From Mobula hypostoma (taxonomy: Eukaryota): a stretch of DNA of 64,000 nt. How positions within the stretch are numbered: the stretch's first letter is position 1; every line of letters begins with the position of its first letter. A program made the translations under genes and the position numbers. The stretch covers positions 153,078,001-153,142,000 of the forward strand of contig NC_086104.1 in NCBI RefSeq assembly GCF_963921235.1. The letters are read 5' to 3'. Below the pieces are notes generated by a model, which worked only from the letters and a program-made list of their open reading frames with translations, had not been told where the DNA came from and made no database searches. This document shows, one piece after another, positions 1 to 64,000 of this stretch.

Positions 1-43
1 AACAAGTTAAAAAGGAGTCAGCTTCAAATAGAAATTTTTTTAC

Positions 44-1287
44 CTTCTTTCATCTTTTCCTTTCAGTGTCTTGATGTTAGAGCTTTTGACATCTCGCCGC
101 TTAACTGTGCTCATTACTGTTTTTGGAGATCCACTTACATTTTGTACTGCCCCTTTACTTTTTATATTTCTTGTAGGAGACTCCAAGGTTGAATGCAACT
201 TTTGAGCAGATCTTGTAAAAGGTTTCCATATTGTCACTGGCCTACTGGCAGCAGAATTAGATCCATTCTGTATGCTTGCACTGTACAGAGATCTCTCCAC
301 TTTGACACTTGCAAACTGCTGTTCTCTCTTGTTTAATTTCCCACAGATCTTTTCCATCTTCTCTTTCGGAATTGTCACCGTACTTGTAGATTTAGCTGCT
401 GCTGAGGTTGTCTTAACCACTCTGGGGGCCACTGTTGAGGCTCCTACAGGCTTGGAGTCACCTACAGGCCTGGCTGCTCCTGGGGCGGCCCTGAGCTCAC
501 CCACGGGCCTGGCTGCTCCCGGGGCGGCCCTGGGCGCACCCACGGGCCTGGCTGCTCCCGGGGCGGCCCTGGGCGCACCCACGGGCCTGGCTGCTCCCGG
601 GGCGGCCCTGGGCGCACCCACGGGCCTGGCTGCTCCCGGGGCGGCCCTGGGCGCACCCACGGGCCTGGCTGCTCCCGGGGCGGCCCTGGGCGCACCCACG
701 GGCCTGGCTGCTCCCGGGGCGGCCCTGGGCGCACCCACGGGCCTGGCTGCTCCCGGGGCGGCCCTGGGCGCACCCACGGGCCTGGCTGCTCCCGGGGCGG
801 CCCTGGGCGCACCCACGAGCCTGGCTGCTCCCAGGGCGGCCCTGGCTATATTGTCAGTACCAATTGCCCATGATTGATTGTCTGAAGCAGTATTCTTTAA
901 TTTGCAGTCTTGAGTATTATTTGCTCGTAAAGTAAACGGCTTAATTAAAGCTCTGTTTGAAGACTGTCCCACAATTTGAGCTTTACCAACTGTGAGTTTA
1001 TTTTCCTTTTCTTGGTCGCTTGAGTTATAATGAAATTCACCACATGCTGAAGCTTCATGTTGCAAATCCCCCACACATTGTCTGGATTGGGTCACTGGAT
1101 CAGCGATAGATTCCTTTGACTCCACAGGGAGTAAAACAGTCATAACTTGTTTAGTGAGTGTGGATTTTGAATCACACTGAACTTGATTCCTAGAAATTAC
1201 TGATTCGTAATGATTCATGCATGTTGGGTTCTTCACACTGTTTAGCTTAGATGGTTTTGTGTGAGCATCATGCTTCCGATTTCCCCC
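44..1287 (-). CDS. CKAP2L: CKAP2L large coding exon 4 (GGNRK...KDERR)
   Basis: Lies within ORF 40..1314; TTTCAG acceptor ending at 1288, GTAAAA donor at 43; KEN box (QEKENK); basic, Ser/Thr-rich. Confidence 0.88.
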
Positions 1288-4200
1288 CTGAAACAGGCGA
1301 AGTTCATGCAACATCAGTCAAAGCAATGATTAAACCAAGTTTTTAAAAAATCCTTTCATTTCACAAATGTTTCTGATGATTTGGAAAATTTTAAATGCTT
1401 TATCCTCCTAACCTATTAATCTTGGAATCCCCTTATCCATTCACTATGAAAACTGTATTTGAGCATATCACTTTCTCGTTTGTCACTGACTCAACCAGGA
1501 ATTTCACAATTTCTGCATTTTTTTTTAACCTTCCAAGCCCATCTCAGAATCACTTAAATTTAAGTCATCTTCAATCTCCTACAATTTAGGTCTCCACTTC
1601 CTGGCTTTTCTAGCTCCAAACTAAACTTCTGCAAACTCACATGTACCACTGTAAACCAGCACACTAATGCTGTACTGATTAAAATACAGAGCTTTTACAA
1701 AACTATTCTATTTAATTTGCTTCATATCAAATTCTCACCCCAAAACCACCTTTGAAAGATTTAATTGCTGACTTCCATCTTCCCTCCCTCGGAAACCAAT
1801 AAATCCTGTTGTTATTCTTTATAACAAAATGTTCAATTACCAATTGCTTCCCAGCTTATTTAGTTTTTCCTCACATCTCTTTTTAAACAAAAATTAACAA
1901 CAACTTAAGGAACAGAGAAGAGATTACCAACTACTAAACCAGTGATTTGAGATATTAAATTTTGCCCCGTGGGTTTTGAACACAATTGTTCCCAATTCTC
2001 ATTCAATACAGAACTGAGAAAATGAAAAGATAATTCAAGACATATTCAATGATCCCTCCTACAAGTGCCACAAGTTAATAAGGCTCATCTACTACAATCT
2101 GGAATGGCTTAATGAAAAGAAAATACACATCAAGATACTGCTTTGACATATCAATTTGAGTGAAGCACAGACACTCTGATGAAAGATTTTAAACTCAAAA
2201 CAGTAACTACTTCCACAACAAATGATGTTAACCCAAGTATTTCTATCATTTCCCCATATGCCCTCTTCTTATTGTTACTGTTGGAAAGGAAGTACAGAAG
2301 CCTGAATGCACACACTCAGCAATTCAGGAACAGCTTCTTCCCCTCTTATTTCCATTTTTGCAATATTTTTGATTTAACTATATATATACACATATATACA
2401 TATACACACACACACTCTGCATTGTACTACTGCTGTTAAGTTAACAAATTTCATGTCATATTGTCATATCGCCATTCACTGTGATCATGTCAGCCATACT
2501 GTACTGGCTCAAAGGGCCGAATGGCCTACTCCTGCACCTATTGTCTATTGTCTATCATATGCTGGTAATATTAACCCAATTCTGATATTGTACCTAATGA
2601 TATGCAGTTGTAGAATTGGCAAGAAATTGTCATTATCAATAGGTAAACTGTTAAAACAAGCTCTGGATTAAGCCCAGTCAAGTTCATCCGAACCAGAAAC
2701 AGTGTTGTACTACAAACTTAATGCCCTTCAGTAAAAATTAGCCTCACTTTAACTAAGTAACTCTTACTCTGAAACGGATCAGTTTCTGACTTACCAAGGC
2801 AGCTTTTAATGGAGCAATTCGTTGCTGTAGCTTCTGATTAGTTTTGTCCCCCAAATAGTATCTGAAAAGAGATACTTTAATATGAGAACAATATACAACT
2901 TGAATTCTTTATTCTCCACAGACATCGTCAAAGCAGAATACTGACCCCAAAGAATCAATTGCAGAAAAAAAGTGGGGGTCAGGCGGAGAAGGGTGAAAAG
3001 TGTGGACTTAAAAAGCACATTGCAATATCTGCCAATTTAATAGCTAAGATCCTAGTTACTCATATTTTCAGCTTTTACATTTTTTCTTAAACCCTAGTTC
3101 TCCATGTGCCATGTTTGTTTCCTCCTTTACCTTCGCCTTCAAGTTTTCAGTAATTATATTGAAATTCTCCTAAATATTTGAACATAGAACATAGAATAGT
3201 ATAGTACATTACAGGCCCTTCAGCCCACAATGTTGTGCTGACCCTCAAACCCTGCCCCCCATATAACCCCCCACCTTAAATTCCTCCATATACCTGTCTA
3301 GTAGTCTCTTAAACTTCACTAGTATATCTGCCTCTACCACTGACTCAGGCAGTGTATCCCATGCACCAATCACTCTCTGAGTAAAAAACCTTCCTCTAAT
3401 ATCCCCCTTGAACTTCCCACCCCTTATCTTAAAGCCATGTCTTCTTGTATTGAGCAGTGGTGCCCTGGGGAAGAGGGAGATTTGAGTATATTAATGTCCC
3501 TATGTGTTTTGTAATTTTTGGAGGATAAAAAAAATGCACTTCCATTTATCAAACACTCAGTCTGAAGAAATTTTTAAAATGCAGTAATGAGACCTGGTTG
3601 AATAGACAATACCTAAGCAGCATGTTAGGGTAGTGGTTGTCGATGGAACAAGGCAGCACAATAGTTTGGCACATACCATATGGGCCAATGTACCTGTTTT
3701 TGTGTTGTGTTCTATGACTCTAAATCTGCTTGCTTGTTAGACCGCAGTCTAACCGGAAGACCACAGTCTGTGTGGATTGATGATAACATATCCTCCTCAC
3801 GGACGATCAACACTCGTGTACCTCTGTGGTGTGTGCTTAGCCCACTGCTCTACTCTTTGTAAACACACGTCTAGGCATAGCTCAAATACCATCTCCAAAT
3901 TTGCTGACAATACAACCATTGTTGGTAGAATCTCAGGTGGTGACGAGATGGTGTACAGGACTGAGATATGCCAACTTGTGGAATGGTGCCGCAGCAACAA
4001 CCTGGCACTCAGCGTCCATTTAGGAATCGGATGGCAGAGGGCAAGACGAAAGAGCTGATTGTGGACTTTAGGAGGGGTAAGACGAAGGAGCGCATACCAA
4101 TCCTCATAGAGGGATCAGAAGTGGTGAGAGTGAACAGCTTCAAGTTCCTCAGTGTCAACATCTCTGAGGATCTAACCTGGTCCCACCATATCGATGTAGT

Positions 4201-7200
4201 CATAAAAAAGACAAGGCAGCAGCTATATTTTATTAGGTGTTTGAAGAGATTTGACATGTCAACAAATACATTCAAAAACCTTTATATTTATACAGTGGAG
4301 AGCATTCTGACAGGCTGCATCACTGTCTGGTATGGAGAGGCTACTGCACAGGACCAAAAGAAGCTGCAGAAGGCTGTAAATCTAGTTAGCTCCATCTTGG
4401 GCTCTAGCCTACAAAATACCCAGGACATCTTCAGGAAGCGGTGTCTCAGAAAGGCAGCGTCCATTATTAAGAACCTCCAGCACCCAGGGCATTCCCTTTT
4501 CTCACTGCTACTATCAGGTAGGAGGTACAAAAGCCTGAAGGCACACACTCAGCGATTCAGGAACAGCTTCTTGCCCTCTGCCATCTGATTCCTAAATGGA
4601 CATTGAAGCTTTGGACACTACCTCACTGTCTGTGAAGTCACCTCCAGACATTGGTTAAAACTAAACAAATAGTCCATTTTTCTATTTTGTGATTGCTGTT
4701 TCAACCCTTTGACTCCTTGCAGGATAAGGAAACTAACACCAATACCCCTCGCATGCCAGCATCTCAAGCACTGAGGTCCTAATTACATTTCGTTGGTTTT
4801 GTTTGGACAAAACATATTGTTCACATGCCTGATTTCTGACCTGATAAACAGATAAAAGGTCCAAGATAGAAATATTCCAAATAAAAACAAGAAAAAAAGC
4901 ATTGAAAGGTTATTGACTTGAAATGCTGACTGATTAACCTCCCACTGATGCAACCTGACCTTGTGAGCAATTTCTGGTTTTATTTCTGAGCATCTGTAAA
5001 TTTTTCCTTTTCATTCTTTGATGCCTCAAGAGACATTCTTGATGAGACATTCCCTCACACAAATTCCTGTGGAAGCAGTGTTGTGTGATAGAATATTTAG
5101 TCAGTTGTACTGGCTCTGTCCATCAAATACTTCTCAGAAAAGCATGACTGAACCCACTGCAATTAAACAATAACTGTATCAAATGTTAATTATTCCATTG
5201 GATAATTAAACTTCTGTACTCAGTACATACTCTCTCTAAACCAGCAAATTCTCATGTAGGTTCTGAACAGCTCCAAACATGTACAGGTTACTAGGTTGAT
5301 TGGTCATAAGTGAATAATTAGACAGCAGGGTCTCGTAGGGGCACAAGGGTCTGTTACTATGCTGCATCTCTAAATAGTTTTTTAGAAACAGTGCTCTTCC
5401 ATGTCCATTTCAACTGGCTGTTTGTACTGCCTGAGGCTATACTCTCTGGAGTTCAGAAGAATGAGAGGGGATCTTATCGAAACATACAAAATTTTGAAAG
5501 GGGTAGATAAGATAGAAGTTGGAAAGTAGGAAAGTAAGTGAGGCTAGAACTAGGGGACATAGCCTCAAGATTCAGGGGAGAAAATTTAAGACAAGGATGA
5601 GGAGAAACTGTTTTTCCCAGAGAGTGGTGAATCTGTGGAATTCTCAGCCCAGGGAAGCAGTTGAGGCTTCTTCACTAAGTATATTTAAGAAACAGAGGGA
5701 TAGGTTTTTACATAGTAATGGAATTAAGGGTTATAGGGAAAAGGCAGGTAGATGGAGCTGAGTTTATGGACAGATCAGCCATGATCCTATTGAATGGCGG
5801 GGCAGGATCGATGGGCCGGATGGCCTACTCCTGCTCCTATTTCTTATGTTCTTATATGTATCAATGCTAGTTACTTCCATATCCTTCGGCTCTAAAAGAT
5901 TATACCCATAGAACTTGTGCTAACTTCAACAAGAAATAAATTCAATAGCAACTGATTTTAATCATTGTACATTATGCAAAATTAATCTCATAATAAAGTT
6001 GGTTAAAATCGGCACACCATTAAAGGAGTCTCACCAAGTGTTCATGTCAGATAACGGTGGGGATCTGGAGACAGGTTACGAGGTTGAGTGAAAACTAGAA
6101 GAGCAGGAAGACTTCGAGCTGGTTTGAAATTAGTCATTCAACCAAATTACATTAGAACAGAAATAATATAAAATTAACCTTTGAGAAAAATGATTATCAA
6201 TACTTACGCCAGAAACAGGAGTATGTAGTTTTCAAAAAGAAAAAAAAACACCACAACAATACTACAGGGGAGAAAAGGGACAAATCTATCAGATAATTGC
6301 CGCACTCATGTAATGTAACCCATACACATTTTGACTAGAATGTTTTCCGAACTAATGTGGACAAACCTGTCATTAGGACCCGGAATCTTCAGTTTCCCCT
6401 TTCTCTGGAGATAGGCTTCAAGTTGTTGCCTTCGGCATTCTGTTTCAGAGGGGGAAAGAATTGTTATGGGTTAAACTTGTAATCATCATTTAATTAAATC
6501 TAAAAATGCACTGAAATCACAAAACTTTCACAGGATAAAGTGGTGATTGCATTTGCTTGAAAATACAACTGCTGAAATCACAAACTACGCAATGCGTAAC
6601 CAGTAAAAATCTGTTGCAAGTTGCTCATAATCAAGCAACCACAATATACTTCTCATAAATTCTTGGCAACTCAGCTCAAAGCTTTTCAAGCTGGTTTGTT
6701 ATACAGCTTTTGTTATAGATTCCAACATTTTTTCTACCATCTGCATTAGATGAATAGGTTGATAATTCCCCACTTTATTCTTCCCTTCTTTCTTTAATAT
6801 AGTTCACATTTGTAATGCTTCCACAGAAATTATTCCAAAAAGTATGGAATCCCAGAAAGTGACAACCAAAGCATCAACTGTTGTTAAAATCCTGTCCAAA
6901 GCTCTGGGATGTAGTTCATCAGGTCCTTGGTATATATCAGTTTTCAGACTCACCAACTTTTCTAATACTCTGTTTGGTCAACAGATAAATCCTGCAGTTC
7001 CTCATACTACATCCTTGGTTCTCTAATATTGCTTGTCTTCCATAATTGTTTAATTTCACTGCTATTTTCCATTATAATTTCCAATGTCTGTGCCCTTGCT
7101 AGTAGTACATGAAAATGCCCTTCAAGGCAAACACCATCCTACTTAGCAACATACACAAAACAGTGGAGGAACTCAGCAGGTTAGGCAGCATCTATAGAAA

Positions 7201-10200
7201 AGAATAAACAGTCGACAGGTGGAGGGAGGGGAAAGAGACTAGCTGGAATCTGGTAGGTGAAGCCAGCTTCGTGGGAAAGGTCAAGGGCCGGAGACAAAAG
7301 AATTTAATAGGCGAGGAGAATGGACCATGGGACAAAGGGAAGGAGAAGGAGACCCAGCAGGGGTAAGTAATAGGCAGGTGAGAAGTACAAGGTCTGAGTG
7401 CGGAATTTGTTGACCAGAAGCAGAAATCTATATTCATGCCATCAGGATGGAGAGTAACCAGATGGAATATAAAGTGTTGGTCCTCCACTGGAGGGTGGCC
7501 TCCTCTTGACTCAAGAGGAAGCCATGGATTGTCATGTCGGAACGGGAGTGGGAATCAGAATTAAAATGTTTGGTCACAGGAAAGTCCCGCTTGTGGCGGA
7601 TGGTGTGAAGGTGCACTGCCTCAACGACTACCGTCCCGTCACACTCACGTCCATCGTCATGAAGTGTTTCGAGAGGCTCGTCATGAGGCACATCAAGACC
7701 CTGCTGCCCTCCTCACTGGACCCCCTGCAGTTCGCATACTGTCCCAGCCGTTCAACAGACAACGCCATTGCCATCACTCTCCACCTGGCCAAAAAAGACA
7801 CGTACATTCGAATGCTGTTCATAGACTTCAGTTCAGCATTTAACACAATCATTCCTCAGAAACTGATTGGAAAGCTGAGCCTACTGGGCCTGAACACCTC
7901 CCTCTGCAACTGGATCCTAGACTTCCTAACTGGGAGACCTCAGTCAGTCCGGATTGGAAGCAGCATCTCCAACACCATCACACTGAGCACGGGGGCCCCC
8001 CAGGGTTGTGTGCTCAGTCCACTGCTGTTCACTCTGCTGCAACACACAGCTCGAACCACATCATCAAGTTCGCCGATGACACGACCGTGGTGGGTCTCAT
8101 CAGCAAGAACGATGAGTCAGCACAGAGAGGAGGTGCAGCAGCTAATGGACTGGTGCAGAGCCAACAACCTGTCTCTGAATGTGAACAAAACAAAAGAGAT
8201 GGTTGTTAACTTCAGGAGGACATGGAGCGACCACTGTCCGCTGAACATCGACGACTCCTCCATAGAGATCATTAAGAGCACCAAATTTCTTGGTGTTCAC
8301 CTGGCAGAGAATCTCACCTGGCTCCTCAGTACCAGCTCCATAGCAAAGAAAGCCCAGCAGCATCTCTACTTTCTGCGAAGGCTGAAAAAAGTCCATCTCC
8401 CACCCCCGATCCTCACCACATTCTACAGAGGTTGTATTGAGAGCATCCTGAGCAGCTGCATCACTGCCTGGTTCGGAAATTGCACCATCTTGGATCGCAA
8501 GACCCTGCAGCTGATAGTGAGGTCAGCTGAGAAGATCATCGGGGTCTCTCTTCCCACCATTAGAGACATTTACACCACACGCTGCATCCACAAAGCAAAC
8601 AGCATTATGAAGGACTCCATGCACCCCCCATACGAACTCTTCCCCCTCCTGCCATCTGGCAAAAGGCACCGAAGCATTTGGGCTCTCACTACCAGACTAT
8701 GTAACAGTTTCTTCCCCCAAGTCATCAGACCCCTCAATACCCAGAGCCTGGACCGACATCAACCTACTGCCCTCTACTGTGCCTATTGTCTTGTTTATTA
8801 TTTATTGTAATGCCTGCACTGTTTTGTGCACTTTATGCAGTCCTGGGTAGGTCTGTAGTCTAGTGAAGTTTTGTGTTTTTTTTTTTACGTAGTTCAGTGT
8901 AGTTTTTGAATTGTTCATGTAGTACCATGGTCCTGAAAAACGCTGTCTCGTTTTTACTGTGTACTGTACCAGTAGTTATGGTCGAAATGACAATAAAAAA
9001 TGATTCGAATTGACTTGAAATGATGGGTCGAATTACTGGGACTCCATACCTTTTAAAAATAAATTGGTAAATTGGTTTATTAATGTCACATGTAATGAGA
9101 TTTTGCATCCATCCATACTGATCATTACAACAGTACATTGAGGTGATACAAGGGAAAACAATAACAGAATGCACCGAAAGTGCAGTGTTAGCCGATCATA
9201 AGGTGCTAGTCCATAACGAGGTAGTTTGTGAGGTCAAAAGTCCATTTTATCATACTATGGATTATTCAATAGTTAGTGGTGCAGAAGCTGTTCTCAAGCC
9301 TGCTGACAGGTGCTTTCAGGCTTTTAATTTCTACCTGGTGGTAGAGGTGAAGATGACAGAATGTCCATGTTGTCTTACCAAGGCAGCAAGAAATGATGAG
9401 TCTACGGAGAAAAATCAGCTATCTATTAATTTCCATAGATGTGGCCTGACCTGCTGGGTTCCTCCAGCATTTTGTGTGCCCACGGAGGGCCTCTTGAAAA
9501 GCACCCTCTAATGGACATTCTGATGCAAAAGCACTATATCAGGTTTTGAAAGATTAGCAGGCTCACATTACAGCAATATCAATCACAGCAAAACCACTGG
9601 AGGAACTTAGTGGGTCAAGCAGCATTTATGGAGGTAAAAGGACGGCCGGCAATTTAGATCGACGGCGTACATTGAGAATCAACATGGCAGCAGACCTCTG
9701 CCAGCTCTTTCTATAGAAGACACGAAAGGTGCACATGCCACTTGCCTGGTAGAGCAAAAACTATCGTGTTTTATTGTAGGTTTTGATATAGTCCACTCTG
9801 GATGCTGACAGAGCCCAGTATCTTATTCTGACCTTTAAATTCTTCATCTCCCATCATCCAGCAAACCAAACTGCCCTGGAAGAAACCAGTTCATGGTTCA
9901 TGCTCTAACTTGGAGAGGCCAAACTCAGATTGTATGATGACTTGCAAAACACTACGATAAGGTCAGTAAGGTCGACTCTGAGCTTCCAGTTGCCTCTCAC
10001 TTTAATTCTCCATCACATTCATCCTTCAATGTTTCTCCTATAGCATCAGGTACAAGAGGTTGTATCTCATGTTCAAGCTTTTTGTCATGCATACATATCT
10101 AGTGTATACATGACATGAAAATTAGTTTTTGCAGCAGCAGTAATACCACAGTGCATTAGAAAGATGATAAATCTTTTACACAAAACTTACATGACACAAT

Positions 10201-10863
10201 AACCAAAACAAAACCACAACATTTAAGCAATTTGACAGAAGTATCTACTTGCATGTTATAAACCTCGGAACTTAATATTGTGTTTAACAATTTCAAAGTC
10301 AAAGTCGAATTTATTGTTATTTACACAAGTACAAGTATGCACAGGTGCAAAGAACAGCTTACTTGCATCAGCATCACAGGCTACACCCCTCATGCAATCT
10401 GCTCAACCTGTCGGTTCGTAGAAGCTATTTCTACCTTGACAACTTCGTTCTGCACTTAGAGACATTCATTGCTCTCTCTATTCCCTCCACCAAAAGCACT
10501 TCTTGTTTGCTTACTATTCAAGTACTGATTGAGATGTCAAGGGCTGTTTCTTTCCCCAAAGATGCACTTTGACCTTCTGGGGCACTTCCAATATTCTTGG
10601 TTTTTTTTTGGTCATAATTTCAGTAACTCTATCTAAAATTAAAGACCCAAGGCAGATCAGACCTTAAAGCATGGATGTCAGCACTAAACAGATGTCCACT
10701 CCCCACCCATATTGACCACGGGCACCCGCGGTCCCCAGCTGGACAACTATTCATGCACGAAAAGGTGGGCAAACCCCTTATTGAGACGCTGTCAGATCCC
10801 CCTCACCCCACCTTTACCTGATTCGGCGATCCGAGCGCTGTCACACCGCCTTCTCGTCTCCAT
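44..10863 (-). CDS. CKAP2L: Cytoskeleton-associated protein 2-like, 5' part. Coding exons 10818-10863, 6367-6439, 2795-2861, 44-1287; gene continues beyond the left edge.
   Basis: Four exons with GT/AG ends and matching phases (1,2,0,2) splice to [50 protein letters not shown]...-large low-complexity exon with a KEN box ending KDERR. This matches the CKAP2L N-terminal ERxRKLxEYLxxKGKLK motif and the DRR-ending large exon. It sits next to IL1B, as in other vertebrates. Confidence 0.88.
461..845. repeat. 39-bp GC-rich coding minisatellite, about 10 units (8 identical, 500-811), encoding [13 protein letters not shown]
   Basis: Unit cccacgggcctggctgctcccggggcggccctgggcgca repeats in tandem, with variant terminal units. 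Confidence 0.97.
2795..2861 (-). CDS. CKAP2L: CKAP2L coding exon 3 ([23 protein letters not shown])
   Basis: TCTTTTCAG acceptor, GTAAGT donor; 67 nt joining phase 2 to phase 0. Confidence 0.8.
3181..3475 (-). mobile_element. CR1 LINE 3' fragment
   Basis: Short-repeat tail (aacatag) and the CR1 3' end shared with other copies in the window. Confidence 0.75.
3735..4627 (+). mobile_element. Rex1/Babar-like (L2/CR1-group) LINE, RT C-terminal fragment
   Basis: [40 protein letters not shown]. Confidence 0.8.
5161..5427 (-). pseudogene. IL-1beta 3' remnant (end of last coding exon plus 3'UTR) inside CKAP2L intron 2
   Basis: About 5391-5427 translates on minus as [12 protein letters not shown], against DKQPVEMDEKKH / NRQPVEMDVKEH in the intact copies. 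5161-5270 aligns with the IL1B 3'UTRs at about 19130-19230 and 38440-38541. A SINE fragment (about 5271-5375) interrupts it. Confidence 0.7.
5428..5835 (+). mobile_element. CR1 LINE 3' fragment
   Basis: RTRGHSLKI...[11 protein letters not shown]; ttcttatg-type tail. Confidence 0.85.
6367..6439 (-). CDS. CKAP2L: CKAP2L coding exon 2 ([24 protein letters not shown])
   Basis: Polypyrimidine tract plus AG acceptor, GT donor; conserved LxxYLxxKGKLK motif. Confidence 0.88.
7148..7612 (-). mobile_element. Penelope-like element 3' fragment
   Basis: GIY-YIG C-terminal remnants ([26 protein letters not shown]) and the PLE terminal sequence. Confidence 0.75.
7616..9018 (+). mobile_element. Rex1/Babar-like LINE, 5'-truncated, frameshifted RT
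   Basis: [48 protein letters not shown]; 3'UTR with AATAAA. Confidence 0.88.
10818..10863 (-). CDS. CKAP2L: CKAP2L coding exon 1 ([15 protein letters not shown]+G)
   Basis: ATG in a CpG island; donor CAG|GTAAAG; 46 nt, phase 1, fits exon 2. Confidence 0.8.
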
Positions 10864-11050
10864 GTCGCCACTCGCCGCACCACAACCGCCGTTGCGTTCA
10901 AACCAGCCGCCACCGTTCGCGCCGCTCCCTGACGGGAGGCGCCGCCATCGACGTATTTCAAATTCGGCCAATCGCAGCCCCGATGCCCTCGGTCGCGCCC
11001 TCTGACGCGGTTGGCGGGCTCGGGAGGCTGGCCGGCAGAGGGGCGGCCTC
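10864..11050 (-). promoter_or_regulatory. CKAP2L CpG-island promoter with CDE/CHR (10897-10911), second CHR (10957-10962), CCAAT (10968-10972), MYB-like CAACGG (10889-10894) and E2F-like TTGGCGGG (11011-11018)
   Basis: Minus strand reads GGCGG-CTGG-TTTGAA, i.e. CDE + 4 nt + CHR. The region is CpG-rich and directly upstream of the ATG. Confidence 0.7.
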
Positions 11051-11094
11051 CATCCTAGCAAGCCGTTTCTCCTCCGTTCAGAGCCCCAAACCGT

Positions 11095-11715
11095 GCTTCC
11101 AGGTGAGGTAACGCAAAAGATTCACCTGCGAATCTGCCGGGGTCCGATACGGCCTCCTCTACATTGGTGAGACCCGTGGTAAATTGGGAGACCGCTTCGT
11201 CGACCGCTCTGTACCATCCGCCACAGGCGGGACTTCACGATAGCCAATTATTTACATTCCGATTTCCATTCCCGTTTCGACGTGTTGGCCCATGCCTCCT
11301 CTTGTGCCAAGTTGTGTCCACCCTCAGGGTGGAGGAGCAACCCCTTATATTACGTCTAGGTAGCCTCCAACCTGATGGCATAAATATCAATTTCTCCTGG
11401 CGGTGAATAAATTCCCCACTCTGCCCTTTCACTTCTTCTCACCTGCCTGTTACTTGCCCCTGGGTCCACTGTTCCCTTTTTCCCGCGGTCCACTCTCTGC
11501 TATTAGATTCTTTTTTTTCTCCAGCCCTTTACCTTTCCTACCCACTTCTCTTCACCTATCACCCTCCAGCTCTCCTCGTTTCTCCTCCCTCCACCCTTTT
11601 ATTCTCACGTATTTCCTCTTCCTTCTCAGTCCTGAAGAAGGGTCTCGGCCCAAAACGCCGACTGTCTATTAGATGTTGCCTGACTTGCTGAGTTCATCCA
11701 GTATTTTGTGTCTGT
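11095..11715 (+). mobile_element. Penelope-like element 3' fragment
   Basis: YIGET-like ctctacattggtgagacc, EEQPLILRLGSLQPDGININFS, and a terminal degenerate hammerhead motif. Confidence 0.78.
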
Positions 11716-11877
11716 TCTATTGTTAGCTAGTGTAGGAAGGATGTTGATGAAAGACAGAGCTTATGATGTAAGCTGTCATAAGTTCTGGCATCTGCCTGAG
11801 GAAGCCCTGGAGAAGTTGCTTGAGTTTTATAATGAGGTCTGGAAGCACTGAATTCCTCCAGGACACTGGAAAAGAAT

Positions 11878-12660
11878 CTGAATCAGATTTATTATCACCT
11901 GCATGTGACGTGAAATTTTGAACTTAGCAGCGGCAGCAGTTCAATGCAGTACATAATCTAGCAGAGAGAGAGAAAAAAACAATAAAATAAAACATAATAA
12001 ACAAGTAAATCAAAATAGATTATTAAAAATGTGAAAAAACAGAAATACTATATATTAAAAATAAAGTGAGGTAATATCCAAAGCTTCAAAGTCCATTTAG
12101 GAATCAGATGGCAGAGGGGAAGAAGCTGATCCTGAATCGCTGAGTGTGTGCCTTCAGGCTTCTGTATCTCCTACCTGACGGTAACAGTGAGAAAAGGGCA
12201 TGCCCTGGGTGCTGGAGGTCTTTAATAATGGACGCTGCCTTTCTGAGACACCGCTTCTTAAAGATGTCCTGGGTACTTTGTAGGCTAGTACCCAAGATGG
12301 AGCTGATTAACAACCTTCTGCAGCTTCTTTTGGTCCTGTGCAGTAGCCCCTCCATACCAGACAGTGATGCAGCTTGTCAGAATGCTGTCCACGGTGTAAT
12401 TATAGAAGTTTTTGAGTGTATTTGTGGACATGCCAAATTGCTTCAAACTCCTAATAAAGTATAGGCACTGTCTTGCCTTCTTTATGACTACATCAGTGTG
12501 CTGGGACCAGGTTAGGTCCTCAGAGATCTTGACACCCAGGAACTTGAAGCTGCTCATTCTCTCTACTAATGATCCCTCTATGAGGATTGGTATGTGTTCC
12601 TTCATTTTACCCTTCCAGAAGTCCACAATCAGCTCTTTTGTCTTACTGACATTGAGTGCC
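11878..12660 (-). mobile_element. Rex1/Babar-like LINE 3' fragment (same family as 3735-4627)
   Basis: [35 protein letters not shown]; atctga-type tail. Confidence 0.82.
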
Positions 12661-12689
12661 ACAGGCCTCTTGCTCTCGCTTCACTATGC

Positions 12690-13760
12690 AAAATAATGGA
12701 GAAAATTATATTGACTCGGCAGATGTGTGTTTTGGAGAAGAGAGAGTTGCTACCAATGTGGGTTTCTTGAAGGGAGATCTATATGTGATGTCCTTGTACT
12801 AATGAGAAATGATACTCAGAAAGCTTTTACAGTGAAAGAATCTGTAGTTGCTGTGTTGTTGGAGATTGAGAAAGTTTAGGATAAGCTATGGACGGAGGGG
12901 CTTCTGATTAAATCAGTTCGCTTGGTTTTGGTGGTAGGTTTTACAACTGGGTTTTTGCAGTGTTTTGTTTGGCCAGTCGTTTAACATGAGGGTAAGTGAA
13001 GAAATGTCATCAGAGTTTGTGGTGGATAATGGGACCCTTAGGATAGTGTTATTAGTCCGATAATGTATAATCTGATGATTGATTATATTTTTGATGGTGT
13101 TGGTCCTGGGTTCAGTTTAGCTTCTGATGATGGGGCTCTAGAATACTGCCTTTGTGGTAAGGTCTGTGCAAACAGTGTTATCAGCATTGGAAAAGTGGAC
13201 TTCAGACTACGGTTTTAAATTTTCCAAGTCAAAATATATGGTTTTTTTTACTCAAGAGTGTGGATTACATTCACCTTGCTCTGTAAGGGTGTTTGGTTTC
13301 AGGGGTTCCATATTTGATACTATGGCTGGATGCGAGACTGACTTGGAGAGCACGTAATAAAATTTTTGGAGGATAAATGCAAGCAGATCATTAACTTTAT
13401 GCGCTGCATGGCTGGGTGTGACTGGGGAGCTTCTAGGGGTATTGTATTGACAATTTATTGTGCTTTAATATGCTCTTGTCAGGATTATAGTTGAATTATT
13501 TATGGAGAGACAGCTTGTTCAGTTTTACATAAGTTGGATGTTCTATCGGCCAGTGTACTTAGAGCATTCCACACCACACCTAAAGATCCATTGGGAGTTG
13601 AACTAGGCAATTTGTCTCTTGACCTACGTGAGAAAAATTGAACCTTGTATACTGGACTTCCTTAGTAGGGTGGGGGGGAGCATCCCATTTGACATATTCT
13701 GTTTTAGTGGATATTTGGGAATATATAAACAGAGTTGGTAAATATTTTGGGCAGATAGTT
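12690..13760 (+). mobile_element. Highly degenerate LINE RT fragment (probably I/Nimb group)
   Basis: Decayed AVxLxIEK..DKLWTEGLL, GTP*DSVISP, EKWTSDYGFKFS, RCMAGCDWGASR motifs. Confidence 0.55.
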
Positions 13761-13779
13761 AGGGAATCTAACTGAGCAA

Positions 13780-14061
13780 GACATCAGCAGTATACCGGAC
13801 ACTCAAGGGTAGCAGGGAAGAGAAGTGTGCGCAGTCACAATTACGACAGAGAAAGTACTCAGGAAGCTGAATAGTCTAAAGGTAGATAAATCTCCCGGAC
13901 TAGATGGAATGCACCCTCGTGTTCTGAAGGATCTGTGGAGATTGCGGAGGCATTAGCGATGATCTTTCAAAAGTCGATAGATTCTGGCATGGTTCCGGAG
14001 GACAGGAAGATTGCAAATGTCACTCCGCTATTTAAGAAGGGGGCAAGGAAGCAAAAAGGAA
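13780..14061 (+). mobile_element. CR1 ORF2 internal fragment
   Basis: DKSPGLDGMHPRVLK, VPEDRKIANVTPLFKKG. Confidence 0.8.
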
Positions 14062-15620
14062 ATAGTCATAGTCATACTTTATTGATCCTGGGGGAAATTG
14101 TCTTTTGTTACAGTTGCACTATAAATAATTAAATAGTAATAAAACCATAAATAGTTAGTGATATGTAAATTATGCCAGTAAATTATGAAGTAAGTCCAGG
14201 ACCAGCCTATTGGCTCAGGGTGTCTGACCCTCCAAGGAAGGAGTTGTAAAGTTTGATGGCCACAGGCAGGAATGACTTCCTATGACGCTCTGTGTTGCAT
14301 CTCGGTGGAATGAGTCTCTGGCTGAATGTACTCCTGTGCCCAACCAATACATTATGTAGTGGATGGGAGTCATTGTCCAAGGTGGCATGCAATTTGGACA
14401 GCATCCTCTTTTCAGACACTACTGTCAGAGAGTCCAGTTCCATCCCCACAACATCACTGGCCTTACGAATGAGTTTGTTGATTCTGTTGGTGTCTGCTAC
14501 CCTCAGCCTGCTGCCCCAGCACACAACAGCAAACATGATAGCACTGGCCACCACAGACTCGTAGAGCATCCTCAGCATCGTCTGGCAGATGTTAAAGGAC
14601 TTCAGTCTCCTCAGGAAATAGAGACGGCTCTGACCCTTCTTGTAGACAGCCTCAGTGTTCTTTGACCAGTCCAGTTTATTGTCAATTCGTATCCCCAGGT
14701 ATTTGTAATCCTCCACCATGTCCACCCTGACCCCCTGGATGGAAACGGGGGTCACCGGTACCTTAGCTTTCCTCAGATCTACCACCAGCTACTTAGTCTT
14801 TTTCACATTAAGCTGCAGATTATTCTGCTCACACCATGTGACAAAGTTTCCTACCGTAGCCCTCTACTCAGCCTCATCTCCCTTGCTGATACATCCAACT
14901 ATGGCAGAGTCATCAGAAAACTTCTGAAGATGACAAGACTCTGTGCAGTAGCTGAAGTCCGAGGTGTAGATGGTGAAGAGAAAGGGAGACAAGACAGTCC
15001 CCTGTGAAGCCCCAGTGCTGCTGATCACTCTGTCGGACACACAGTGTTGCAAGCACATGTACTGTGGTCTGCCAGTCAGGTAATCAAGAATCCATGATAC
15101 CAGGGAAGCATCCACCTGCATTGCTGTCAGATTCTCCCCCAGCAGAGCAGGGCGGATGGTGTTGAACGCACTGGAGAAGTCAAAAAACATGACCCTCACA
15201 GTGCTCGCTGGCTTGTCCAGGTGGGTGTAGACACAGTTCAGCAGGTAGACGATGGCATCCTCAACTCCTAGTTGGGGCTGGTAGGCAAACTGGAGGGGAT
15301 CTAAGTGTGGCCTGACCATAGGCCGGAGCAGCTCCAGAACAAGTCTCTTCCAGGGTCTTCATGATGTGGGAGGTCAATGCCACCGGTCTGTAGTCATTGA
15401 GGCGCGGCATCTTAAGTACAGGGACGAGGCAGGATGTCTTCCACAGCACAGGAACCCTCCGGAGCCTCAGGCTCAGGTTGAATACATGGCAAAGTACTTC
15501 ACATAGCTGAGAGGCAGAGGCTTTGAGCACCCTGGTACTGACACCATCTGGTCCTGCAGCCTTGCTTGTGTTGAGACGTTTCAGCTGTCTTCTCACCTGT
15601 TCAGCTGTGAAGCCCACTGT
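14062..15620 (-). mobile_element. Rex1/Babar LINE, 5'-truncated, near-intact RT
   Basis: [63 protein letters not shown]; (TGACTA)n tail. Confidence 0.9.
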
Positions 15621-15974
15621 GGTGGTTTTGTGTGATGGAAGGACAGATGGATGTTACAGCAAATCAGGCACTTACTAAGACTTTCAATCCTGGAATCATT
15701 TTCGTGAAGCTCCTTTGAACCCTCTCCAGTTTCAGCATGGGGGCCCAAAACTGCTGACAATACTCCCAAGTGAGGCCTCACCAGTGTTCTATAAAGCATC
15801 AATATTACATCCTTGCTTTTATAGTCTGCGCCTCTGAAAATAAATCTTATCATCGCATTTGCCTTCCTCACCACCAACACAACCTGCAAATTAAGCTTTA
15901 AGGAATCCTGCATGAGAACTCCCAAGTCCCATCACACCTCAGAGTTTTGAATTTTCTCTCTGTTTATGAAACAC

Positions 15975-16700
15975 TTCCTGCCTATTTGAGGGTGGCAGGG
16001 TGGAGATGCGTCCCTACCCAAAGGAGGTGTAAGGTGCACCTGCCCTCTGCTAGCCCACCCCCCCCCCAAAAAAAATCAGGGTCACGTGAAGTCATGGGAG
16101 CAGATGCTGGATGGTCATATGAGCAAGTGGTGCATATCACAAGCCCTTGTTATGTGTCCACTGATGCCACGCAGACAAATACATAATGATTGAAACGTAT
16201 AAGATCCTAAAGGGATTGGACAGGCTACTTGCAGGAAGATTGTTCCCGATGTTGGGGAAGTCCAGAACGAGGGGTCACAGTTTGAGGATAGAGGGGAAGC
16301 CTTTTAGGACCGAGATTAGGAAAAACTTCTTCACACAGAGAGTGGTGAATCTGTGGAATTCTCTGCCACAGGAAACAGTTGAGGCCAGTTCATTGGCTAT
16401 ATTTAAGAGGGAGTTAGATATGACCCTTGTGGCTACGGGGGTCAGGGGGTATGGAGGGAAGGCTGGGGCGGGGTTCTGAGTTGGATGATCAGCCATGAAA
16501 ATAATTAAATGGCGGTGCAGGATTGAAGGGCCGAATGGCCTACTCCTGCACCTATTTTCTATGTTTCTATAAAGGGTATTGATAATAGCTGGGGTTACCC
16601 AGAAAAAGGCAGTGGCAAACCAATTCTGTAGAAAAATATGCCAAGGACATTGATGATCACCTATGGCATATGACGCAGCACGTGATGACGATGATGAATT
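15975..16700 (+). mobile_element. RTE-associated SINE-like element split by a CR1 3' fragment (about 16185-16570); second copy at about 51580-51845 on minus
   Basis: Shared internal sequence between the two copies; GGCAxTGGCAAACCA motif typical of RTE/BovB-linked elements; (gat)n tail. Confidence 0.55.
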
Positions 16701-16749
16701 TTAAGGTGATTGGAGGAAAGTATAGGGGGATATCAGAGGTAGATGTTTT

Positions 16750-17580
16750 ATTCAAAAGGTTCAAAGGAACATCTAAACAAGGCTGATGCATTTTGAAAAC
16801 AAGTCCTGTGGACTGATGAAGTTAAAATAGAACTTTTTGGCCGCATTGAGCAAAGATATGTTTGGGAAAAAAAGGTGCAGAATTTCATGAAAACCCCTCT
16901 CCAACTGTTCAGCACGGGGGTGGATCGATCATACATTGGGCTTGTGTTGCAGCCAGTGGCACGGGGAATGTTTACTGGTAGAAGGAAGAATGTATTCAAT
17001 TAAATACCAGCAAATTCTAGAAGCAAATATCACACCGTCTGTAAAAAAGCCGAAGATGAAAAGGGGATGGCTTCTACAACAGGATAATGATCCTAAACAC
17101 ACCTCAAAATCAAGAGGCGCAAGCTGAAGGTTTTCCCATGGCCCTCACAGTCCTCTGACCTAACATCATAAAGCATCTGTGGATAGACCTCAAAAGAGCA
17201 GTGCATGCAAGACGGCCCAAGAATCTCACAGAACTAGAAGCCTTTTGCAAAGAAGAATGGGCGAAAATCCCCCAAACAAGAATTGAAAGACTCTTAGCTG
17301 GCAACAAAAAGCATTTACAATCTGTGATATGTGCCAAAGGGGGTGTTACTAAGTACTGACCATGCAGGGTGCCCAAACTTTTGCTTCGGGCCCTTTTCCT
17401 TTTTTGTTATTTTGAAACTGTAAAAGATGGAAATAAAAAAGTTTTCTTGCTTAAAATATTAAAGAAATGTGTCATCTTTAACTTTATGCCTTTTGGAAAT
17501 CAGTTCATCTTTTACTCGCTAAACTATTCACAGTAACAGAGATTTTGACTGGGGTGCCCAAACTTTTGCATGCCACAGTA
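16750..17580 (+). mobile_element. Tc1-family DNA transposon, 5'-truncated and degenerate
   Basis: QVLWTDEVKIELFG, QQDNDPKHT, WPSQSSDL; repeated gggtgcccaaactttt in the right terminal repeat, ending ...cacag|TA. Confidence 0.88.
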
Positions 17581-18569
17581 TATATTTATTGTTCTCTAAT
17601 TATAATTTGTCCTGTGTTTTCCTTCATTACATTGGTAATTAACTTTAAAATTGTTTTATGCATTGTAAAACGCACAGGGCCACACAAGGTCAAAAACTCA
17701 AGGCAGTGATAAGAAACAGGTAGCCTGCAGCTAATTGAAGGGGGCTAAAAGAAGTAAGCAGCCGTGGAAATACTGAAACCTCAATGGGAGATGGGGCTTC
17801 CGGTTAACATGGTGCTGAGCTGCGGTTTCCATCAAGGTCATAGCTCAGGCGTAGTTGTTTTAGTAAGGTTCATAGGGATGATTTTGAGGACAGAGAGCGG
17901 AGTCAGGGATGTGGGGATGTAGAAGTTTGGACTGAGTCTAGCCCTCTGCTCCACATCTGAAGGCCAGTGATGATGTTGCCTTCGGACATCTGGCCCAGAA
18001 AGCACAGTGAACGAAGACCAGCATGGACAAGGGCCTCTCATCAGTTGATCAAGGTCAGCATGTCCCCCATAGGATCAGGTAGATCAGAGGTCCATGTGGG
18101 CCGCAGGTGTGATGGCCCGTGACACCCCCCCCCCCGCCCGCCAAGATACGTGAGTTGACAAGTCCAGAGTTAAAATCCTGAAGGTCGGAGTCCCAGCATT
18201 AGTGAGTCCAGAGTTTGAGGCCTGAGTTCAGGGTCCTGATATGAGAGAATCCAGAATACAAAGCCATAGTTTGAGGTACCATCATTGACAAATCCTGAAG
18301 TCAATCAGAAGTCTGAAGGGTGAGGCCCGACAGCCAGAGCCATGAGTCTGTAATTCCAGTGGGGAAGCCAGAGACCATTGTCTGCAAGTCCGGAGGCTGG
18401 AGGCCCGGCATACCGTGTGATTGGAGGACTGTGTGTTTGTATGTATGAGAGGAAAGAAAGGGGCTAGAGGACATTCCATTTTGGCACTGGCATCTACAGC
18501 CACTTGTGAGCTGCCCTAGCTCATCCTTAGATGTGTTGGTTCTTAATGGAAACAACATATTTCATTGTA

Positions 18570-18795
18570 TCAACACACACAAAAAATGCTGGTGAACGCA
18601 GCAGGCCAGGCAGCATCTATAGGAAGAAGTACAGTCGACGTTTTGAGCCGGGACCCTTCATCAGGACTGATGAAGGGTCCCGGGCTGAAACGTCCACTGT
18701 ACTTCTTCCTATAGATGCTGCCTGGCCTCCTGCATTCAGCACTTTTTGTGTGTGTCACTTGAATTTCCAGCATCTGCAAATTTCCTCTTGTCTGC
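18570..18795. mobile_element. Penelope-terminus-derived palindromic (hairpin) element
   Basis: Inverted arms of about 90 bp centred near 18665; related copy at 54654-54862. Confidence 0.8.
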
Positions 18796-19253
18796 GTTTT
18801 TATTTCATTGTATGTTTCAATGTACAATGTCCAGATAAATAATTCTGAATCTGAGAGCTTATAGATGTCAGAAACTTTATGTACTTTACCTTTTCACAGA
18901 ATATTCAAGGAAATTTGAAATGAAGAGGGGACTTGTGATTTGAAAATAACATATTTAATCAACCAATAAGAAAGTTTCTCCACCTGTACAGTAATAATTC
19001 AAATAATAACAATAATTATTGAATTATTATATTTTTGTATTTGAAAACTCAACACATTATTCTCACGATTAAATAGCTCTAAATGATAAAACGTAAACGT
19101 GAGCAAATATTGCTGCCTGTATATCTCAGTAATTAGAAGATAATTCTATCTACTGTTAATCAAATAAGAGATATTCTGTACTTTGTACATACATACTCTC
19201 TAAACCAACAATTTCTGATTTGTTTTCTAAATAACACAGAGAATTAAAATGCC

Positions 19254-19466
19254 TCATTTAGCTGTGAAGATCGTGATTCTGTTATGGTGTTTCTTCTCAT
19301 CCATTTCAACTGGCTGCTTGTCCCTGTGGGATGTGCTGATGTACCACCCATGATGTAGAGCCGACTCAAACTCAAAGTAATGGCCTGCACCTGAAACCTT
19401 CTTGAAGAAAATGAAGCGAAGCAGGTCAGTGGCACTACTGATATTTTGCAAATTCTGATCCCATTT
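19254..19466 (-). CDS. IL1B: IL1B copy A exon 6 (terminal)
   Basis: KWDQNLQ...LLRFIFFKK...FESALHHGWYIST...TIFTAK*; putative ATTAAA polyA signal at 18954-18959. Confidence 0.94.
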   Translation of the reverse strand, partial: KWDQNLQNISSATDLLRFIFFKKVSGAGHYFEFESALHHGWYISTSHRDKQPVEMDEKKHHNRITIFTAK

Positions 19467-22400
19467 CTGTGAAAATAAATGTCAGAAACGAAGTTAAGTA
19501 CAGTTACATTTCAAATGAGAAAGCTATAAATAGTATTACTCAGGACAGGCTGCCTCCACAGCAGGTGCTGAGCATGTGTTGCTGGGATGAGATTTGTGCC
19601 AGCTGCATGTTTGTAAAGATAGCCCTAACCTTGCCAACCCTTTCAGTATTTAAAGTGTTCAGGCTGGAGAGAATTGGGATCCTCTGCTCTGTTTAAACTT
19701 CTCATTACTTAATTACCTATCAGTTAAAAGTCGCTAACAATTCAGTTTTGAAACTGTTCTGAGTTGGCTGACCTGAATTGGGGAAGGGACATAGTTCTCA
19801 ACATTCCAGGATTGGGGACAAAAGTACAGAGTACTGACCACTGACCTCACAGATTAGGATATTAAGTAAGGATTTAGTTGTGATATCACTCTCCAGTCAA
19901 GAGCGTTCAGTTTCAATGATCAGCTCTGTAGAAATGTATTTTTTTCATCTTATGAGTGAGTGTGTGTGTGTGAGAGAGAGAGAAAGCATTAAACCTATCT
20001 TCTCAATGCTAACTTCTGATTGTGCCGTTTTACTCCTTTTTCCAATAATTTATTCTTTGTTCTCTTCCTTGCCATCAATTCACTTTGATTTTCATGCTAA
20101 CTAGCAAAACCTTGGGTAACATGCAGGGGACAATTAACCCGCAGGTCTTTAGGATACGGACAAAAGTGGAGCACCTGGAGCAAGCACACCTCCAGAATGG
20201 AGAATGGTCAGTACCTGGAATGGAAATTCTTCCGGAGGAAATCAGATATGGTGAAAGGTGTTGGAAGGTTCTCAATGATGTTATGGAACCTGAATATATG
20301 CTGGATATAGGCTAACAAAGCCAGTGTAAGGGAGATGTTTTGAAAAGTGGATAAAATTCTCTGTCACATGTGATTTGCAGAAGGCCCAAGGAAAAGGTGG
20401 AAGCAGAGGCAGATTCTCCAGACAACAATACATGGGACTGTGTACCAGTCAGTTAACCACATGCATACATGATTTCTTACCTCCACTCGCATCCTGGGAT
20501 TGTCCGGTGGCCCTGAGCACGAGAGGAACGTATTCTGATTGTTTATTCCCAGAACAACCGGCAAATAATTTACTTCACCGGAAGTTGCCTTGTAGTACCT
20601 CACATTAAGTGTTACTGTCAACCAAAGGAGGGATATTTTAGCACAGTCATCAAAATACATATATACTCATATCAATAAAAGTGCTGCAATGTGGTAGCTA
20701 CTTTATTTGGAGTTATAACCAAGCTATTCATTGCATCTAAGTAATCTAAGGCCATGAATGGAGCATGACACATTGGGCGGGGCAACTATTCAGACTCCCA
20801 TTCTTACCCATGATTCATTCATAACTTTGTTTAGCTCTATATTCCTATTTCAGCTGGAGAAGCATGCTGATGACAGGGTTAAATAAAATGTCGCAGGCTG
20901 AAGGCAGCGCATTTTTAGAGAGTTAAAGGTATGAGAGGGACATGTGAAAAGCAATTGAAGACATTTCCTATTTTGTGCAATGTTCTTTCCCATTCGTCGT
21001 AACACCTTGAAGAGTTAGATACTTCTGCCAATCTTTCCATATTTTAAGTACAACAAAAAAGTGAGAGCATAAAGTTTACCCACCTTCGTCTGATGGCTGC
21101 TGCAAGAACATGGCCAGGAGCTGGAAGTTCTCTGATAACTTCAGGCATTTGTCTTGTTCATCCCTCACTTGCTGACACTCAGTCTTCATGAACCTGTAGG
21201 AGCTGGGCACCACTTCAGCACCTTCATAGTTGGTGTAAGTGATGGCTTCTGTTGGCACAAATAAGATTAAGTTATTGATCATGGTATATTAACAGAGATT
21301 AAACATAAATGAAATCCCGGACCCAACTATTTCTTTACTATTCCTGGGCATTGTCAGTGTTGGCAAATCTGAGTGTATTGATTTGTAGTATTGGCAGTTC
21401 TGAGTGTATTGATTTGTCGTGGTTATTCTGTTGAACATAGAACATTACAGCACCATATAGGCCTTTCAGCCTATGAAATTGTGATGTCCTTTTAATCTGC
21501 TCTGAGATCAATCTAACCCTTCTGCATAACTCTCCAATTTTTTATATATCATCATCAATGCCTATCTTAGATATTCTTAAACGGTCCTAGTGTATCTGCC
21601 TCTGCCACCACACTTAGCAGTGCATTCCACACATCCACCACTCTTTTATAAAGACCTTACCTCTGACGTTCCTCCTGTACTATCCTCTGATCACCTTAAA
21701 ATTATGCTACCTTGTATGAGCCTTCTCTGCCCTGGGAAATGTTTCTGGCGATCCACTGTCTATTTTATCATCTTGTACATCTCTGTCAGGTCACCTCTCA
21801 TCCTTCTTTGCTTCAAGGAGAAAAGCCTTAGCTTGCTCAACCTTTCTTCATAAGACATGCTTTCCAGTCCAGTCAGTATGCTGTCTCTTTTGGGTTTTTT
21901 TTTTGATAACCCTTCTTCTCAAATCTTTGTGGGAAAGGCACAGTCCTGCATTTTGTAGGAAATCTCATGACAGTGATGAGCATCAGTGAAGGCTCAGTGT
22001 TAACAGAACCACTGGGATCAAGAGCAGATTGCAGGCCTTCACATTGGAACCAGTGCTTCCAATTGTAACTAATCACGACAGACAGAGTAACAATACTGAA
22101 AGGAAAGATCAGCTCACCTTCTACAAGTGCATTGAAGTTTCCAAGCAAATCAGTGTCTCCAAAGCAAGTACTTTCACAGTCCCAGCTGTTTGTGCATGGC
22201 TGCTGCAACTTCCTCTTGAATTTTTCAACTGCAAGAGCCAACATGATGGCTTTCTCCAGTGTCAGCTTTGCAGAACCAGCCGTGCTAATAGATAAGAACT
22301 TTCCCGTGATCTTCAATTGGTAACTGTCTGAATGGTGACGTGCAGTGCTCAGCTCCATCAGACTTGGTGATGTTTTTTGAAATGGGCTCTGCATAATGAG

Positions 22401-23533
22401 AAACCACCATTAAATCTCCCAGTTCAGCTATCATAATAATTTTAGAGGGCCTGATAGCTAGGGTACAGAACAATTGATATCAGGTCCATCCCAAGATCTG
22501 TGGGCTAAACATCAGACAGTGTAAAACTCACAGTTTAAAAGGGTCCCTGACATCATACTTTCCCATCTGGATTCTCTGATACCTCATGGCAATTAAATAT
22601 TTATTGATTCAAACTTGCACTAATTTTAACAATAATATCTTCCCCAAAACTTATTCTGGTATCATATCTATTATTCTTACCTTGACCCAGGGACAAGAAG
22701 TAGGAGATATAATATGACAATCCCCATTGTGCCAGTAACTTAAGGATCTGTAGATGAAAGACTTATTTCAGTCAGTTTATATGGAAAAGGGTAGATCACC
22801 TTCAGTAAGTTATTAACCATACATGAAAATCACAAATTCAAGAGATTCTGCAAATGCTAGAAATCCAGGGCAACACAAACAAAATGCTGGAGGAACTCAG
22901 CAGCTCAGGTTGCATCACCCAGCCTTTCTTTGACATTTTCCCCCTTCTTTTCCAGTCCCGATGAAGGGTCTTGGCCTGAAACTTCAGCTGTTTATTCATT
23001 TCAGTTACTGAAATAATTAGTTACATGTTGCTCTGAATCCTAGGCAATGGAAGTGGGGCCAGTCAGATATAAACCTGCTCCACGTCCACTTGTCTGTAGC
23101 TAGCCTTCACACACTTACAAAATAATATGTCTGGGATCTGGCAGGATGCACTGACCTTTATTTGAAAATTAGAAAAAACAATTCTGAGAAAACCGTAAAT
23201 ATTCTGAATATTGTCACAGTTACCAAATCTGATAATAATCAACTATAAGTAGACTATGCCACGCGTATAACCAATGTTATACTTCCCTTTCTCTAAAATA
23301 CTGCACAGACAATTAAGTCTAAATATTTTCTCCAAATTGTACTCTCATTCTTAATGATAAGAGTACCATTCTGTTGGTTTGGTTTGAGCTGAGATCAGAC
23401 ATATTTAGTAGCTGTAAATATATTCACTGTTCAAAAAGGGCACTAATATGTTTGCACAACTATGTTTTACATACTAAACAAAAAGTGCTGTAGAGAAACC
23501 ATTGGCTCACCTCAGGGATTCACTGTCAGCCAT
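19254..23533 (-). CDS. IL1B: Interleukin-1 beta, copy A (290 aa). Exons 23511-23533, 22681-22747, 22118-22388, 21084-21248, 20481-20614, 19254-19466.
   Basis: All introns are GT-AG with consistent phases; 873-nt open frame. IL-1 family signature-like FESALHHGWYISTSHRDKQPV, VRDEQDKCL, LPVVLGI..FLSC, LLRFIFFK; pro-domain LALAVEKFK. Syntenic with CKAP2L. Confidence 0.93.
20481..20614 (-). CDS. IL1B: IL1B copy A exon 5
   Basis: VTLNVRYYK...LPVVLGINNQNTFLSCSG...RVE; GTAAGA donor. Confidence 0.93.
21084..21248 (-). CDS. IL1B: IL1B copy A exon 4
   Basis: EAITYTNYEGAEVVPSSYRF...VRDEQDKCL...; phase 1-1. Confidence 0.92.
22118..22388 (-). CDS. IL1B: IL1B copy A exon 3 (propeptide)
   Basis: SPFQK...LALAVEKFK...FGDTDLL...LVE; AG/GT boundaries. 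Confidence 0.9.
22681..22747 (-). CDS. IL1B: IL1B copy A exon 2
   Basis: CTACAG acceptor, GTAAGA donor, 67 nt; conserved in copy B. Confidence 0.82.
23511..23533 (-). CDS. IL1B: IL1B copy A exon 1 (MADSESL+AG)
   Basis: Strong Kozak acaATGG; donor GAG|GTGAG; about 110 nt downstream of the TATA-like box. Confidence 0.78.
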
Positions 23534-23639
23534 TGTAATTTTTACAGATCCCGTCTCAGTCCTCGTAATAGCGTAGCTCTCAGATTGTCAGAATAGTACT
23601 GCGTGAGTTCTAATTTTGCTCTGCTGATGATCAGCCTCT

Positions 23640-23870
23640 ATCCCTTATTTAAAGTTCACTGTCCTTGTGTGCTCCTCCTCCAGGGTGTGACACAGTGAGT
23701 GGAAACTTTATGATTACAAAGTTTGGTGAATTAGCCTCTCACTTCCTCACTTGCAGATCTTGCCAAAATTACGTCCTTGTGACATGGAAGTTTGAAAATT
23801 TTTTTTAAAAATCAGAATAATATTACTGAGGTTGCACTGCAAAAGAATTAAAAATGAAATTCCCCTTTCT
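23640..23870 (-). promoter_or_regulatory. IL1B copy A proximal promoter: TATA-like TTTAAATAA (23645-23653), PU.1/ETS GAGGAAGTG (23740-23748), kB-like GGGGAATTTC (23856-23865)
   Basis: The TATA-like and PU.1 motifs recur at equivalent positions in copy B and the pseudogene; the kB-like motif recurs in the pseudogene flank. Confidence 0.6.
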
Positions 23871-25720
23871 TTATGTTTATTTACATTGGTTTGACAGCAA
23901 TTTTCTATCTCAATGTTTTGGAGGCTAAGAATCAAATTGTTTAATGATAATGCTGGAAAATTCATTTTGTAACAAACAGAAAATGTGGTTCTTTGTCCAT
24001 TCTGTTCTATTTCATTTATTAAATGGATTAAGATCAGTTTATTTGTCACATGTACATCGAAACATTCGGTGAAAGGCATCGTTTATGTCAAATCAGATCT
24101 ACCAGGTTTGTGCTGCCATGCTTCCGGTGCCAACGTGGCATGCCCACAAGCCTAACCGTATGTCCTTGGAATGTGAGAGGAAACCAGATACCCAGTGGAA
24201 ACCCATGCGTTCACAAAGAGAACATACCAACTACTTACAGACATTAGCCAGAACAAACTTTCCACCTGTGCACTGATCTGGTGAGCACTTAATCATTTCT
24301 TTCCAGATTTCCAGTTAGCGGAGTATTCTATTTTGTGTTTATGGACTATGTCAAAGGTTGCAGATCAATAAATCAAGATGTGTTATGGATAATTGTGCAT
24401 AGTGGAATTGATGCTTCCATGAGGTGGAAACACAATCAGATCAAAGTCACTGCTATTGTAGTCAAAAATGGAGATTAAGTATTAAATGATCTGAGGAGGC
24501 TATTCAATGGATATTCCCATCCTCAAAGATGGTATGCCTAGGCATTTATAATTACCATCAGACTTTAGTGCCAAGACAGTAATCAATCTCAGCCTCTTCC
24601 TAAAGTCTGAAGCACGACTGAAACTAATCATCAGTCACTTTAAAGAATTGCATTCCAGGAGTAACAGTGATGCCCCTTGATATTGTCAAAAGTCATTGAA
24701 TAGTAGATTGGTCTGTAAAGTAAAGCCCATGTTATTAAGAGGAGAGAGGGAAATTGAATCCAAAATTTGTTATATGGCAGGACACAAAGATAACGATTGT
24801 TGAGTGTGATTGTGATTGGAATTTGTGATGTTCACTGTAGGAGTCTACAGGGTTCAGAACACATTGCTTTGCTGTTTACAATATATATGTTTTAAATAGA
24901 TAGGCACGATCAATTAATCTGCACATGATAGAAAAATTGATTTCTGGAGGAAAGGTTTATACAGCAACAGAATGCAGTTGGTCTGGTCAGTTGTTTAGAA
25001 AAGTGATTTCCAGAGAAAAGATTTATACTGCAACAAGATGTAAATGGTCTGGTCATTTGGTCAGAAAAGTGGAAACAGGATTTTAACTATGGAAATAATT
25101 AATCAAGGTTTCTTTGGATCCAAAAGCGTTGTCTACAAGGATGGTGCCAGATTGTTAAGATTTGTAAAAAAAAAGACGGTACTCTGACGGTTGATCATGA
25201 TAAGATAAACAAATCCTTTCAGGAATTTTATACTTCTTTATATCAATCAGAATTTCCTGATGACCCCACTATAATGCACGAATTTTTGAAGACATTGAAT
25301 ATTCCAAAATTACCACCCAATGAACGTTTAGAACTAGATGTACCTATTACGGTAGAAGAAATAAAGAATGCTATATCCACCATGAATTCAGGTAAAGCAC
25401 CTGGTCCAGACAGTTATACAGTAGAATTTTTAAAATCCTTTTCTACTATACTTTCTCCTTGGTTATGTAGAATCTTTAAGGATGCAGTATTTATAGGTAA
25501 ATTACCACAATCTATTTATCGAGCTTCTATTTCCCTAATTCTTATAAAAGATAGGGATCCTACTGAATGTGCATCTTATTGGCCTATATCTTTGCTGAAT
25601 GTGGATTCTAAGATTTTTTTCTAAAATATTGGCAACGAGACTGGAGAATGTATTGCCTCAAATTATTTCTGTTGATCAGACTGGATTTATTAAAAATCGT
25701 TACTCCTTTAAGATTAGGAG

Positions 25721-26373
25721 AGGAGAAGATTGCGGCGCGACACAGCAAGCGTGGCCACTCCGAAGTGATATCGTATTTGTCAGTAGGTACCATGCACATT
25801 CCTGATTTGATGGAGACGGATCTGAGAAGCACGGAGGAACATCTGGAGAAGCTGCTGAAATGCCTGCTTCACTGCCGCTGCTATTGTGTGATCGAGAATC
25901 TCCGGAGGGGAAGGCCCCAAATCCTCGGCTTTGCCTATTGCCTGTTGCCGGGGCCGGGGTCGAAGTCGAAGTGCTCAGCAGAGATGGTGCTTGGTGTTCG
26001 AGGGCTGGTCGGAGGCTCGAAGTTTTCGGACGGACTCAAGAGTCGGCTGTGGTCGGGTACTTCCAGGGTGCTGCATCGGCAAGTTTGCGGCGCTGGAAGC
26101 TCATGGAAGGGAGAGTTTTTCTTCCTTCTACCATCTGCGTAAGATGATGGGACTTTCGAGAGACTTTGAGACATTTTTTTTACCGTGCTCATGGTCTGTT
26201 CTTTATCAAATTATGGTATTGCTTTGCATCGTTGTAACTGTATGTTATAATTATGTGGTTTTTGTCAGTTTTTCAGTCTTGGTTTGTCTTGTGTTTCTGT
26301 GATATCATTCTGGAGGAACATTGTAAATGACAGTCAAAGAGGACTGCGTGTCCTCTTAATCTAATCTAATCTA
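25721..26373 (+). mobile_element. About 650-bp non-autonomous retroelement nested in the L1; second copy at 52651-53331
   Basis: Interrupts ORF2 between ...IRR and LMNIAY; starts aggagaagat(t/g)gcggc and ends in (TAATC)n. Confidence 0.8.
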
Positions 26374-28489
26374 ATGAATATTGCTTATACTTCTTCACCT
26401 AGAACTCCAGAATGCGTCATTTCATTGGATGCTGAGAAAGCTTTTGATAGAATCGAATGGACATATTTGTTTAATACGCTTGAGAAATTTAATTTTAGTC
26501 CGATATTTATATCTTGGATTAAATTGATATACCTTACTCCTTTGGCTCCGATACTTACCAATAATCAGAGATCTCCCTTTTTTCAGTTATTCCGTGGTAC
26601 TAGGCGGGGTTGCCCTCAGTCCATTATTATTCGACATTGCCCTGGAACCGTTAGCTATTGCTATTTGTGACTCACCTAATACATTTGGTATTACCCGTGG
26701 GAATGAGATACATAAATTATCACTATATGCAGATGATTTACTATTATATATTTCTAACCCTGAGAAATCCATTCTGGCAGTATTATCTCTGTTTACTCAG
26801 TTTAGTAGTTTTTCTGGATACAAATTGAATCTTAGTAAGAGTGAACTTTTTCCATTAAATATGCAAGTTCCCATTTGTAGCTGTTCACCGTTTAGATTGA
26901 TTACTGACTATTTTACTTATTTGGGGGTTAAAATTGCTAAGAGGCATAAGGATTTATTTAAGCTCAATTTTTTACTGTTAATTAGTCAGGTTAAACAATT
27001 GCTTACTAAGTGGTCCCCATTGTCTCTATCACTGATTAGCCGAATCAATGCTATTAAAATGATTATTCTACCTAAATTTCTATATCTATTTCAAGCAGTA
27101 CCAATTTTTATTCCTAAATCCTTTTTTGATACTATTGATTCTAAAACGTCCTCTTATATATGGCAGAATAAGAATCTCAGGTTAAGTAAAAAATATTTAC
27201 AGAAGTCCAAGAAAGATGGTGGTTTAGCATTGCCGAATTTAAGATTCTATTACTGGGCAATTAATATTCGATATTTAATATTTTGGACGCAAGATTGGGA
27301 TATAATTCTAAGTCCACATTGGGTAAACCTTGAAGGTTACTCTGTACGAGGGTTTTCATTGGATTCTATTTTAGGAACTTCACTTCCCTTTGTGCTTTCT
27401 AAATTGAATAAGCAAATGGTTAATCCAATAATTAAACGCACATAATGAATATGGTTCGACTGCCGTAAATTTTTTGGTTTGAACAAATTTATATCATCAA
27501 GCCCTATTATATCTAATTTTTTTTCCAACCCTCTGTTATGGATCAAGCCTTTTTGATATGGAAAAGGAAGGGTATAAACATGTTTCCGTGATTTATTTTT
27601 GAATAACTGTTTCATGTCTTTTGAACAGTTGTCTAATAAATATAACTTGTCCAGATCCCATTTTTTTAGATATTTACAAATAAGGAACTTTTTAAATATC
27701 ACGCTACCTACCTTTCCAATTTCATACTCAGCTGATATCACAGAAAAAATTTTAGGTTTAAATCCTTATCAGAAGGGATTAATAGCAGCTATTTATGATA
27801 TAATTATGAAAATACAGCCTGGTATATCTGATAAAATTAAAAATGAATGGGAAAGGGAACTTCAACTTCACTTACCTGTAGAGAAATGGGAAAACATTTT
27901 TCAATTAGTTAGCTCTTCCTCTATATGTGCTAAACATACACTGATACAATTTAAGGTAATGCATAGGGCCCACATGTCTAAAGATAAGCTAGTTCGTGTT
28001 TATTCCCATATAAATCCTATTTGTGACAGATGTCACTCTGAAGTGGCTTCTTTGACTCTTAGCCCTCTTTTGGAAAAATGTTGGAAAGATATTTTTGATA
28101 CTATTTCAACAGTTTTGCATTTTGATTTACAACCCCATCCTATTACGGCAATTTTTGGTTTGCCAATGACGGAACATAGACCTTCATCCTCTTCAGCCTG
28201 TCGGATGATCGCATTTGTTACATTAATGGCCAGAAGATCTATTTTATTGAATTGGAAAGAGACCAATCCCCCTACTACATTTCAATGGTTTTCCCAAACT
28301 ATATCATGTTTAAATTTAGAAAAAATCAGAAGTGTCATTTTTGATCCTTCGGTTAAATTTGAAGAGACTTGGAAGTCATTTATTCAACATCTTCATATGA
28401 TGTAGTTTGACCTTTTCCGCATCCGTTTTATTAACTTAGAATATATGAATAGAGGAGTGGAGTTGACGACATTAATGAATTAATTCGAT

Positions 28490-28828
28490 CTAATAAGATA
28501 ATAAGAGAAATAGATAGAGTGGATAGCCAGCGCCTCTTCCCCAGGGCACCACTGCTCAATACGAGAGGACATGGCTTTAAGGTAAGGGGTGGGAAGTTCA
28601 AGGGGGATATTAGAGGAAGGTTTTTTACTCAGAGAGTGGTTGATGCGTGGAATGCACTGCCTGAGTCAGTGGTGGAGGCAGATACACTAGTGAAGTTTAA
28701 GAGACTACTAGACAGGTATATGGAGGAATCTAAGGTGGGGGCTTATATGGGAGGCAGGGTTTGAGGGTCGGCATAACATTGTGGGCCGAAGGGCCTGTAC
28801 TGTGCTGTACTATTCTATATGTTCTATG
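28490..28828 (+). mobile_element. CR1 3' fragment nested in the L1 3'UTR
   Basis: TRGHGFKV...FFTQRVVDAWNALP; ttctatg-type tail. Confidence 0.85.
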
Positions 28829-31619
28829 TAATATATTGATTCAGCCTTGTTTTGTTCTGTTTGGAGTTTTTTTTGGGTCTAGTAATTTATTTTTTTTCTT
28901 CGCTTTTTTTGTTGTTTTGGAATTTTTCTTTGTGATATCCTTTTCTTTTTATTTCTTTTTTCTTCATGATTAATTATATCAAGAGTTTGGAAGTCTATTA
29001 CACTTGTATTATTTGTAGTTTCTTTTATATATGTTTATTACCAATAATGTAACTCCAATCTCTTTGTATCACTATTGTTATTATGTTTATGAACTTGAAA
29101 ACTAATAAAAAGATTTAAAAAAGAAAGAAAGTAGAAGGATGGTGGAAGTAGATTCAATAACAGGACTTATTTTCAATGGAAAATTTGGTAAAATCTTGAA
29201 AGAAAATATGCAAATATGCATGCATGTTATGGTGAAAGAACAGTCAAATGTGACTACTGTAATGTTCTTTCAGATGGGTGGAACCTCAAATGATGTCATA
29301 TAATTCTTTTTCCTTCCCTTCCCTATAGTCTTACTCTGAAGACAAAACAAGAAAAGAATTGACGCACTGGTTAACAGAGGGTAGAACTGAACTGTTGGGT
29401 CAAATATGTTAACACATAATATTCCCTCAGGTGCACATTCACGTTTTCAAAACCTGGAAAGGTATCCTACTTTCTAACAGATGGGATTCCATCTTAATAA
29501 ACACAAGCAAAAGTCCGCACCCATTTATTCTTTCAAAGTCATTTAACACATAGGGGCTGGTACCAATCATCAGCTTTGGACTTAGTCCCAGAACTTGCAT
29601 GCCAAGGTTTCATCAGAGATGTTTTTGTGTGAGACAAAAGTGAGCAATGTAAGCCAATCTCATCATGAGGGAAAGTTTCAGAAAATTGTAACTTGACAGC
29701 TCACTGAGGTCTCAGTCTAAAATGTCGACTGTACTCATTTCCATAGATGCTGCCTGGCCTGCTGAGTTCCTCCAGCATTTTGTGTGTGTTGCTTGGTTTT
29801 CCAGCATCTGCAGATTTTCTCTTGTTTGTTACTAAGGTCAGTGACTGCAGTTACTTGAAACATTCCCAGTTGTCAATGCAAACCAGAATACCTGTGGTCA
29901 GTTGTACTCTATATACAGGACAATGCTGAGACTGAGGTTGACAAGGCAATGAAATAAAACAGAGGCACTGGCATACAGTGATTCTTACAGTTTCCTTCCC
30001 AATTTACAGAGACTCAGATTAAGTAGATGCTGACGTACTCCACTTCACTGATGCCATCCGATTCCTAAATGGACATTGAACCCTTGGACACTACCTCACT
30101 TTTTTTTAATATACAGTATTTCTGTTTTTATCACATTTTTAATATCTATTCAATACATGTAACTGATTTACTTGTTTATTTATTATTATTTATTTGTTTT
30201 ATTATTTTTTTCTCTTTCTGCTAGATTATGTATTGCATTGAACTGCTGCTGCTAAGTTAACAAATTTCAAGTCACATGCCGGTGATAATAAACCTGATTC
30301 TGATTCTGACATCGTACAGGTGCTTGAGCATGTGTTGCTGGGTTGAGATTTGTGCTAGCTGCATGTTTGTAGAGTTACCCCTAACCTTGCCAATCTTTCT
30401 TCAGTGTTCATTTTGTGAGAGAGAGGGTGACCATTCAGCCTATTTCGTGAATGCTAGCTTTTCTTGGTTCCATTGTCCCCCATTTTCCTGTAATCTATTC
30501 TCTGTTCTGTTCCTTGCCATCAATTCCTTTCAATTCTCCTGGGTAACATGACCAATTAACCTGCATGTCTTTGGGATATGGAGGAATATGGAGCATAGTC
30601 ATTAAAACATGTAACTACTCAAATCGATAACAATTTAGTTTTACTGGGTAGCTAATTTATTTGGAGTTATAACTGAGCTACTCATTGGGTCAAAGTTAAC
30701 CGAGGTAAAAACTGGACTATGACAAATTGTTCATCTACACATCAGCGCAGGACAGAACAACTTTTCGGACTCCCATTCCCACTCATCATCCAGTTACCTG
30801 CAGACATTCATTATTTTTCTGAGCTTTACATGCCTATCCCTGTTCGAGTAGATTGATAAAACCACAATGGAAACTCAAAGCCTCAGCTCAGAGGCAGCAT
30901 GTCCAGGGAGGTAGGGAAGGGTGAAAAAGGAAATGAAGAGAATTCCACTTCCTGTGAAGTGTTCTCCCTGTTCACCATAACAGCTTCAAGATTTAGATAC
31001 TTCTGCCAATTTTCTCTTATTTTAAATGCAGCAGAAAAGAGGGGTGTAAGGTTTACCTACCTTCATCTGATGGCTGCTGCATGAACATGGCTAGGTACTA
31101 GAGGGACTCGGATAAATCAGGCATTTGTATTCTTCATCCCTCACTCACTGACACTCACTCTTCATGAATCTGTAAGAAGTGGGCACCATCTTCATCACTG
31201 GTGTAGTTGATGCCTTCTGTTAGCACAAATCAGAATGAATTATTTATCATGGTAAAGTACAGTTTAAACAGGAATAAAATATTGGACTGTAATGTTTCTT
31301 TAATATTCTCCTATAGTGTCCTTTAATATTCTTATGTGCAAAGGATGGTCATAAGAGCTGTCTGTGAGTTTCTAATGTTTCTGTACTGACAAACAGCCTC
31401 CATACTTATTTAACGTGCACTGGACTCCATATGCTCCTCTCTCCTGGGTGTGCCACTGTGTAAATTTTATGATTGCGCAGTCGTTTGGTGAACTTTCCTC
31501 TCACTTCCTCCATTTGCAGATCTTTCCAAAGATTACACTGGTGACATGGAAATTTGTAAGTTTGAAAATCCGAATTATTTCACTGATAAGAGAAAATCTA
31601 TAGATACTGGAAATCAAAG

Positions 31620-33180
31620 TAAGAACATAAGAAATAGGAGCAGGAGTAGGCCATCCGGCCCATCAAGCCTGTCCCACCATTCAGTAAGATCATGGCTGAT
31701 CTGTCTGTAAACTCAGTTCCAGCTACCTGCGTTTTCTCCATAACCCTTAATTCCCTGACTATGTAAAAACCTATCGAACTGTATCTTAAATATTTTTAGT
31801 GAAGAAGCCTCAACTGCTTCCCTGGGCAGAGACTTCCACAGATTCACCACTCTCTGGGAAAAACAATTTCTCTCTCATCTCTGTCCTAAATCTTCTCCCC
31901 TGAATCCTGAGGCAATGTCCCCTAGTTCTAGTCTCACCTACCAATGGAAACAACTTTCCAACTTCTACCTTATCTATTCCTTTCAAAATTTTGTATGTTT
32001 CGATAAGATCCCCTCTCTTTCTTCTGAATTCCATAGAGTATAATCCCATATGACTCAATCTCTCCTCATAGGTTAAACCCTTCATCCCTGGAATCAACCT
32101 GGTGAACCTTTTCTGCACTGTCTCCAAAGCCAGTATATCCCTCCTCAAGTATGGAGACCAGAACTGCACACTGTACTCCAGGCGCAGCCTCACCAGTACC
32201 CTGTATAGTTGCAGCATGACCTCCCTGCTCTTGAATTCAATCCCTGTAGCAGTGAAGGCCAACATTGCGTTTGCCTTCTTAATAACCTGTTATACCTGCA
32301 AGCCAACTTCTTGTGATTCATGAACAAGCACTTTCAAGTCCCTCTGCACAACAGCATGCTGCAATCTTTCACCATTTAAATAATAATCTGCTCTTTTATT
32401 ATTCCTTCCAAAGTGGATGATCTCGCATTTACCAACGTTGTATTCCATCTGCCAGACCTTGGCCCACTCACTTAACCTATCTATATCTCTCTGCAAACTC
32501 TCCACATCCTCTGTACAATTTGCTTTTCTACTCAGTTTGGTGTCATCAGCAAATTTTGCTATGCTACACTCAGTCCCCTCTTACAAACAGCTGTGGGTCC
32601 AGCACCGACGCCTGCAGCACCCCACTCAGCAAGCTTCAGTTATTTCTTGGTTAATCGCCTCTGCCACTGCAATATTTTTATTAGACGGCCTATAGACAAC
32701 ACCCACCAGTGATTTTTTTCCCTTTACTATTCTTAATCTGTACCCAGATGGACTCAACATTCTGCTCTGTAGATCTTATATCGTCTCTCACAATTGCCCT
32801 GATCTCATCCCTAATCAAGAGCACCACCCCACCTCCTCTGCCTTCCTACCTGTCTTTCTGTATTACCTGATACCCTTGGATATTTAATTCCCAGTCATCT
32901 CCACCTTGCAACCACGTTCCTGTAATGGACACTAAATCATATGCATTGGTACCGATCTGTGCCACAAGTTCACTAACCTTGTTTCTAATACTACGGGTAT
33001 TTAGATAAAGTGCCCTTATACCCATTGTCCTTTTAGAATCTAGTGACCTATGTGATTTTTGCTTTTTACTTTTATGCACTCTACTCTTTTTTTCTTCACT
33101 ATCTCTAGCTTTGGTCTCTGCATCACTTCCCTCTTCTTTTCTGTGTGAGTTCCCATCCCCCTACCATATTAGTTTAAAGC
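31620..33180 (-). mobile_element. CR1 LINE, internally deleted (endonuclease start plus RT 3' part)
   Basis: LYLNTRSIRNKV, WQMEYNVGKC, LVRLRLEYSVQFWSP, RTRGH. Confidence 0.88.
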
Positions 33181-33199
33181 CTCCCCAACAGCACAAGCA

Positions 33200-34755
33200 G
33201 ACATAAAATGCTGGGAGATCTCAGCAGAGCAGGCAGGATCTATGGAGAAGAGTACAGTCGATGTTTCGGGCTGAAACCCTTTGCCAGGACTCGAGAAAAA
33301 AAACCGAGGAGTAGATTTAAAAGGTGAGGCGGGGGAGAAAGACAAGGTGATAGGTGAAACCTGGATGGGGAGGGATGAAGTAAAGAGCTGGGAAGTTGAT
33401 TGGTGAAAGAGACACAAGGCCATGGAAGAAAGAAAAGGGCAGCGGAGCACCAGAGGGAGGTGATAGGCAGGTAAGCAGATAAGGTGAGAGAGAGAAAAGG
33501 AGATGGGAAACGGTGAAGGAGACGGGGGGGGGGGGCTCATTACTGGAAGTTCGAGAAATTGTTATTCATACCATCAGGTTGGAGGCTGCCGAAACAGAAT
33601 ATAAGGTGTTGTCCTCCAACCTGGTGTGGCCTCATCACGACAGTGGAGGAGGCCATGGATAGACATATTGGAATGGGAATGGGAAGTGGGATTAGAGTGG
33701 GTGGCACTGGAAGATCCCGCTTTTTCTGGTGGACAATGCGAAGGTACTCAGTGAAGCAGTCTCACTGGTATACAAGAGGCCACATTGGAAGCATCGGACA
33801 CAATATATGACTCCAGCAGACTCACAGTTGAAGTGTCACCTCACATGGAAGGACTGTTAGAACCTTGTTTGGTAGTGAGGGAGGAGGTGTGGGGGGAGGT
33901 GTAGCTCTTGTTCCACTTGCAAGGATAAGTGCAAGGAGGGAGATCGGTGGGGAGGGATGAATGGTCAAGGGAGTCATGTAGGGAGCAATCCCTGTGGAAA
34001 GCAGACAGTTGGGGAAGAGGGGTAGATGTGTTTGGTGGTGGGATCCAGTTGGAGGTGGTAGAAGTTTTGGAGAATTATGTAGTGGACACAGAGGATGGTG
34101 CATGGTAGGTGAGGACAAGAAGAACCCTATCCCTGGTAGGGTGGTGGGAGTATGGGGTAAGAGCAAAACCTGTGTGAAATAGAAGAGATGCAGTTGAGGA
34201 CAGTGTTGATGGTACGGGAAGGAAACCCCCTTTCTTTGAAAAAGGAGGAGATCTCCTTCGTTCTAGACTGAAAAGCCTCACCCTGAGAGCAGATGTGTTG
34301 TAGACAGAGGAATAGAAAGAAGGAGATGGCGTTTTTACAAGTAATACGGTGGGAAGATGTACAGTCCAGATAGCTGTGAGAGTCCGTGGGTTTATAATAG
34401 ACATCAGTGGATAAGCTGTCTCCAGAGACAGAGACAGTGAGATCGAGAAAAGGGAGGGAGGTTTCAGAAATGGACCAGTTAAGTTTGAGGGTAGGGTGGA
34501 AGTTAAAGGCAATGTGGATGAAATCAATGAGTTCAACATGGGTGCAAGGAGCAGCATCAGTGCAGTTGTCGATGTAGCGTAGGAAAAGTGCGGGACGGTC
34601 ACCAGTGCAGGCTTGGAACATAGACTGCTCTACGTAGCCGACAAACAGACAGACATAGCTAAGACCCTTGTGAATGTCCATGGCTACACCTTTTGTTTGA
34701 AGGAAGTGGGAGGAGCCAAAGGACAAATTATTTAGAGTGAGGATCAATTTCACGG
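33200..34755 (-). mobile_element. Penelope-like element, degenerate RT plus GIY-YIG region
   Basis: LNNLSFGSSHFLQTKGVAM, FLRYIDN, LPFLDL, YYKPTDSHSYL; PLE terminus at about 33200-33300. Confidence 0.88.
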
Positions 34756-35339
34756 ATGTTATGTTGTAAAAGAATTAAAAATAAAATTCCCCTCTTTACA
34801 CTTGTTGACAATGTCTTGACAGCAATTTGATATTTTGGTGATTTTGAAACTGAGAATCACTTTGTTTTGGAGACAGTAACCAGAAGATTCATCTTGTTAT
34901 ATACCAGATATACTGTTTTTCTCTCATTCCAGCAAGTTCTATTTCATTTTTCTTCCAGGACAAGATCTTCCATAGATGCAACTGATCCAATGAGCGTTTG
35001 CAATATTTCTTTCCAGAGCACCAGTTGCTGGAGTACTTTCCTTTGTGTTTCCAGACCATCTCAAATCCAGTAGCTGAATGTCAATAAATCAAGCTGTATT
35101 TTGTCTCAAGTAGAATTGAATCCTCATTACGTAGATGGACAATCAGATCAAGGTTACTGCAGTTACCTGTTATCATTGGTCTTTGCTGAACAGTTGTTCG
35201 GATGGAACAGTGCTCTGAATTCTTCAGCACTTTACAAAGTTCTGAAAATTTTCAGCCAGATTGTGGAGAGAGCAGATGATACAAAGTAAAACCTTGATTG
35301 TAAATGGAAAGCAGTTTTCCCTCAGAATTTACATGAATG

Positions 35340-36840
35340 TGTGTGTGCCTTCAAGAACATACCAAGTCCTCCCAAACTAGAAGTCCTGGATGAACCAAGA
35401 GATTTACAGTCTGCTGAATGCTAATCTGTGGCATTCAAGACTGACAATCCAGAACCCTACAAGAAGTACTTGTACAACCTAGAAAAGAGATTGTGAGAGC
35501 AAAAGGCATTTCTGTGTAAAGTTGGAGATACAATCGGATGTACAACAGCTGTGGCTGGATGAGCTCAACACTTTTATACACATTTTGTCAGAGAGAATAA
35601 GACCATATCTGTGGAAATCCCCAGGTCATCTGGCAACTCTGTGATTCGTGTCTCAGAAGCCAAAATTAGAACTTCCTTCAAAAGGGTGTACCCTCCTTGC
35701 AAGACATTAGGTCCTGATTGTGTACCTAACAGGGTACTGAAAATTTGTGCCAGCCAGCTGGCTGGAATGTTCAAGGACATCTTCAACCTCTCACTGCCAC
35801 AGTCAGAGGTTCCCATCTGCTCCAAAAGGCATCAGTCATACTGACGCACAAGGTTCAAAGTAAGTTTATTGTCAAAGTACATATATGTTACTATATACAA
35901 CCATGAGATTCATTTTCTTATGGGCATTCACAGTAAATACAAAGAAACACTACTGAATCAATGAAAAACCGCAAACAACAAGATGAAGAGTCCTTGAAAA
36001 TGAGTCCATAGAGTGAGAGAACAATATTAAGTGGACTGAAGTCGAGTGATGTTATTCCCTCTAGTTCGAGAGCCTGATGGTTGAGGGGTAATAACTGTTC
36101 CTAAACCCGGTGGTGTGAATCCTGAGGCTCCTGTACCTCTTTCCTGAAGGCAGCAGTGAGAAGAGGGCATAGCCTGAATGGTGGGGTCCTTGCTGATGGA
36201 TGCTGCTTTCCTGTGACAGCACTTCATTTAGATGCGCTCAGTGTCCGGGTGGGCTTTATCCGTGATCTGTGATAGACTGAGCTGTATCTTAAACTTTTTG
36301 TAGGCTTTTCTATTGAAGGGTATTGGTATTTCCATCCCAAGCCGTGATGCAACCAGTCAGTATAATCTCCACCTCAATTTACAGAAGTTTGTCATAATGT
36401 TAGATGACATGTTGAATCATCAAAAACTTTTTAGAAAGTAGAGGCGTTGCTGTGCTTCCTTTCTAATGGCGCTTGCGTGCTGGACCCAGGACGGATCCTC
36501 TGAAATGATAACGCTGAAGAATTTGAAGTTTCTGATTCTCTCCACCTCTGATGCCCCAATGACAACTGGCTCAAGGACCTCCAGTTACTTCCTTCTGCGG
36601 TCAATAATTAGCTCCTTGGTCTTACTGACATTGAGTGAGAGGTGGTTGTTGTTGTGGTACCACTCAGCCAGATTTTCAATCTCTCTCCTACAGTATATGC
36701 TAATTCGTCACCATCTTTTATTCTGTTAACAATGGAGATGTTGTCAGCAAACTTGCATTGGAGCTGTGCTTAGCCTCAAAGTTGTAAGTGTAAAGTGACT
36801 AGTGCAGCAGGCTAAGCACACAGCCTTGTGGTGCACCAAT
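35340..36840. mobile_element. Degenerate Rex/L2-group LINE fragments (+ at about 35340-35845, - at about 35850-36840)
   Basis: GPDCVPNRVLKICASQLAGMFKDIFNLSL on plus; SKTKELIIDL..FKFF-type segment on minus. Confidence 0.7.
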
Positions 36841-38110
36841 ATGAAAATCTGTTAACTCTGCTTCTCGTCCCATAGATGCTGCCTGACCCTGTGATCCTCT
36901 CCAGCATTTTCTATTTATGTTTCTAAGAATCTAAAGATATTTGCTTTTCTCTCTTTGATGCAAAAAAAGACGTTGTACTTCGCTTCAAACCTATTTTCCA
37001 CACAATGTGCTTTCAATGCTGGAGCTGTGTGCACTAACTTCTAACGAGTTGTTCTGGAATCCGCTCATTCATCCGATTAAACTGCATCAGCAGGTTCAAG
37101 TGTTCACTTTAAATGGCAATATGTCCACCTGTATCATTGGCCTATCTAAGTCTTCAAAGTTCACTACACACTCAAGTTTGTGTTCTTGTACATTTTGAAA
37201 TTGTTCCCTTTATTTAAGAAACCTTACTCTTTCAAGGTTTGACATTGTAAGTAACTATGAGGGAGAATATTTGCTTGGCTTGACGTGCAAAGATGTACCT
37301 CGGATGGACAACCAAAATGTTGTATTTATGATGGTTGGCTATATTTAACTAACATCACTGCAAGGTATGTTAGCTATTCACTTATTGTTCTCTAGTTATA
37401 AATTGTCTTGCCCTTTCCTTCATTACTCTAGTGATTAACTTTAACCATGCTTCCTTTATGCTCTGTAAAATGAGCTGGGCCACCCAAGGCCAAAAGCTCA
37501 AGGCAATGATAAGAAACGTAGCCAGCAGCTAATTAAAGGGGGCAAAAATAAACAAGTGGCTGTGGAAATACTGAAGCATCATTTGCCAATGAGAGATGGG
37601 GCTTCTGTACTTGCAAACCCTCCCCCCCACCAGATCAGAGGTCCATGTGGGCAGGAGGTTTGAAGGTCGGTGATCTTTGAGATATGAGAGTCAGCAAGGC
37701 CAGAGTTAAAGTCCTGAAGTCTACAGTCCCAACATCTGTGAGGCAGGTGCTTGAGGCCTGAATTCGGGGTCCTGTCATCAGCATCCAGAGTACAAAGCTT
37801 TTGTTTGAGGTACCATCATTGACAAATCATGGGATTGATACTGATGATCAAAGCCTGAAAGTCTGGAGGACTGTGTGCGAGTGTGTGCAAGGGAGGGAAG
37901 GAAGTGGCTTGTGGGCATGTTATGTTTGTGCTGGAATGTATGGCGACACCTGGGGGCTGCCCAGCTTGTCATTAAGTGTGATTTGGTGTGTTGGCGCTTA
38001 ATGGATACCACGTATTTTAATTTACATACAATAAATCAGTCTGAATCTGAGAATATTAAGGTAATATGAAAAGTGAAGAGGAGAACTTGTTATTTGAAAA
38101 TAATATATTT

Positions 38111-38417
38111 AATCAATCAATGAGAAGGTTTCTCCTCCAGTACAACAATAATTTAAATAATAACAATAAATATAGAAATATCATAATTCTGAATTCCAAA
38201 ACTCAGCACACTTTTTTCACCAATAAATAACTCCAAATGATAAAACTTAAATGCAAGCAAATATATAATCAACAAACAAGGTTTCTCCTCCAGTACAGCA
38301 ATAATTTAAATAATAACAATAAATATAGAAATATCATAATTCTGAGTTCCAAAACTCAGCATACCTTTTTCACCAATAAATAACTCCAAATGATAAAACA
38401 TAAGAGCAAGCAAATAT
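38111..38417 (-). repeat. About 153-bp tandem duplication in the IL1B copy B 3'UTR, carrying AU-rich elements
   Basis: gtttctcctccag begins at 38128 and again at 38281. Each unit has TTATTTATT and TTATTTAAA on the mRNA strand. Confidence 0.9.
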
Positions 38418-38560
38418 TGCTGCCTATACATATCAATAATTAGAAGACAGTTCTATCAACTATTAATCATATAAGAGATTCCCTGTACTTAGTACATACA
38501 TACGCACTAAACCAACAATTTCTGATTTGAGTTCTGAACAGTACAGAGACTTAAAATGCC

Positions 38561-38773
38561 TCATTTAGCTGTGAAGATAGTGATTCTCTTGTGGTGTTCC
38601 TTCACGTCCATTTCAACCGGCTGCCTGTTCCTGTGGGATGTGCTGATGTACCACCCACGGTACAGAGCCGATTCAAACTCAAAGTAATGGCCTGCACCTA
38701 AAACCTTCTTGAAGAACACGAAGCGAAGCAGGTCAGTGGCACTACTGATACTTTGCAAATTCTGATCCCATTT
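38561..38773 (-). CDS. IL1B: IL1B copy B exon 6 (terminal)
   Basis: LLRFVFFKK...FESALYRGWYIST...TIFTAK*; putative ATTAAA at 38108-38113. Confidence 0.94.
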   Translation of the reverse strand, partial: KWDQNLQSISSATDLLRFVFFKKVLGAGHYFEFESALYRGWYISTSHRNRQPVEMDVKEHHKRITIFTAK

Positions 38774-41700
38774 CTGAGCAAAGAAATGACAGAAACAAAG
38801 TTAAGTACAGTTACATTTTAAATGACAAAACTGTAAATGATATTACTCAGGACAGGTTGGCTTCCACATAGCAGATGTCTGAGCATGTGTTGCTGGGATG
38901 GGATTTGTGCCAGCTGCATGTTTGTAAAGACAGTCCTAACCTTGCCAACCCTTTCAGCAGTCAAAGTGTTCGTGAGGAGTTCCAGTCTGGAGAGCAATGG
39001 TATGCTTTGCTCTGTTTGAACTTCTCATGGCTTAATTATCTATAATCCATAAATTGCTAACAATTCAGTTTTGAAACTGTTCTGAGTTGGCTGACCTGAA
39101 TTGGGGAGGGACGTAGATCTCAATATTCCAGGACTGGGGACAAAAGTACAGAGTACTGACCACTGACCTCACAGATTAGGATATTAAGTGAGGATTTAGT
39201 TGTGAAATCACTCTTCAGTCAAGAACTTTCAGTTTCAATGATCAGATCTGTAGAAAATGTATTTTTTTCCATTTAGAGAGAGAGAGCTTTCAGTCTTTCT
39301 CAATGCTAGCTTTTGATTGTGCCATTTTACCCATTTTTCCAAAAATTTATTCTTTGTTCTGTTCCTTGCCATCAATTCACTTTGATTTTCCTGCTATCCA
39401 GTAACACCCTGGGTAACATGCAGAGGACAATTAATCTGCACATCTTTGGGATATGGAGGAAATTGGAGCACCTGGAGCAAGCACACATCCAAACTGGAGA
39501 ATGGCCAGTACCCTGGAAAGGAAATTCTTCAGGAAGAATTTGGATATGGTGAAAGGTGTTGGAAGGTTTCTCCCTGCGGTTATGGAACCTTAAAAAATGC
39601 TGGATATAGGCTAACCAAGCTATTGTAAGGGACACATTTCGAAAAGTGGATCAAATTCTGTCACATGCGATTTGCAGAAAGCTCAAGGAAAAGGTGGAAG
39701 CAGAGGCAGCTTCTCCAGACAACAACATGGGACTGTGTACCAGTCAGTTAACCACGTGCATACATGATTTCTTACCTCCACCTGCATCCTGGGATTGTCC
39801 GGTGGCCCTGAGCACGAGAGGAACATATTCTGATTGTTTATTCCCAGAACAACTGGCAAGTAATTTACTTCACCAGCAGTTGCCTTGTAGTACCTCACAT
39901 TCAGCATTACTGTCAACCAAAGGAGGGATATTTTAGCACAGTCATCAAAACACATATATGCTCATATCAATAAAAGTGCTGCAATTTGATAGCTACTTTA
40001 TCTGGAGTTATAACCAAGCCATTCATTGGATCTAAGTTAACCGTGGAAACAACTGGAGCATGACACATTGGTGCAAGACAGAACTATTCGGACTCCCATT
40101 CCTACCCATAATTGATTCATAGCTTTGCTTAGCCCTATATTCCTATTTCAGCTGGAGAAGCATGCTGATAACAAGGTTAAATAAAATGTCACAGCCTGAA
40201 GGCAGCACATGTTTAGGGAGTTAAAGGTATGAAAGGGACATGTGAAAAGCAATTGAAGCCATTTCCTCTTCTGTGCGATGTTCTATCCCATTCGTCATAA
40301 CACCTTGAAGATTTAGATACTTCTGCCAATCTTTCCATATTTTAAGTACAACAGAAAAGTGGGAGCATAAAGTTTACCCACCTTCGTCTGATGGCTGCTG
40401 CAAGAACATGGCCAGGAGCTGGAGATTCTCTGATAACTTCAGGCATTTGTCTTGTTCATCCCTCACTTGCTGACACTCAGTCTTCATGAACCTGTAGGAG
40501 CTGGGCACCACTTCAGCATCTTCATAGTTGGTGTAAGTGATGGCTTCTGTTGGCACAAATAAGATTAAGTTATTGATCATGGTATATTAACAGAGATTAA
40601 ACATAAATGAAATCCCTGACCCAACTATTTCTTTACTATTCCTGGGCATTGTCAGTGTTGGCAAATCTGAGTGTATTGATTTGTAGTATTGGCAACTCTG
40701 AGTGTATTGATTTGTTGTGGTTATTCTGTTAAATGTAGAACATTACAGCACCATATAGGCCCTTCAGCCCATGAAATTGTGATGTCCTTTTAACCTATTC
40801 TAAGATCAATCCAACCTTTCTCTCCTGCAAAACTCTGCATTTTTTAATATATCATTCATGCCTATCTTAGATGTTCTTAAATGGTCCTAGTGTATCTGCC
40901 TCTGCCACACACTTGGCAGTGTGTTCCACGTACCCACCACTCTTTTATAAAGACCTTACCTCTGACATTCCTCCAGTACTTTTCTCTGATCACCTTAAGA
41001 TTATGCTACCTTGTATTAGCCTTTTCTGCCCTGGGAAAAGTTTCTAGCCACCCACTGTCTATCGTATCATCTTATGCACCTCTATCAGGTCATCTCGCAT
41101 TCTTTGTCTCATGACAGTGAATGAGCAAAAGTGAAGGCTCAGTGTCAACAGAACCACTGGGATCAGGAGCAGATTGCAGGCCTTCACATTGGAGCCACTG
41201 CTTCCAATTGTAACTAATCACGACAGACAGAGTAACAATACTGAAAGGAAAGATTAGCTCACCTTCTACAAGTGCATTGAAATTTCCAAGCAAGTCAACA
41301 TCTTCAAAGCAAGTACTTTCACAGCCCCAGCTGTCTGTGCATGGCTGCTGCAACTTCTCCTTGAATCTTTCAACAGCAAGGGCCAACATGATGGCTTTCT
41401 CCAGTGTCAGCTTTGCAGAGCCAGTCGTGCTAATGGACGAGGACCTCCCTGTGATCTTCAAGTGGTAACTGTCTGAATGGCGACGTGCAGTGCTCAGCCC
41501 CATTGGTGATGTTTTTTGAAGTGGACTCTGCATAATGAGAAACCACCAATAAATCCCCCAATTCAGCTATCACAATAATTTTAGAGCGCCTGATAGCTAG
41601 GGTACGGAACAATTGATAAGCAGGGAGAAGTCTATCCTAGGATTCGTGGGATAAACATCAGACAGTGTGTAAGACTTGAAACCTCACAAATAAAAATTAA

Positions 41701-42758
41701 TTCTGACATCGTGCTTTTCTGTTGTGATTTTGATACCTCATGGCAATTAAATATTTATTGATTCAAACTTGAAATAATTTTAACAAAAATATCTTCCCCA
41801 AAATCTGTTCTGGTATCATCTTGATAATTCTTACCTTGACCCGGACACAGGAAGTAGGAGATGATATATGACAATCACTGTTGTGCCGGTAACTTAAGGA
41901 TCTGCAGATGAAATAATTGTCTTGGTCAGTTTATATGGAAAAAGATAAAACCACCTTTAGTAAATTATCAACCGCACAAGAAAATCGCAAACACAGGAGA
42001 TTATGCAGATGCTGGAAATCCAGAGCAACACACACAAAATTCTGGAGGAACTCAGCAGCTCAGGGAGCATCACCTAGCCTTCCTTTGGCATCTTCCCCCT
42101 TTCTTTCCAGTCCTGAAGAAGAGTCTTGACTCATAACGTCAACTATTTATTTAATTTCGTACATGAAAATCTCAAAGTTACTGAAATTGTCAGTTATGTG
42201 TTGCTATGAATCCTAGGCAGTGGAAGTGGGGCCAGTCAGATATAACCCTACTCCACATCCACTTGTCTGAAGCAGGCTTTCACACACTTACAAAATCATA
42301 TTTCTGGGCTCAGGCAGGATGCACTGACCTTTCTTTGTAAATTAGAAAAATTATTCTAAGAAAACCTTACAAACTATGAATATTGCCACAGTTAACAAAT
42401 CTGATAATAAGCGACAGGCAAGTTTAATTATTAATATTGTATGGCAGACAGATAACCAATGTTATATTTCCCTTTCACTCTAAAGTACTGCACTGATGAT
42501 TAAGGCTGGGCAATTTCTCCAACCTGTATTCTCATTCTTTATGATAAGAATTTCATTCTTTCGGTTTGGTTTGAGCTCTGGTCAGACATATTTATTAGAT
42601 GCAAATATATACACTATTCAAAATGGGGCACCAGTGTGATTGCATAGTACTGTAAGTTTTAAATGCTAAATAAAATTACAGTAGACAAAACCGTGGGCTT
42701 ACCTTAGAGATTCACTCTCAGCAATTGGGATTTTTACTGATCCAGTCTCGGTCCTCAT
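38561..42758 (-). CDS. IL1B: Interleukin-1 beta, copy B (299 aa). Exons 42703-42758, 41835-41901, 41263-41527, 40382-40546, 39776-39909, 38561-38773.
   Basis: Exon-by-exon paralog of copy A; 900-nt open frame; signature FESALYRGWYISTSHRNRQPV; all splice sites intact. Confidence 0.93.
39776..39909 (-). CDS. IL1B: IL1B copy B exon 5
   Basis: VMLNVRYYK...LPVVLGI...FLSCSG...QVE; 134 nt. Confidence 0.93.
40382..40546 (-). CDS. IL1B: IL1B copy B exon 4
   Basis: EAITYTNYEDAEVVPSSYRF...; 165 nt. Confidence 0.92.
41263..41527 (-). CDS. IL1B: IL1B copy B exon 3
   Basis: SPLQK...LALAVERFK...FEDVDLL...LVE; 6 nt shorter than in copy A. Confidence 0.9.
41835..41901 (-). CDS. IL1B: IL1B copy B exon 2
   Basis: 67 nt, AG/GT, homologous to 22681-22747. 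Confidence 0.82.
42703..42758 (-). CDS. IL1B: IL1B copy B exon 1 (MRTETGSVKIPIAESESL+AG)
   Basis: First ATG after the TATA-like box, in frame; AAG|GTAAG donor. Confidence 0.75.
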
Positions 42759-42854
42759 AATGGCGAAGCTCTCTGAAGTTGTATCTGACCGTCTCAGATT
42801 GTCAGGATATTTCTGTGTGAGTTTCTAAAGTTGCTCTGCTGACGAACAGCCTTT

Positions 42855-43000
42855 GTTCCTTATTTAAAGCTCACTGAACTCACATGCTCCTCCTCTCGGG
42901 TGTGCCACTGTGTTTGGAAATTTTACAATTGCAGTCTTGTTTGGTGAATTATCTGCCCACTTCCTCATCTTGCAGATCTTCCCAAAATTAAGCTCTGGTG
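42855..43000 (-). promoter_or_regulatory. IL1B copy B proximal promoter: TATA-like box (42860-42868), PU.1/ETS site (42958-42966)
   Basis: Homologous to 23640-23790. Confidence 0.6.
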
Positions 43001-44751
43001 GCATAAAAGAGAAAATCTGTAGATGCTGGAAATCCAAGCCACTCACACAAAATGCTGGAGGAAGTCAATAGGCCAGGCAGCATCCATGGAAAAGAGTACA
43101 AACTCTTGCTGAAGGTTCTCAGCCTGAAATGTCGACTGTCCACAACACTAGCTGTATGTCTTTGGAATGTGAGAGGAAACTAGATACCCAGTGGAAACCC
43201 ACGCATTCACGAAGAGAACATACAAACTACTTATAGTCATTAGCCAGAACAAAATTTTCTCCTGTGCACTGATCTGGCGAGCATTTAATCATCTCTTTCC
43301 AGAACTCCAGTTAGTGGAGCATTCTATTTTGTGTTTACAGACTATCTCAAAGCCAAAGTCTGCAGATCAATAATCAAGAATTTATTCATTGTAATTGTGC
43401 ATAGTGGAATTGATGCTTCATGAGGTGGAAACACAATCAGATCAAAGTCACTGCTATTGTGATCAAAAATGGAGATTAAGTATTAAATGGTCTGAGGAGG
43501 CTATTCAATGGATATTCCCATCCTCAAAGATGGTATGCCCAAGCATTCATAATTACCATCAGACTTTAGTACCAAGACAGCAATCAATCTCATCCTCTTC
43601 CTAAAGTCTGAAGCACAACTGAAACTAATCATCAGTCACTTTAAAGAGTTGAATTCCAGGAGTATTGCCCCTTGATATCGTCAAAAGTCGTCAAATAGTA
43701 GATTGGTCTGTAAAATAAAGCCCATGCTCTTAAAGGGAGAGAGGGAAATTAAATCCAAAATTTGTTAAATGGCAGGACACAAAGATAAAGATTGCTGAGT
43801 GTGATTGGAATTTGTGATGTTCACTGTAGGGGTCTACAGGGTTCAGAACACACTGCTTTGCTTTTTACAATATACATGGTTTAAGTAGTAGGCATGATCA
43901 ATTAATTTGCAGATGATAGAAAAATTGATTTCTAGAGGAAAGGTTTATACTGCAACAAGATGTAGATGGTCTGGTCAGCTGGTCAGAAAAGTGGAAACAG
44001 GATTTTATCCATGGAAGTATTTAATCAAGGTTTCTTTGGATCCAAAAGCGTTGTCTAGAAGGATGGTGGAAGTAAATTCAATAACAAAACTTTCAATCAA
44101 AAATTTGATAAAATCTTGAAGGAAAATATACAAATATGCAGGGTTATGGTGAAAGAACAGTCAAATGTGACTACCATAACATTCTTTCATCTGGATGAAA
44201 CTTCAAATGATGTCATATAATTCCTTTTCCTTCCCTTCCCTATAGCCTAACTCTGAAAATAGAACAAAAGAACGGATGTGCAGGTTAACAGAAGGTGGAG
44301 CTAAACTGTTGAGTCAAATATGTTAGCATATAATATTCCCTCAGCTGCCCATTCACGTTTTCAAAGCCCAGAAAGGTATTACTTTCTAACGGATGTGATT
44401 CCATCTTCACTAACACAAGCAAATGTCCACACCCATTTCTTCTTTCAAAGTCAGTTAACACAAAGGGATCAGTATCAATCATCACCTTTGGACTTAGTCC
44501 CAGTACTTGCATGCCAAACTTTCATCATAGATGTTTTTTATGTGAGACAAAACTGAGCAACATAAGCCACTGTCATCTTGAGGGAAAGTTTCAGGAAATT
44601 GTAATACGTCAGTTCACTAAGGTCAGTAACTGCATTCACAAGAAACATTCTAGCTCTCAATGCATACCAGAATGCCTATGGTCAATTGTACTTTATATAC
44701 AGGTTAATGATAACAGATGAGGAGCGTTTGATGGCTGAAGCATTCGGTGTG

Positions 44752-45247
44752 CAGTACTGGGCAAAAGTCTAAAGCACATATTATATATGTGAGTTTGTAA
44801 ATTTAGTGGGAGCAAAAAATGTTTGGAATGTTGAGGGTGCAGCGCCACAGGAGGGGTGTGGGACAGGTGGCAGAGACGGTGTGCCAGGAGCAGGGTGGGG
44901 GGTGATGCAGGTGCAGACACATGCCCAGCCCTGAGACACCAGTCAACGTCATTTGATTCCAAACAATTGGTTTATTGATCGTTATAGAATGTGTCTCTGG
45001 TGCCTCTTGCTCTTGCTCCCCTCCCTTCCCCTTTTCCTAACCATAATTCCCCTCTCTCCACCCCCTTCCCATGCTCAGTCCACAGTAGAGCCCTATATCA
45101 GAATCAGGTTTATCACCACTCATATGTCAGGAATTTTTTTTTTGTGGCAGCAGTACAGTGCACTACATAAAATTACCACATTACTGTGCATAAGTCTTAG
45201 GCACCTGAGCTTCATACATGTGCGTAAGACTTTTGCACAGAGCTGTA
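44752..45247. mobile_element. Tc1/mariner-derived MITE-like element
   Basis: Inverted termini cagtactgggcaaaagtct ... agacttttgcacagagctg followed by TA. Confidence 0.6.
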
Positions 45248-45655
45248 CTCGCTGGAGTTCAGAAGAATGAAGTGAGATCTCATTGAAACCTATTGAATAT
45301 TGAAAAGCATAGACTGACTAGATGTGGAGAGGATGTATTCTACAGTGGGGGAGCCTAGGATCAGAAGGCAAAGCCTCAGAATACAAGGACATTTGGAACA
45401 GAGTTGAGGGGGAATTTCTTTAGCCAGAGGATGGTGAATCTGTGGAATTCATTGCCACAGATGGCTGTGGAGGCCACATCATTGGGTATATTTATACCAG
45501 AGGTTGATAGATTCTTGATTTGTAAGGGCATCAAAGGTTATGGGGAGAAGGCAGGAAAATGTGATTGATAGGGATAATATATCAGCCATAGTGGAGTGGT
45601 AGAGCTGACTCAATGGGCTGAATGGCCTAATTCTGTTTCTATCTATGTCTTATGG
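45248..45655 (+). mobile_element. CR1 3' fragment
   Basis: ctggagttcagaagaatga...gtgaatctgtggaattc...tggcctaattctg. Confidence 0.8.
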
Positions 45656-46159
45656 CCAACTGTCATCCTTCCTTGGAAGGACTGGTGCACCTTGAGTGGG
45701 AACAGAAGCCTCTTAAAATGTTTTCTCTTTCTAATCTGCTATCCTGTTGAGATTAATGTACTCAGCACAGACAGGATGGCTCTGCATAAGGTAGTAAGTA
45801 GCATGCTGTCTTTATCAACTATGTCATCAGGGAAACCAACCCTGGAATATATGAGAAGATCAATTTTTAATTACACACCAGTCAATCAGAACATTGCCAG
45901 TCCTTCACCATGCTTGGCATATTATTTATCTCTGCCACACTACCTGCATGAGCCTCCAGAGAAACCACAAGACGTCTGGAGTGTTCTTATAAAGCCTATA
46001 TGGTACTCCATTCAGCCCAGGAGCAGATGTCACTCTTCCCCATCGGACTGCCTTCTCCACTTCTCTCCATTTTGTCGGGTCAAAATCCAGGTGGTAGGTT
46101 GTGGGGGCGGGGTGGGTGGGTCTGAATTGGCGGGATGTCGGATGAAATGATCATATGTT

Positions 46160-48870
46160 CCTGCCTTTTCTAGTTGGTGTGAATCTTTTCCAGGTGCTCT
46201 TCCAGTTCTTACTTTGATGTTTTCAAAGTTCCACTTGTTTCTGGTGTGAAGAGAACTTCAATGAACTTAAAAGGTTCTTTGTAGAACTGTGTTCTTGTTT
46301 GTTCTTTCTTTCTGTACAGGTTCCTTAGGTTCTGAGCTCTTTGCAACTTTGTCAGCTGGCTCTTGATGTCCACTTGGAGTTGGTTGAGCCCTTCCCTTTC
46401 ACTATCTGGGGCTTTCTTCCACTGTTTCCTTAGCTGTCTCCTTTCTTGAACCAGTTGTTTAACCTCTTGTTGTCTCCTGGTCTTTATTGGTGTCAACGAT
46501 GTTTTTCCAGTCTTCCTTGTGCTGACTCCAAGTTGCTGTTCCCCACAGCAGTAGATGATATCTCCCATTTCATTCAACTTCTTGCTGTTCACTTTAATTG
46601 CTCCAAAATTTTCATCAAGTTGTTGTTGATGGGTTACCACTCTTTCTTATCAGCAGTTTTGGGTCACCACGAGCGGTCTATGCCCTGTAATCTTTCTCTG
46701 TTTAGGAGGTGTTGGTGGTTGGGTGGTTGGGTGGTTGGGTGGTTGGGTGGTTCCCTCAGCTGGGATTTCTCTGCTAACCTCAGTGTCAGGGGTGCTAGTG
46801 CTGTGCAAACTTTGGTTTGTGTCCAGTCACTGTGCTTCACTTGACTTAGTTGATTGATTTTGCAAGAAGTACTGGTCAATGTGAGGTCCCTGTCCCTGCT
46901 CCCTCAAGCACCCTTTGCTCCCTTAATGGAACTTCAACCCCTTTTCTTATGTTACTTTCTCCTACCCACAGATGCAGTCTCAACGCTTGTGTCCCACTAT
47001 TGCTGCTGCTGTTTTGGTGGTCTCTTGTGCAGTGCTAAAGCAGCATTGAGGACTGCTGCCATGGGTAGCTAGTCCATGACAGCCCCATTGGGGTCGATTC
47101 CCTCCTGTCAGCTGTCTTCCCATGCTGTCACAAAGTGTTTCCCTTGTCGTCAGCTGCCCTGACAGGTCCAGTTCATCAAAATCAAGACACACAGGATAAG
47201 ATGCTAATGCCTCTCATGCCAGTGGGTCGAGAGCACTTGCTCAATACTGCCTTGATGTTGGGAGTTGCACAGAGCAACATGCAGAGGTTTTTAAGTGTGC
47301 ATCCTCCTTCCTCGATGTTTCTTCGATTAGCCACTAGATCTCCAGAGGGCTCGACAATGACTTCCAGTGTGTCAGATTCACCCCCTGTTGTGTCTTCCCA
47401 CTCTCTTGATGCTATCCTGGAGCCCAGGAGAGGTCTTTTCTCTTGATCCAAAGCCAGTGACTGCTTTTTTCCACCACCTCTCATGTGAGTCTGTTGGATT
47501 GCTGTCGAGTTTGACCATGGATCCTTAGCTCCTTCAGCAATTCGATGGTGGATGTGGCTATAAATCCCCTACAACCCACTTCCACAGGACAAACGTTGGT
47601 TTTCCAGCCCGTCGCTGAGCTTCAGCTGCTAGATCTGCATAGCATAGCCTCTTCTGCTCATATGCTTCAGCCACTGAGTCCTCCCACGGGGCTGTGAGTT
47701 CCATGATGTAGACCATCGGTGGTGAATTGGACCAGAGAACCAAGTCTGGCCCAAGGTTAGTGGCAGCAATATCCGGTGGAAAAGTGAGTTGTTTTTTGAC
47801 ATCCACCAGCATTTTCCAGTCACTGGCCATGTTAGTCTGTCTTGTTTCTGGCTAAGGAGGAAGATTAGTTGGTTTTTCTCTCCCTCCCAGACAAATGCTG
47901 TTGATGTCAGAGCAGTAGTCGTTCTAGGGGGCAAGGAGTTGGTTGCTACCCTCTTGGTCTTGATTGCCGCTGTCAGACTCTTTAAGACTTGGTTGTGACA
48001 CCATGTTTATCTACCTTGTGTGAGGCTGGTTTTGCAGCTTGCCAGGATATGCTTGAGGGTTGCTGGAATTAGGCACAGGGAACATGTTGGGTCCGCACCA
48101 AACCGCTGGTGGAGGTTTTATTGAGAGGGAAGCACATCATATGTAGCTCTGAGGAGAAAGCTAAGTCTGCCTGCTTCCATCTCCCATATGATCTTCCAGC
48201 TGATTTTCCTCTTCTCAGTGCTTTCCCACCACATCCTTTGCCTCTGCTTCGCCAAGGAGACAGCCTTTGCACTTCTATCTGACTCTTCTTGTTGCTGCAC
48301 TTCCTCAACAACCATCCTTTGCCCCACTTCGCCAGCGAGACAGCCTTTGCACTTCTATCTGACTCTTCTTGTCATCGCACTTCCTCAGCAACCTTCCTCC
48401 TTTGCTCTGGAATTGTGGCCTTGTGCCAGGTGGGTCTACTTGCTGCCAGACCAAAGCCACCCCTGCCCTGTTGGACTTGCCCAACATGTCTCTGTGCTTA
48501 AGGGCTGCTGTTGCTTGCTGCACTGCATCAGCTGGGGTCCATTTCCGCCCAGTTGATAAGGTCCGTGCAGCGTTACTGATGATCTTGTCATGAGAGTCTG
48601 TGAGTGTCATCAGCAGATGCACTTTAGAGCACTTGAATTCCTCTTTAAGGCCAGTGAAAGGTAGTTCAAGGACTCTTTTACCATAGAGACTGACGTTACT
48701 GATACACCTTGGGACACTGAGCCTCTTCTTTATGAATGACGTGATGGTTTGCTCGAGCTTCTTCGCAGTTGTTAGTGGGACCTCGTAGACAGTGAGAGGC
48801 CACATCACCTGGGGTAGAAGCCCAAACTGTAAGCACCAGAGCTTCAGTTTTCCAGGCAGCAAGGTCTTGT
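46160..48870 (-). mobile_element. RLE-type (R2 superfamily, HERO-like) non-LTR retrotransposon remnants
   Basis: KLKLWCLQFGLLPQVMWPLTVYEV, FLLRATYDVLP, TLKHILASC, and the PDLVLW...ELTAPWE...K...YADL restriction-like endonuclease. An N-terminal RRQLRKQWKKA...FYKEPFKF segment lies at 46209-46640. Confidence 0.8.
46714..46752. repeat. (GGTTGGGT)n microsatellite
   Basis: Direct reading. Confidence 0.9.
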
Positions 48871-49088
48871 TGAATTTGAAGTTGTACACCCTTTCTACTG
48901 CTGACCCCACGATGAGCACTGGAGTGCGTTCTCCCATCTTTGCTTCCTGAAGTCCACAGTCAATCCTTTGGTCTACCTAACGCTGACGGTATGAGAATCT
49001 GCAAACTTCTAAAGGACAGCATCAGAGGTCAGGATTAAACCAGGGTGTTGGGCACTGTGCTGCCCTGTTTACGCTGAAGAAAAGTTGG

Positions 49089-49275
49089 CACTCAATGGCT
49101 ACTTTATTATCTACACCTGTCCACTTGCTCATTAATGCAAATATCTAATCAGCCAATCATGTGCAGCAACACAATGCATAAAAGCATGCAGACATGGTCA
49201 AGAAGACCACGAACATACACTCAGTGGCCACATTATTAGGTACAGAAGGTACCTTATAAAATGGATACTGAGCTT
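49089..49275. mobile_element. Short non-autonomous Tc1-like element
   Basis: cactcagtggccacattattagg-type termini shared with 50703-50857 and 53335-53693. Confidence 0.6.
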
Positions 49276-50702
49276 ATATGTATTAAAGGAGTTTATGAAT
49301 TTTCAATGAAGTGGCCATAAATACACACTGAACCAAAAGATGCAAGGGTACTGGAATATCCAATATGCAGATAAAACCAGTCATTTCCCCCCGGATATCA
49401 TTAGTCTAAGGTAAGAAACTAACATGAAAGAATCTGACCAAAAACCTTGCTGTTTCTTAATTATGCAGAATGGATCAAGACCACGGGGATTGAAACTTCC
49501 AAGTGCTATGTGAAAGAGGAACTGAAACCAGAGCAAAATTTCAAATAAGGAAGGGGTTTTGCTTTTTGGAAATTTTTGATCACATTGTTCCAGTACAAAT
49601 TACAGTATCTGTAAACTGCAGATACAGAACCTTAAAATTATAGTCCTGCTATGTTATGCCACAGTACTCCTACACACACAACACTTCCTCATTTGTTTAT
49701 AGTTTGGCTTTCTTGCATTGGTTTTCTATGGTCTTGGGTCCACAATTTCCCTGTTACTTATCTTGAGCTGCTAGATCATCATGGTCTATGTTTACAGTTG
49801 ACTGAAATCGAAGTAGTTTGCCATGTGTAAGGAAAAGAGACTTAGAAACAAGGAGATGAGGATCTTACTACACCCCAGTGCATTTTACTTCATCAATACT
49901 CCTCTGATTACTATTTATTGATTTACCATGCACTGTTCGCTGCTCTTTACAGCCTTAACAAACACTGTTGATTTGTTTGTTCTTGAAGTTTTACGTGTGC
50001 TATTTGCCAGGATAATTATAGTTCTGCTTTATGTTTTATATGTTTGATAGGAGCTGTTAAGTATTCAGGAACTTGTTTCGAGAAGCTGTAGTATTGTTGA
50101 GAAAGGTGGTTTAAAAAGATCTCAAACTGATACTGTGATTTAAATGCCGGGCCAGGTGGATTGAAAGGCAGGGTGTCAGAACCAGAGGCAAGGGTTCTGC
50201 TCGCTGCTCCACGATGTTTATTCCACTATGCGCCAAACTGAGGCTGAGGCTGTGGCCTGCTCTGGGCTTCGTGTCTGAGTACTCACTTACGCTCAAAATG
50301 CTATTTGCTTACTTTTATTGTTTGCATGATTTGTGATTTCCCCCTCTACACATTGGGTGTTTGCTGGTCTACTTTTTATGGATTCTTTTGGGTTTCTTTG
50401 TTTTGTGGCTGCATGTAGGAAGATGAATCTCAAGACTGTATAATGTATACATACTTTGACAATAAATGTACTTTGAACTTTGATATTCTCAATCATAATT
50501 GATTTGCTTTTTATGTAGCTAGTGTCAGACGAGACTGCATACAAAATGGATACATATTGATGAAGGCTGGTACTGATTAAGGCTAGCTGAAATCTGTTAA
50601 AAATGAGGCTGAACTGGGAAAAGGCCTGTCAGAAGCTATGCAACTGAGGGTGATTTGGGGAAAGTGTGTAAGTTGTGGAACCAGGAAAACCATGGATCAC
50701 AG

Positions 50703-53693
50703 GTATCTCCAGTACCTAATAAAGTGGTTACTGAGTGTATGTTCATGGTCTTCTGCTGCTGTAGCCCATTACTTCATGGTGGAACATGTTGTGCATTCAG
50801 TGATGCTCTTCTGCACATCACGGTTGTAACGCGAGGCTATTTGAGTTACAGTCACCTGAGACGATAGGACATTGTTGTTGTTGTTGTTCCTCTCTGCGCC
50901 TTGTGGCACATCAGGCGGCACCTTGCCATTTCTTTAGCATTTGTCTGTTTTTTACAAGTCTGAGTTGCTAGCTCGACACTCAACCCAGCATGAAGGAAAA
51001 GCGTGCAAGGAGCTGGCCAGATTCAAACCTGGGACCACTGACCTAGAAGTCCAGTGTGGATGCCACTACACCAACAGTCAGCTTAGATGATGAGACATAG
51101 GAGCAGAATTAGGTCATTTAACCCATCAAGTCTGCTCCGCCATTCCAATATGGCTGATTTATTATCTCTCTCAACCCCATTCTCCTGCTTTCTCCCCATA
51201 ACCTTTGATGCCCTGACGAATCAAGAACTTATCAACCTCCACTTTAAATATACCTCTACAGTCTATGTGGCAATGAATTCCACAGATTCACTACGTTATG
51301 GCTAAATTGCTCCTCATCTCTGTTCTAAATGGATGTCCTTCTGTGCCCTCTGGTCCTAGGCTCCCCAACTATAGGAAACATGCTCTCCATATCCACTCTA
51401 TCTAGGCCTTTCAATATCAAGTAGATTTCAATGAGATCCCCCCTTATTCTTCTAAACTCCAGTGAACAGAGGCCTAGTGCCATCAAACATTCCTCATATC
51501 TTGACTCTTTCATTCCAGGAATTATTCTCATGAGCCTCCTCTGGACCCTGTCCAGTGCCGGAATACCTTTTTAAAGATAATATCATCATCATTATGTCCC
51601 ATGTTGTATGATGTAGGCAATCATGGTGATCATAATTGTTTTTGGCAAATTTTTCCATGGAAATGGTTTGCCATTGCCTTCTTCTGGGTAGTGGCTTTAT
51701 AAGGAAGATGACTCCAAAGATGATCAATATTCTTCAGAGATTGTCTGCCTGGCATCAGTGGTCGCATAACCAGGACTTGTGATATGCACCAGCTGCTCAT
51801 ACGACCATCCACTGCCTGCTCCCATGGCTTCATGTGACCCTGATTGGGGGTCCCAGAATTGCTGACGATACTCCAAGTGCGGTCTGACCAATGCCTTATA
51901 AAGCCTCAGCATTACACCCTTCCTTTTTTATTCTAGTCCTCTCGAAATGAATGTTAACATTGCATTCACCTTCCCTATCACCGACTCAACCTGCAAGTTA
52001 ACCTTTTGGGAATCCTGCATGAGGACTCCAAGTCCCTTTGCACTTATGATTTCTGAAATTTCTCCCCATTTAGAAAATAGTCTTTGCCTTTATTCCTTCC
52101 ATCAAAGTGCATGACCATACACTTCCTTCCACTATTTTCCATCTGCCACTTCTTCCTAGCTGTCCAAGTCCTTCTGCAGACTCCCTGCTTCCTCAACACC
52201 ACTTGCCCTTCCACCTACCTTCATATTGTCCACAAATTTTGACCACAAAGCCATCAATTCCATCATTCAGATCATTAACATATAAAATAAATAGCGGACC
52301 CAACACCGACCCTTGTGGAACATGACTAGAAAAGGTACCCTTGATTCGAACTCTTTGCCTCCTGCCAACCAGCTAATCCTCTCTTTATGCTAGTATCTTT
52401 CCTGTAATACCATGAGCTTTTATCTTGTTAAGCAGCCTCTTATATGGTACCTTATCAAAGGCCTTCTGAAAATCCACATAAGCAACATCTACTGACTTTC
52501 CTTTATCTGTCTTGTTTGTTATTTCCTCAAAGAATTCTAACAGATTTGCCAGGCAAAATTTCCTCTTAAGGAAACCACTGACTTCGACCTATTTTATTAT
52601 GTGCTTTCAAGTACTCTAATACCTCACCCTTAATTATGGACTCCAACTGGAGGAGAAGATGGCGGCACGACAGCAGCACGTGCAGCCTCTCCGGTGAATG
52701 ATATCTGTAATCTGTCAAGTAGGGTACCGTGCACAATTCTGATTTGATGGAGATAGACATGAGAGTACGGAGGAACATCTGGAGAAACTTCTGAAATGCC
52801 CGCTTTGCTGCTGCTGCTACTGTGTGGTAACCAGAATCTCCGGAGCAGAAGGCCCCGAATCCTCGGCTTTGCTTGTTTCAGCGGCCAGGGTGAGGACGAA
52901 GGCACTCGGCAGAGGATGGCTCTCAGTAGGCTGTATCGGAGGGGCTGGTTGGAGGCTCGAAGTTTTCGGACAGATGGGCTCAGTGTTGGCTGTGGTCGGC
53001 TGCTTCCAAGGTATCGGCAAGTTGACGGTGCCTGGAGGTTTATAGCAGGGAGTTTCTCCCTTTTGCCGCCTGCTATCGGGGACTCGGGAGTCGATCGACT
53101 CTGGGACTTTGAGACTTTTATTTACCGTGCCCATGGTTTGTTCTTCATCAAATTATGGTATTGCTTTGCACTGCTGTAACTATATGTTATAATTATGTGG
53201 TTCTGTCAGTGTTAGTCTTTGGTTTGCCCTGTTCTTCTGTGGACCACTCTGGAGAAACATTGTATCATTTCTTAATGCATGTATGCATTTCTAAATGACT
53301 GTGAAAGAGGACTGAGTTTTCTCATAATCTAAACTTCTCTGTCAGCATGAACCAGTCTGGCCATTGTCCTCTGACACTTCCCTTTAATAAGGCATTTTCT
53401 CCCACAGAAATGCCACTCACTGGATTTCTTTTTGTTTCTCGCTCTGTTTCTCTGTAAACTCTAGAGACTGTTGTGTGTGGAAATCCCAGTTTCTGAGATA
53501 TGCAAACTGTCTGGCACCAATGATGAAAGCCACTTAGATCATATTTCTTCCCCATTCCCATGTTTGGTCTGAACAGCAACTGAACCTCTTGACCGTGTCT
53601 GCATAGTTTTATCTATTGAGTTGCTGCCATGTAGGCTGATTAGATATTTGCATTAACAAGTTGGTGTTTCTAATAAAGTGGCCAATGAGTGTA
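50703..53693 (-). mobile_element. Tc1-like non-autonomous element split (50703-50857 and 53335-53693) by a stack of insertions: CR1 about 51095-52650, RTE-SINE, 650-bp element
   Basis: Both halves carry taataaagtgg...tgagtgta. The CR1 motifs LVRPHLEY and LESIIK lie in between. Confidence 0.65.
52651..53331 (+). mobile_element. Second copy of the ~650-bp non-autonomous retroelement
   Basis: Collinear with 25721-26373; begins AGGAGAAGATGGCGGC. Confidence 0.8.
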
Positions 53694-54653
53694 TATTGGG
53701 ACGCTGTACTGTACATGTTATTGGAGGAGATGGGAAGATATCCTGTATCCACATAGGAATAGAAAGCCCTCCAGACATATCTATTAGGAAACAGTGAGAG
53801 TGGAGCTATGATATTCCAGGACCTTGATCCAGAGCTGCAAATTTAGTGACAGCACACAAGTAGTCAAGGTCAGCGAAAGCATATTCATTTCCATTCATAA
53901 CTGCTCAGATAAGGAAGTGGCTCATGCCCTCTTACAATGAGGAAACAAATATTCAGACTTGACTTAAGTGTCAGCATTTTATTTCACTGGATCTCAGAGT
54001 TAGGGCTTTGGTGAGTAAGTGGGCTTCGGTGAGGAGGATCTTTCCTACACTAGCATTTGGTTGTGTGTCATTGAGGTGGGTGATTGGGAGCACATTTTAA
54101 ATGTCTCCTTCTAAGTTAAAAGTATGGCAAGTGAGCTCAGTGTTAGAACGTAGAACATTACACCACACTTCAGCCGACCTTTTAACCTACTCTAACATCA
54201 ATGTAACCTTTCCCTTCTACATACAGTAACCCTGAACCTCTGCCTTAAATATATCCCACAGATTCACTACTCTCTGGCTAAAGAAATTTCTCCTCACCCC
54301 ATTCGAAAAGGAGGCCCTTCTATTCTTTGGCTGTGTCCTCTGGTCTTAGATTCCCCCACCATAGAAAACATCCTCCCCACATCCGCTCTATTGAGGCTTT
54401 TCAACATTCGATAGGTTTCAATTACAAAACTGCTCGCAATACTCCGTGAGGCCTCAACAGTGCTTTATAAAGCCCCAATGTTACATCCTTGCTTTTATAT
54501 CCTAGCCCTCTCGAAATGAATGCTAACATTGCATTTGCCTTCCTCACCACTGATTCAATCTGTAAATTAATCTTTAGGCAGTTCTGCATGAGGACTAGTT
54601 GCTTTGCATCTCAAATGGGATTTAATGAGTAGAGCTTAGAAAAGAAGAGGCAT

Positions 54654-54862
54654 CACACATCAAAGTTGCTGGTGAACGCAGCAGGCCAGGCAGCATCCCT
54701 AGGAAGAGGTACAGTCGACGTTTCAGGCCGAGACCCTTCGTCAGGCCTGAAATGTCGACTATACCTTTTCCTAGAGATGCTGCCTGGTCTGCTGCGTTCA
54801 CCAGCACTTTGATGTGTGTTGCTTGAATTTCCAGCATCTGCAGAATTCCTGTTGTTTGTGTT
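54654..54862. mobile_element. Penelope-terminus-derived palindromic element
   Basis: Inverted arms acacacatcaaagttgctggtgaacgcagcag ... ctgctgcgttcaccagcactttgatgtgtgt. Confidence 0.8.
54712..54749 (-). ncRNA. Minimal type I hammerhead ribozyme motif (PLE-type)
   Basis: caggc-CTGACGA-agggtctcggcct-GAAA-CGTC-gactg: intact core, stem II, GUC cleavage triplet, and stem I with one mismatch. Confidence 0.6.
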
Positions 54863-55114
54863 TTAAAAGAAGAGGCATGATCATTTTGCTGGCGGTGTAC
54901 TCCTAGCCTCCCAATAGTCATTTGGAGATAGAAGAGCAGAGATGGAAACATCACAATGCGGTATTATAGTAAGGTTATAGTAGTAGGGGATTTCAGCATC
55001 CCCAATATTAACTGGGATCACTTCAGTGTAAAAGGCATACAGGGGATGGAATTTTTAAAATGTGTCCAGAAGAGCATTTTGAACTAGTGTACTGATAATC
55101 TACTAGAGAACATA

Positions 55115-55465
55115 ATAAGAACATAAGAAATAGAAGCAGGAGTAGGCCATCCGGCCCATTGAGCCTGCCCCGCCATTCAATAAGATCATGGCTGATCTGT
55201 CCGTAAACTCAGCTCCAGCTACCTGCCTTTTCCCCATAACCTTTAATTCCATTACTATGTAAAAATCTATCTAACTGTTTCTTAAATATATTTAGTGAAG
55301 AAGCCTCAACTCCTTCCCTGGGCAGAGAATTCCACAGATTCACCACTCTCTGGGAAAAACAATTTCCCCTCATCTCCGTCCTAAATCTTCTCCCCTGAAT
55401 CTTGAGGCAATGTCACCTAGTTCTATTCTCACATGGAAACAACTTTTCTATTTCTATCTTATCTA
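55115..55465 (-). mobile_element. CR1 3' fragment inserted in an older CR1 endonuclease remnant (about 54880-55640)
   Basis: cataagaa tail; the flanking remnant reads VVGDFSIPNINW. Confidence 0.75.
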
Positions 55466-55644
55466 TACCGTTCCAGTAGAGGAGGCACTACTGGACATAG
55501 TCTTAGTCAAAGTATACAAGCAAGTGATTGAGGTGCTACTAGGAGAGAATTTTGCAGACAGTGACCTAGCTCTGTAAGTTTCAGGGTAGTCATGGAAAGG
55601 AATAAGGATAGTCTGGAAATAAAGTTCATGTACTGGTGGAAGCA

Positions 55645-56085
55645 GCAAATGCAAAATGCCGGAGGAACTCCGCAGGTCAGTCAGCATCTATGAAGAGGAA
55701 TGAACAGTCAACGTTTCGGGCTGAGACCCTTCAGCAGGACGAAGATGGAAGAGGGAAGAAGTCAGAACAAGAAGGAGGGAGGAGCACAACTGGCAGGTGA
55801 CCGGTGAAAGCAGGTGAGAGGGTAGGTGGGTGGAGGTAGAGGGGAATGAATTGAGGTTGGGAGGTGAAAGGGGGAAAAGTTAAAGGGCTGAAGAAGAAAT
55901 CTAATAGAAGGGGACTGAGGACCATGAGAAAAAGGGAAGGAGGAGGGCACCCAAGGAAGTTAATGGACAAATGAAGAGAAGAGAAGGGTTAAAACAGGAC
56001 CCATTCCAGCTTTCCAGTCTTGATGAAGAGTCTTGGCCTAAAATGTGGACTGTTTATTCCTCTCCATAGATACTGCCTGACCTCC
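55645..56085 (-). mobile_element. Penelope-like terminal fragments
   Basis: aaatgccggaggaactc...gcatcta terminus, purine-rich tract, degenerate hammerhead motifs. Confidence 0.7.
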
Positions 56086-56139
56086 TGATTTGTATATTAT
56101 AAAACTTTTAGTTTATAAATTATAAAAATTATAAACTTT

Positions 56140-57940
56140 TTATAATTATATAAAGTGGAAAAGGGTGGCCAAAGTGAACATAGGTTCCTTGGAGGATGAG
56201 AAGGGGGAATTGATATTGGGTAATGGGGAAATGGCCAAGACTTTGAATGACTTTTTTTGTGTCGATTTTCACAGTGGAGGACATGCCAAAGAGAGATGAT
56301 GTGGATGCGATGGGAGGTCAGGACCTTGATACAATAGCTATTGCTGGAGAGCTAGTGCTGAGCAAACTTGTGGGCCCAAAGATAAACAAGTTCCTTGGTC
56401 CTGATAGAATGCATCCCAGGGTACTGAAGGAAATGGCAGAGTTTATTGTAGAGGCTTTGATGATAATTTACCAAAATTTTCTGGACTCTGGGCAGGTCTA
56501 GGCGGATTGGAAGAAAGCGAATGTCAGGCCTCTGTTCAAAAAAGGATGTAGGCAAAAGGCAGGTAACTATAGGCCAGTTAGTTTAACATCTGTAGTTGGG
56601 AAAGTACTTGAAGCTACTACTAAAGAAGAAATAACAAGGCATTTAGAAAGAAATGCATCTGTCATGGAGATTCAGCATGGATTCTGCAAAGGCAGGCCCT
56701 GTTTGACAGATTGCTGGAACTCTTTGAGGATATAACAAGTGTGCAGGTAGAGGGGAAAAGATGGATGTTAATTACTTGGATTTCCAGAAGGCATTTGATA
56801 AGGTACCACATAAAAGACATCCATAAGATAATGATGCATAGAGTTGGGGTGATGTATTAGCATGGATAGAGCATTGGTTAACTAATAGAAAGCAGAGAGT
56901 TGGGATACATGGGTGTTTCTCTTGTTGGCAATCGGTGGTATGCTGCCGGAGTCAGTGCTGGGCCCGCAACTGTTCACAATATACATTAATGGTCTGGAAG
57001 AGGAGACCATGTGTAGTATATCTAAGTTTGCTGATGAACTAAACTGAGTGGAAAAGCAAATTGTGCAGAGGATACGGAGAGTCTTCAAAGAGTTATAGTT
57101 AGGTTAAGTGAGTGGTCATAGGTCTTGCAGTTAGAGTACAATGTTGGCAAATGCAAGGTCGTCCACTTTGGAGGGAAAAATGGAAGATCAGATTATTATT
57201 TAAATGGTAAAAGATTGCAGCATGCTGCTGTGCAGAAGGATTTGGGAGTACTTGTGCATGGATTGCAAAAGGTTGGTTTGCAGATACAGTAGGTTATCAA
57301 GAAAGCAAATGGAATTTTGGCCAGAGGGATTGAAGTTAAGAACAGGGAGGTTATACTGCAACTCTACAGGATACTGGTGAGGCCACATCTGGAGAACTGT
57401 GTGCAGTTCTGGTCTCCATACTTGAGGAAGGATATACTGGCTTTGGAGGCGGTGCAGAGCAAGTTCACCAGGTTGATTCCAGAGATGAGGGGGTTAGACT
57501 ATGAGGAGCGATTGAGTCACCTGGGACTGTACTGACTAGAATTCAGAAGGATGAGAGGAGATCTTAAAGAAACATTTAAATTATAGAGGCAGGAAAGTTG
57601 TTTCCGCTGGTAGGTGAGGCTAGAACTAAGGTACGTAACCTCAAGATTCGGGGGAGTAAGTTGAGCAGGAAGATGAGGAGGAACTGCTTTTCCCAAAGAG
57701 TGGTGAATCTGTGGAATTCTCTGCCCAATGAAGCAGTGGAGGCTACCTCAGTAAATATATTTAAGACAAGGTTGGATATATTTTTGCATAGTCGAGGAAT
57801 TAAGGGTTATGGGGAAAAGGCAGGTAGATGGAGGTGAGTCCATGGTCAGACCAGCCATGATCTTATTGAATGGCAGAGCAGGCTCAATGGGCCAGATGAC
57901 CTACTCCTGCTCCTAGTTCTTATGTTTCTTATGTTCTTGT
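56140..57940 (+). mobile_element. CR1 LINE ORF2 (RT), degenerate
   Basis: [63 protein letters not shown]; tail present. Confidence 0.9.
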
Positions 57941-60221
57941 GATTTGAGTATCTTCGCTAATAAAGACCTCATCTGTACTCATGAGGAAAAAGGACATTAT
58001 AGCTGGTGAATTCAGGGAGGGGGAAATTCTAAAACATGGTGTCAGTCAAAAATGAAATATTAGATGTTTTAGTTGGCTTAAAGTTATAAAGAAGGGCTGG
58101 ACTGGCTTGGTTTATTTTCCTTGGAGCAGAGGAACCTGAGTGGGGATCCTAATTGAAATTAACTAAAGTATGAGTAGCATAGACAGGATAGATCATTGGA
58201 AACTTTTCCCCATGTGAGAAGCATCTAAAATTAGAGGGCAAAGATTTAGAATTAGTGTTGGAAGTTTAGAGAGGATCTAAGAAAGAATTTTTTCTATCCA
58301 GGGTGTATTTGGAATCAGGAACATGAACTGCTGGTGGTAGTAGAGGCAGGTAATGACATTTAAATATCTAGATAACTACACAAGTCACCAAGACATAAAA
58401 GGTCATGTTGGTTAATAGGATTAGTATAATATAGTAATTAATGTCAGCACAGAAGTAATGGGCCAAATAACCTCTTTCTGGGCTTTATGACTTTATGACT
58501 GATCAGTAGCAGTCTAGACCACATAAATTCCAGACAATGATCACATCCAACAAGATAGAAATGAACAATTACCATTATTGAAAGCCTACCATTAATATAT
58601 AGGTCACTCCTAACTGGATTAGGCACATGAACATAAGGCCAGAGACAAGAAGCCAGATGGTGGATATTCTGTGATGTGACAGAAACTACTTTAAACATTT
58701 TTACCAATGGCTACAAATCAGGTGACTAGTAGAATGCCCTGCAAAAGCCCTCTTTGTTACATGCCCTCCTGACATGACAGTATTACTCTTCTTTCGTCAT
58801 TATTGGCACAGAATCCTACTTATCTGCCAACAGTCTGAAAATTTACGATATCATATGGTTTGCTACAGTTCAGGAAGGGGTTATAATAAATACTTGATAT
58901 GCCAGTGACATCACACGTTCCAAAAGTGAGAATAAAACATCATTTATCCTTCCATTTGAATTACTAGCCTCAGGCAATTCTCATTTCAACACCTTCCTCG
59001 TCACTCACCTGTAAGCAAACTCCTATAAATCTCTCGTACAAAGATGTCTTAACTAACAATCACCACACCTGTGTTCATTTGACATTGTTGAAAAAAGTCG
59101 CATACGTATTAAGTTGCAAAATACAGGGTGACTTAACTACATCCATATGCCTAAGACTTGACTAAATTGCATCCAATGCCTTATACTTGATTCCTATAAG
59201 ACGCCCGCAAGCTGCAGTCTGTCAAATTTGTGATTTAGATTTAGTTGTTTTTTAAATTCATAAGAGACAAGAAGGAAGTCAGGGGCCAGGCTAGGGTTTA
59301 AGAATAGGGATATGGAGGATTTAGAGGTCAGGCAAAGTCTGTTCCACACTCTGTGTATGAAGGCCAGCAACTTGGACGTGTGGTGAAGAACATCCACAGT
59401 CTATGCCTCCACTCCGCACTTGAAGGCTAACAACATGTGGCAATGGGTACAAAGGACATCTGGAGTCCTGGCCTAAGCTTCGCATTTGAAGGCCAGCAAC
59501 ATGAAGGACTGGCAATTGCTGTGGACAAGGACCAGCAAGATTGAGGGTTGGAGGCCCACTGGATCAGTGAGCTCCCCCCCCCAGCTCGGTGGGTCCCAGG
59601 ATGCACGAGAGCCCATGACCCTCTTGGTACACAAGTTGATGAGTCTTGAGTTTGGGGCCTTGAAATCGATGACTCCAGAGCTTGAGTTCTGAAGCTCGGG
59701 GTCCCGTCATCACCTATTCCTGGGGTCAATACTGAAGGTCGAAGCCTGAAAATCAATCAGAAGTCGAAGCTTAGTGGCTGAAGCATTGGGTCCTCGGGTC
59801 TGAAGCCCACTGGGGAAGTTGGAGGCCTGTCGACCATGAGTCCAGTGGAAACCCAGAGGCCTGATCTGCTGTTGAAGGACTGTCATTGTGGAAGAGAGGA
59901 AGGACAGGAACTTGTTTTGCTGTTGTTTCAGTGCTTGTTGTGTTCTGCTGAACATTGTGGGCATGCTATGTTGGCACCAGAACTTACGAGTCACCCCAGC
60001 ACATCTTAGGTTGTGTTGGCTATTAATACAAATGATGCATTTCACTATATGTTTAGTCGTTTCTGTGATAAATAAATGAATCTGAAAGGGTTGGTGCTTG
60101 CTATCACTGCATCTTTTATTGCTGATGTTGTGACAATAGTGTGAAGAAAGTGCAATTCTTTTACTATCCTCCAACAATACACTTTCTTCTCAACCCACAC
60201 TCCCTCGGATTTATGAGATGC

Positions 60222-60495
60222 TATGGGCACAGTTGCATAGTGGTTAGCACAACGCTTTACAGTACCAGCGACCCAAGCTCAATTCCCACTGCTGTCTGCA
60301 AGCAGTTTGTACGTTCTCCCCGCAACCGTGTGGACTTCCTCCCGATTCTCCGGTTTCCTCCCACTGTCCAAAGAAGTACGGATTGGTAGGTTAATTGGTC
60401 GTTATAAATTGTCCTGTGATTAGACTAGGGTTAGATCAGGGGTTGCTGGGCGGCACGGCTTGAAGAGCTGGAAGTGTCTATTCCCCACTGTGTGA
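60222..60495 (+). mobile_element. tRNA-derived V-SINE (HE1-like); second copy at about 61050-61295
   Basis: A-box TAGTGGTTAG, B-box-like (g)ctcaattcc, V-domain ctccggtttcctcccactgtccaaaga. Confidence 0.75.
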
Positions 60496-61999
60496 TAAAA
60501 TTTTTAAAAAGTATGCACCGTAACCTGTCGATGCACTAAAGTTTTACTGACATATTTCTCTTGAATTTATTGCTATTTTTGTTTTGCGACTGCTTTAACT
60601 TTGTCTGAAAATCCTATTGCATATTCTTTGACCGAATTTTAACCAAGCTATTTAAAGCGGAGGTTGCTAGGTGCTTGATTTGGAAGGGCATCAGAGGTTA
60701 CATTGAGCAGACAGGAGGACGGGTTTGAGAGGAATTTTAAATCAGCCATGATGGAGTGGTAGAGCAGACTCAATGGGCCAAATGGCCTAATTCTTCTCTG
60801 ATGTCTGATGGTATTTTGATTTCAATGTTCTGTTTCTTTCCTTTCATTTGTTTAAGTAACTGCCAAGGTTCACTGTTCAAGTTCAAAGAACATTTATTTT
60901 CAAAGTACATAAGTGTCACCTATACTATTCTGAGATTAATTTTATTGCGGACATTCACAGTAGAACAAAGAAATACATTAAAATCAATGTAAGCGACACA
61001 AAGAGACTGACAAACAACCCATGTGCAAAAGTGGTCAAACTGCAAATATAGTGGGGCGGCAAAACGCTTTACATTGCCAGAAACCTGGGTTCAATTCCCA
61101 CCACTGTCTGTAAGGAACTTGCACGTTCTTCCCATGACTGGGTGAAAATTTTCCAGGTACTCCGGTTTTCTTCCACAGTCCAAAGGTGTACTGGTTAGTC
61201 TTAGAAGATTAATTGGTCATTGTAAATTGTCCTGTAATTAGGCTAGGGTTAAGTAAGTGGTTTGCTAAGCAGTGTGACTCAAAGGGCTGTACCTCAATCA
61301 ATAAAAATAAATAAACAAATAAATAATAAACAAACAGTAAATAAATAAAACTGACAATATGAGTTTTGAGTCGTTGAAACTGAGTCTTGATCGTTTTATT
61401 TGAAAATGAAGAAAAATTGTAGATAAAAATCTGAAATAAAGAACAGGAAGTGCTAGAAACACTCAGCACGTCAGGTGGTGTGTGTGGGAAGATCTCTTGA
61501 CCACTCTGTTCGGAAGCTGGGCAAAACAGAAGGCCAGTCTGATACTGCCCTTCCTCTTTGTGCCAGTGTAACTGTCAGTGTGGCTTTAAAAAAAACAACT
61601 GGTCTGCACCACTTCTTCAATCTTGAAATAATTTAACCTCTTAAAAAAAAAGATTCTGGTCAAATGAAATAAAAGACAGAAAATGCTGGAAACACTCATC
61701 AATTCAGGCAGTTATAACATTAACACATAAGCTCTTCCTCTTTCTTTGGATGCTGTCCAACCTGCCAAATGTTTCTAACATTGCCTGTTTTTCTTGCATT
61801 CACCCCCCCCCCATCTGCCTATGCCATTTTCTACATGAATCAGGTAACAGTGTGTGAATTATAATCTTTGACATCCTCATCTATATTTTAGTTGGTACCT
61901 TTTGCCTAAATTATTGATTCCAAAAGCAATTGGATCCCCCTTCTCCTTTTCCAATGTTAAAAAAGGCACCACTTCTAGAGTTAACTTAAAGATAACAAA

Positions 62000-64000
62000 A
62001 GACCATAAGATATAGGAGCAGAGTTAGGTCATTTGGTCCATTGAGTCTGTTCCACCAATCCATCATGGCTGATCTATTTTCCCTCTCAACCCCAGACTTC
62101 TGCCTTCTCCCCATATCTCTTCATGCTCTGACTAATCAAGAATCTGTCAACCTCTGTCTTGATGACTTGGTCTCCACAGCCACCTGTGGCAACAAATTCC
62201 ATAGATTCACCACTCTGGCTAAAGAAATTCCTCCTCATCTCCTTTCTAAAAGGATACCCCTCTAATCTGAGGCTGTGTCCTCTGGTCTTAGATTCCCCCT
62301 CCATAGGAAATATACTCTCCACATCCATTCTATCAAAGCATTTCAATATTAGATAGAAATATAGGAAACCTACAGCACAATACAGGCCCTTCGGCCCACA
62401 GATTTGTGCCAAACATGTCCCTACCTTAGAATTTCTAGGCTTACCTATAGCCCTCTATTTTACTAAGCTCCATGTACCTATCTAAAAGTCTCTTAAAAGA
62501 CCCTATAGTATCTGCCTCCACCACCGTTGCCAGCAGCCCATTCCACACACTCACCACTCTCTGAGTAAAAAACTTAACCCTGATATCTCCTCTGTACCTA
62601 CTCCCCAGCACCTTAAACCTGTGTCCTCCTGTGGTAACCATTTCAGCCCTGGGAAAAAGCCTCTGACTATCCACACGATCAGTGCCTCTCATCATCTTAT
62701 ACACCTCTATCAGGTCACCTCTCATCCTCCGTCGCTCCAGGGAGAAAAGGCCGAGTTCATTCAACCTATTCTCATAAGGCATGCTCCCCAATCCAGGCAA
62801 CATCCTTGTAAATCTCCTCTGCACCCTTTCTATGGTTTCCACATCCTTCCTGTAGTGAGGCGACCAGAACTGAGCACAGTACTCCAAGTGTGGTCTGACC
62901 AGGGTCCTATATAGCTGCAACATTACCTCTCGGCTCCTAAATTCAATTCCACGATTGATGAAGGCCAATGCACCATACGCCTTCTTAACCACAGAGTCAA
63001 CCCGCGCAGCTGCTTTGAGCGTCCTGTGGACTCAGATCCCACGATCCCTCTGATCCTCCACACTGCCAAGAGTCTTACCATTAATACTATATTCTGCCAT
63101 CATATTTGACCTACCAAAATGAACCACCTCACACTCCATCTGCCACTTCTCAGCCCAGTTTTGCATCCTATCAATGTCCCGCTGTAACCTCTGACAGCCC
63201 TCCACACTATCCACAACACCTCCAACCTTTGTGTCATCAGCAAACTTATTAACCCATCCCTCGACTTCCTCATCCAGGTCATTTATAAAAATCACGAAGG
63301 ATAAGGGTCCCAGAACAGATCCCTGAGGCACTCCGCTGGTGACCAACCTCCATGCAGAATATGACCCATCTACAACCACTCTTTGCCTTCTGTGGGCAAG
63401 CCAGTTCTGGATCCACAAAGCAATGTCCCCTTGGATCCCATGCTGCCTTACTTTCTCAATAAGCCTTACATGGGGTACCTTATCAAATGCCTCGCTGAAA
63501 TCCATATACACTACATCTACTGCTCTTCCTTCATCAATGCGTTTAGTCACATCCTCAAAAAATTCAGTTGGGCTCGTAAGTGGTGGATATGTGGAATGCT
63601 GTGCCCCAGAAGGCAGTGGAGGCCAAGTCTCTGGATGCTTTCAAGAAAGAGATGGATAGAGCTCTTAACGATAGCGGAATCAAAGGTTATGGGGATAAGG
63701 CAGGAACTGGATATTGATTGTGGATGATCAGCCATGATCACAGTGAATGGTGATGCTGGCTCAAAGGGCCGAATGGCCTACTCCTGCACCTATTGTCTAT
63801 TGTAAGGCGTGACCTGTCCTTGCCAAAGCCATGCTGACTACTCCTAATCATATTATACCTCTCCAAGTGTTCATAAATCTTGCCTGTCAGGATCTTCAAC
63901 AACTTACCAACCACTGAGGTAAGACTCACTGGTCTATAATTTCCTGGGCTACCTCTACTCCCTTTCTTGATTAAAGGAACAACATCCGCAACCCTCCAAT
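62000..64000 (-). mobile_element. CR1 cluster: 3' fragment 62000-62352; relatively intact RT copy 62353-64000, interrupted by a plus-strand CR1 3' piece (about 63577-63802)
   Basis: MDFSEAFDKVPH, SGVPQGSVLGP, KFADDTK, LVRPHLEYCAQFWSP, FFTQRVV. Confidence 0.9.

What the first reader, a model, noticed from the sequence alone, without database searches (positions are those of the whole stretch)
5161..5427. Hidden fourth IL-1beta fragment inside a CKAP2L intron
Seen: no ORF call flags it, but the minus strand encodes [12 protein letters not shown], matching the IL-1beta C-terminus. 5213-5270 (ctgtactcagtacatac...ctaaaccagcaaattctc...gttctgaacag) matches the IL1B 3'UTR in the correct order and orientation, split by a SINE and cut by a CR1. 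Weaker similarity may continue at about 5836-5990 (tentative). Inference: either a 5'-truncated retrocopy that landed about 14 kb from its parent, or a relic of an older duplication or rearrangement interleaving IL1B with CKAP2L.
Basis: partly seen in the sequence, partly recalled or inferred. Interest (0 to 1): 0.7.

Follow-up and report, generated by a model that had tools for sequence, protein, structure and literature searches.

The report
Decayed IL-1beta scrap in CKAP2L intron
A roughly 270-base, long-dead scrap of the tail end of an interleukin-1 beta gene really does sit inside an intron of the neighbouring CKAP2L gene of a devil ray, but it looks like an ordinary, non-functional leftover of old local gene copying.

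Summary
On the minus strand, 5426-5382 reads [14 protein letters not shown]. Two collinear pieces, 5429-5370 and 5270-5161, match the end of the coding sequence and the proximal 3'UTR of the two intact IL1B-like genes (A, last exon at 19.3 kb; B, at 38.6 kb). Their scores were reached by 0 of 500 shuffles (z 7.5-15).

A repeat piece (5271-5369) splits the match. A 5'-truncated LINE 3' end (5430-5859, + strand) abuts it. The site is CKAP2L intron 2, between exon 2 (6449-6363) and exon 3 (2863-2795), in the same orientation and 13.9 kb from copy A.

The tentative continuation at 5836-5990 is not supported. No IL1B homology exists beyond either edge.

The scrap is equidistant from A and B (70% identity to each; A-B 85%). 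It therefore predates the A/B duplication and is about as old as pseudogene C. It lacks the distal 3'UTR, the poly(A) signal, a poly(A) tail and a significant target-site duplication.

It is single-copy and shared by four coded organisms. It is no better conserved than its flanks, and no RNA contigs hold it.

It is most likely a neutral relic of local DNA-level copying, not a canonical retrocopy. Interest is low.

The parts
5370..5429 (-). IL1B-derived piece 1, the end of the last coding exon. It corresponds to A about 19327-19262 and B about 38634-38569. It contains the residual frame [14 protein letters not shown] at 5426-5382, with a stop 8-9 codons earlier than in the parents.
   Evidence: z 7.5-8.4 against shuffles. 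The matching residues lie inside the PF00340 match of the parental exon.
5271..5369 (.). About 100 nt of a moderately repeated SINE-like element. It replaces about 26 nt of parental sequence around the stop codon and the start of the 3'UTR.
   Evidence: Contig depth is 690-1271 against about 14 for unique flanks, in several organisms. It has weak copies at 60367-60400 and 6071-6090. The SINE class itself was not verified.
5161..5270 (-). IL1B-derived piece 2, the proximal 3'UTR. It corresponds to A about 19232-19140 and B about 38541-38438. Weak similarity may run on to about 5122.
   Evidence: (z 12-15). Depth is single-copy at 80% likeness or more over 5048-5239.
5430..5859 (+). It lies in opposite orientation, and its 5' junction coincides with the 5' edge of the IL1B homology.
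   Evidence: Copies at 79-89% identity at 31620-32042, 55110-55473 and 57520-57932, among others. Boundary comparison. Depth is 1e5-1e6. The 80-aa ORF tail at 5519-5761 (+) is.
4900..5040 (.). Old interspersed repeat downstream of the scrap. It bounds the region in which homology could have continued.
   Evidence: 4940-5037 matches 36868-36974 at 69% (E 2e-7). There is a depth bump in bin 4920-4983.
6363..6449 (-). CKAP2L exon 2 (residues 13-41). It is the upstream boundary of the host intron.
   Evidence: tblastn of P0001, P0003 and P0004, 83-90% identity, E about 1e-11.
2795..2863 (-). CKAP2L exon 3 (residues 40-62). It is the downstream boundary of the host intron.
   Evidence: tblastn of P0001, 100% identity.
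18940..19472 (-). Parent-type sequence in copy A: the last exon (stop at 19259-19257) plus a 3'UTR of about 300 nt ending after ATTAAA at 18959.
   Evidence: PF00340 E 8e-9..
38090..38780 (-). Parent-type sequence in copy B: the last exon plus a 3'UTR carrying a 157-nt internal tandem duplication, with ATTAAA at 38113.
   Evidence: PF00340 E 1e-8..

Best explanation
This is a genuine, non-functional relic of the 3' end of an IL1B last exon. About 170-190 nt of parental sequence survive: the last 65 nt or so of the coding sequence and the first 95-135 nt of the 3'UTR. It lies in the sense orientation in intron 2 of CKAP2L, 13.9 kb downstream of IL1B copy A. It split from the IL1B lineage before the tandem duplication that produced copies A and B, in roughly the same era as the decayed third copy C. 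Most likely it arose by DNA-level local copying within the IL1B-CKAP2L neighbourhood. That could have been a partial segmental duplication of which only this junction piece survives, or a short templated patch laid in during break repair or replication template switching. Afterwards it decayed neutrally, a SINE-like piece replaced its stop-codon region, and a 5'-truncated LINE landed at its 5' edge, possibly deleting the upstream part. Shown: its identity, extent, host intron, relative age, single-copy state, sharing between species and lack of extra conservation. Inferred: the DNA-level, local mechanism.
For: Both pieces are independently significant and collinear with the parents. Within the 64 kb window the parental exon 6 plus UTR matches only A, B and this site, apart from one weak AT-rich 39-nt hit at 61301-61336 (E 0.003). 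Site patterns are frag=A but not B, 11; frag=B but not A, 11; A=B but not frag, 34. Identity is 70% to each of A and B, against 85% for A-B. K2P is 0.39, against 0.34-0.37 for C versus A and B over 690 nt. The host position in CKAP2L intron 2 comes from tblastn of Mobula, Hypanus and Pristis CKAP2L. No poly(A) tail is present, and neither the distal UTR nor the poly(A) signal region is detectable: the parental ATTAAA lies about 300 nt after the stop, whereas the scrap's homology ends about 95-135 nt after it. The flanking direct repeat is within chance (P about 0.10). Close proximity and shared orientation with the source are expected for local DNA copying and very unlikely for random retroposition (inference). 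The scrap, the SINE piece and the LINE edges occur in contigs of four coded organisms. Divergence there equals that of the flanks: 2.0% against 1.5% in organism B, and 5.6% against 5.2% in organism D. Depth over the UTR piece is single-copy. No RNA run holds its words.
Against: No intron-5 or downstream intergenic homology survives on either side, so a DNA-level origin is not positively shown. The whole scrap lies within one exon, so the intron test cannot be applied. The 5' edge coincides with a LINE junction and the 3' edge fades into old repeats, so the original extent is unknown. A marginal T-rich hit of 4899-4860 to the distal UTR (local P 0.014-0.026) would, if real, mean that nearly the whole 3'UTR was once present, as in a retrocopy. 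The semi-global test does not support that hit (P 0.26-0.35).
Confidence: 0.6

Rival explanations
1. It is a 5'-truncated processed retrocopy of an ancestral IL1B mRNA that happened to insert 14 kb from its parent. Its distal UTR and poly(A) tail were later lost to deletion and repeat insertions.
For: The scrap is the 3' end of the last exon, as in 5'-truncated retrocopies. There is a marginal collinear hit of 4899-4860 to the distal UTR (P 0.014-0.026). A 10/11 direct repeat lies at the two edges (5105-5115 and 5422-5432).
Against: There is no A-run of 7 or more anywhere in 5385-4700. No significant homology to the distal UTR or poly(A) signal region is found. The direct repeat is within chance (P about 0.10). 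Landing within about 14 kb of the parent, in the same orientation, by random insertion into a Gb-scale genome has odds of the order of 1e-5 (inference). The LINEs abundant here are not known to me as efficient makers of processed pseudogenes (background knowledge, not tested).
Confidence: 0.12
2. It is the detached tail of pseudogene C. Copy C lacks its last exon, and a rearrangement moved that tail into CKAP2L intron 2.
For: C's homology to A and B stops at 30317 (equivalent to A 19562), about 90 nt before exon 6, at a repeat insertion, and no exon 6 follows. C and the scrap are similarly diverged from A and B. A member of the repeat family found at C's break also lies at 4043-4627.
Against: About 240 nt of parental sequence between C's end and the scrap's start are found nowhere. 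Copy A and CKAP2L exons 1-2 lie between the two sites, so a complex rearrangement would be needed. No flanking sequence is shared between the two sites except repeats.
Confidence: 0.08
3. It is a chance similarity or a member of a dispersed repeat family shared with the IL1B 3'UTR.
For: The pieces are short (35-60 nt cores) and lie among repeats.
Against: 0 of 500 shuffles reach either score, and the genomic null never reaches the combined score. The two pieces keep parental order, orientation and approximate spacing. One piece is coding sequence inside the PF00340 domain. Depth is single-copy at 80% likeness or more over 5048-5239 in four organisms, while the true repeats alongside pile up 50 to 100,000 times.
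Confidence: 0.03
4. It is an exapted functional element. Examples would be a retained IL1B 3'UTR regulatory hairpin, or an alternative terminal or poison exon acting on CKAP2L transcripts, which run in the same sense.
For: It has the same orientation as CKAP2L. A small TGTAC-NNN-GTACA stem is kept in A, B and the scrap. It has been retained in four organisms.
Against: Between-species divergence equals that of the flanking intron. No RNA contigs hold it. There is no poly(A) signal within about 400 nt. The coding frame is 14 codons followed by a stop.
Confidence: 0.03

Closest known systems
Unprocessed (duplicated) pseudogene fragments in tandem cytokine gene clusters
   Same: It lies next to its source in the same orientation, is of the same age class as another decayed copy (C), has no reading frame, decays neutrally and is riddled with repeat insertions.
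   Different: Only one sub-exonic piece survives. No intron or flank homology is left to prove the DNA-level origin. It lies inside an intron of the neighbouring gene rather than between genes.
Templated sequence insertions at break-repair sites (class 2 TSIPs of Onozawa and Aplan, PMC5110952), and template-switch insertions at rearrangement junctions
   Same: It is a short patch copied from elsewhere, with both ends internal to the source exon, no poly(A) tail and no significant target-site duplication.
   Different: TSIPs are described as templated from distant regions, often through RNA. Here the source is 14 kb away in cis. The junctions are obscured by later repeats, so microhomology or filler cannot be read.
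5'-truncated LINE-mediated processed pseudogenes (class 1 TSIP-like)
   Same: It represents the 3' part of a last exon.
   Different: It lacks the distal 3'UTR, the poly(A) signal, a poly(A) tail and a significant target-site duplication. It lies beside its parent.
Conserved CKAP2L-IL1B synteny of vertebrates (PMC7144542, Synteny section)
   Same: CKAP2L lies directly next to IL1B here too, and all genes are on one strand.
   Different: The new point is only that a scrap of IL1B lies within CKAP2L itself.

Membership tests
Processed pseudogene / retrocopy | Exon-exon junction, with no introns | tested here: inconclusive
   The whole scrap maps inside the last exon. Nothing upstream of the LINE matches exon 5 or intron 5.
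Processed pseudogene / retrocopy | Homology runs to the parental poly(A) site and is followed by a poly(A) tail | tested here: not met
   The parental ATTAAA is at A 18959 and B 38113, whereas the scrap's homology ends at about A 19140-19102. There is no A-run of 7 or more in 5385-4700. The distal-UTR test gives P 0.26-0.35.
Processed pseudogene / retrocopy | Target-site duplications at both ends | tested here: inconclusive
   The 10/11 repeat at 5105-5115 and 5422-5432 is matched or beaten in about 10% of random window pairs. The 5' junction is overlaid by a LINE.
Processed pseudogene / retrocopy | Insertion site unrelated to the parental locus | tested here: not met
   It lies 13.9 kb from copy A on the same strand.
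Unprocessed segmental or tandem duplicate pseudogene | Homology extends into introns or intergenic flanks | tested here: not met
   5860-6362 and 5160-5041 show none. The flanks share only repeat families with the regions downstream of A, B and C. Erosion and a LINE-associated deletion could explain the absence.
Unprocessed segmental or tandem duplicate pseudogene | Close to the source and in the same orientation as the other copies of the array | tested here: met
   A, B, C, the scrap and CKAP2L are all on the minus strand within 44 kb.
Templated patch insertion (break repair or template switch) | Short insert with both ends internal to the source, without a poly(A) tail or target-site duplication | tested here: met
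   The ends fall at about A 19327 (mid-exon) and about A 19140-19102 (mid-UTR). There is no poly(A) tail and no significant target-site duplication. The original ends may have been trimmed later.
Templated patch insertion (break repair or template switch) | Microhomology or filler at junctions, seen against an empty site | not testable with these tools
   All four organisms reached carry the filled site.
Functional IL-1 family gene (PF00340) | Open frame encoding the beta-trefoil domain | tested here: not met
   Only 14 codons followed by a stop. No other IL1B-like peptide occurs in 1-17500.

The most novel reading that the evidence does not exclude
The scrap is a fixed, multi-million-year-old templated patch. 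On this reading a break or stalled fork in CKAP2L intron 2 was repaired by copying about 200-330 nt from the neighbouring IL1B last exon, or from its nascent transcript. That would make it a cis, short-range counterpart of class 2 templated sequence insertions, in a cartilaginous fish.
Probability: 0.25. Interest if true: 0.3.

Novelty: new member of a known kind. Interest (0 to 1): 0.15.

Why it matters
The scrap adds a fourth, oldest-class trace to the history of IL1B copying next to CKAP2L in devil rays. It shows that copying in this locus once reached into the neighbouring gene. It is useful for annotation: it should be masked as a pseudogene fragment and not read as an exon. It can also serve as a shared-derived marker for the species that carry it. 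There is no sign of function, so it has little bearing on IL-1 biology.

Tried and rejected
1. The continuation at 5836-5990 or 5860-6362 was aligned to all of A, B and C. The result did not differ from shuffles, and there were no peptide hits.
2. Downstream continuation was tested in two stretches. 5160-5041 gave nothing. 4899-4860 gave a T-rich local hit to the distal UTR (P 0.014-0.026), but a semi-global test that allows for choice of position gave P 0.26-0.35. It was not accepted.
3. The target-site duplication candidate (10/11 at 5105-5115 and 5422-5432) had an empirical P of about 0.10. It was not accepted.
4. LINE template switching onto IL1B mRNA was rejected. It predicts that both parts share one orientation and that the 3' end of the mRNA piece abuts the LINE 5' end. 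Here the orientations are opposite and the 5' edge of the IL1B piece abuts the LINE (inference).
5. Collinear single-copy homology was sought between the intron flanks and the regions downstream of A, B and C. Only repeat families were found.
6. Further IL1-like exons were sought in 25-29 kb, 31.6-37.4 kb and 44.6-64 kb. None were found.
7. The orthologous introns of Mobula birostris, Hypanus sabinus and Pristis pectinata could not be obtained. The gene was located in two assemblies but no DNA was served, and the Pristis protein is not on record.
8. Rfam over 4600-6500 gave nothing meaningful, only one E 0.5 hit inside the LINE.
9. Earlier scan notes searched by words returned nothing further.
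10. My first alignment scoring was too permissive, with a shuffle mean of 152 against 277 observed. It was replaced by stricter scoring.

Full report
**What is there**

Read on the minus strand, 5426-5382 translates to [14 protein letters not shown] followed by a stop. A self-comparison of 4900-6100 against the window gives two same-strand, collinear matches to each of two loci:
- 5404-5425 with 19300-19321 (95%).
- 5391-5420 with 38594-38623 (83%).
- 5212-5255 with 19174-19219 (83%).
- 5214-5270 with 38483-38541 (80% over 59 nt, E 7e-8).

Those loci are the last exons of two IL-1 family genes. Their translations hit Pfam PF00340 at E about 1e-8, and the residues matched by the scrap lie inside that domain match. 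At the peptide level this is the only IL1B-like hit in window 1-17500.

**Is it more than chance?**

I used scoring that keeps shuffles in the low-score regime.
- The coding piece 5429-5370 scores 35-39 against a shuffle mean of 18 (z 7.5-8.4).
- The UTR piece 5270-5100 scores 49-55 against a shuffle mean of 20 (z 12-15).
- 0 of 500 dinucleotide shuffles reach either score.
- The two pieces keep parental order and orientation.
- With looser scoring, none of 588 other 337-nt window-strand comparisons (337-nt windows at 150-nt steps, each scored on both strands) reaches the combined score.
- In the reverse direction, the parental last exon plus UTR matches only A, B and this site, apart from one weak AT-rich 39-nt hit at 61301-61336 (E 0.003).

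**Anatomy**

Going 5' to 3' on the minus strand:
- A 5'-truncated LINE 3' end lies at 5859-5430. It is on the + strand, has at least 8 copies in the window, and has contig depth 1e5-1e6.
- IL1B coding-end homology starts at about 5429, at the LINE's 5' junction, and runs to about 5370.
- A repeat piece of about 100 nt (5369-5271, depth 50-90 times unique) replaces about 26 nt around the parental stop codon.
- 3'UTR homology runs from 5270 to 5161, fading by about 5122.
- In parental coordinates this spans about A 19327 to 19140-19102. That is the last 65 nt or so of coding sequence plus the first 95-135 nt of a 3'UTR of about 300 nt.

**Host gene**

The 424-aa ORF at 40-1314 (minus strand) is 99% identical to CKAP2L of Mobula hypostoma. 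tblastn places the exons as follows:
- Exon 1 at 10863-10819.
- Exon 2 at 6449-6363.
- Exon 3 at 2863-2795.
- Exon 4 at 1302-43.

The scrap therefore lies in intron 2, in the sense orientation, 13.9 kb from copy A. CKAP2L-IL1B synteny is known from teleosts to human (PMC7144542).

**Edges**

- Upstream of the LINE, 5860-6362 has no similarity to any part of copies A, B or C (z -0.6 to 1.8) and gives no peptide hits.
- Downstream, 5160-5041 shows nothing.
- After an old repeat (4900-5040), a T-rich stretch of 26-40 nt at 4899-4860 hits the distal UTR with local P 0.014-0.026. A semi-global test gives P 0.26-0.35, so I do not accept this hit.
- The flanks share only repeat families with the regions downstream of A, B and C.

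**Age**

Over 160 aligned columns the scrap is 70% identical to A, 70% identical to B, and A-B identity is 85%. Site patterns are 11 (scrap = A only), 11 (scrap = B only) and 34 (A = B only). The scrap is therefore an outgroup to A and B. Its K2P distance of 0.39 is of the same order as that of the decayed third copy C against A and B (0.34-0.37 over 690 nt). Copy C itself ends at 30317, about 90 nt before where exon 6 should start.

**Retrocopy tests**

- The parents share an ATTAAA about 300 nt after the stop in A (18959), with its homologue at B 38113. The scrap's homology ends well before it.
- No A-run of 7 or more exists in 5385-4700.
- The only flanking direct repeat (10/11 nt) is matched or beaten in about 10% of random window pairs.
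- Random retroposition would almost never land 14 kb from its source (inference).
- LINE template switching does not fit the orientations.
- The intron test cannot be applied, because everything lies within one exon.

**Population and species evidence**

Contigs of four coded organisms carry the scrap.
- Organism A is identical.
- Organism B has one contig over 4600-5464 with 17 differences.
- Organism C holds it in pieces.
- Organism D has one contig over 4992-5436 with 25 differences.

In organisms B and D the contigs also carry edges of the LINE. Divergence equals that of the flanking intron: 2.0% against 1.5% in organism B, and 5.6% against 5.2% in organism D. There is thus no sign of constraint. 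Depth over 5048-5239 is that of unique sequence even at 80% likeness, which argues against a repeat family. No RNA run holds its words.

**Conclusion**

This is a real, old, neutral IL1B-derived relic. Its mechanism is inferred, not shown.
- Local DNA-level copying fits best (about 0.6). This means either a partial segmental duplication of which only the junction piece remains, or a short templated patch (compare class 2 TSIPs, PMC5110952).
- A canonical retrocopy is unlikely (about 0.12).
- A detached tail of copy C is possible but unparsimonious (about 0.08).
- Chance or a repeat family (about 0.03) and an exapted function (about 0.03) are each very unlikely.

It is a new member of a known kind and of low interest. 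The decisive step is an empty or fuller orthologous site in outgroup batoids.

Noticed in passing
window 459-845 (minus-strand CKAP2L exon 4): There is a 78-nt tandem repeat, about 5 copies at 95-98% identity, encoding 26-aa Ala/Pro/Gly/Arg-rich units. The Mobula birostris protein is 52 aa (two units) shorter than the M. hypostoma one (690 against 742 aa), which suggests copy-number change between close species.
   Followed up: no
window 29100-31600, breakpoint at 30317: IL1B pseudogene C is about 72% identical to A and B over its longest block (77-81% in a shorter one), and only about 1.3 kb of it is recognisable. It ends about 90 nt before where its last exon should begin, at a repeat insertion (30052-30307), and no exon 6 follows.
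   Followed up: partly
window 19562-19650, 38872-38961, 30317-30408: A 90-nt stretch of IL1B intron 5 just upstream of the last exon is 80-88% identical in pseudogene C, against about 72% for the rest of C. It could be a conserved non-coding element, a gene-conversion patch or an embedded repeat.
   Followed up: no
window 38105-38417: Copy B's 3'UTR carries a 157-nt tandem duplication (92.5% identity), which doubles its ATTTA count relative to copy A (8 against 4).
   Followed up: partly
window 29132-29711 versus 44056-44624: There is 85% identity between sequence far upstream of copy A and sequence directly upstream of copy B. The A/B duplication unit therefore reached further upstream, and about 4 kb (25.0-29.1 kb) has since been inserted on the A side.
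   Followed up: no
window 7506-8810 (+), 14207-15617 (-), 3968-4588 (+), 12104-12662 (-): LINE reverse-transcriptase ORF remnants fill CKAP2L introns 1-2 and the IL1B-CKAP2L spacer. Pfam RVT_1 and ALKBH8_N-like tail hits were obtained for the two scanned (7506-8810 and 14207-14785). The 434-aa ORF at 7506-8810 is the longest.
   Followed up: no

What the first reader, a model, noticed from the sequence alone, without database searches (positions are those of the whole stretch)
17585..44703. Tandem IL-1beta birth-and-death cluster next to CKAP2L: two intact, diverging paralogs plus a pseudogene
Seen: two complete 6-exon IL-1beta genes (290 and 299 aa) in collinear duplicated units, with a third decayed copy between them. 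Established: CKAP2L flanks the IL1A/IL1B locus in mammals, where IL1A is an IL1B-related paralog. Inference: this is an independent expansion of IL-1beta at the same locus in a cartilaginous fish. The paralogs differ at four regulatory layers (promoter, start codon, processing site, mRNA stability), which suggests a two-cytokine system with divided roles.
Basis: partly seen in the sequence, partly recalled or inferred. Interest (0 to 1): 0.85.

Follow-up and report, generated by a model that had tools for sequence, protein, structure and literature searches.

The report
Two old IL-1beta genes in rays
This stretch of a devil-ray genome holds two intact, transcribed copies of the inflammatory cytokine gene IL-1beta plus two decayed leftovers next to CKAP2L; the pair arose once in the stingray/devil-ray lineage and is already in public gene annotation, so it is a real but modest finding.

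Summary
On the minus strand lie two six-coding-exon IL-1beta genes: A (CDS 23533-19254, 290 aa) and B (CDS 42758-38561, 299 aa). All introns are GT..AG. They sit in about 7 kb duplicated units.

A non-processed relic lies between them (30317-31586). Only exon 4 is recognisable, with two stops and a frameshift. CKAP2L is confirmed at 43-10863. A fourth relic lies in its intron 2.

Both proteins are 100% identical to Mobula hypostoma RefSeq models (XP_062913179.1 and XP_062913178.1), so the genes are already annotated. A tree shows A-type and B-type orthologues in Mobula (2 species), Hypanus and Hemitrygon. The duplication falls on the myliobatiform stem; other sampled batoid orders show one sequence type. 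It is therefore independent of the mammalian IL1A/IL1B split.

Both copies are spliced in RNA contigs. Pairwise dN/dS is 0.34.

The "four regulatory layers" hold only in part:
- The proximal promoter is conserved.
- The short start is a shared A-lineage trait.
- The Asp-to-Gly linker change is private to this species' A copy.
- The extra AU-rich elements in B are real, from a 153-nt 3'UTR duplication.

Divided roles remain untested. Several sharks also carry multiple near-identical IL-1beta models.

The parts
43..10863 (-). 5' part of CKAP2L. Exons at 10863-10819, 6449-6363, 2863-2795 and 1302-43; the rest lies off the window.
   Evidence: ORF 40-1314(-) is 99% identical to M. hypostoma CKAP2L, 742 aa, PF15297. 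tblastn exon map.
5161..5427 (-). Fourth IL-1beta relic: end of exon 6 plus start of the 3'UTR, inside CKAP2L intron 2.
   Evidence: Collinear blastn hits to exon 6 of A and B (E 5e-9 and 0.005). Non-repetitive three-way alignment.
17586..29711 (-). Duplicated unit A, interrupted by a 4.1 kb retroelement insertion at 25006-29131.
   Evidence: Self-BLAST. RVT_1 hit for ORF 26594-27445.
18954..19253 (-). Gene A 3'UTR up to the ATTAAA signal. It holds 3 ATTTA motifs.
19254..19466 (-). Gene A coding exon 6, including the stop.
   Evidence: Junction 19466|20481 in an A-specific contig of X2, which is absent from B at 98%. Model.
20481..20614 (-). Gene A coding exon 5.
   Evidence: Junction 20614|21084 in an X4 contig with 0 mismatches.
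21084..21248 (-). Gene A coding exon 4. It holds the linker Gly130.
   Evidence: The acceptor is placed by homology to B and by identity to the RefSeq model.
22118..22388 (-). Gene A coding exon 3 (propeptide).
   Evidence: Junction 22388|22681 in an X2 contig with 0 mismatches. Model.
22681..22747 (-). Gene A coding exon 2.
23511..23533 (-). Gene A coding part of exon 1. The ATG sits at the position of the conserved second Met; the ancestral first ATG reads ACG.
23645..23748 (-). Gene A proximal promoter: TATA-like box 23652-23645 and GAGGAAGT core 23748-23741.
30317..31586 (-). Non-processed IL-1beta pseudogene. It keeps a promoter relic (31586-31344), a piece of intron 3, exon 4 (31216-31061; two stops and one frameshift), intron 4 and pieces of intron 5. 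Coding exons 1-3, 5 and 6 are missing.
37382..44624 (-). Duplicated unit B.
   Evidence: Self-BLAST.
38125..38417 (-). 153-nt tandem duplication (1.9 copies, 95% matches) in the gene B 3'UTR. It raises the ATTTA count to 7.
   Evidence: TRF. Motif count. RNA contig 38217-38399 spans the repeat junction with 0 mismatches in four runs.
38561..38773 (-). Gene B coding exon 6, including the stop.
   Evidence: Junction 38773|39776 in RNA contigs.
39776..39909 (-). Gene B coding exon 5.
   Evidence: Junction 39909|40382 in all four runs.
40382..40546 (-). Gene B coding exon 4. It holds the linker Asp139.
   Evidence: Junction 40546|41263.
41263..41527 (-). Gene B coding exon 3.
   Evidence: Junction 41527|41835 in all four runs.
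41835..41901 (-). Gene B coding exon 2.
   Evidence: The loose end at 41903 continues into exon 1 sequence found at 42705-42734.
42703..42758 (-). Gene B coding part of exon 1 (start MRTE...).
42860..42966 (-). Gene B proximal promoter: TATA-like box 42867-42860 and GAGGAAGT core 42966-42959.

Best explanation
The window is the CKAP2L-IL1B locus of a devil ray. By protein identity it is Mobula hypostoma or a near-identical genome. A segment of about 7 kb carrying a whole IL-1beta gene, with its promoter and 3'UTR, was duplicated head-to-tail in the common ancestor of stingrays (Dasyatidae) and devil rays (Mobulidae). This happened after that lineage split from the other sampled batoid orders.

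Both daughters (A, 290 aa; B, 299 aa) have been kept as working genes. Each encodes a leaderless pro-cytokine with an N-terminal propeptide, a linker and a C-terminal IL-1 domain. Both share a conserved proximal promoter with a TATA-like box and an ETS/PU.1-type core. Both are transcribed and correctly spliced.

The mature cytokine domains differ by only two fixed residues. The lasting differences lie outside that domain. A lost the ancestral first ATG and starts at the conserved internal Met. It also has three fixed propeptide changes. In this genome, B carries a duplicated AU-rich 3'UTR block (7 versus 3 AUUUA), and the distal upstream regions differ through repeat insertions.

Inferred, not shown: the two genes make nearly the same cytokine under partly different transcript or precursor control, with B the more tightly controlled and more variable message. 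Two older copies have decayed: the pseudogene between A and B, and a 3' fragment in CKAP2L intron 2. So the locus has turned over by birth and death.
For: Gene models and splice sites.

RNA contigs: all four downstream B junctions plus the exon 1 link at 0 mismatches. Three A junctions come from A-specific contigs (searches compared).

Family: Pfam IL1 above its cut-off. A profile of the family hits solved IL-1beta structures at 3.7e-26 to 3e-23, against about 1e-9 for IL-1Ra and weaker for IL-36/37/38.

Identity to RefSeq models of M. hypostoma, and paired models in M. birostris, Hypanus sabinus and Hemitrygon akajei.

Tree: myliobatiform clade 100/99, A group 97-98/95, B group 92-94/86.

Selection: dN/dS 0.34 overall and 0.27 in the mature part, with dS 0.19.

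Conserved proximal promoter in A, B and the pseudogene. Fixed paralogue differences. AU-rich counts and the 153-nt duplication. Relics. CKAP2L. CKAP2L proximity is a published marker of IL-1beta orthology (PMC5861070).
Against: No functional data exist for either protein. Two A junctions (exon 1-2 and exon 3-4) were not seen in the listed contigs. They rest on homology and on the RefSeq model.

The RNA libraries are coded, so tissue and stimulus are unknown. Low-depth intronic contigs show that pre-mRNA or DNA is also present in them.

The 3'UTR and promoter differences could be checked only in this genome, because DNA of the other rays could not be fetched. Their conservation is therefore unknown.

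Introns 3-5 are 89-92% identical and introns 1-2 are 81-85%. Partial gene conversion may therefore blur the dating.

The AlphaFold model was unusable (pLDDT 33), so the fold is inferred from sequence homology only.
Confidence: 0.85

Rival explanations
1. Sub-functionalised two-cytokine system. Here A and B would have divided roles in the manner of mammalian IL-1alpha and IL-1beta: a steadier, differently processed A and a sharply inducible, caspase-processed B.
For: Both copies have been retained with dN/dS below 1 in four species of two families. The A-lineage start shift and three fixed propeptide changes are shared. B has 7 ATTTA motifs and A has 3. The B to A contig depth ratio varies among libraries, about 6-8 in X3 and about 1-2.5 in X1, X2 and X4. 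The tool itself warns that depth is a poor measure, so this is a weak hint.
Against: Gly130 is private to this species' A copy; the other A orthologues keep Asp. The same Asp is also absent in the single-type IL-1 of Scyliorhinus canicula and Narcine. Shark IL-1 was not cut by human caspase-1 in the one published test (PMC9382457). The proximal promoter is conserved. Only two fixed differences lie in the mature domain.
Confidence: 0.25
2. Assembly artefact: A and B are mis-stacked alleles or a collapsed or expanded haplotig, not two loci.
For: None was found.
Against: Intron identity is only 81-92%, with different repeat insertions, a 4.1 kb retroelement in one unit only and a 153-nt duplication in one 3'UTR only. 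Distinct A and B transcripts occur in the same libraries. Both types are annotated in four species and group by type, not by species.
Confidence: 0.02
3. One copy is an expressed but functionally dead or dying duplicate, and the pair is retained only by chance or for dosage.
For: The mature domains are nearly identical, so there is no sign of new receptor specificity. The locus has a record of losing copies, with two relics. Several sharks carry multiple near-identical copies, which suggests frequent and possibly neutral copy-number change.
Against: Reading frames are intact in all eight myliobatiform genes across two families. Pairwise dN/dS is 0.27 in the mature part. Splice sites are canonical and spliced transcripts exist for both copies.
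Confidence: 0.12

Closest known systems
Vertebrate IL-1beta (IL1B), including the cloned elasmobranch genes of Scyliorhinus canicula and Triakis scyllium
   Same: It has the Pfam IL1 domain. Solved IL-1beta structures match over the whole mature domain. It is a leaderless precursor with a propeptide. It lies next to CKAP2L in the same orientation. It has six coding exons. From memory, and not tested here, the last three coding exon sizes (165, 134 and 213 nt) nearly equal those of human IL1B.
   Different: There are two diverged copies per genome, not one. The IL-1 signature motif region reads FESAL-H/Y-H/R-GWYIST, without the Pro of the PROSITE pattern as I recall it. Copy A has a shortened propeptide start.
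Mammalian IL1A/IL1B tandem pair
   Same: It is a head-to-tail tandem duplication of an IL-1beta-type gene beside CKAP2L, with all genes on the same strand. The copy nearer CKAP2L sits where IL1A sits. The differences lie mainly in the propeptide and in regulation.
   Different: The origin is independent: the myliobatiform stem here, against the mammalian stem reported in PMC5861070. The ray paralogues are 87% identical and have almost the same mature domain, whereas IL-1alpha and IL-1beta are highly diverged. No evidence was obtained for an IL-1alpha-like nuclear signal or for calpain processing.
Multi-copy IL-1beta-like gene models in sharks (Cetorhinus maximus 5, Carcharodon carcharias 3, Mustelus asterias 3, Pristiophorus japonicus 4)
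   Same: These are lineage-specific IL-1beta copy-number expansions in elasmobranchs, carried on single chromosomes or contigs in RefSeq.
   Different: The shark copies are 98-99.7% identical within a species, so they are recent or homogenised. The ray pair is old, diverged and orthologously conserved across two families.
Teleost IL-1beta paralogues (type I/type II; salmonid and cyprinid duplicates)
   Same: There is more than one IL-1beta gene in a non-mammalian vertebrate, with differences in regulation.
   Different: As I recall it, the teleost sets stem largely from whole-genome duplications and older splits. The ray pair comes from a local tandem duplication.

Membership tests
IL-1 family / IL-1beta | IL1 domain (Pfam PF00340) above the curated cut-off | tested here: met
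   A scores 60.5 bits and B 65.3 bits against a cut-off of 25.
IL-1 family / IL-1beta | Closer to IL-1beta than to other IL-1 family ligands | tested here: met
   The family profile hits PDB IL-1beta (chicken and human) at 3.7e-26 to 3e-23. IL-1Ra scores 1e-9 and IL-36/37/38 score 1e-5 to 5e-10. No IL-1alpha appears among the hits. All database relatives are named interleukin-1 beta or interleukin-1 beta-like.
IL-1 family / IL-1beta | Beta-trefoil fold of the mature domain | tested here: inconclusive
   The AlphaFold2 model from a 20-sequence alignment failed (mean pLDDT 33). The sequence alignment to solved IL-1beta covers chain residues 5-160.
IL-1 family / IL-1beta | Leaderless precursor with an N-terminal propeptide and no signal peptide | tested here: met
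   By inspection, the first 30 residues of both proteins are polar and about 130-140 residues precede the IL-1 domain. No signal-peptide predictor was run.
IL-1 family / IL-1beta | Conserved synteny with CKAP2L (orthology marker in PMC5861070) | tested here: met
   The first CKAP2L exon at 10863-10819 lies about 8 kb from the 3' end of gene A, on the same strand.
IL-1 family / IL-1beta | Caspase-1 cleavage at a linker Asp, giving the mature cytokine | not testable with these tools
   B has Asp139 and A has Gly130 at the aligned linker position. Whether any ray protease cuts there is unknown. Shark IL-1 was not cut by human caspase-1 (PMC9382457).
Mammalian IL-1alpha-type paralogue | Descent from the mammalian-stem IL1B duplication | tested here: not met
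   A and B are sisters within Myliobatiformes (100/99). Other batoids and sharks lie outside.
Non-processed (duplicative) pseudogene, for 30317-31586 | Keeps promoter and intron sequence collinear with the parent gene; coding sequence is disabled | tested here: met
   The promoter, intron 3, 4 and 5 blocks are collinear with A and B at 69-78% identity. Exon 4 has two stops and a frameshift, and five coding exons are missing.

The most novel reading that the evidence does not exclude
Stingrays and devil rays may have evolved their own two-ligand IL-1 system, convergent with mammalian IL-1alpha/IL-1beta. On this reading it was kept since before the Dasyatidae-Mobulidae split. Copy A (truncated propeptide start, fewer AU-rich elements) would act as the steadier, differently processed ligand. 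Copy B would be the sharply inducible one. This would give a natural replicate for asking why IL-1 signalling repeatedly splits into two ligands at this locus.
Probability: 0.2. Interest if true: 0.6.

Novelty: new member of a known kind. Interest (0 to 1): 0.35.

Why it matters
Published overviews describe IL-1beta as present across vertebrates beside CKAP2L (PMC5861070). One states that fish and amphibians have one IL1 gene, while the tandem IL1A/IL1B pair belongs to mammals (PMC9382457).

The ray pair is a second, independent and long-retained tandem split at the same locus. RefSeq models also suggest recurrent IL-1beta copy-number gains in several sharks. This gives comparative immunologists a natural replicate for studying what is partitioned after an IL-1 duplication: propeptide, processing or mRNA stability.

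The gain is limited. Both genes are already annotated, their mature domains are almost identical, and no functional difference has been shown.

Tried and rejected
Structure. The AlphaFold2 prediction from the 20-sequence elasmobranch alignment failed (pLDDT 33). I therefore ran no fold search and made no fold claim.

DNA of related genomes. The Hypanus loci returned gene positions but no DNA because the sample file is too large. The Pristis protein was not on record. I could not test in other species for synteny, for the pseudogene or for conservation of the 3'UTR duplication.

Other searches. The ESM Atlas look-up of the CKAP2L exon gave only a weak lead (score 0.71); the homology search replaced it. 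An Rfam scan of the whole window found nothing.

Start codon. I first considered a start at the ATG just before exon 3, or the out-of-frame ATG in exon 2 of A. I rejected both after the RNA junction 22388|22681 and the open frame from exon 1 fixed the model.

Mis-stacked alleles. Rejected; see the rival explanations.

Literature. I found no paper describing IL-1beta paralogues in rays. This covers only the library searched.
Full report
**What is there**

The window has no N. A self-comparison pairs 17586-25005 plus 29132-29711 with 37382-44624 at 81-89% identity, in the same orientation. Unit A is interrupted at 25006-29131 by an insertion that carries a reverse-transcriptase ORF (RVT_1).

**Gene models**

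Both genes are on the minus strand.

- Gene B. RNA contigs from four libraries of one study lie on it at 98% or more. They give four GT..AG junctions with zero mismatches: 38773|39776, 39909|40382, 40546|41263 and 41527|41835. A loose end at 41903 continues into sequence that I located at 42705-42734, which is exon 1. Reading from the ATG at 42758 gives 299 aa.
- Gene A. The equivalent boundaries all carry AG and GT, and the ORF from the ATG at 23533 gives 290 aa.
- RNA support for A. Three junctions come from contigs that are A-specific: 22388|22681 in X2 with 0 mismatches, 20614|21084 in X4 with 0 mismatches, and 19466|20481 in X2, which is absent from B at 98% (searches compared).
- Not seen. 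The A junctions between exons 1-2 and 3-4 were not among the listed joints. They rest on homology with B and on the public model.

**Family**

Both proteins pass Pfam IL1 (PF00340) at 60.5 and 65.3 bits against a cut-off of 25. A profile of 20 cartilaginous-fish relatives matches solved IL-1beta structures over the whole mature domain at 3.7e-26 (chicken) to 3e-23 (human). It matches IL-1Ra at about 1e-9 and IL-36/37/38 more weakly. An AlphaFold model from the shallow alignment failed (pLDDT 33), so the beta-trefoil fold is inferred, not shown.

**Whose genome, and is this known?**

A protein search returned only cartilaginous-fish proteins named interleukin-1 beta or interleukin-1 beta-like. 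Cluster listing and pairwise comparison show two things:

- A is 100% identical to XP_062913179.1.
- B is 100% identical to XP_062913178.1, of Mobula hypostoma. The accessions are consecutive and both lie on a 162,150,189-bp record.

The left-edge ORF 40-1314(-) is 99% identical to that species' CKAP2L on the same-length record. Four CKAP2L exons map to 10863-10819, 6449-6363, 2863-2795 and 1302-43.

So CKAP2L, gene A, the relic and gene B all lie on the minus strand. As I recall it, human CKAP2L, IL1A and IL1B also share one strand in that order. CKAP2L proximity is a published marker of IL-1beta orthology across vertebrates (PMC5861070). Both genes are thus already annotated. I found no paper that describes the pair.

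**Age and origin of the duplication**

M. birostris, Hypanus sabinus and Hemitrygon akajei each also have one 290-aa model and one 299- or 319-aa model. In maximum-likelihood trees:

- The eight myliobatiform sequences form one clade (100/99).
- That clade splits into an A group (97-98/95) and a B group (92-94/86).
- Each group repeats the Mobula/dasyatid split.
- Pristis, Narcine, three skates and all sharks lie outside.

The duplication therefore happened once, on the myliobatiform stem. It is independent of the mammalian IL1A/IL1B duplication (PMC5861070).

This also disposes of the mis-stacked-allele idea, as do three further points: 81-92% intron identity, unit-specific insertions, and distinct transcripts of both genes in the same libraries.

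**Selection**

| Region | dN/dS |
|---|---|
| Whole CDS | 0.34 |
| Propeptide | 0.40 |
| Mature part | 0.27 |

dS between A and B is 0.19. Positions fixed within each paralogue group but different between groups are:

- the missing first 11 residues in A;
- four positions in the propeptide;
- two positions in the mature domain (Phe/Leu at 162/171 and Asn/Lys at 282/291).

The two genes therefore encode nearly the same cytokine.

**The four "layers"**

- Promoter. An alignment of A, B and the pseudogene shows about 180 bp upstream of a TATA-like box conserved in all three. This includes a GAGGAAGT ETS/PU.1-type core. Further upstream the sequences part because of repeat insertions, and A has the 4.1 kb retroelement about 1.4 kb upstream. 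The claim holds only for distal sequence.
- Start codon. Most elasmobranch IL-1beta proteins begin MRTE and have a second Met at position 12. All four A orthologues start at that second Met, and in this window the first ATG reads ACG. This is an old, shared A trait. The Met12-to-Ile change on the B side is confined to Mobula. The dasyatid B models start 20 codons further upstream.
- Processing site. B has Asp139 and A has Gly130 in the linker. Gly is private to this species' A; the other seven myliobatiform sequences have Asp. The Asp is also missing in S. canicula and Narcine. In the one experiment I found, shark IL-1 was not cleaved by human caspase-1 (PMC9382457). This layer is not a property of the paralogue pair.
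- mRNA stability. Up to the first ATTAAA signal, A has 3 ATTTA motifs and B has 7. The excess comes from a 153-nt tandem duplication (38125-38417, 1.9 copies, 95% matches). An RNA contig spans its junction with zero mismatches in four runs. This is real here; whether it is conserved could not be checked.

**Relics**

The copy between A and B consists of collinear blocks at 30317-30408, 30414-30595, 30580-31308 and 31364-31586, at 69-78% identity to A and B. It keeps the promoter and parts of introns 3-5.

Of the coding sequence it keeps only exon 4 (31216-31061), which has two in-frame stops and a frameshift. It keeps introns and promoter, so it is a duplicative pseudogene, not a processed one.

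In the intron 4, exon 4 and intron 3 stretch it is about 70% identical to A and B, which are about 90% identical to each other there. It therefore looks older than the A/B split, unless A and B were homogenised. Its exon 4 shares two myliobatiform-type residues with A and B and keeps one ancestral residue, which is slight support for an origin on the same stem.

A fourth fragment, the end of exon 6 plus the start of the 3'UTR, lies at 5161-5427 in CKAP2L intron 2 on the same strand. The birth-and-death description is fair.

**Context**

RefSeq also lists several non-isoform IL-1beta-like models per species in four sharks:

| Species | Models |
|---|---|
| Cetorhinus maximus | 5 |
| Carcharodon carcharias | 3 |
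| Mustelus asterias | 3 |
| Pristiophorus japonicus | 4 |

These are 98-99.7% identical within each species and cluster by species. Copy-number gain at IL-1beta thus seems recurrent in elasmobranchs. The ray pair stands out for being old, diverged and kept as orthologous pairs.

**How it most likely works**

Shown: there are two intact, spliced, selectively constrained IL-1beta genes with a shared proximal promoter.

Inferred:
- Both genes are driven in myeloid-type cells through that promoter.
- Both yield a leaderless precursor that a protease trims in the linker.
- B's message is more strongly subject to AU-rich-element decay control.

The contig depth ratio of B to A is about 6-8 in one library and about 1-2.5 in three others. 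This hints that B varies more. The tool warns that such depths are poor measures, and the samples are coded.

**Verdict**

The finding is a new member of a known kind, already present in public annotation.

**Earlier notes**

Earlier notes of this scan on the same window (fourth fragment, ARE dosage, start-codon switch, Gly/Asp site) describe the same features. I re-derived each one here.

Noticed in passing
459-845 (minus-strand CKAP2L exon 4): A 39-bp tandem repeat of 9.9 copies at 97% identity. It encodes a repeated Gly/Ala/Pro/Arg-rich 13-residue unit inside CKAP2L. The window and the M. hypostoma protein each hold 8 exact copies of that unit. The M. birostris model is 52 aa shorter, so repeat number may differ between species.
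   Followed up: partly
5161-5427: A relic of the IL-1beta exon 6 end and 3'UTR lies inside CKAP2L intron 2, on the same strand as the live genes. In one short 3'UTR block of the alignment it matches copy B more closely than copy A.
   Followed up: yes
18467-18800, 22809-22975, 41977-42127 (also 29708-29828, 43007-43100, 54651-54864): A short interspersed repeat lies in intron 1 of both genes and downstream of A. It attracts very high summed RNA-contig depth (about 3,000 to 150,000) and many false 'joints'. It is probably an abundant transcribed SINE-like element. It has no Rfam match.
   Followed up: partly
Gene A versus gene B introns (19467-23510 and 38774-42702): Identity steps from 81-85% in introns 1-2 to 89-92% in introns 3-5, and exon 4 is 98% identical. 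This could reflect partial gene conversion of the 3' half after the duplication.
   Followed up: no
7506-8810(+), 14207-14785(-): Retroelement ORFs combine an RVT_1 hit with a short match to Pfam ALKBH8_N. The region between CKAP2L and gene A, and the region between the pseudogene and gene B, are largely repeat-derived.
   Followed up: no
42758-42830 (gene B 5'UTR): The frame upstream of the B start is open and matches the 20-residue N-terminal extension of the dasyatid B models (319 aa). In Mobula the upstream ATG is absent. Three different start positions are therefore in use across the myliobatiform IL-1beta genes.
   Followed up: partly

What the first reader, a model, noticed from the sequence alone, without database searches (positions are those of the whole stretch)
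38108..38560. AU-rich element dosage doubled in copy B and eroded in copy A
Seen: a ~153-bp tandem duplication in the copy B 3'UTR gives 7 ATTTA pentamers by my count. These include two perfect TTATTTATT nonamers (38222-38230, 38375-38383) and two TTATTTAAA. The homologous sites in copy A read CTATTTAAT and TTATTTGAA, and A has 3 pentamers and no nonamer. Established: UUAUUUAUU is the preferred tristetraprolin/ZFP36 site driving cytokine mRNA decay. Inference: B mRNA is short-lived and A mRNA more stable.
Basis: partly seen in the sequence, partly recalled or inferred. Interest (0 to 1): 0.7.

Follow-up and report, generated by a model that had tools for sequence, protein, structure and literature searches.

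The report
Duplicated decay signals in ray IL-1β
One of two neighbouring interleukin-1β genes of a devil ray has a real, transcribed 153-base repeat in its mRNA tail that doubles its "destroy me quickly" signals, while the sister gene has lost them; this is a tidy but ordinary variation on a well-known cytokine control, and its effect on mRNA lifetime is untested.

Summary
On the minus strand, the 3'UTR of IL-1β copy B (RefSeq XP_062913178.1, Mobula hypostoma) carries a 153-bp tandem duplication (38125-38417, 95% identity). It has 7 AUUUA, 4 UAUUUAU and 2 UUAUUUAUU motifs. Copy A (XP_062913179.1) has 3, 0 and 0.

New evidence:
- Spliced RNA contigs from two Mobula species cross the duplication junction and include the second nonamer, so the repeat is real and transcribed at least to 38217.
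- The proposed ATTAAA poly(A) signal lies at the same position as the skate AATAAA and the whale-shark ATTAAA.
- The duplication also copied this hexamer. The upstream copy now reads ATTATA, which explains read-through into unit 2.
- Skate and shark keep the AUUUA cluster next to the poly(A) signal. Copy A has lost both of its pentamers, so "erosion" has outgroup support.
- A and B are old paralogues shared with stingrays.

Caveats:
- With the duplication collapsed, the AUUUA count is not above what composition predicts.
- The exact 3' end was not seen, because only contigs were available.
- The A-like RNA found belongs to an antisense transcript, not to A mRNA.
- The half-life difference remains an inference.

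Both genes are already annotated. Interest is low to moderate.

The parts
38561..38776 (-). Last coding exon of IL-1β copy B (stop TGA 38561-38563)
   Evidence: Pfam IL1 hit 7.5e-09. tblastn of XP_062913178.1 (P0033) residues 229-299 to 38776-38564. Splice joint 38773->39776 with GT..AG on the minus strand in three RNA runs.
38091..38560 (-). 3'UTR of copy B, about 470 nt. The distal end is inferred from the poly(A) signal and was not observed.
   Evidence: RNA contigs cover 38217-38750. No AATAAA or ATTAAA lies between the stop codon and 38113. The UTR is alignable to skate and whale-shark IL-1β UTRs.
38265..38417 (-). Repeat unit 1 (upstream in the mRNA). It carries UUAUUUAUU (38375-38383), AUAUUUAUU (38318-38326) and UUAUUUAAA (38305-38313).
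   Evidence: TRF, motif positions, fully covered by RNA contigs.
38264..38269 (-). Copy of the poly(A) hexamer at the end of unit 1. It now reads ATTATA and is presumably inactive.
   Evidence: Alignment of unit 1, unit 2, copy A, the skate and the shark. Sequence read. The same letters are in organism B RNA, where the contig's only mismatch is at 38342.
38112..38264 (-). Repeat unit 2 (downstream). It carries UUAUUUAUU (38222-38230), AUAUUUAUU (38165-38173) and UUAUUUAAA (38152-38160), plus a new AUUUA at 38248-38252.
   Evidence: TRF and motif positions. RNA contigs reach 38217, so the first 48 nt including the nonamer are shown to be transcribed. The rest is inferred.
38108..38113 (-). ATTAAA poly(A) signal of copy B (inferred)
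   Evidence: It lies in a block conserved with copy A (18954-18959, ATTAAA), Amblyraja (AATAAA) and Rhincodon (ATTAAA).
18935..19254 (-). 3'UTR of copy A, about 320 nt: 3 AUUUA, no UAUUUAU and no nonamer. The conserved cluster next to the poly(A) signal is mutated to UAAUUAUUG and AUUUGAA.
19240..19424 (+). Exon of a plus-strand spliced transcript antisense to the last exon of copy A. It is joined to exons ending at 11102 and starting at 25713.
   Evidence: A-like contigs (records 13 and 20). Their loose ends map to 11073-11102 and 25713. Both introns are GT..AG on the plus strand only.

Best explanation
The window carries two old tandem paralogues of interleukin-1β of the devil ray Mobula hypostoma, both on the minus strand.

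In copy B, the distal ~153 nt of the 3'UTR was tandemly duplicated. This segment runs from just after a conserved GCAAUAUUUGC block to the poly(A) hexamer, and the join has AUAU microhomology. The duplication copied three AU-rich motifs and the hexamer itself.

The upstream hexamer copy now reads AUUAUA. Cleavage is therefore not signalled there, and the mRNA runs through both units to the conserved AUUAAA at 38108-38113.

The mature B mRNA thus carries 7 AUUUA, 4 UAUUUAU and 2 UUAUUUAUU motifs. Copy A has lost the ancestral cluster next to the poly(A) signal and has no 7-mer or 9-mer site.

Shown: the duplication, its transcription across the junction, its presence in at least two Mobula species, the positional conservation of the poly(A) signal, and the loss of motifs in A.

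Inferred: ZFP36-family (tristetraprolin-type) tandem zinc-finger proteins load more heavily on B mRNA and speed its deadenylation and decay. That would make B the sharply transient copy and A the more stable one.
For: - Duplication and motif counts.
- RNA: splice joint 38773->39776 and contigs 38370-38750 and 38217-38399 in X5 and X7 (organism A) and X14 (organism B). In X5 and X7 the junction contig has the same mean depth as the exon contig. A contig from organism C reaches 8 nt past the junction.
- No canonical poly(A) hexamer lies upstream.
- The poly(A) signal and the adjacent AUUUA cluster are conserved in Amblyraja and Rhincodon. The unit 1 hexamer is ATTATA.
- Motif table, given as B / A / skate / whale shark: AUUUA 7/3/4/5; WWAUUUAWW 6/0/1/3.
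- Gene identity.
- Paralogue age: tree.
- TTP 9-mer and Il1b as a TTP target: PMC8484758. AUUUA motifs are typical of vertebrate IL-1β UTRs: PMC4880838.
Against: - After collapsing the duplication, AUUUA counts in both UTRs are no higher than dinucleotide shuffles give. The UTRs are 73% A+U.
- The motifs are dispersed, 57-153 nt apart, not overlapping as in class II AREs.
- None of the roughly 8 differences between the units hits a motif, but that is expected by chance about a quarter of the time.
- No contig lies on 38004-38216 in any run, so inclusion of the last ~125 nt of unit 2 is inferred, not seen.
- In X14 the junction contig has half the depth of the exon contig.
- TTP binds mouse Il1b in macrophages without destabilising it.
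- No structural signal: fold z-scores are -0.5 and -1.1.
Confidence: 0.5

Rival explanations
1. The duplication is a neutral slippage or microhomology event in an A+U-rich UTR. It is fixed in Mobula but has no measurable effect on mRNA half-life. The motif differences between A and B are drift in low-complexity sequence.
For: Collapsed motif counts are not above composition. The nonamer at 38375-38383 is not conserved in the skate or shark. No selection signal is detectable on the motifs within the ~5% divergence between units. TTP binding does not always cause decay.
Against: The motif cluster next to the poly(A) signal has been conserved since sharks and rays diverged, which argues that it matters. 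B keeps all six duplicated motifs intact in both units and in two species. A has lost every WWAUUUAWW site.
Confidence: 0.35
2. Most B transcripts end inside or just after the junction, through alternative or non-canonical polyadenylation. Only unit 1 and the second nonamer would then be in the mRNA, and the dosage is not fully doubled.
For: No contig lies on 38004-38216 in four runs. The organism C contig ends at 38257. In X14 the junction contig has half the exon depth.
Against: Contigs reach 38217, which is 47 nt beyond the ATTATA hexamer and too far for cleavage directed by it. No other hexamer lies there. The missing stretch is what de Bruijn bulge-popping and tip-clipping would remove, because the units share 34-mer and 45-mer stretches (38366-38399 = 38213-38246; 38300-38344 = 38147-38191). 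This is inference from how such contigs are built. The tool itself warns that contigs show presence and not ends. The poly(A) signal at 38108 is conserved.
Confidence: 0.12
3. The tandem repeat is an assembly artefact or a private allele of the sequenced individual.
For: None beyond the general risk with repeats.
Against: The junction-spanning contig is present in three RNA runs from different samples and studies, from two species, with 0-1 mismatches. A third species reaches past the junction.
Confidence: 0.02

Closest known systems
AU-rich elements of mammalian cytokine mRNAs (TNF, IL1B) bound by ZFP36/tristetraprolin
   Same: AUUUA pentamers and the UUAUUUAUU 9-mer in the 3'UTR of a pro-inflammatory cytokine mRNA. 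IL-1β mRNA is a documented TTP target (PMC8484758).
   Different: Here the motifs are dispersed single sites, not the overlapping cluster of TNF (class II). Neither binding nor decay has been tested in any elasmobranch, as far as the papers I searched show.
IL-1β 3'UTR 'instability motifs' reported for fish, amphibian and reptile cDNAs (for example the catshark IL-1β of Bird et al. 2002, cited in PMC4880838)
   Same: Several ATTTA motifs in the IL-1β 3'UTR are regarded as typical of vertebrates. The skate and whale-shark UTRs examined here have 4 and 5.
   Different: In Mobula B the number was raised by an internal tandem duplication that also copied the poly(A) hexamer. The sister paralogue has lost the conserved cluster.
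Amniote IL1A/IL1B tandem pair next to CKAP2L
   Same: Two tandem IL-1 genes sit beside CKAP2L, with divergent regulation expected.
   Different: The ray pair arose independently within stingrays and devil rays (tree). Both copies are IL-1β-like in sequence.

Membership tests
Interleukin-1 family gene (IL-1β) | IL-1/IL-18 beta-trefoil domain (Pfam PF00340) encoded by the 3' exons | tested here: met
   PF00340 hit E=7.5e-09 on the last exon, above the curated cut-off. The penultimate exon scores E=3.8e-05, just under the cut-off. The sequence is identical to RefSeq 'interleukin-1 beta-like' of M. hypostoma.
AU-rich element (ARE) in an mRNA 3'UTR | Motifs lie within the transcribed, mature 3'UTR | tested here: met
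   RNA contigs run from the spliced last exon through unit 1 and the junction to 38217. The remaining 3 motifs of unit 2 are placed in the mRNA only by inference from the poly(A) signal.
AU-rich element (ARE) in an mRNA 3'UTR | AUUUA pentamers in an A/U context; UAUUUAU core or UUAUUUA(U/A)(U/A) nonamer | tested here: met
   B has 7 AUUUA, 4 UAUUUAU, 2 UUAUUUAUU and 6 WWAUUUAWW. A has 3, 0, 0 and 0.
Class II ARE (TNF/GM-CSF type) | Two or more overlapping nonamers in one cluster | tested here: not met
   The nonamers are 153 nt apart and neighbouring motifs are 13-57 nt apart. None overlap. The layout is closer to class I.
ZFP36/tristetraprolin target mRNA | Binding by the tandem zinc-finger domain and ARE-dependent deadenylation or decay | not testable with these tools
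   This needs EMSA or CLIP and decay assays. Only motif presence is shown.
Tandem duplication | Head-to-tail copies with a defined junction, verified independently of the assembly | tested here: met
   TRF: period 153, 95% identity. Junction-spanning RNA contigs in X5, X7 and X14.
Functional poly(A) signal at 38108-38113 | Canonical hexamer 10-30 nt upstream of observed cleavage sites | tested here: inconclusive
   The hexamer is present and positionally conserved with the skate, the shark and copy A. No reads showing the cleavage site were available, because only contigs could be laid.

The most novel reading that the evidence does not exclude
Stingrays and devil rays independently split an ancestral IL-1β into two regulatory types at the post-transcriptional level. 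One is an ARE-rich, rapidly cleared copy (B), whose ARE module was further doubled in Mobula. The other is an ARE-less copy (A) next to CKAP2L, which is overlapped by a spliced antisense RNA starting near the CKAP2L promoter region. This would parallel the amniote IL1A/IL1B division of labour.
Probability: 0.15. Interest if true: 0.5.

Novelty: new member of a known kind. Interest (0 to 1): 0.25.

Why it matters
AU-rich elements in IL-1β mRNAs are textbook biology, and both ray genes are already annotated. The finding therefore does not open a new kind of system.

Its value is as a clean natural experiment. Two old paralogues have otherwise alignable 3'UTRs: one has lost every strong ARE site, and the other carries an exact internal doubling of the ARE module. 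The disabled internal poly(A) hexamer shows how such a duplication can be kept inside the mRNA.

Reporter constructs from A, from B and from B with one unit removed would give a direct dose-response test of ARE number in a cartilaginous fish, where cytokine mRNA turnover has not been studied as far as I could find.

Tried and rejected
1. Exact 3' end. Only one read-laying run was allowed and all four runs were Logan contigs, so no ends, strands or levels could be read. The absence of contigs on 38004-38216 is not evidence, because the repeat units share 34- and 45-nt stretches that break or prune de Bruijn contigs.

2. The A-like contig at 38544-38731 looked at first like proof that copy A is expressed. 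Its loose ends map to 11073-11102 and 25713 with plus-strand GT..AG introns. It is an antisense transcript, so I rejected it as evidence for A mRNA.

3. Orthologous DNA from Mobula birostris, Hypanus sabinus, Hemiscyllium and M. hypostoma's own record: gene tables were returned but no DNA ('file too large'). Pristis and a 108-aa fragment were not on record. I therefore could not test whether stingray B-type genes have the duplication.

4. Rfam on 37900-38800: only a chance-level snoR114 hit (E=0.67).

5. RNA folding of both UTRs: no more stable than shuffles (z = -0.5 and -1.1).

6. Paper searches for Mobula IL-1 and for IL-1β paralogues with differing ATTTA content found nothing specific.

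7. Searching the scan's own notes for ZFP36 or tristetraprolin in this genome found nothing.

8. Assembly artefact: rejected.

Full report
**What is in the sequence.** The stretch 38108-38560 is best read on the minus strand. It follows the last coding exon of an interleukin-1 family gene, whose peptide ends ...YFEFESALYRGWYISTSHRNRQPVEMDVKEHHKRITIFTAK with stop TGA at 38561-38563. That exon hits Pfam PF00340 (IL1) at E=7.5e-09, and the exon before it hits at 3.8e-05.

TRF reports a single tandem array at 38125-38417, with period 153, 1.9 copies and 95% matches.
- Copy B has seven ATTTA between the stop codon and the ATTAAA at 38108-38113.
- Copy B has two TTATTTATT (38375-38383 and 38222-38230) and two TTATTTAAA.
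- Copy A (stop near 19255, ATTAAA at 18954-18959) has three ATTTA and no nonamer.
- Neither UTR contains AATAAA.

**Is it more than chance?** Only partly.
- Dinucleotide-preserving shuffles of the 470-nt B UTR give 3.1 +/- 1.7 ATTTA, against 7 observed (P=0.03).
- With one repeat unit removed, the count is 3-4 against 1.9 expected (P=0.12-0.30).
- A has 3 against 2.3 expected (P=0.4).
- Both UTRs are about 73% A+U.

The high count in B is therefore the arithmetic consequence of the duplication. It is not an independent enrichment.

**Which genes these are.** A phmmer search with the last exon, followed by word-indexed searches, found elasmobranch IL-1β proteins. A cluster look-up showed that both window genes are already in RefSeq as 'interleukin-1 beta-like [Mobula hypostoma]':
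- XP_062913178.1 (299 aa) maps at about 100% to copy B. Its exons are 42758-42702, 41903-41811, 41533-41249, 40547-40383, 39910-39776 and 38776-38564.
- XP_062913179.1 (290 aa) maps to copy A.

M. birostris, Hypanus sabinus and Hemitrygon akajei each have the same two types. A maximum-likelihood tree groups Mobula A with the stingray 290-aa genes (support 98/95) and Mobula B with the stingray 319-aa genes (91/86). Both groups sit inside one stingray/devil-ray clade (100/99). The A/B pair is therefore an old duplication specific to that clade, not a recent Mobula event. In M. birostris the A-type gene is followed about 8 kb downstream by a CKAP2-family gene on the same strand.

**Is the duplicated block in the mRNA?** Public runs were found that hold the stretch, and four were laid on 37500-40000. 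All four are Logan contigs, so ends, strands and levels cannot be read.
- Three runs (X5 and X7 from organism A; X14 from organism B) show the joint 38773->39776. Its CT..AC ends correspond to GT..AG on the minus strand, so these runs contain spliced RNA of this gene.
- In each of the three, one contig covers 38370-38750. A second, 183-nt contig covers 38217-38399 with 0, 0 and 1 mismatches.
- The second contig bridges the unit junction (about 38261-38265) by more than 40 nt on each side. It ends with a 31-mer unique to unit 2.
- This shows that the repeat is real, that it is present in two species, and that it is transcribed through unit 1, the junction and the second nonamer.
- A low-depth contig from a third organism (X13) runs from 38760 to 38257, which is 8 nt past the junction.

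No contig lies on 38004-38216 in any run. I do not read this as an mRNA end. The two units share identical 34-nt and 45-nt stretches (38366-38399 = 38213-38246; 38300-38344 = 38147-38191). In a k=31 graph, the unit 2 path would therefore form a bubble plus a short dead end, which contig builders remove. That is inference from how such contigs are made, and the tool itself warns that contigs show presence and not ends.

**The poly(A) signal.** I fetched IL-1β loci of Rhincodon typus (L001) and Amblyraja radiata (L003). Their 3'UTRs align with both Mobula UTRs over their whole length.

Conserved blocks include AAAUCAG-AAUUGUUGGUUUAGAGAGU-UGUAUGUAC-AGUACAG, GCAAUAUUUG, and UUAUUGCUGUACUGGAG. They end at a hexamer at the same position in every sequence:
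- AATAAA in the skate.
- ATTAAA in the whale shark.
- ATTAAA in Mobula A.
- ATTAAA in unit 2 of Mobula B.

At the end of unit 1 the copy reads ATTATA (38264-38269), one substitution from ATTAAA, and a 3-nt deletion lies just upstream. With the internal hexamer disabled and no other canonical hexamer upstream, read-through into unit 2 is expected. The contigs that extend 47 nt beyond ATTATA agree with this.

**Erosion in A or gain in B?** Just upstream of the UUAUUGCUGUACUGGAG block there is an AUUUA cluster:
- The skate has two AUUUA (CUAUUUAAA and UUAUUUAAU).
- The whale shark has three, including a UUAUUUAUU.
- Each Mobula B unit has two (AUAUUUAUU and UUAUUUAAA).
- Copy A reads AUAAUUAUUG...UUAUUUGAA at these positions and has none.

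For this cluster, 'eroded in A' has outgroup support. For the other site, the B nonamer at 38375-38383, the skate reads UUAAAUAUU and the shark does not align. Its polarity is therefore open.

Motif totals, given as B / A / skate / whale shark:

| Motif | B | A | Skate | Whale shark |
|---|---|---|---|---|
| AUUUA | 7 | 3 | 4 | 5 |
| UAUUUAU | 4 | 0 | 0 | 1 |
| WWAUUUAWW | 6 | 0 | 1 | 3 |

B is above both outgroups even before doubling at the stricter motifs, and A is below both.

**Age of the 153-bp duplication.** Apart from the distal end, the units differ at about 8 positions, roughly 5%. Organism B differs from the window by only 1 in 183 and 6 in 406 in the same region. The duplication therefore predates the split of those two Mobula species. 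It is far younger than the A/B gene duplication, where the UTRs are about 85% identical. Whether stingray B-type genes have it could not be tested, because no DNA was served for those assemblies.

**Mechanism.**

Shown:
- A fixed, transcribed internal duplication of the distal UTR module.
- A disabled internal hexamer.
- A conserved terminal hexamer.
- Loss of strong sites in A.

Established knowledge:
- The TTP/ZFP36 tandem zinc-finger domain recognises the UUAUUUAUU 9-mer.
- Il1b mRNA is a bound TTP target, and its level rises in TTP-deficient mice.
- In bone-marrow macrophages, binding does not lead to decay (PMC8484758).
- Multiple ATTTA motifs are regarded as typical of vertebrate IL-1β UTRs (PMC4880838).

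Inferred:
- B mRNA recruits more ZFP36-family protein and is deadenylated faster than A mRNA.

The sites are dispersed rather than overlapping, so this is a class I-like rather than a class II ARE. Neither UTR folds better than shuffled controls (z = -0.5 and -1.1), and Rfam finds nothing. I put about even odds on a real half-life difference caused by these motifs. A neutral duplication gets about one in three.

**A caution about copy A.** Contigs with 18 mismatches to B at 38544-38731 carry copy A's letters. However, their unaligned ends map to window 11073-11102 and 25713. The implied introns have GT..AG only on the plus strand (11102|GTGAGG...CACAG|19240 and 19424|GTCAGT...TTTAAG|25713). 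This RNA is therefore a spliced transcript antisense to A's last exon, starting close to where CKAP2L should begin on the other strand. It is not evidence for A mRNA. Sense expression of A in these samples remains unshown.

**Verdict.** The functional reading is reasonable but untested. The kind of element is well known and the genes are annotated. This is a new member of a known kind, with low to moderate interest.

Noticed in passing
window 11073-11102, 19240-19424, 25713-25742 (+ strand): A spliced plus-strand transcript runs antisense to the last coding exon of IL-1β copy A. One 279-nt contig in X7 joins all three pieces, and a contig in X5 joins the first two. Both introns are GT..AG on the plus strand only. 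The first exon lies near where CKAP2L (minus strand) should start, so this may be a divergent promoter transcript.
   Followed up: partly
window 38264-38269 (- strand): The tandem duplication copied the poly(A) hexamer. The internal copy reads ATTATA instead of ATTAAA, and a 3-nt deletion lies just upstream. The same letters are in RNA of a second Mobula species.
   Followed up: yes
window 30580-31586: A third, partial IL-1β-like copy, about 70% identical to parts of A and B. Only an exon-4-like piece (31062-31192) still translates, so it is probably a pseudogene fragment. A further 59-nt UTR-like fragment lies at 5214-5270.
   Followed up: partly
window 18951-25005 vs 38261-43993: The A/B segmental duplication is 81-89% identical over about 6 kb, yet the protein tree places the split before the devil ray/stingray divergence. 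This implies either very slow elasmobranch substitution rates or some gene conversion between the copies.
   Followed up: partly
window 38340-38357 and 38187-38204 (- strand): Each repeat unit has a 7-bp hairpin, CUGAGUU-UUGG-AACUCAG; unit 2 keeps it through a G-U pair. It appears in the predicted fold but is absent from copy A and the skate. Its significance is unknown.
   Followed up: no
window 38776-39775: The last intron of copy B is covered by RNA contigs at lower depth than the exons in X5, X7 and X14. This looks like unspliced pre-mRNA, and no comparable coverage lies downstream of the gene.
   Followed up: no
window 37836-38003: Contigs at high depth (up to 105) with unrelated loose ends on both sides in X5 and X7. 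This looks like a transcribed interspersed repeat just downstream of copy B, not part of the IL-1β mRNA.
   Followed up: no
window 459-845: Tandem repeat with a period of about 78 bp, 95-98% identical between copies, seen in the self-comparison of the window.
   Followed up: no

What the first reader, a model, noticed from the sequence alone, without database searches (positions are those of the whole stretch)
42723..42758. Reciprocal start-codon switch between the IL-1beta paralogs
Seen: copy A starts at ATG 23533 and has ACG exactly 33 nt upstream (23566). Copy B has ATT at the position of A's ATG (42725) and ATG exactly 33 nt upstream (42758), in frame, adding 11 codons (MRTETGSVKIP). Inference: B probably gained the upstream ATG by CpG deamination (ACG>ATG), which allowed loss of the downstream ATG; the reverse order is also possible. 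Either way this compensation argues that both copies are kept translatable. The ACG in A could also act as a near-cognate start.
Basis: partly seen in the sequence, partly recalled or inferred. Interest (0 to 1): 0.7.

Follow-up and report, generated by a model that had tools for sequence, protein, structure and literature searches.

The report
Two IL-1beta copies, different start codons
Two neighbouring interleukin-1 beta genes of a devil ray each kept a different one of two start-type codons that their ancestor already had, so the "switch" is two ordinary, separate losses and not a compensating pair.

Summary
On the minus strand, copy A has ACG (23566) and ATG (23533). Copy B has ATG (42758) and ATT (42725), also 33 nt apart and in frame.

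The window encodes exactly the two annotated Mobula hypostoma IL-1beta-like proteins: A is 290 aa and B is 299 aa.
- All 19 other full-length chondrichthyan IL-1beta proteins recovered start M[R/K]T[E/D/Q], which is B's upstream ATG.
- Two skates and the elephant shark have ATG there at DNA level.
- Residue 12 is Met in every other batoid and in several sharks.

So the ancestor had both ATGs. B gained nothing by CpG deamination; A lost ATG1 by a T>C change.

A tree puts the duplication before the Mobula/stingray split. All four A-type genes are annotated from Met12. Stingray B-types still have Met12, and only the two Mobula B genes have Ile12. Met12 was also replaced in at least three shark lineages that keep Met1. 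The two changes are therefore far apart in time and need no compensation.

Both genes do look functional. Each has an intact 6-exon ORF, including a 67-nt exon 2 that the frame requires. dN/dS is 0.31. Spliced contigs cover B from about 69 nt upstream of its ATG. Interest is low.

The parts
42756..42758 (-). Copy B start codon ATG (site 1). It is ancestral and the first AUG of the B transcript.
   Evidence: One search gives the sequence. One search finds no ATG in the 69-nt leader. One search shows the annotated gene span of 4198 nt, which equals 42758..38561. Searches show outgroups with ATG/Met here.
42723..42725 (-). Copy B codon 12, ATT (Ile). It derives from the ancestral ATG (Met12) and is now an internal residue.
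   Evidence: skates have ATG. (stingray B-types have Met; both Mobula B have Ile).
42703..42827 (-). Copy B exon 1: a 69-nt leader plus 18.7 codons. The 5' end is the end of RNA-like contigs, not a mapped transcription start.
   Evidence: X2 record 12 is 650 nt = 28+165+265+67+125. The bin depths 4.55 and 8.1 at contig depth 19.3 give 45+80 nt, which is 42703-42827. X1 gives the same end.
42858..42868 (-). TATA-like box TTTAAATAAGG of copy B. The same motif is found in A, in the truncated copy C and in both skates.
42774..42795 (-). A 22-nt leader segment present in B and in both skates but deleted in A.
41835..41901 (-). Copy B exon 2 (67 nt, phase 2 to 0). It is needed to keep the exon-1 ATG in frame.
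   Evidence: ctgcag|...|gtaaga, open frame, homologous exon in A. (the 67-nt remainder of record 12). (the ORF equals P0035).
41263..41527 (-). Copy B exon 3 (pro-domain).
   Evidence: joint 40546>41263 and pieces 41263-41527/41529..
40382..40546 (-). Copy B exon 4.
   Evidence: joints 39909>40382 and 40546>41263 in X1, X2 and X4..
39776..39909 (-). Copy B exon 5.
38561..38773 (-). Copy B exon 6, coding part with the TGA stop.
   Evidence: (PF00340 at residues 182-294).
23564..23566 (-). Copy A site 1, ACG. It derives from the ancestral ATG by T>C and now lies in the 5' leader.
23531..23533 (-). Copy A start codon ATG. This is the ancestral Met12, in context acaATGg, and the first ATG of the predicted leader.
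   Evidence: A from this ATG equals P0034.
23511..23625 (-). Copy A exon 1. The 5' end is only estimated by homology with B.
   Evidence: One search shows its words are held by three small RNA-like runs of the same study.
22681..22747 (-). Copy A exon 2 (67 nt).
22118..22388 (-). Copy A exon 3.
21084..21248 (-). Copy A exon 4.
20481..20614 (-). Copy A exon 5.
19254..19466 (-). Copy A exon 6, coding part with the stop.

Best explanation
The chondrichthyan IL-1beta gene has long carried two in-frame ATGs in its first exon: codon 1 (MRTE...) and, in batoids and many sharks, codon 12 (...IPMAESE).

The gene was duplicated in tandem in a stingray-order ancestor, before devil rays and whiptail stingrays split.
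- **A-type copy:** ATG1 mutated to ACG (T>C), and 22 nt of leader were deleted. Scanning ribosomes now start at the pre-existing ATG12, which has a strong context (acaATGg). This gives a pro-IL-1beta 11 residues shorter.
- **B-type copy:** ATG1 was kept. Much later, in the Mobula lineage only, internal Met12 became Ile (ATG>ATT). This substitution is harmless as long as ATG1 is there, and it has happened repeatedly in sharks.

The reciprocal look is thus the sum of two independent events, and neither compensates for the other. Both genes remain intact and expressed, and both are already annotated with these starts.

**Shown:** the sequence states, the exon structure, the identity to the annotated proteins, the outgroup states, and the A-type and B-type clades.

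**Inferred:** that stingray and M. birostris A-types also lack ATG1 at DNA level (from their annotated 290-aa products); which AUG ribosomes actually use (scanning rule); and the 5' end of the transcripts.
For: - **Sequence states:**
- **Gene structure:** one search found the 67-nt exon 2. One search found canonical splice sites and intact ORFs of 290/301 and 299 codons.
- **Identity to annotation:** A from ATG12 equals P0034 and B equals P0035, both Mobula hypostoma.
- **Ancestral ATG1:** the N-termini of sharks, sawfish, skates, electric ray, stingray B-types and Callorhinchus all begin M[RK]T[EDQ]. At DNA level, site 1 is ATG in Amblyraja, Rhinoraja and Callorhinchus.
- **Ancestral ATG12:** site 12 is ATG in both skates, and the 22-nt leader segment is present in B and the skates but not in A.
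- **Tree:** the A-type clade (Mobula x2, Hypanus, Hemitrygon) has support 98/94. The B-type clade has 93/87. Both sit inside a 100/99 stingray-order clade, with Pristis, Narcine and skates outside.
- **Timing:** all four A-types are 290 aa from Met12. Hypanus and Hemitrygon B-types have KIPMAESE, and both Mobula B have KIPIAESE.
- **Met12 is replaceable:** it is replaced in Scyliorhinus (T), orectolobiforms (A/T) and Heptranchias (I), all of which keep Met1.
- **First AUG:** no upstream ATG lies in either leader.
- **Selection:** A versus B has dN/dS 0.31 and dS 0.21.
- **Expression of B:** spliced contigs in RNA-like runs have zero mismatches to B. One 650-nt contig has a length that closes exactly as exon 1 (125 nt, from 42827) + 67 + 265 + 165 + 28.
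- **Expression of A:** A's exon-1 words are held by three small runs of that study.
Against: - DNA of the A-type orthologues (M. birostris, Hypanus, Hemitrygon) could not be fetched. A single old loss of ATG1 therefore rests on the annotated protein lengths and on parsimony. Independent losses, or spread of the state by gene conversion between tandem copies, are not excluded.
- The B-type clade has only moderate support (93/87).
- Start-codon use is inferred from the scanning rule, not measured.
- The runs are only guessed to be RNA. Contigs cannot show a true 5' end.
- The exon-1 and exon-2 pieces of record 12 were not printed. I deduced them from length and depth.
Confidence: 0.85

Rival explanations
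1. Partition of dual initiation (a duplication-degeneration-complementation reading). The ancestral mRNA made two pro-IL-1beta forms by leaky scanning, from ATG1 (A at -3 but A at +4) and from ATG12 (A at -3, G at +4). In Mobula each paralogue now makes only one of them, so both copies are needed.
For: Both ATGs are ancestral and 33 nt apart, and ATG12 has the better context. The losses are complementary in Mobula. MRTE is conserved from chimaera to rays, which suggests the long N-terminus matters.
Against: Stingray B-types keep both ATGs although their A-types already lack ATG1, so retention of both copies did not depend on complementary loss. Met12 was replaced in at least three shark lineages with a single known gene type, so the short form is dispensable there. 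No data show that ATG12 was ever used while ATG1 was present. The 11 residues lie in a pro-peptide.
Confidence: 0.1
2. Copy A still makes some long form by near-cognate initiation at ACG 23566. This would preserve the conserved (M)RTETGSVKI N-terminus.
For: ACG has A at -3. The frame between ACG and ATG is open, and the peptide differs from B's in one residue only. Codons 2-11 show 4 synonymous differences and 1 non-synonymous difference between A and B.
Against: Polarised with the skates, two of the synonymous changes fell on the B lineage. A itself carries the start change, one non-synonymous change (CCA>ACA) and one or two third-position changes in 33 nt. That is roughly the neutral rate, to be compared with 11-19% A/B intron divergence. 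My rough binomial test on the counts, allowing for constraint on B only, gives p of about 0.06. The +4 base is A, and a strong ATG follows 33 nt downstream.
Confidence: 0.08
3. The ancestor of the pair had ACG upstream and ATG downstream. B gained ATG by CpG deamination and then lost the downstream ATG.
For: ACG>ATG is a frequent CpG transition, and the window's CpG observed/expected ratio is 0.31.
Against: Site 1 is ATG in three outgroup genomes and Met in all 19 full-length non-A-type proteins, including stingray B-types and Callorhinchus. ACG is confined to the A-type.
Confidence: 0.02
4. Exon 1 ATGs are upstream ORFs, and the true start is the conserved ATG in the large pro-domain exon (MGLSTAR in B, MELSTAR in A).
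For: If exon 1 is joined directly to the cag| acceptor at 41527 (B) or 22388 (A), the exon-1 frame hits a TGA within 11 codons.
Against: A 67-nt exon with strong splice sites lies between them in both copies and restores the frame. Contig length arithmetic includes it. The resulting proteins equal the RefSeq models and align over their N-termini with all chondrichthyan orthologues.
Confidence: 0.02

Closest known systems
RefSeq models XP_062913179.1 and XP_062913178.1 (interleukin-1 beta-like, Mobula hypostoma)
   Same: They are identical in sequence to the ORFs I spliced from the window, with the same two start codons: A at 23533 and B at 42758.
   Different: The records carry no statement about the history of the starts. 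The polarity and timing given here are additions.
Chondrichthyan IL-1beta orthologues (e.g. Amblyraja radiata, Pristis pectinata, Scyliorhinus canicula, Callorhinchus milii)
   Same: They share the same exon-1 layout in skates: TATA-like box, leader, ATG1, 33 nt, ATG12, and a donor at the same place. They share the MRTE N-terminus and the PF00340 domain.
   Different: They are single-type genes that keep ATG1. Only the stingray-order A-type lacks it.
Differential loss of alternative in-frame start codons between duplicated genes (sub-functionalisation of alternative initiation; mentioned for plant GGPPS families, PMC4034038, found but not read in full)
   Same: Two ancestral in-frame ATGs, with each paralogue keeping one.
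   Different: In this case there is no evidence that both starts were used in the ancestor, or that the two forms differ in targeting or function. The losses are also not simultaneous.
Mammalian IL1B gene
   Same: It is the same family, with a pro-peptide followed by a C-terminal beta-trefoil, and the last three coding exons are homologous. This comparison is from my own knowledge of the human gene and was not tested here.
   Different: In mammals exon 1 is non-coding and the ATG lies in exon 2. In these rays, exon 1 carries the start codon.

Membership tests
Interleukin-1 family (Pfam PF00340), IL-1beta orthology group of cartilaginous fishes | IL1 domain above Pfam's gathering score | tested here: met
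   A scores 60.5 bits and B 65.3 bits against a cut-off of 25, at residues 173-285 and 182-294.
Interleukin-1 family (Pfam PF00340), IL-1beta orthology group of cartilaginous fishes | Groups with proteins named IL-1beta of other elasmobranchs over the full length, pro-domain included | tested here: met
   Identity is 81-88% to Pristis and Hypanus, and both copies nest in the batoid clade.
Interleukin-1 family (Pfam PF00340), IL-1beta orthology group of cartilaginous fishes | Intact, spliced, transcribed gene | tested here: met
   (canonical sites, open frames). (spliced contigs for B). (A's exon-1 words in RNA-like runs; weaker evidence for A).
Interleukin-1 family (Pfam PF00340), IL-1beta orthology group of cartilaginous fishes | Pro-inflammatory activity and proteolytic maturation | not testable with these tools
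Compensatory start-codon switch (gain of a new ATG that permits loss of the old one) | One of the two ATGs is newly gained in the lineage that uses it | tested here: not met
   Both ATGs predate the duplication.
Compensatory start-codon switch (gain of a new ATG that permits loss of the old one) | Gain and loss occur in the same gene lineage | tested here: not met
   Each copy shows one loss only. A changed ATG1 to ACG, and B changed ATG12 to ATT.
Sub-functionalisation of alternative translation starts after duplication | The ancestor carried both start sites | tested here: met
Sub-functionalisation of alternative translation starts after duplication | Complementary loss in the two paralogues | tested here: met
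   This holds in Mobula only. Stingray B-types keep both sites.
Sub-functionalisation of alternative translation starts after duplication | Both starts were used in the ancestor, and the two products differ in function | not testable with these tools
   This needs ribosome profiling or N-terminal proteomics and functional assays.

The most novel reading that the evidence does not exclude
The ancestral ray IL-1beta mRNA gave a long and a short pro-form by leaky scanning past ATG1. The two Mobula paralogues would then have divided these between them (A short only, B long only). The different N-termini (Met-Arg... versus Ala-Asp... after Met removal) would give the precursors different stability or handling. 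A minor variant is that A keeps a trickle of long form from ACG.
Probability: 0.1. Interest if true: 0.45.

Novelty: new member of a known kind. Interest (0 to 1): 0.2.

Why it matters
It matters little beyond annotation. The work confirms that the two RefSeq start codons are the first AUGs of their transcripts. It shows that exon 1 is coding only through a 67-nt exon 2. It also corrects the direction of change.

It is a cautionary case. Comparing two paralogues alone suggested a gain plus compensation, while outgroups show two unrelated losses. The same reversal of polarity applies to the neighbouring note on the YED|A site.

If dual initiation were real in rays, the pair would offer a natural long-only and short-only contrast for studying the role of the pro-IL-1beta N-terminus. 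Nothing here shows that it is real.

Tried and rejected
- **Direct exon 1 to pro-domain exon splice.** It is out of frame with the cag| acceptor and would need a poor gag| acceptor. I rejected it once the 67-nt exon was found.
- **Start at the conserved exon-3 ATG.** Rejected for the same reason.
- **Copy C as a third witness of the ancestral state.** Its exon-1 region is too decayed to align at the two sites.
- **Fetching exon-1 DNA of A-type and B-type orthologues** from M. birostris, Hypanus, Hemitrygon, M. hypostoma and Heterodontus. Pristis is not on record.
- **Testing for protein-level constraint on A's 11 former codons.** The counts are too small: 4 synonymous against 1 non-synonymous, and half of them fall on the B lineage.
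- **Literature.** No paper on Mobula IL-1beta was found. One search returned general fish IL-1beta papers, and I did not read them.
- **Third homologous-protein search.** Not spent, because the first two returned only genome-annotation proteins and no transcript-derived fragments.

Full report
**1. Observation**

Read on the minus strand, copy B has ATG at 42758-42756 and ATT at 42725-42723. Copy A has ACG at 23566-23564 and ATG at 23533-23531. In both copies the two sites are 33 nt apart and in frame, and a GT donor follows 18.7 codons after site 1.

A self-comparison of the window shows that A (17586-25146) and B (37382-44068) are collinear duplicates at 81-89% identity. A truncated third copy lies at about 29700-31563.

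**2. Gene structure**

The large pro-domain exon has the acceptor ...ttatgcag|AG. Joined directly to exon 1 (which ends in phase 2), the frame runs into TGA within 11 codons in both copies. That raised the possibility that the exon-1 ATGs are only upstream ORFs.

A scan for open, splice-flanked exons of suitable length found one 67-nt exon at homologous places in both copies: B 41901-41835 and A 22747-22681. Its sites are strong (ctgcag|/ctacag| acceptor and |gtaaga donor), and it restores the frame.

With six exons, all with canonical sites, the ORFs are intact. B is 299 codons from ATG 42758. A is 290 codons from ATG 23533, or 301 counted from the ACG. Both carry the IL1 domain PF00340 above threshold.

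**3. Transcripts**

Logan contigs of four small runs were laid on 37400-43100.
- Spliced joints 39909>40382 and 40546>41263 (GT..AG on the minus strand) occur in three or four runs, so these runs hold RNA.
- In run X2, a 650-nt contig with no mismatch to B covers 28 nt of exon 5, 165 nt of exon 4 and 265 nt of exon 3. That leaves 192 nt on its 5' side.
- Bin depths of 4.55 and 8.1 at the contig's depth of 19.3 correspond to 45 + 80 nt, which is 42703-42827. So 125 nt is exon 1, and the remaining 67 nt equals exon 2.
- Run X1 gives the same 5' end.

B transcripts therefore include the ATG at 42758 with a leader of at least 69 nt. The leader begins about 34-41 nt downstream of a TATA-like box (42868-42858).

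This is arithmetic on printed depths, because the two pieces themselves were not printed. Contigs also cannot prove a transcription start.

A's exon-1 words are held by three runs of the same study. Neither leader contains an ATG, so each annotated start is the first AUG. For A, this assumes a start site homologous to B's.

**4. Identity**

A profile-free search with B's last exon found elasmobranch IL-1beta proteins. Two word-indexed searches and a cluster look-up recovered 23 full-length chondrichthyan sequences.

A from ATG 23533 is identical to XP_062913179.1. B is identical to XP_062913178.1. Both are from Mobula hypostoma. The annotated span of B (4198 nt) equals 42758..38561. So the genes and their starts are already in the public annotation.

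**5. Polarity**

Site 1:
- Every full-length sequence that is not A-type begins M[R/K]T[E/D/Q]. This covers 19 sequences: sharks of five or more orders, sawfish, electric ray, two skates, four stingray-order B-types, and the chimaera Callorhinchus.
- At DNA level, site 1 is ATG in Amblyraja, Rhinoraja and Callorhinchus.
- So ACG in A is derived from ATG by T>C. The change created the CpG rather than destroying one.

Site 12:
- Residue 12 is Met in all other batoids and in Heterodontus, Cetorhinus, Mustelus and Pristiophorus.
- Both skates have ATG there, in the context ccaATGg.

A also lost 22 nt of leader that B and the skates keep.

**6. Timing**

A maximum-likelihood tree gives these clades:

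| Clade | Members | Support |
|---|---|---|
| Stingray order | A-type and B-type clades together | 100/99 |
| A-type | both Mobula, Hypanus, Hemitrygon | 98/94 |
| B-type | the same four species | 93/87 |

Pristis, Narcine and the skates fall outside the stingray-order clade. The duplication therefore predates the devil ray/whiptail stingray split.

All four A-types are annotated as 290 aa starting at Met12. The same pipeline extended stingray B-types to a still more upstream ATG (319 aa), so it would probably have used ATG1 in the A-types had it been there. That is inference, because I could not fetch their DNA.

Stingray B-types keep Met12 (KIPMAESE). Only the two Mobula B genes have Ile12. 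Thus A's loss is probably old and B's change younger. The two events are separate.

Met12 was also replaced in Scyliorhinus, in orectolobiform sharks and in Heptranchias (there also by Ile), all of which keep Met1. It is a freely replaceable internal residue when ATG1 is present.

**7. Is anything being compensated?**

No. A could lose ATG1 because a strong ATG already lay 11 codons downstream in frame. B could change Met12 because it initiates at ATG1.

Both copies are nevertheless maintained. dN/dS between A and B is 0.31 with dS 0.21, both types are retained in four species, and both show signs of expression.

**8. Near-cognate ACG**

Codons 2-11 differ between A and B by four synonymous changes and one non-synonymous change. 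That looks like constraint on a stretch that should be untranslated in A.

Polarising with the skates changes the picture:
- Two synonymous changes (ACT>ACC, ATT>ATC) fall on the coding B lineage.
- The A lineage carries CCA>ACA (Pro>Thr), ACT>ACG, and perhaps one more change.
- That is about 3-4 changes in 33 nt including the start, which is near the neutral level implied by 11-19% A/B intron divergence.

So there is no support for continued translation from ACG, and no exclusion either.

**9. Verdict**

The most novel reading left open is a partition of dual initiation. It has no direct support, and the stingray B-types, which keep both ATGs, weaken it.

Noticed in passing
window 40505-40546 (copy B) and 21205-21248 (copy A): The YED|A motif that another note (s1-144505) calls a gain in copy B is ancestral. 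YED[A/T]E is present in Pristis, both skates, Hypanus A and B, Hemitrygon A and B, and M. birostris A and B. Only M. hypostoma copy A has YEGAE. It is therefore a recent loss in A.
   Followed up: partly
window 29700-31563, minus strand: A third IL-1beta copy. It keeps the TATA-like box and promoter homology (31363-31560). It lacks the coding part of exon 1 and exons 2-3, and its exon-4 homologue (about 31215-31170) is shortened by about 8 nt and runs into TGA. It is most likely a pseudogene.
   Followed up: partly
window 42774-42795 versus 23581-23582: Copy A's 5' leader has a 22-nt deletion relative to B and to both skates. Its effect on translation is unknown.
   Followed up: no
window 42816-42818 (ACA in B's leader); proteins P0025, P0038: Stingray B-type proteins are annotated as 319 aa, from an extra in-frame ATG 20 codons upstream (MQKYPDNL...). 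The homologous codon is ACA in Mobula B, ACG in A, and TAG/TGG in skates. Start-type codons come and go repeatedly in this exon. B's whole 69-nt leader is an open frame.
   Followed up: no
window 41984-42174 and 42939-43100: Very high contig depth (10^4 to 10^5) in all four runs, with many opposite-strand joints. These are transcribed high-copy interspersed repeats in intron 1 and upstream of copy B, and they also match 29730-29828 and 54776-54864.
   Followed up: no
runs X4 and X9 laid on window 38278-41864: Organism B differs from the window by about 1.5% and organism C by about 6-7% across B's exons and introns. They use the same splice joints. They are probably other devil ray or eagle ray species with an expressed B-type gene.
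   Followed up: no
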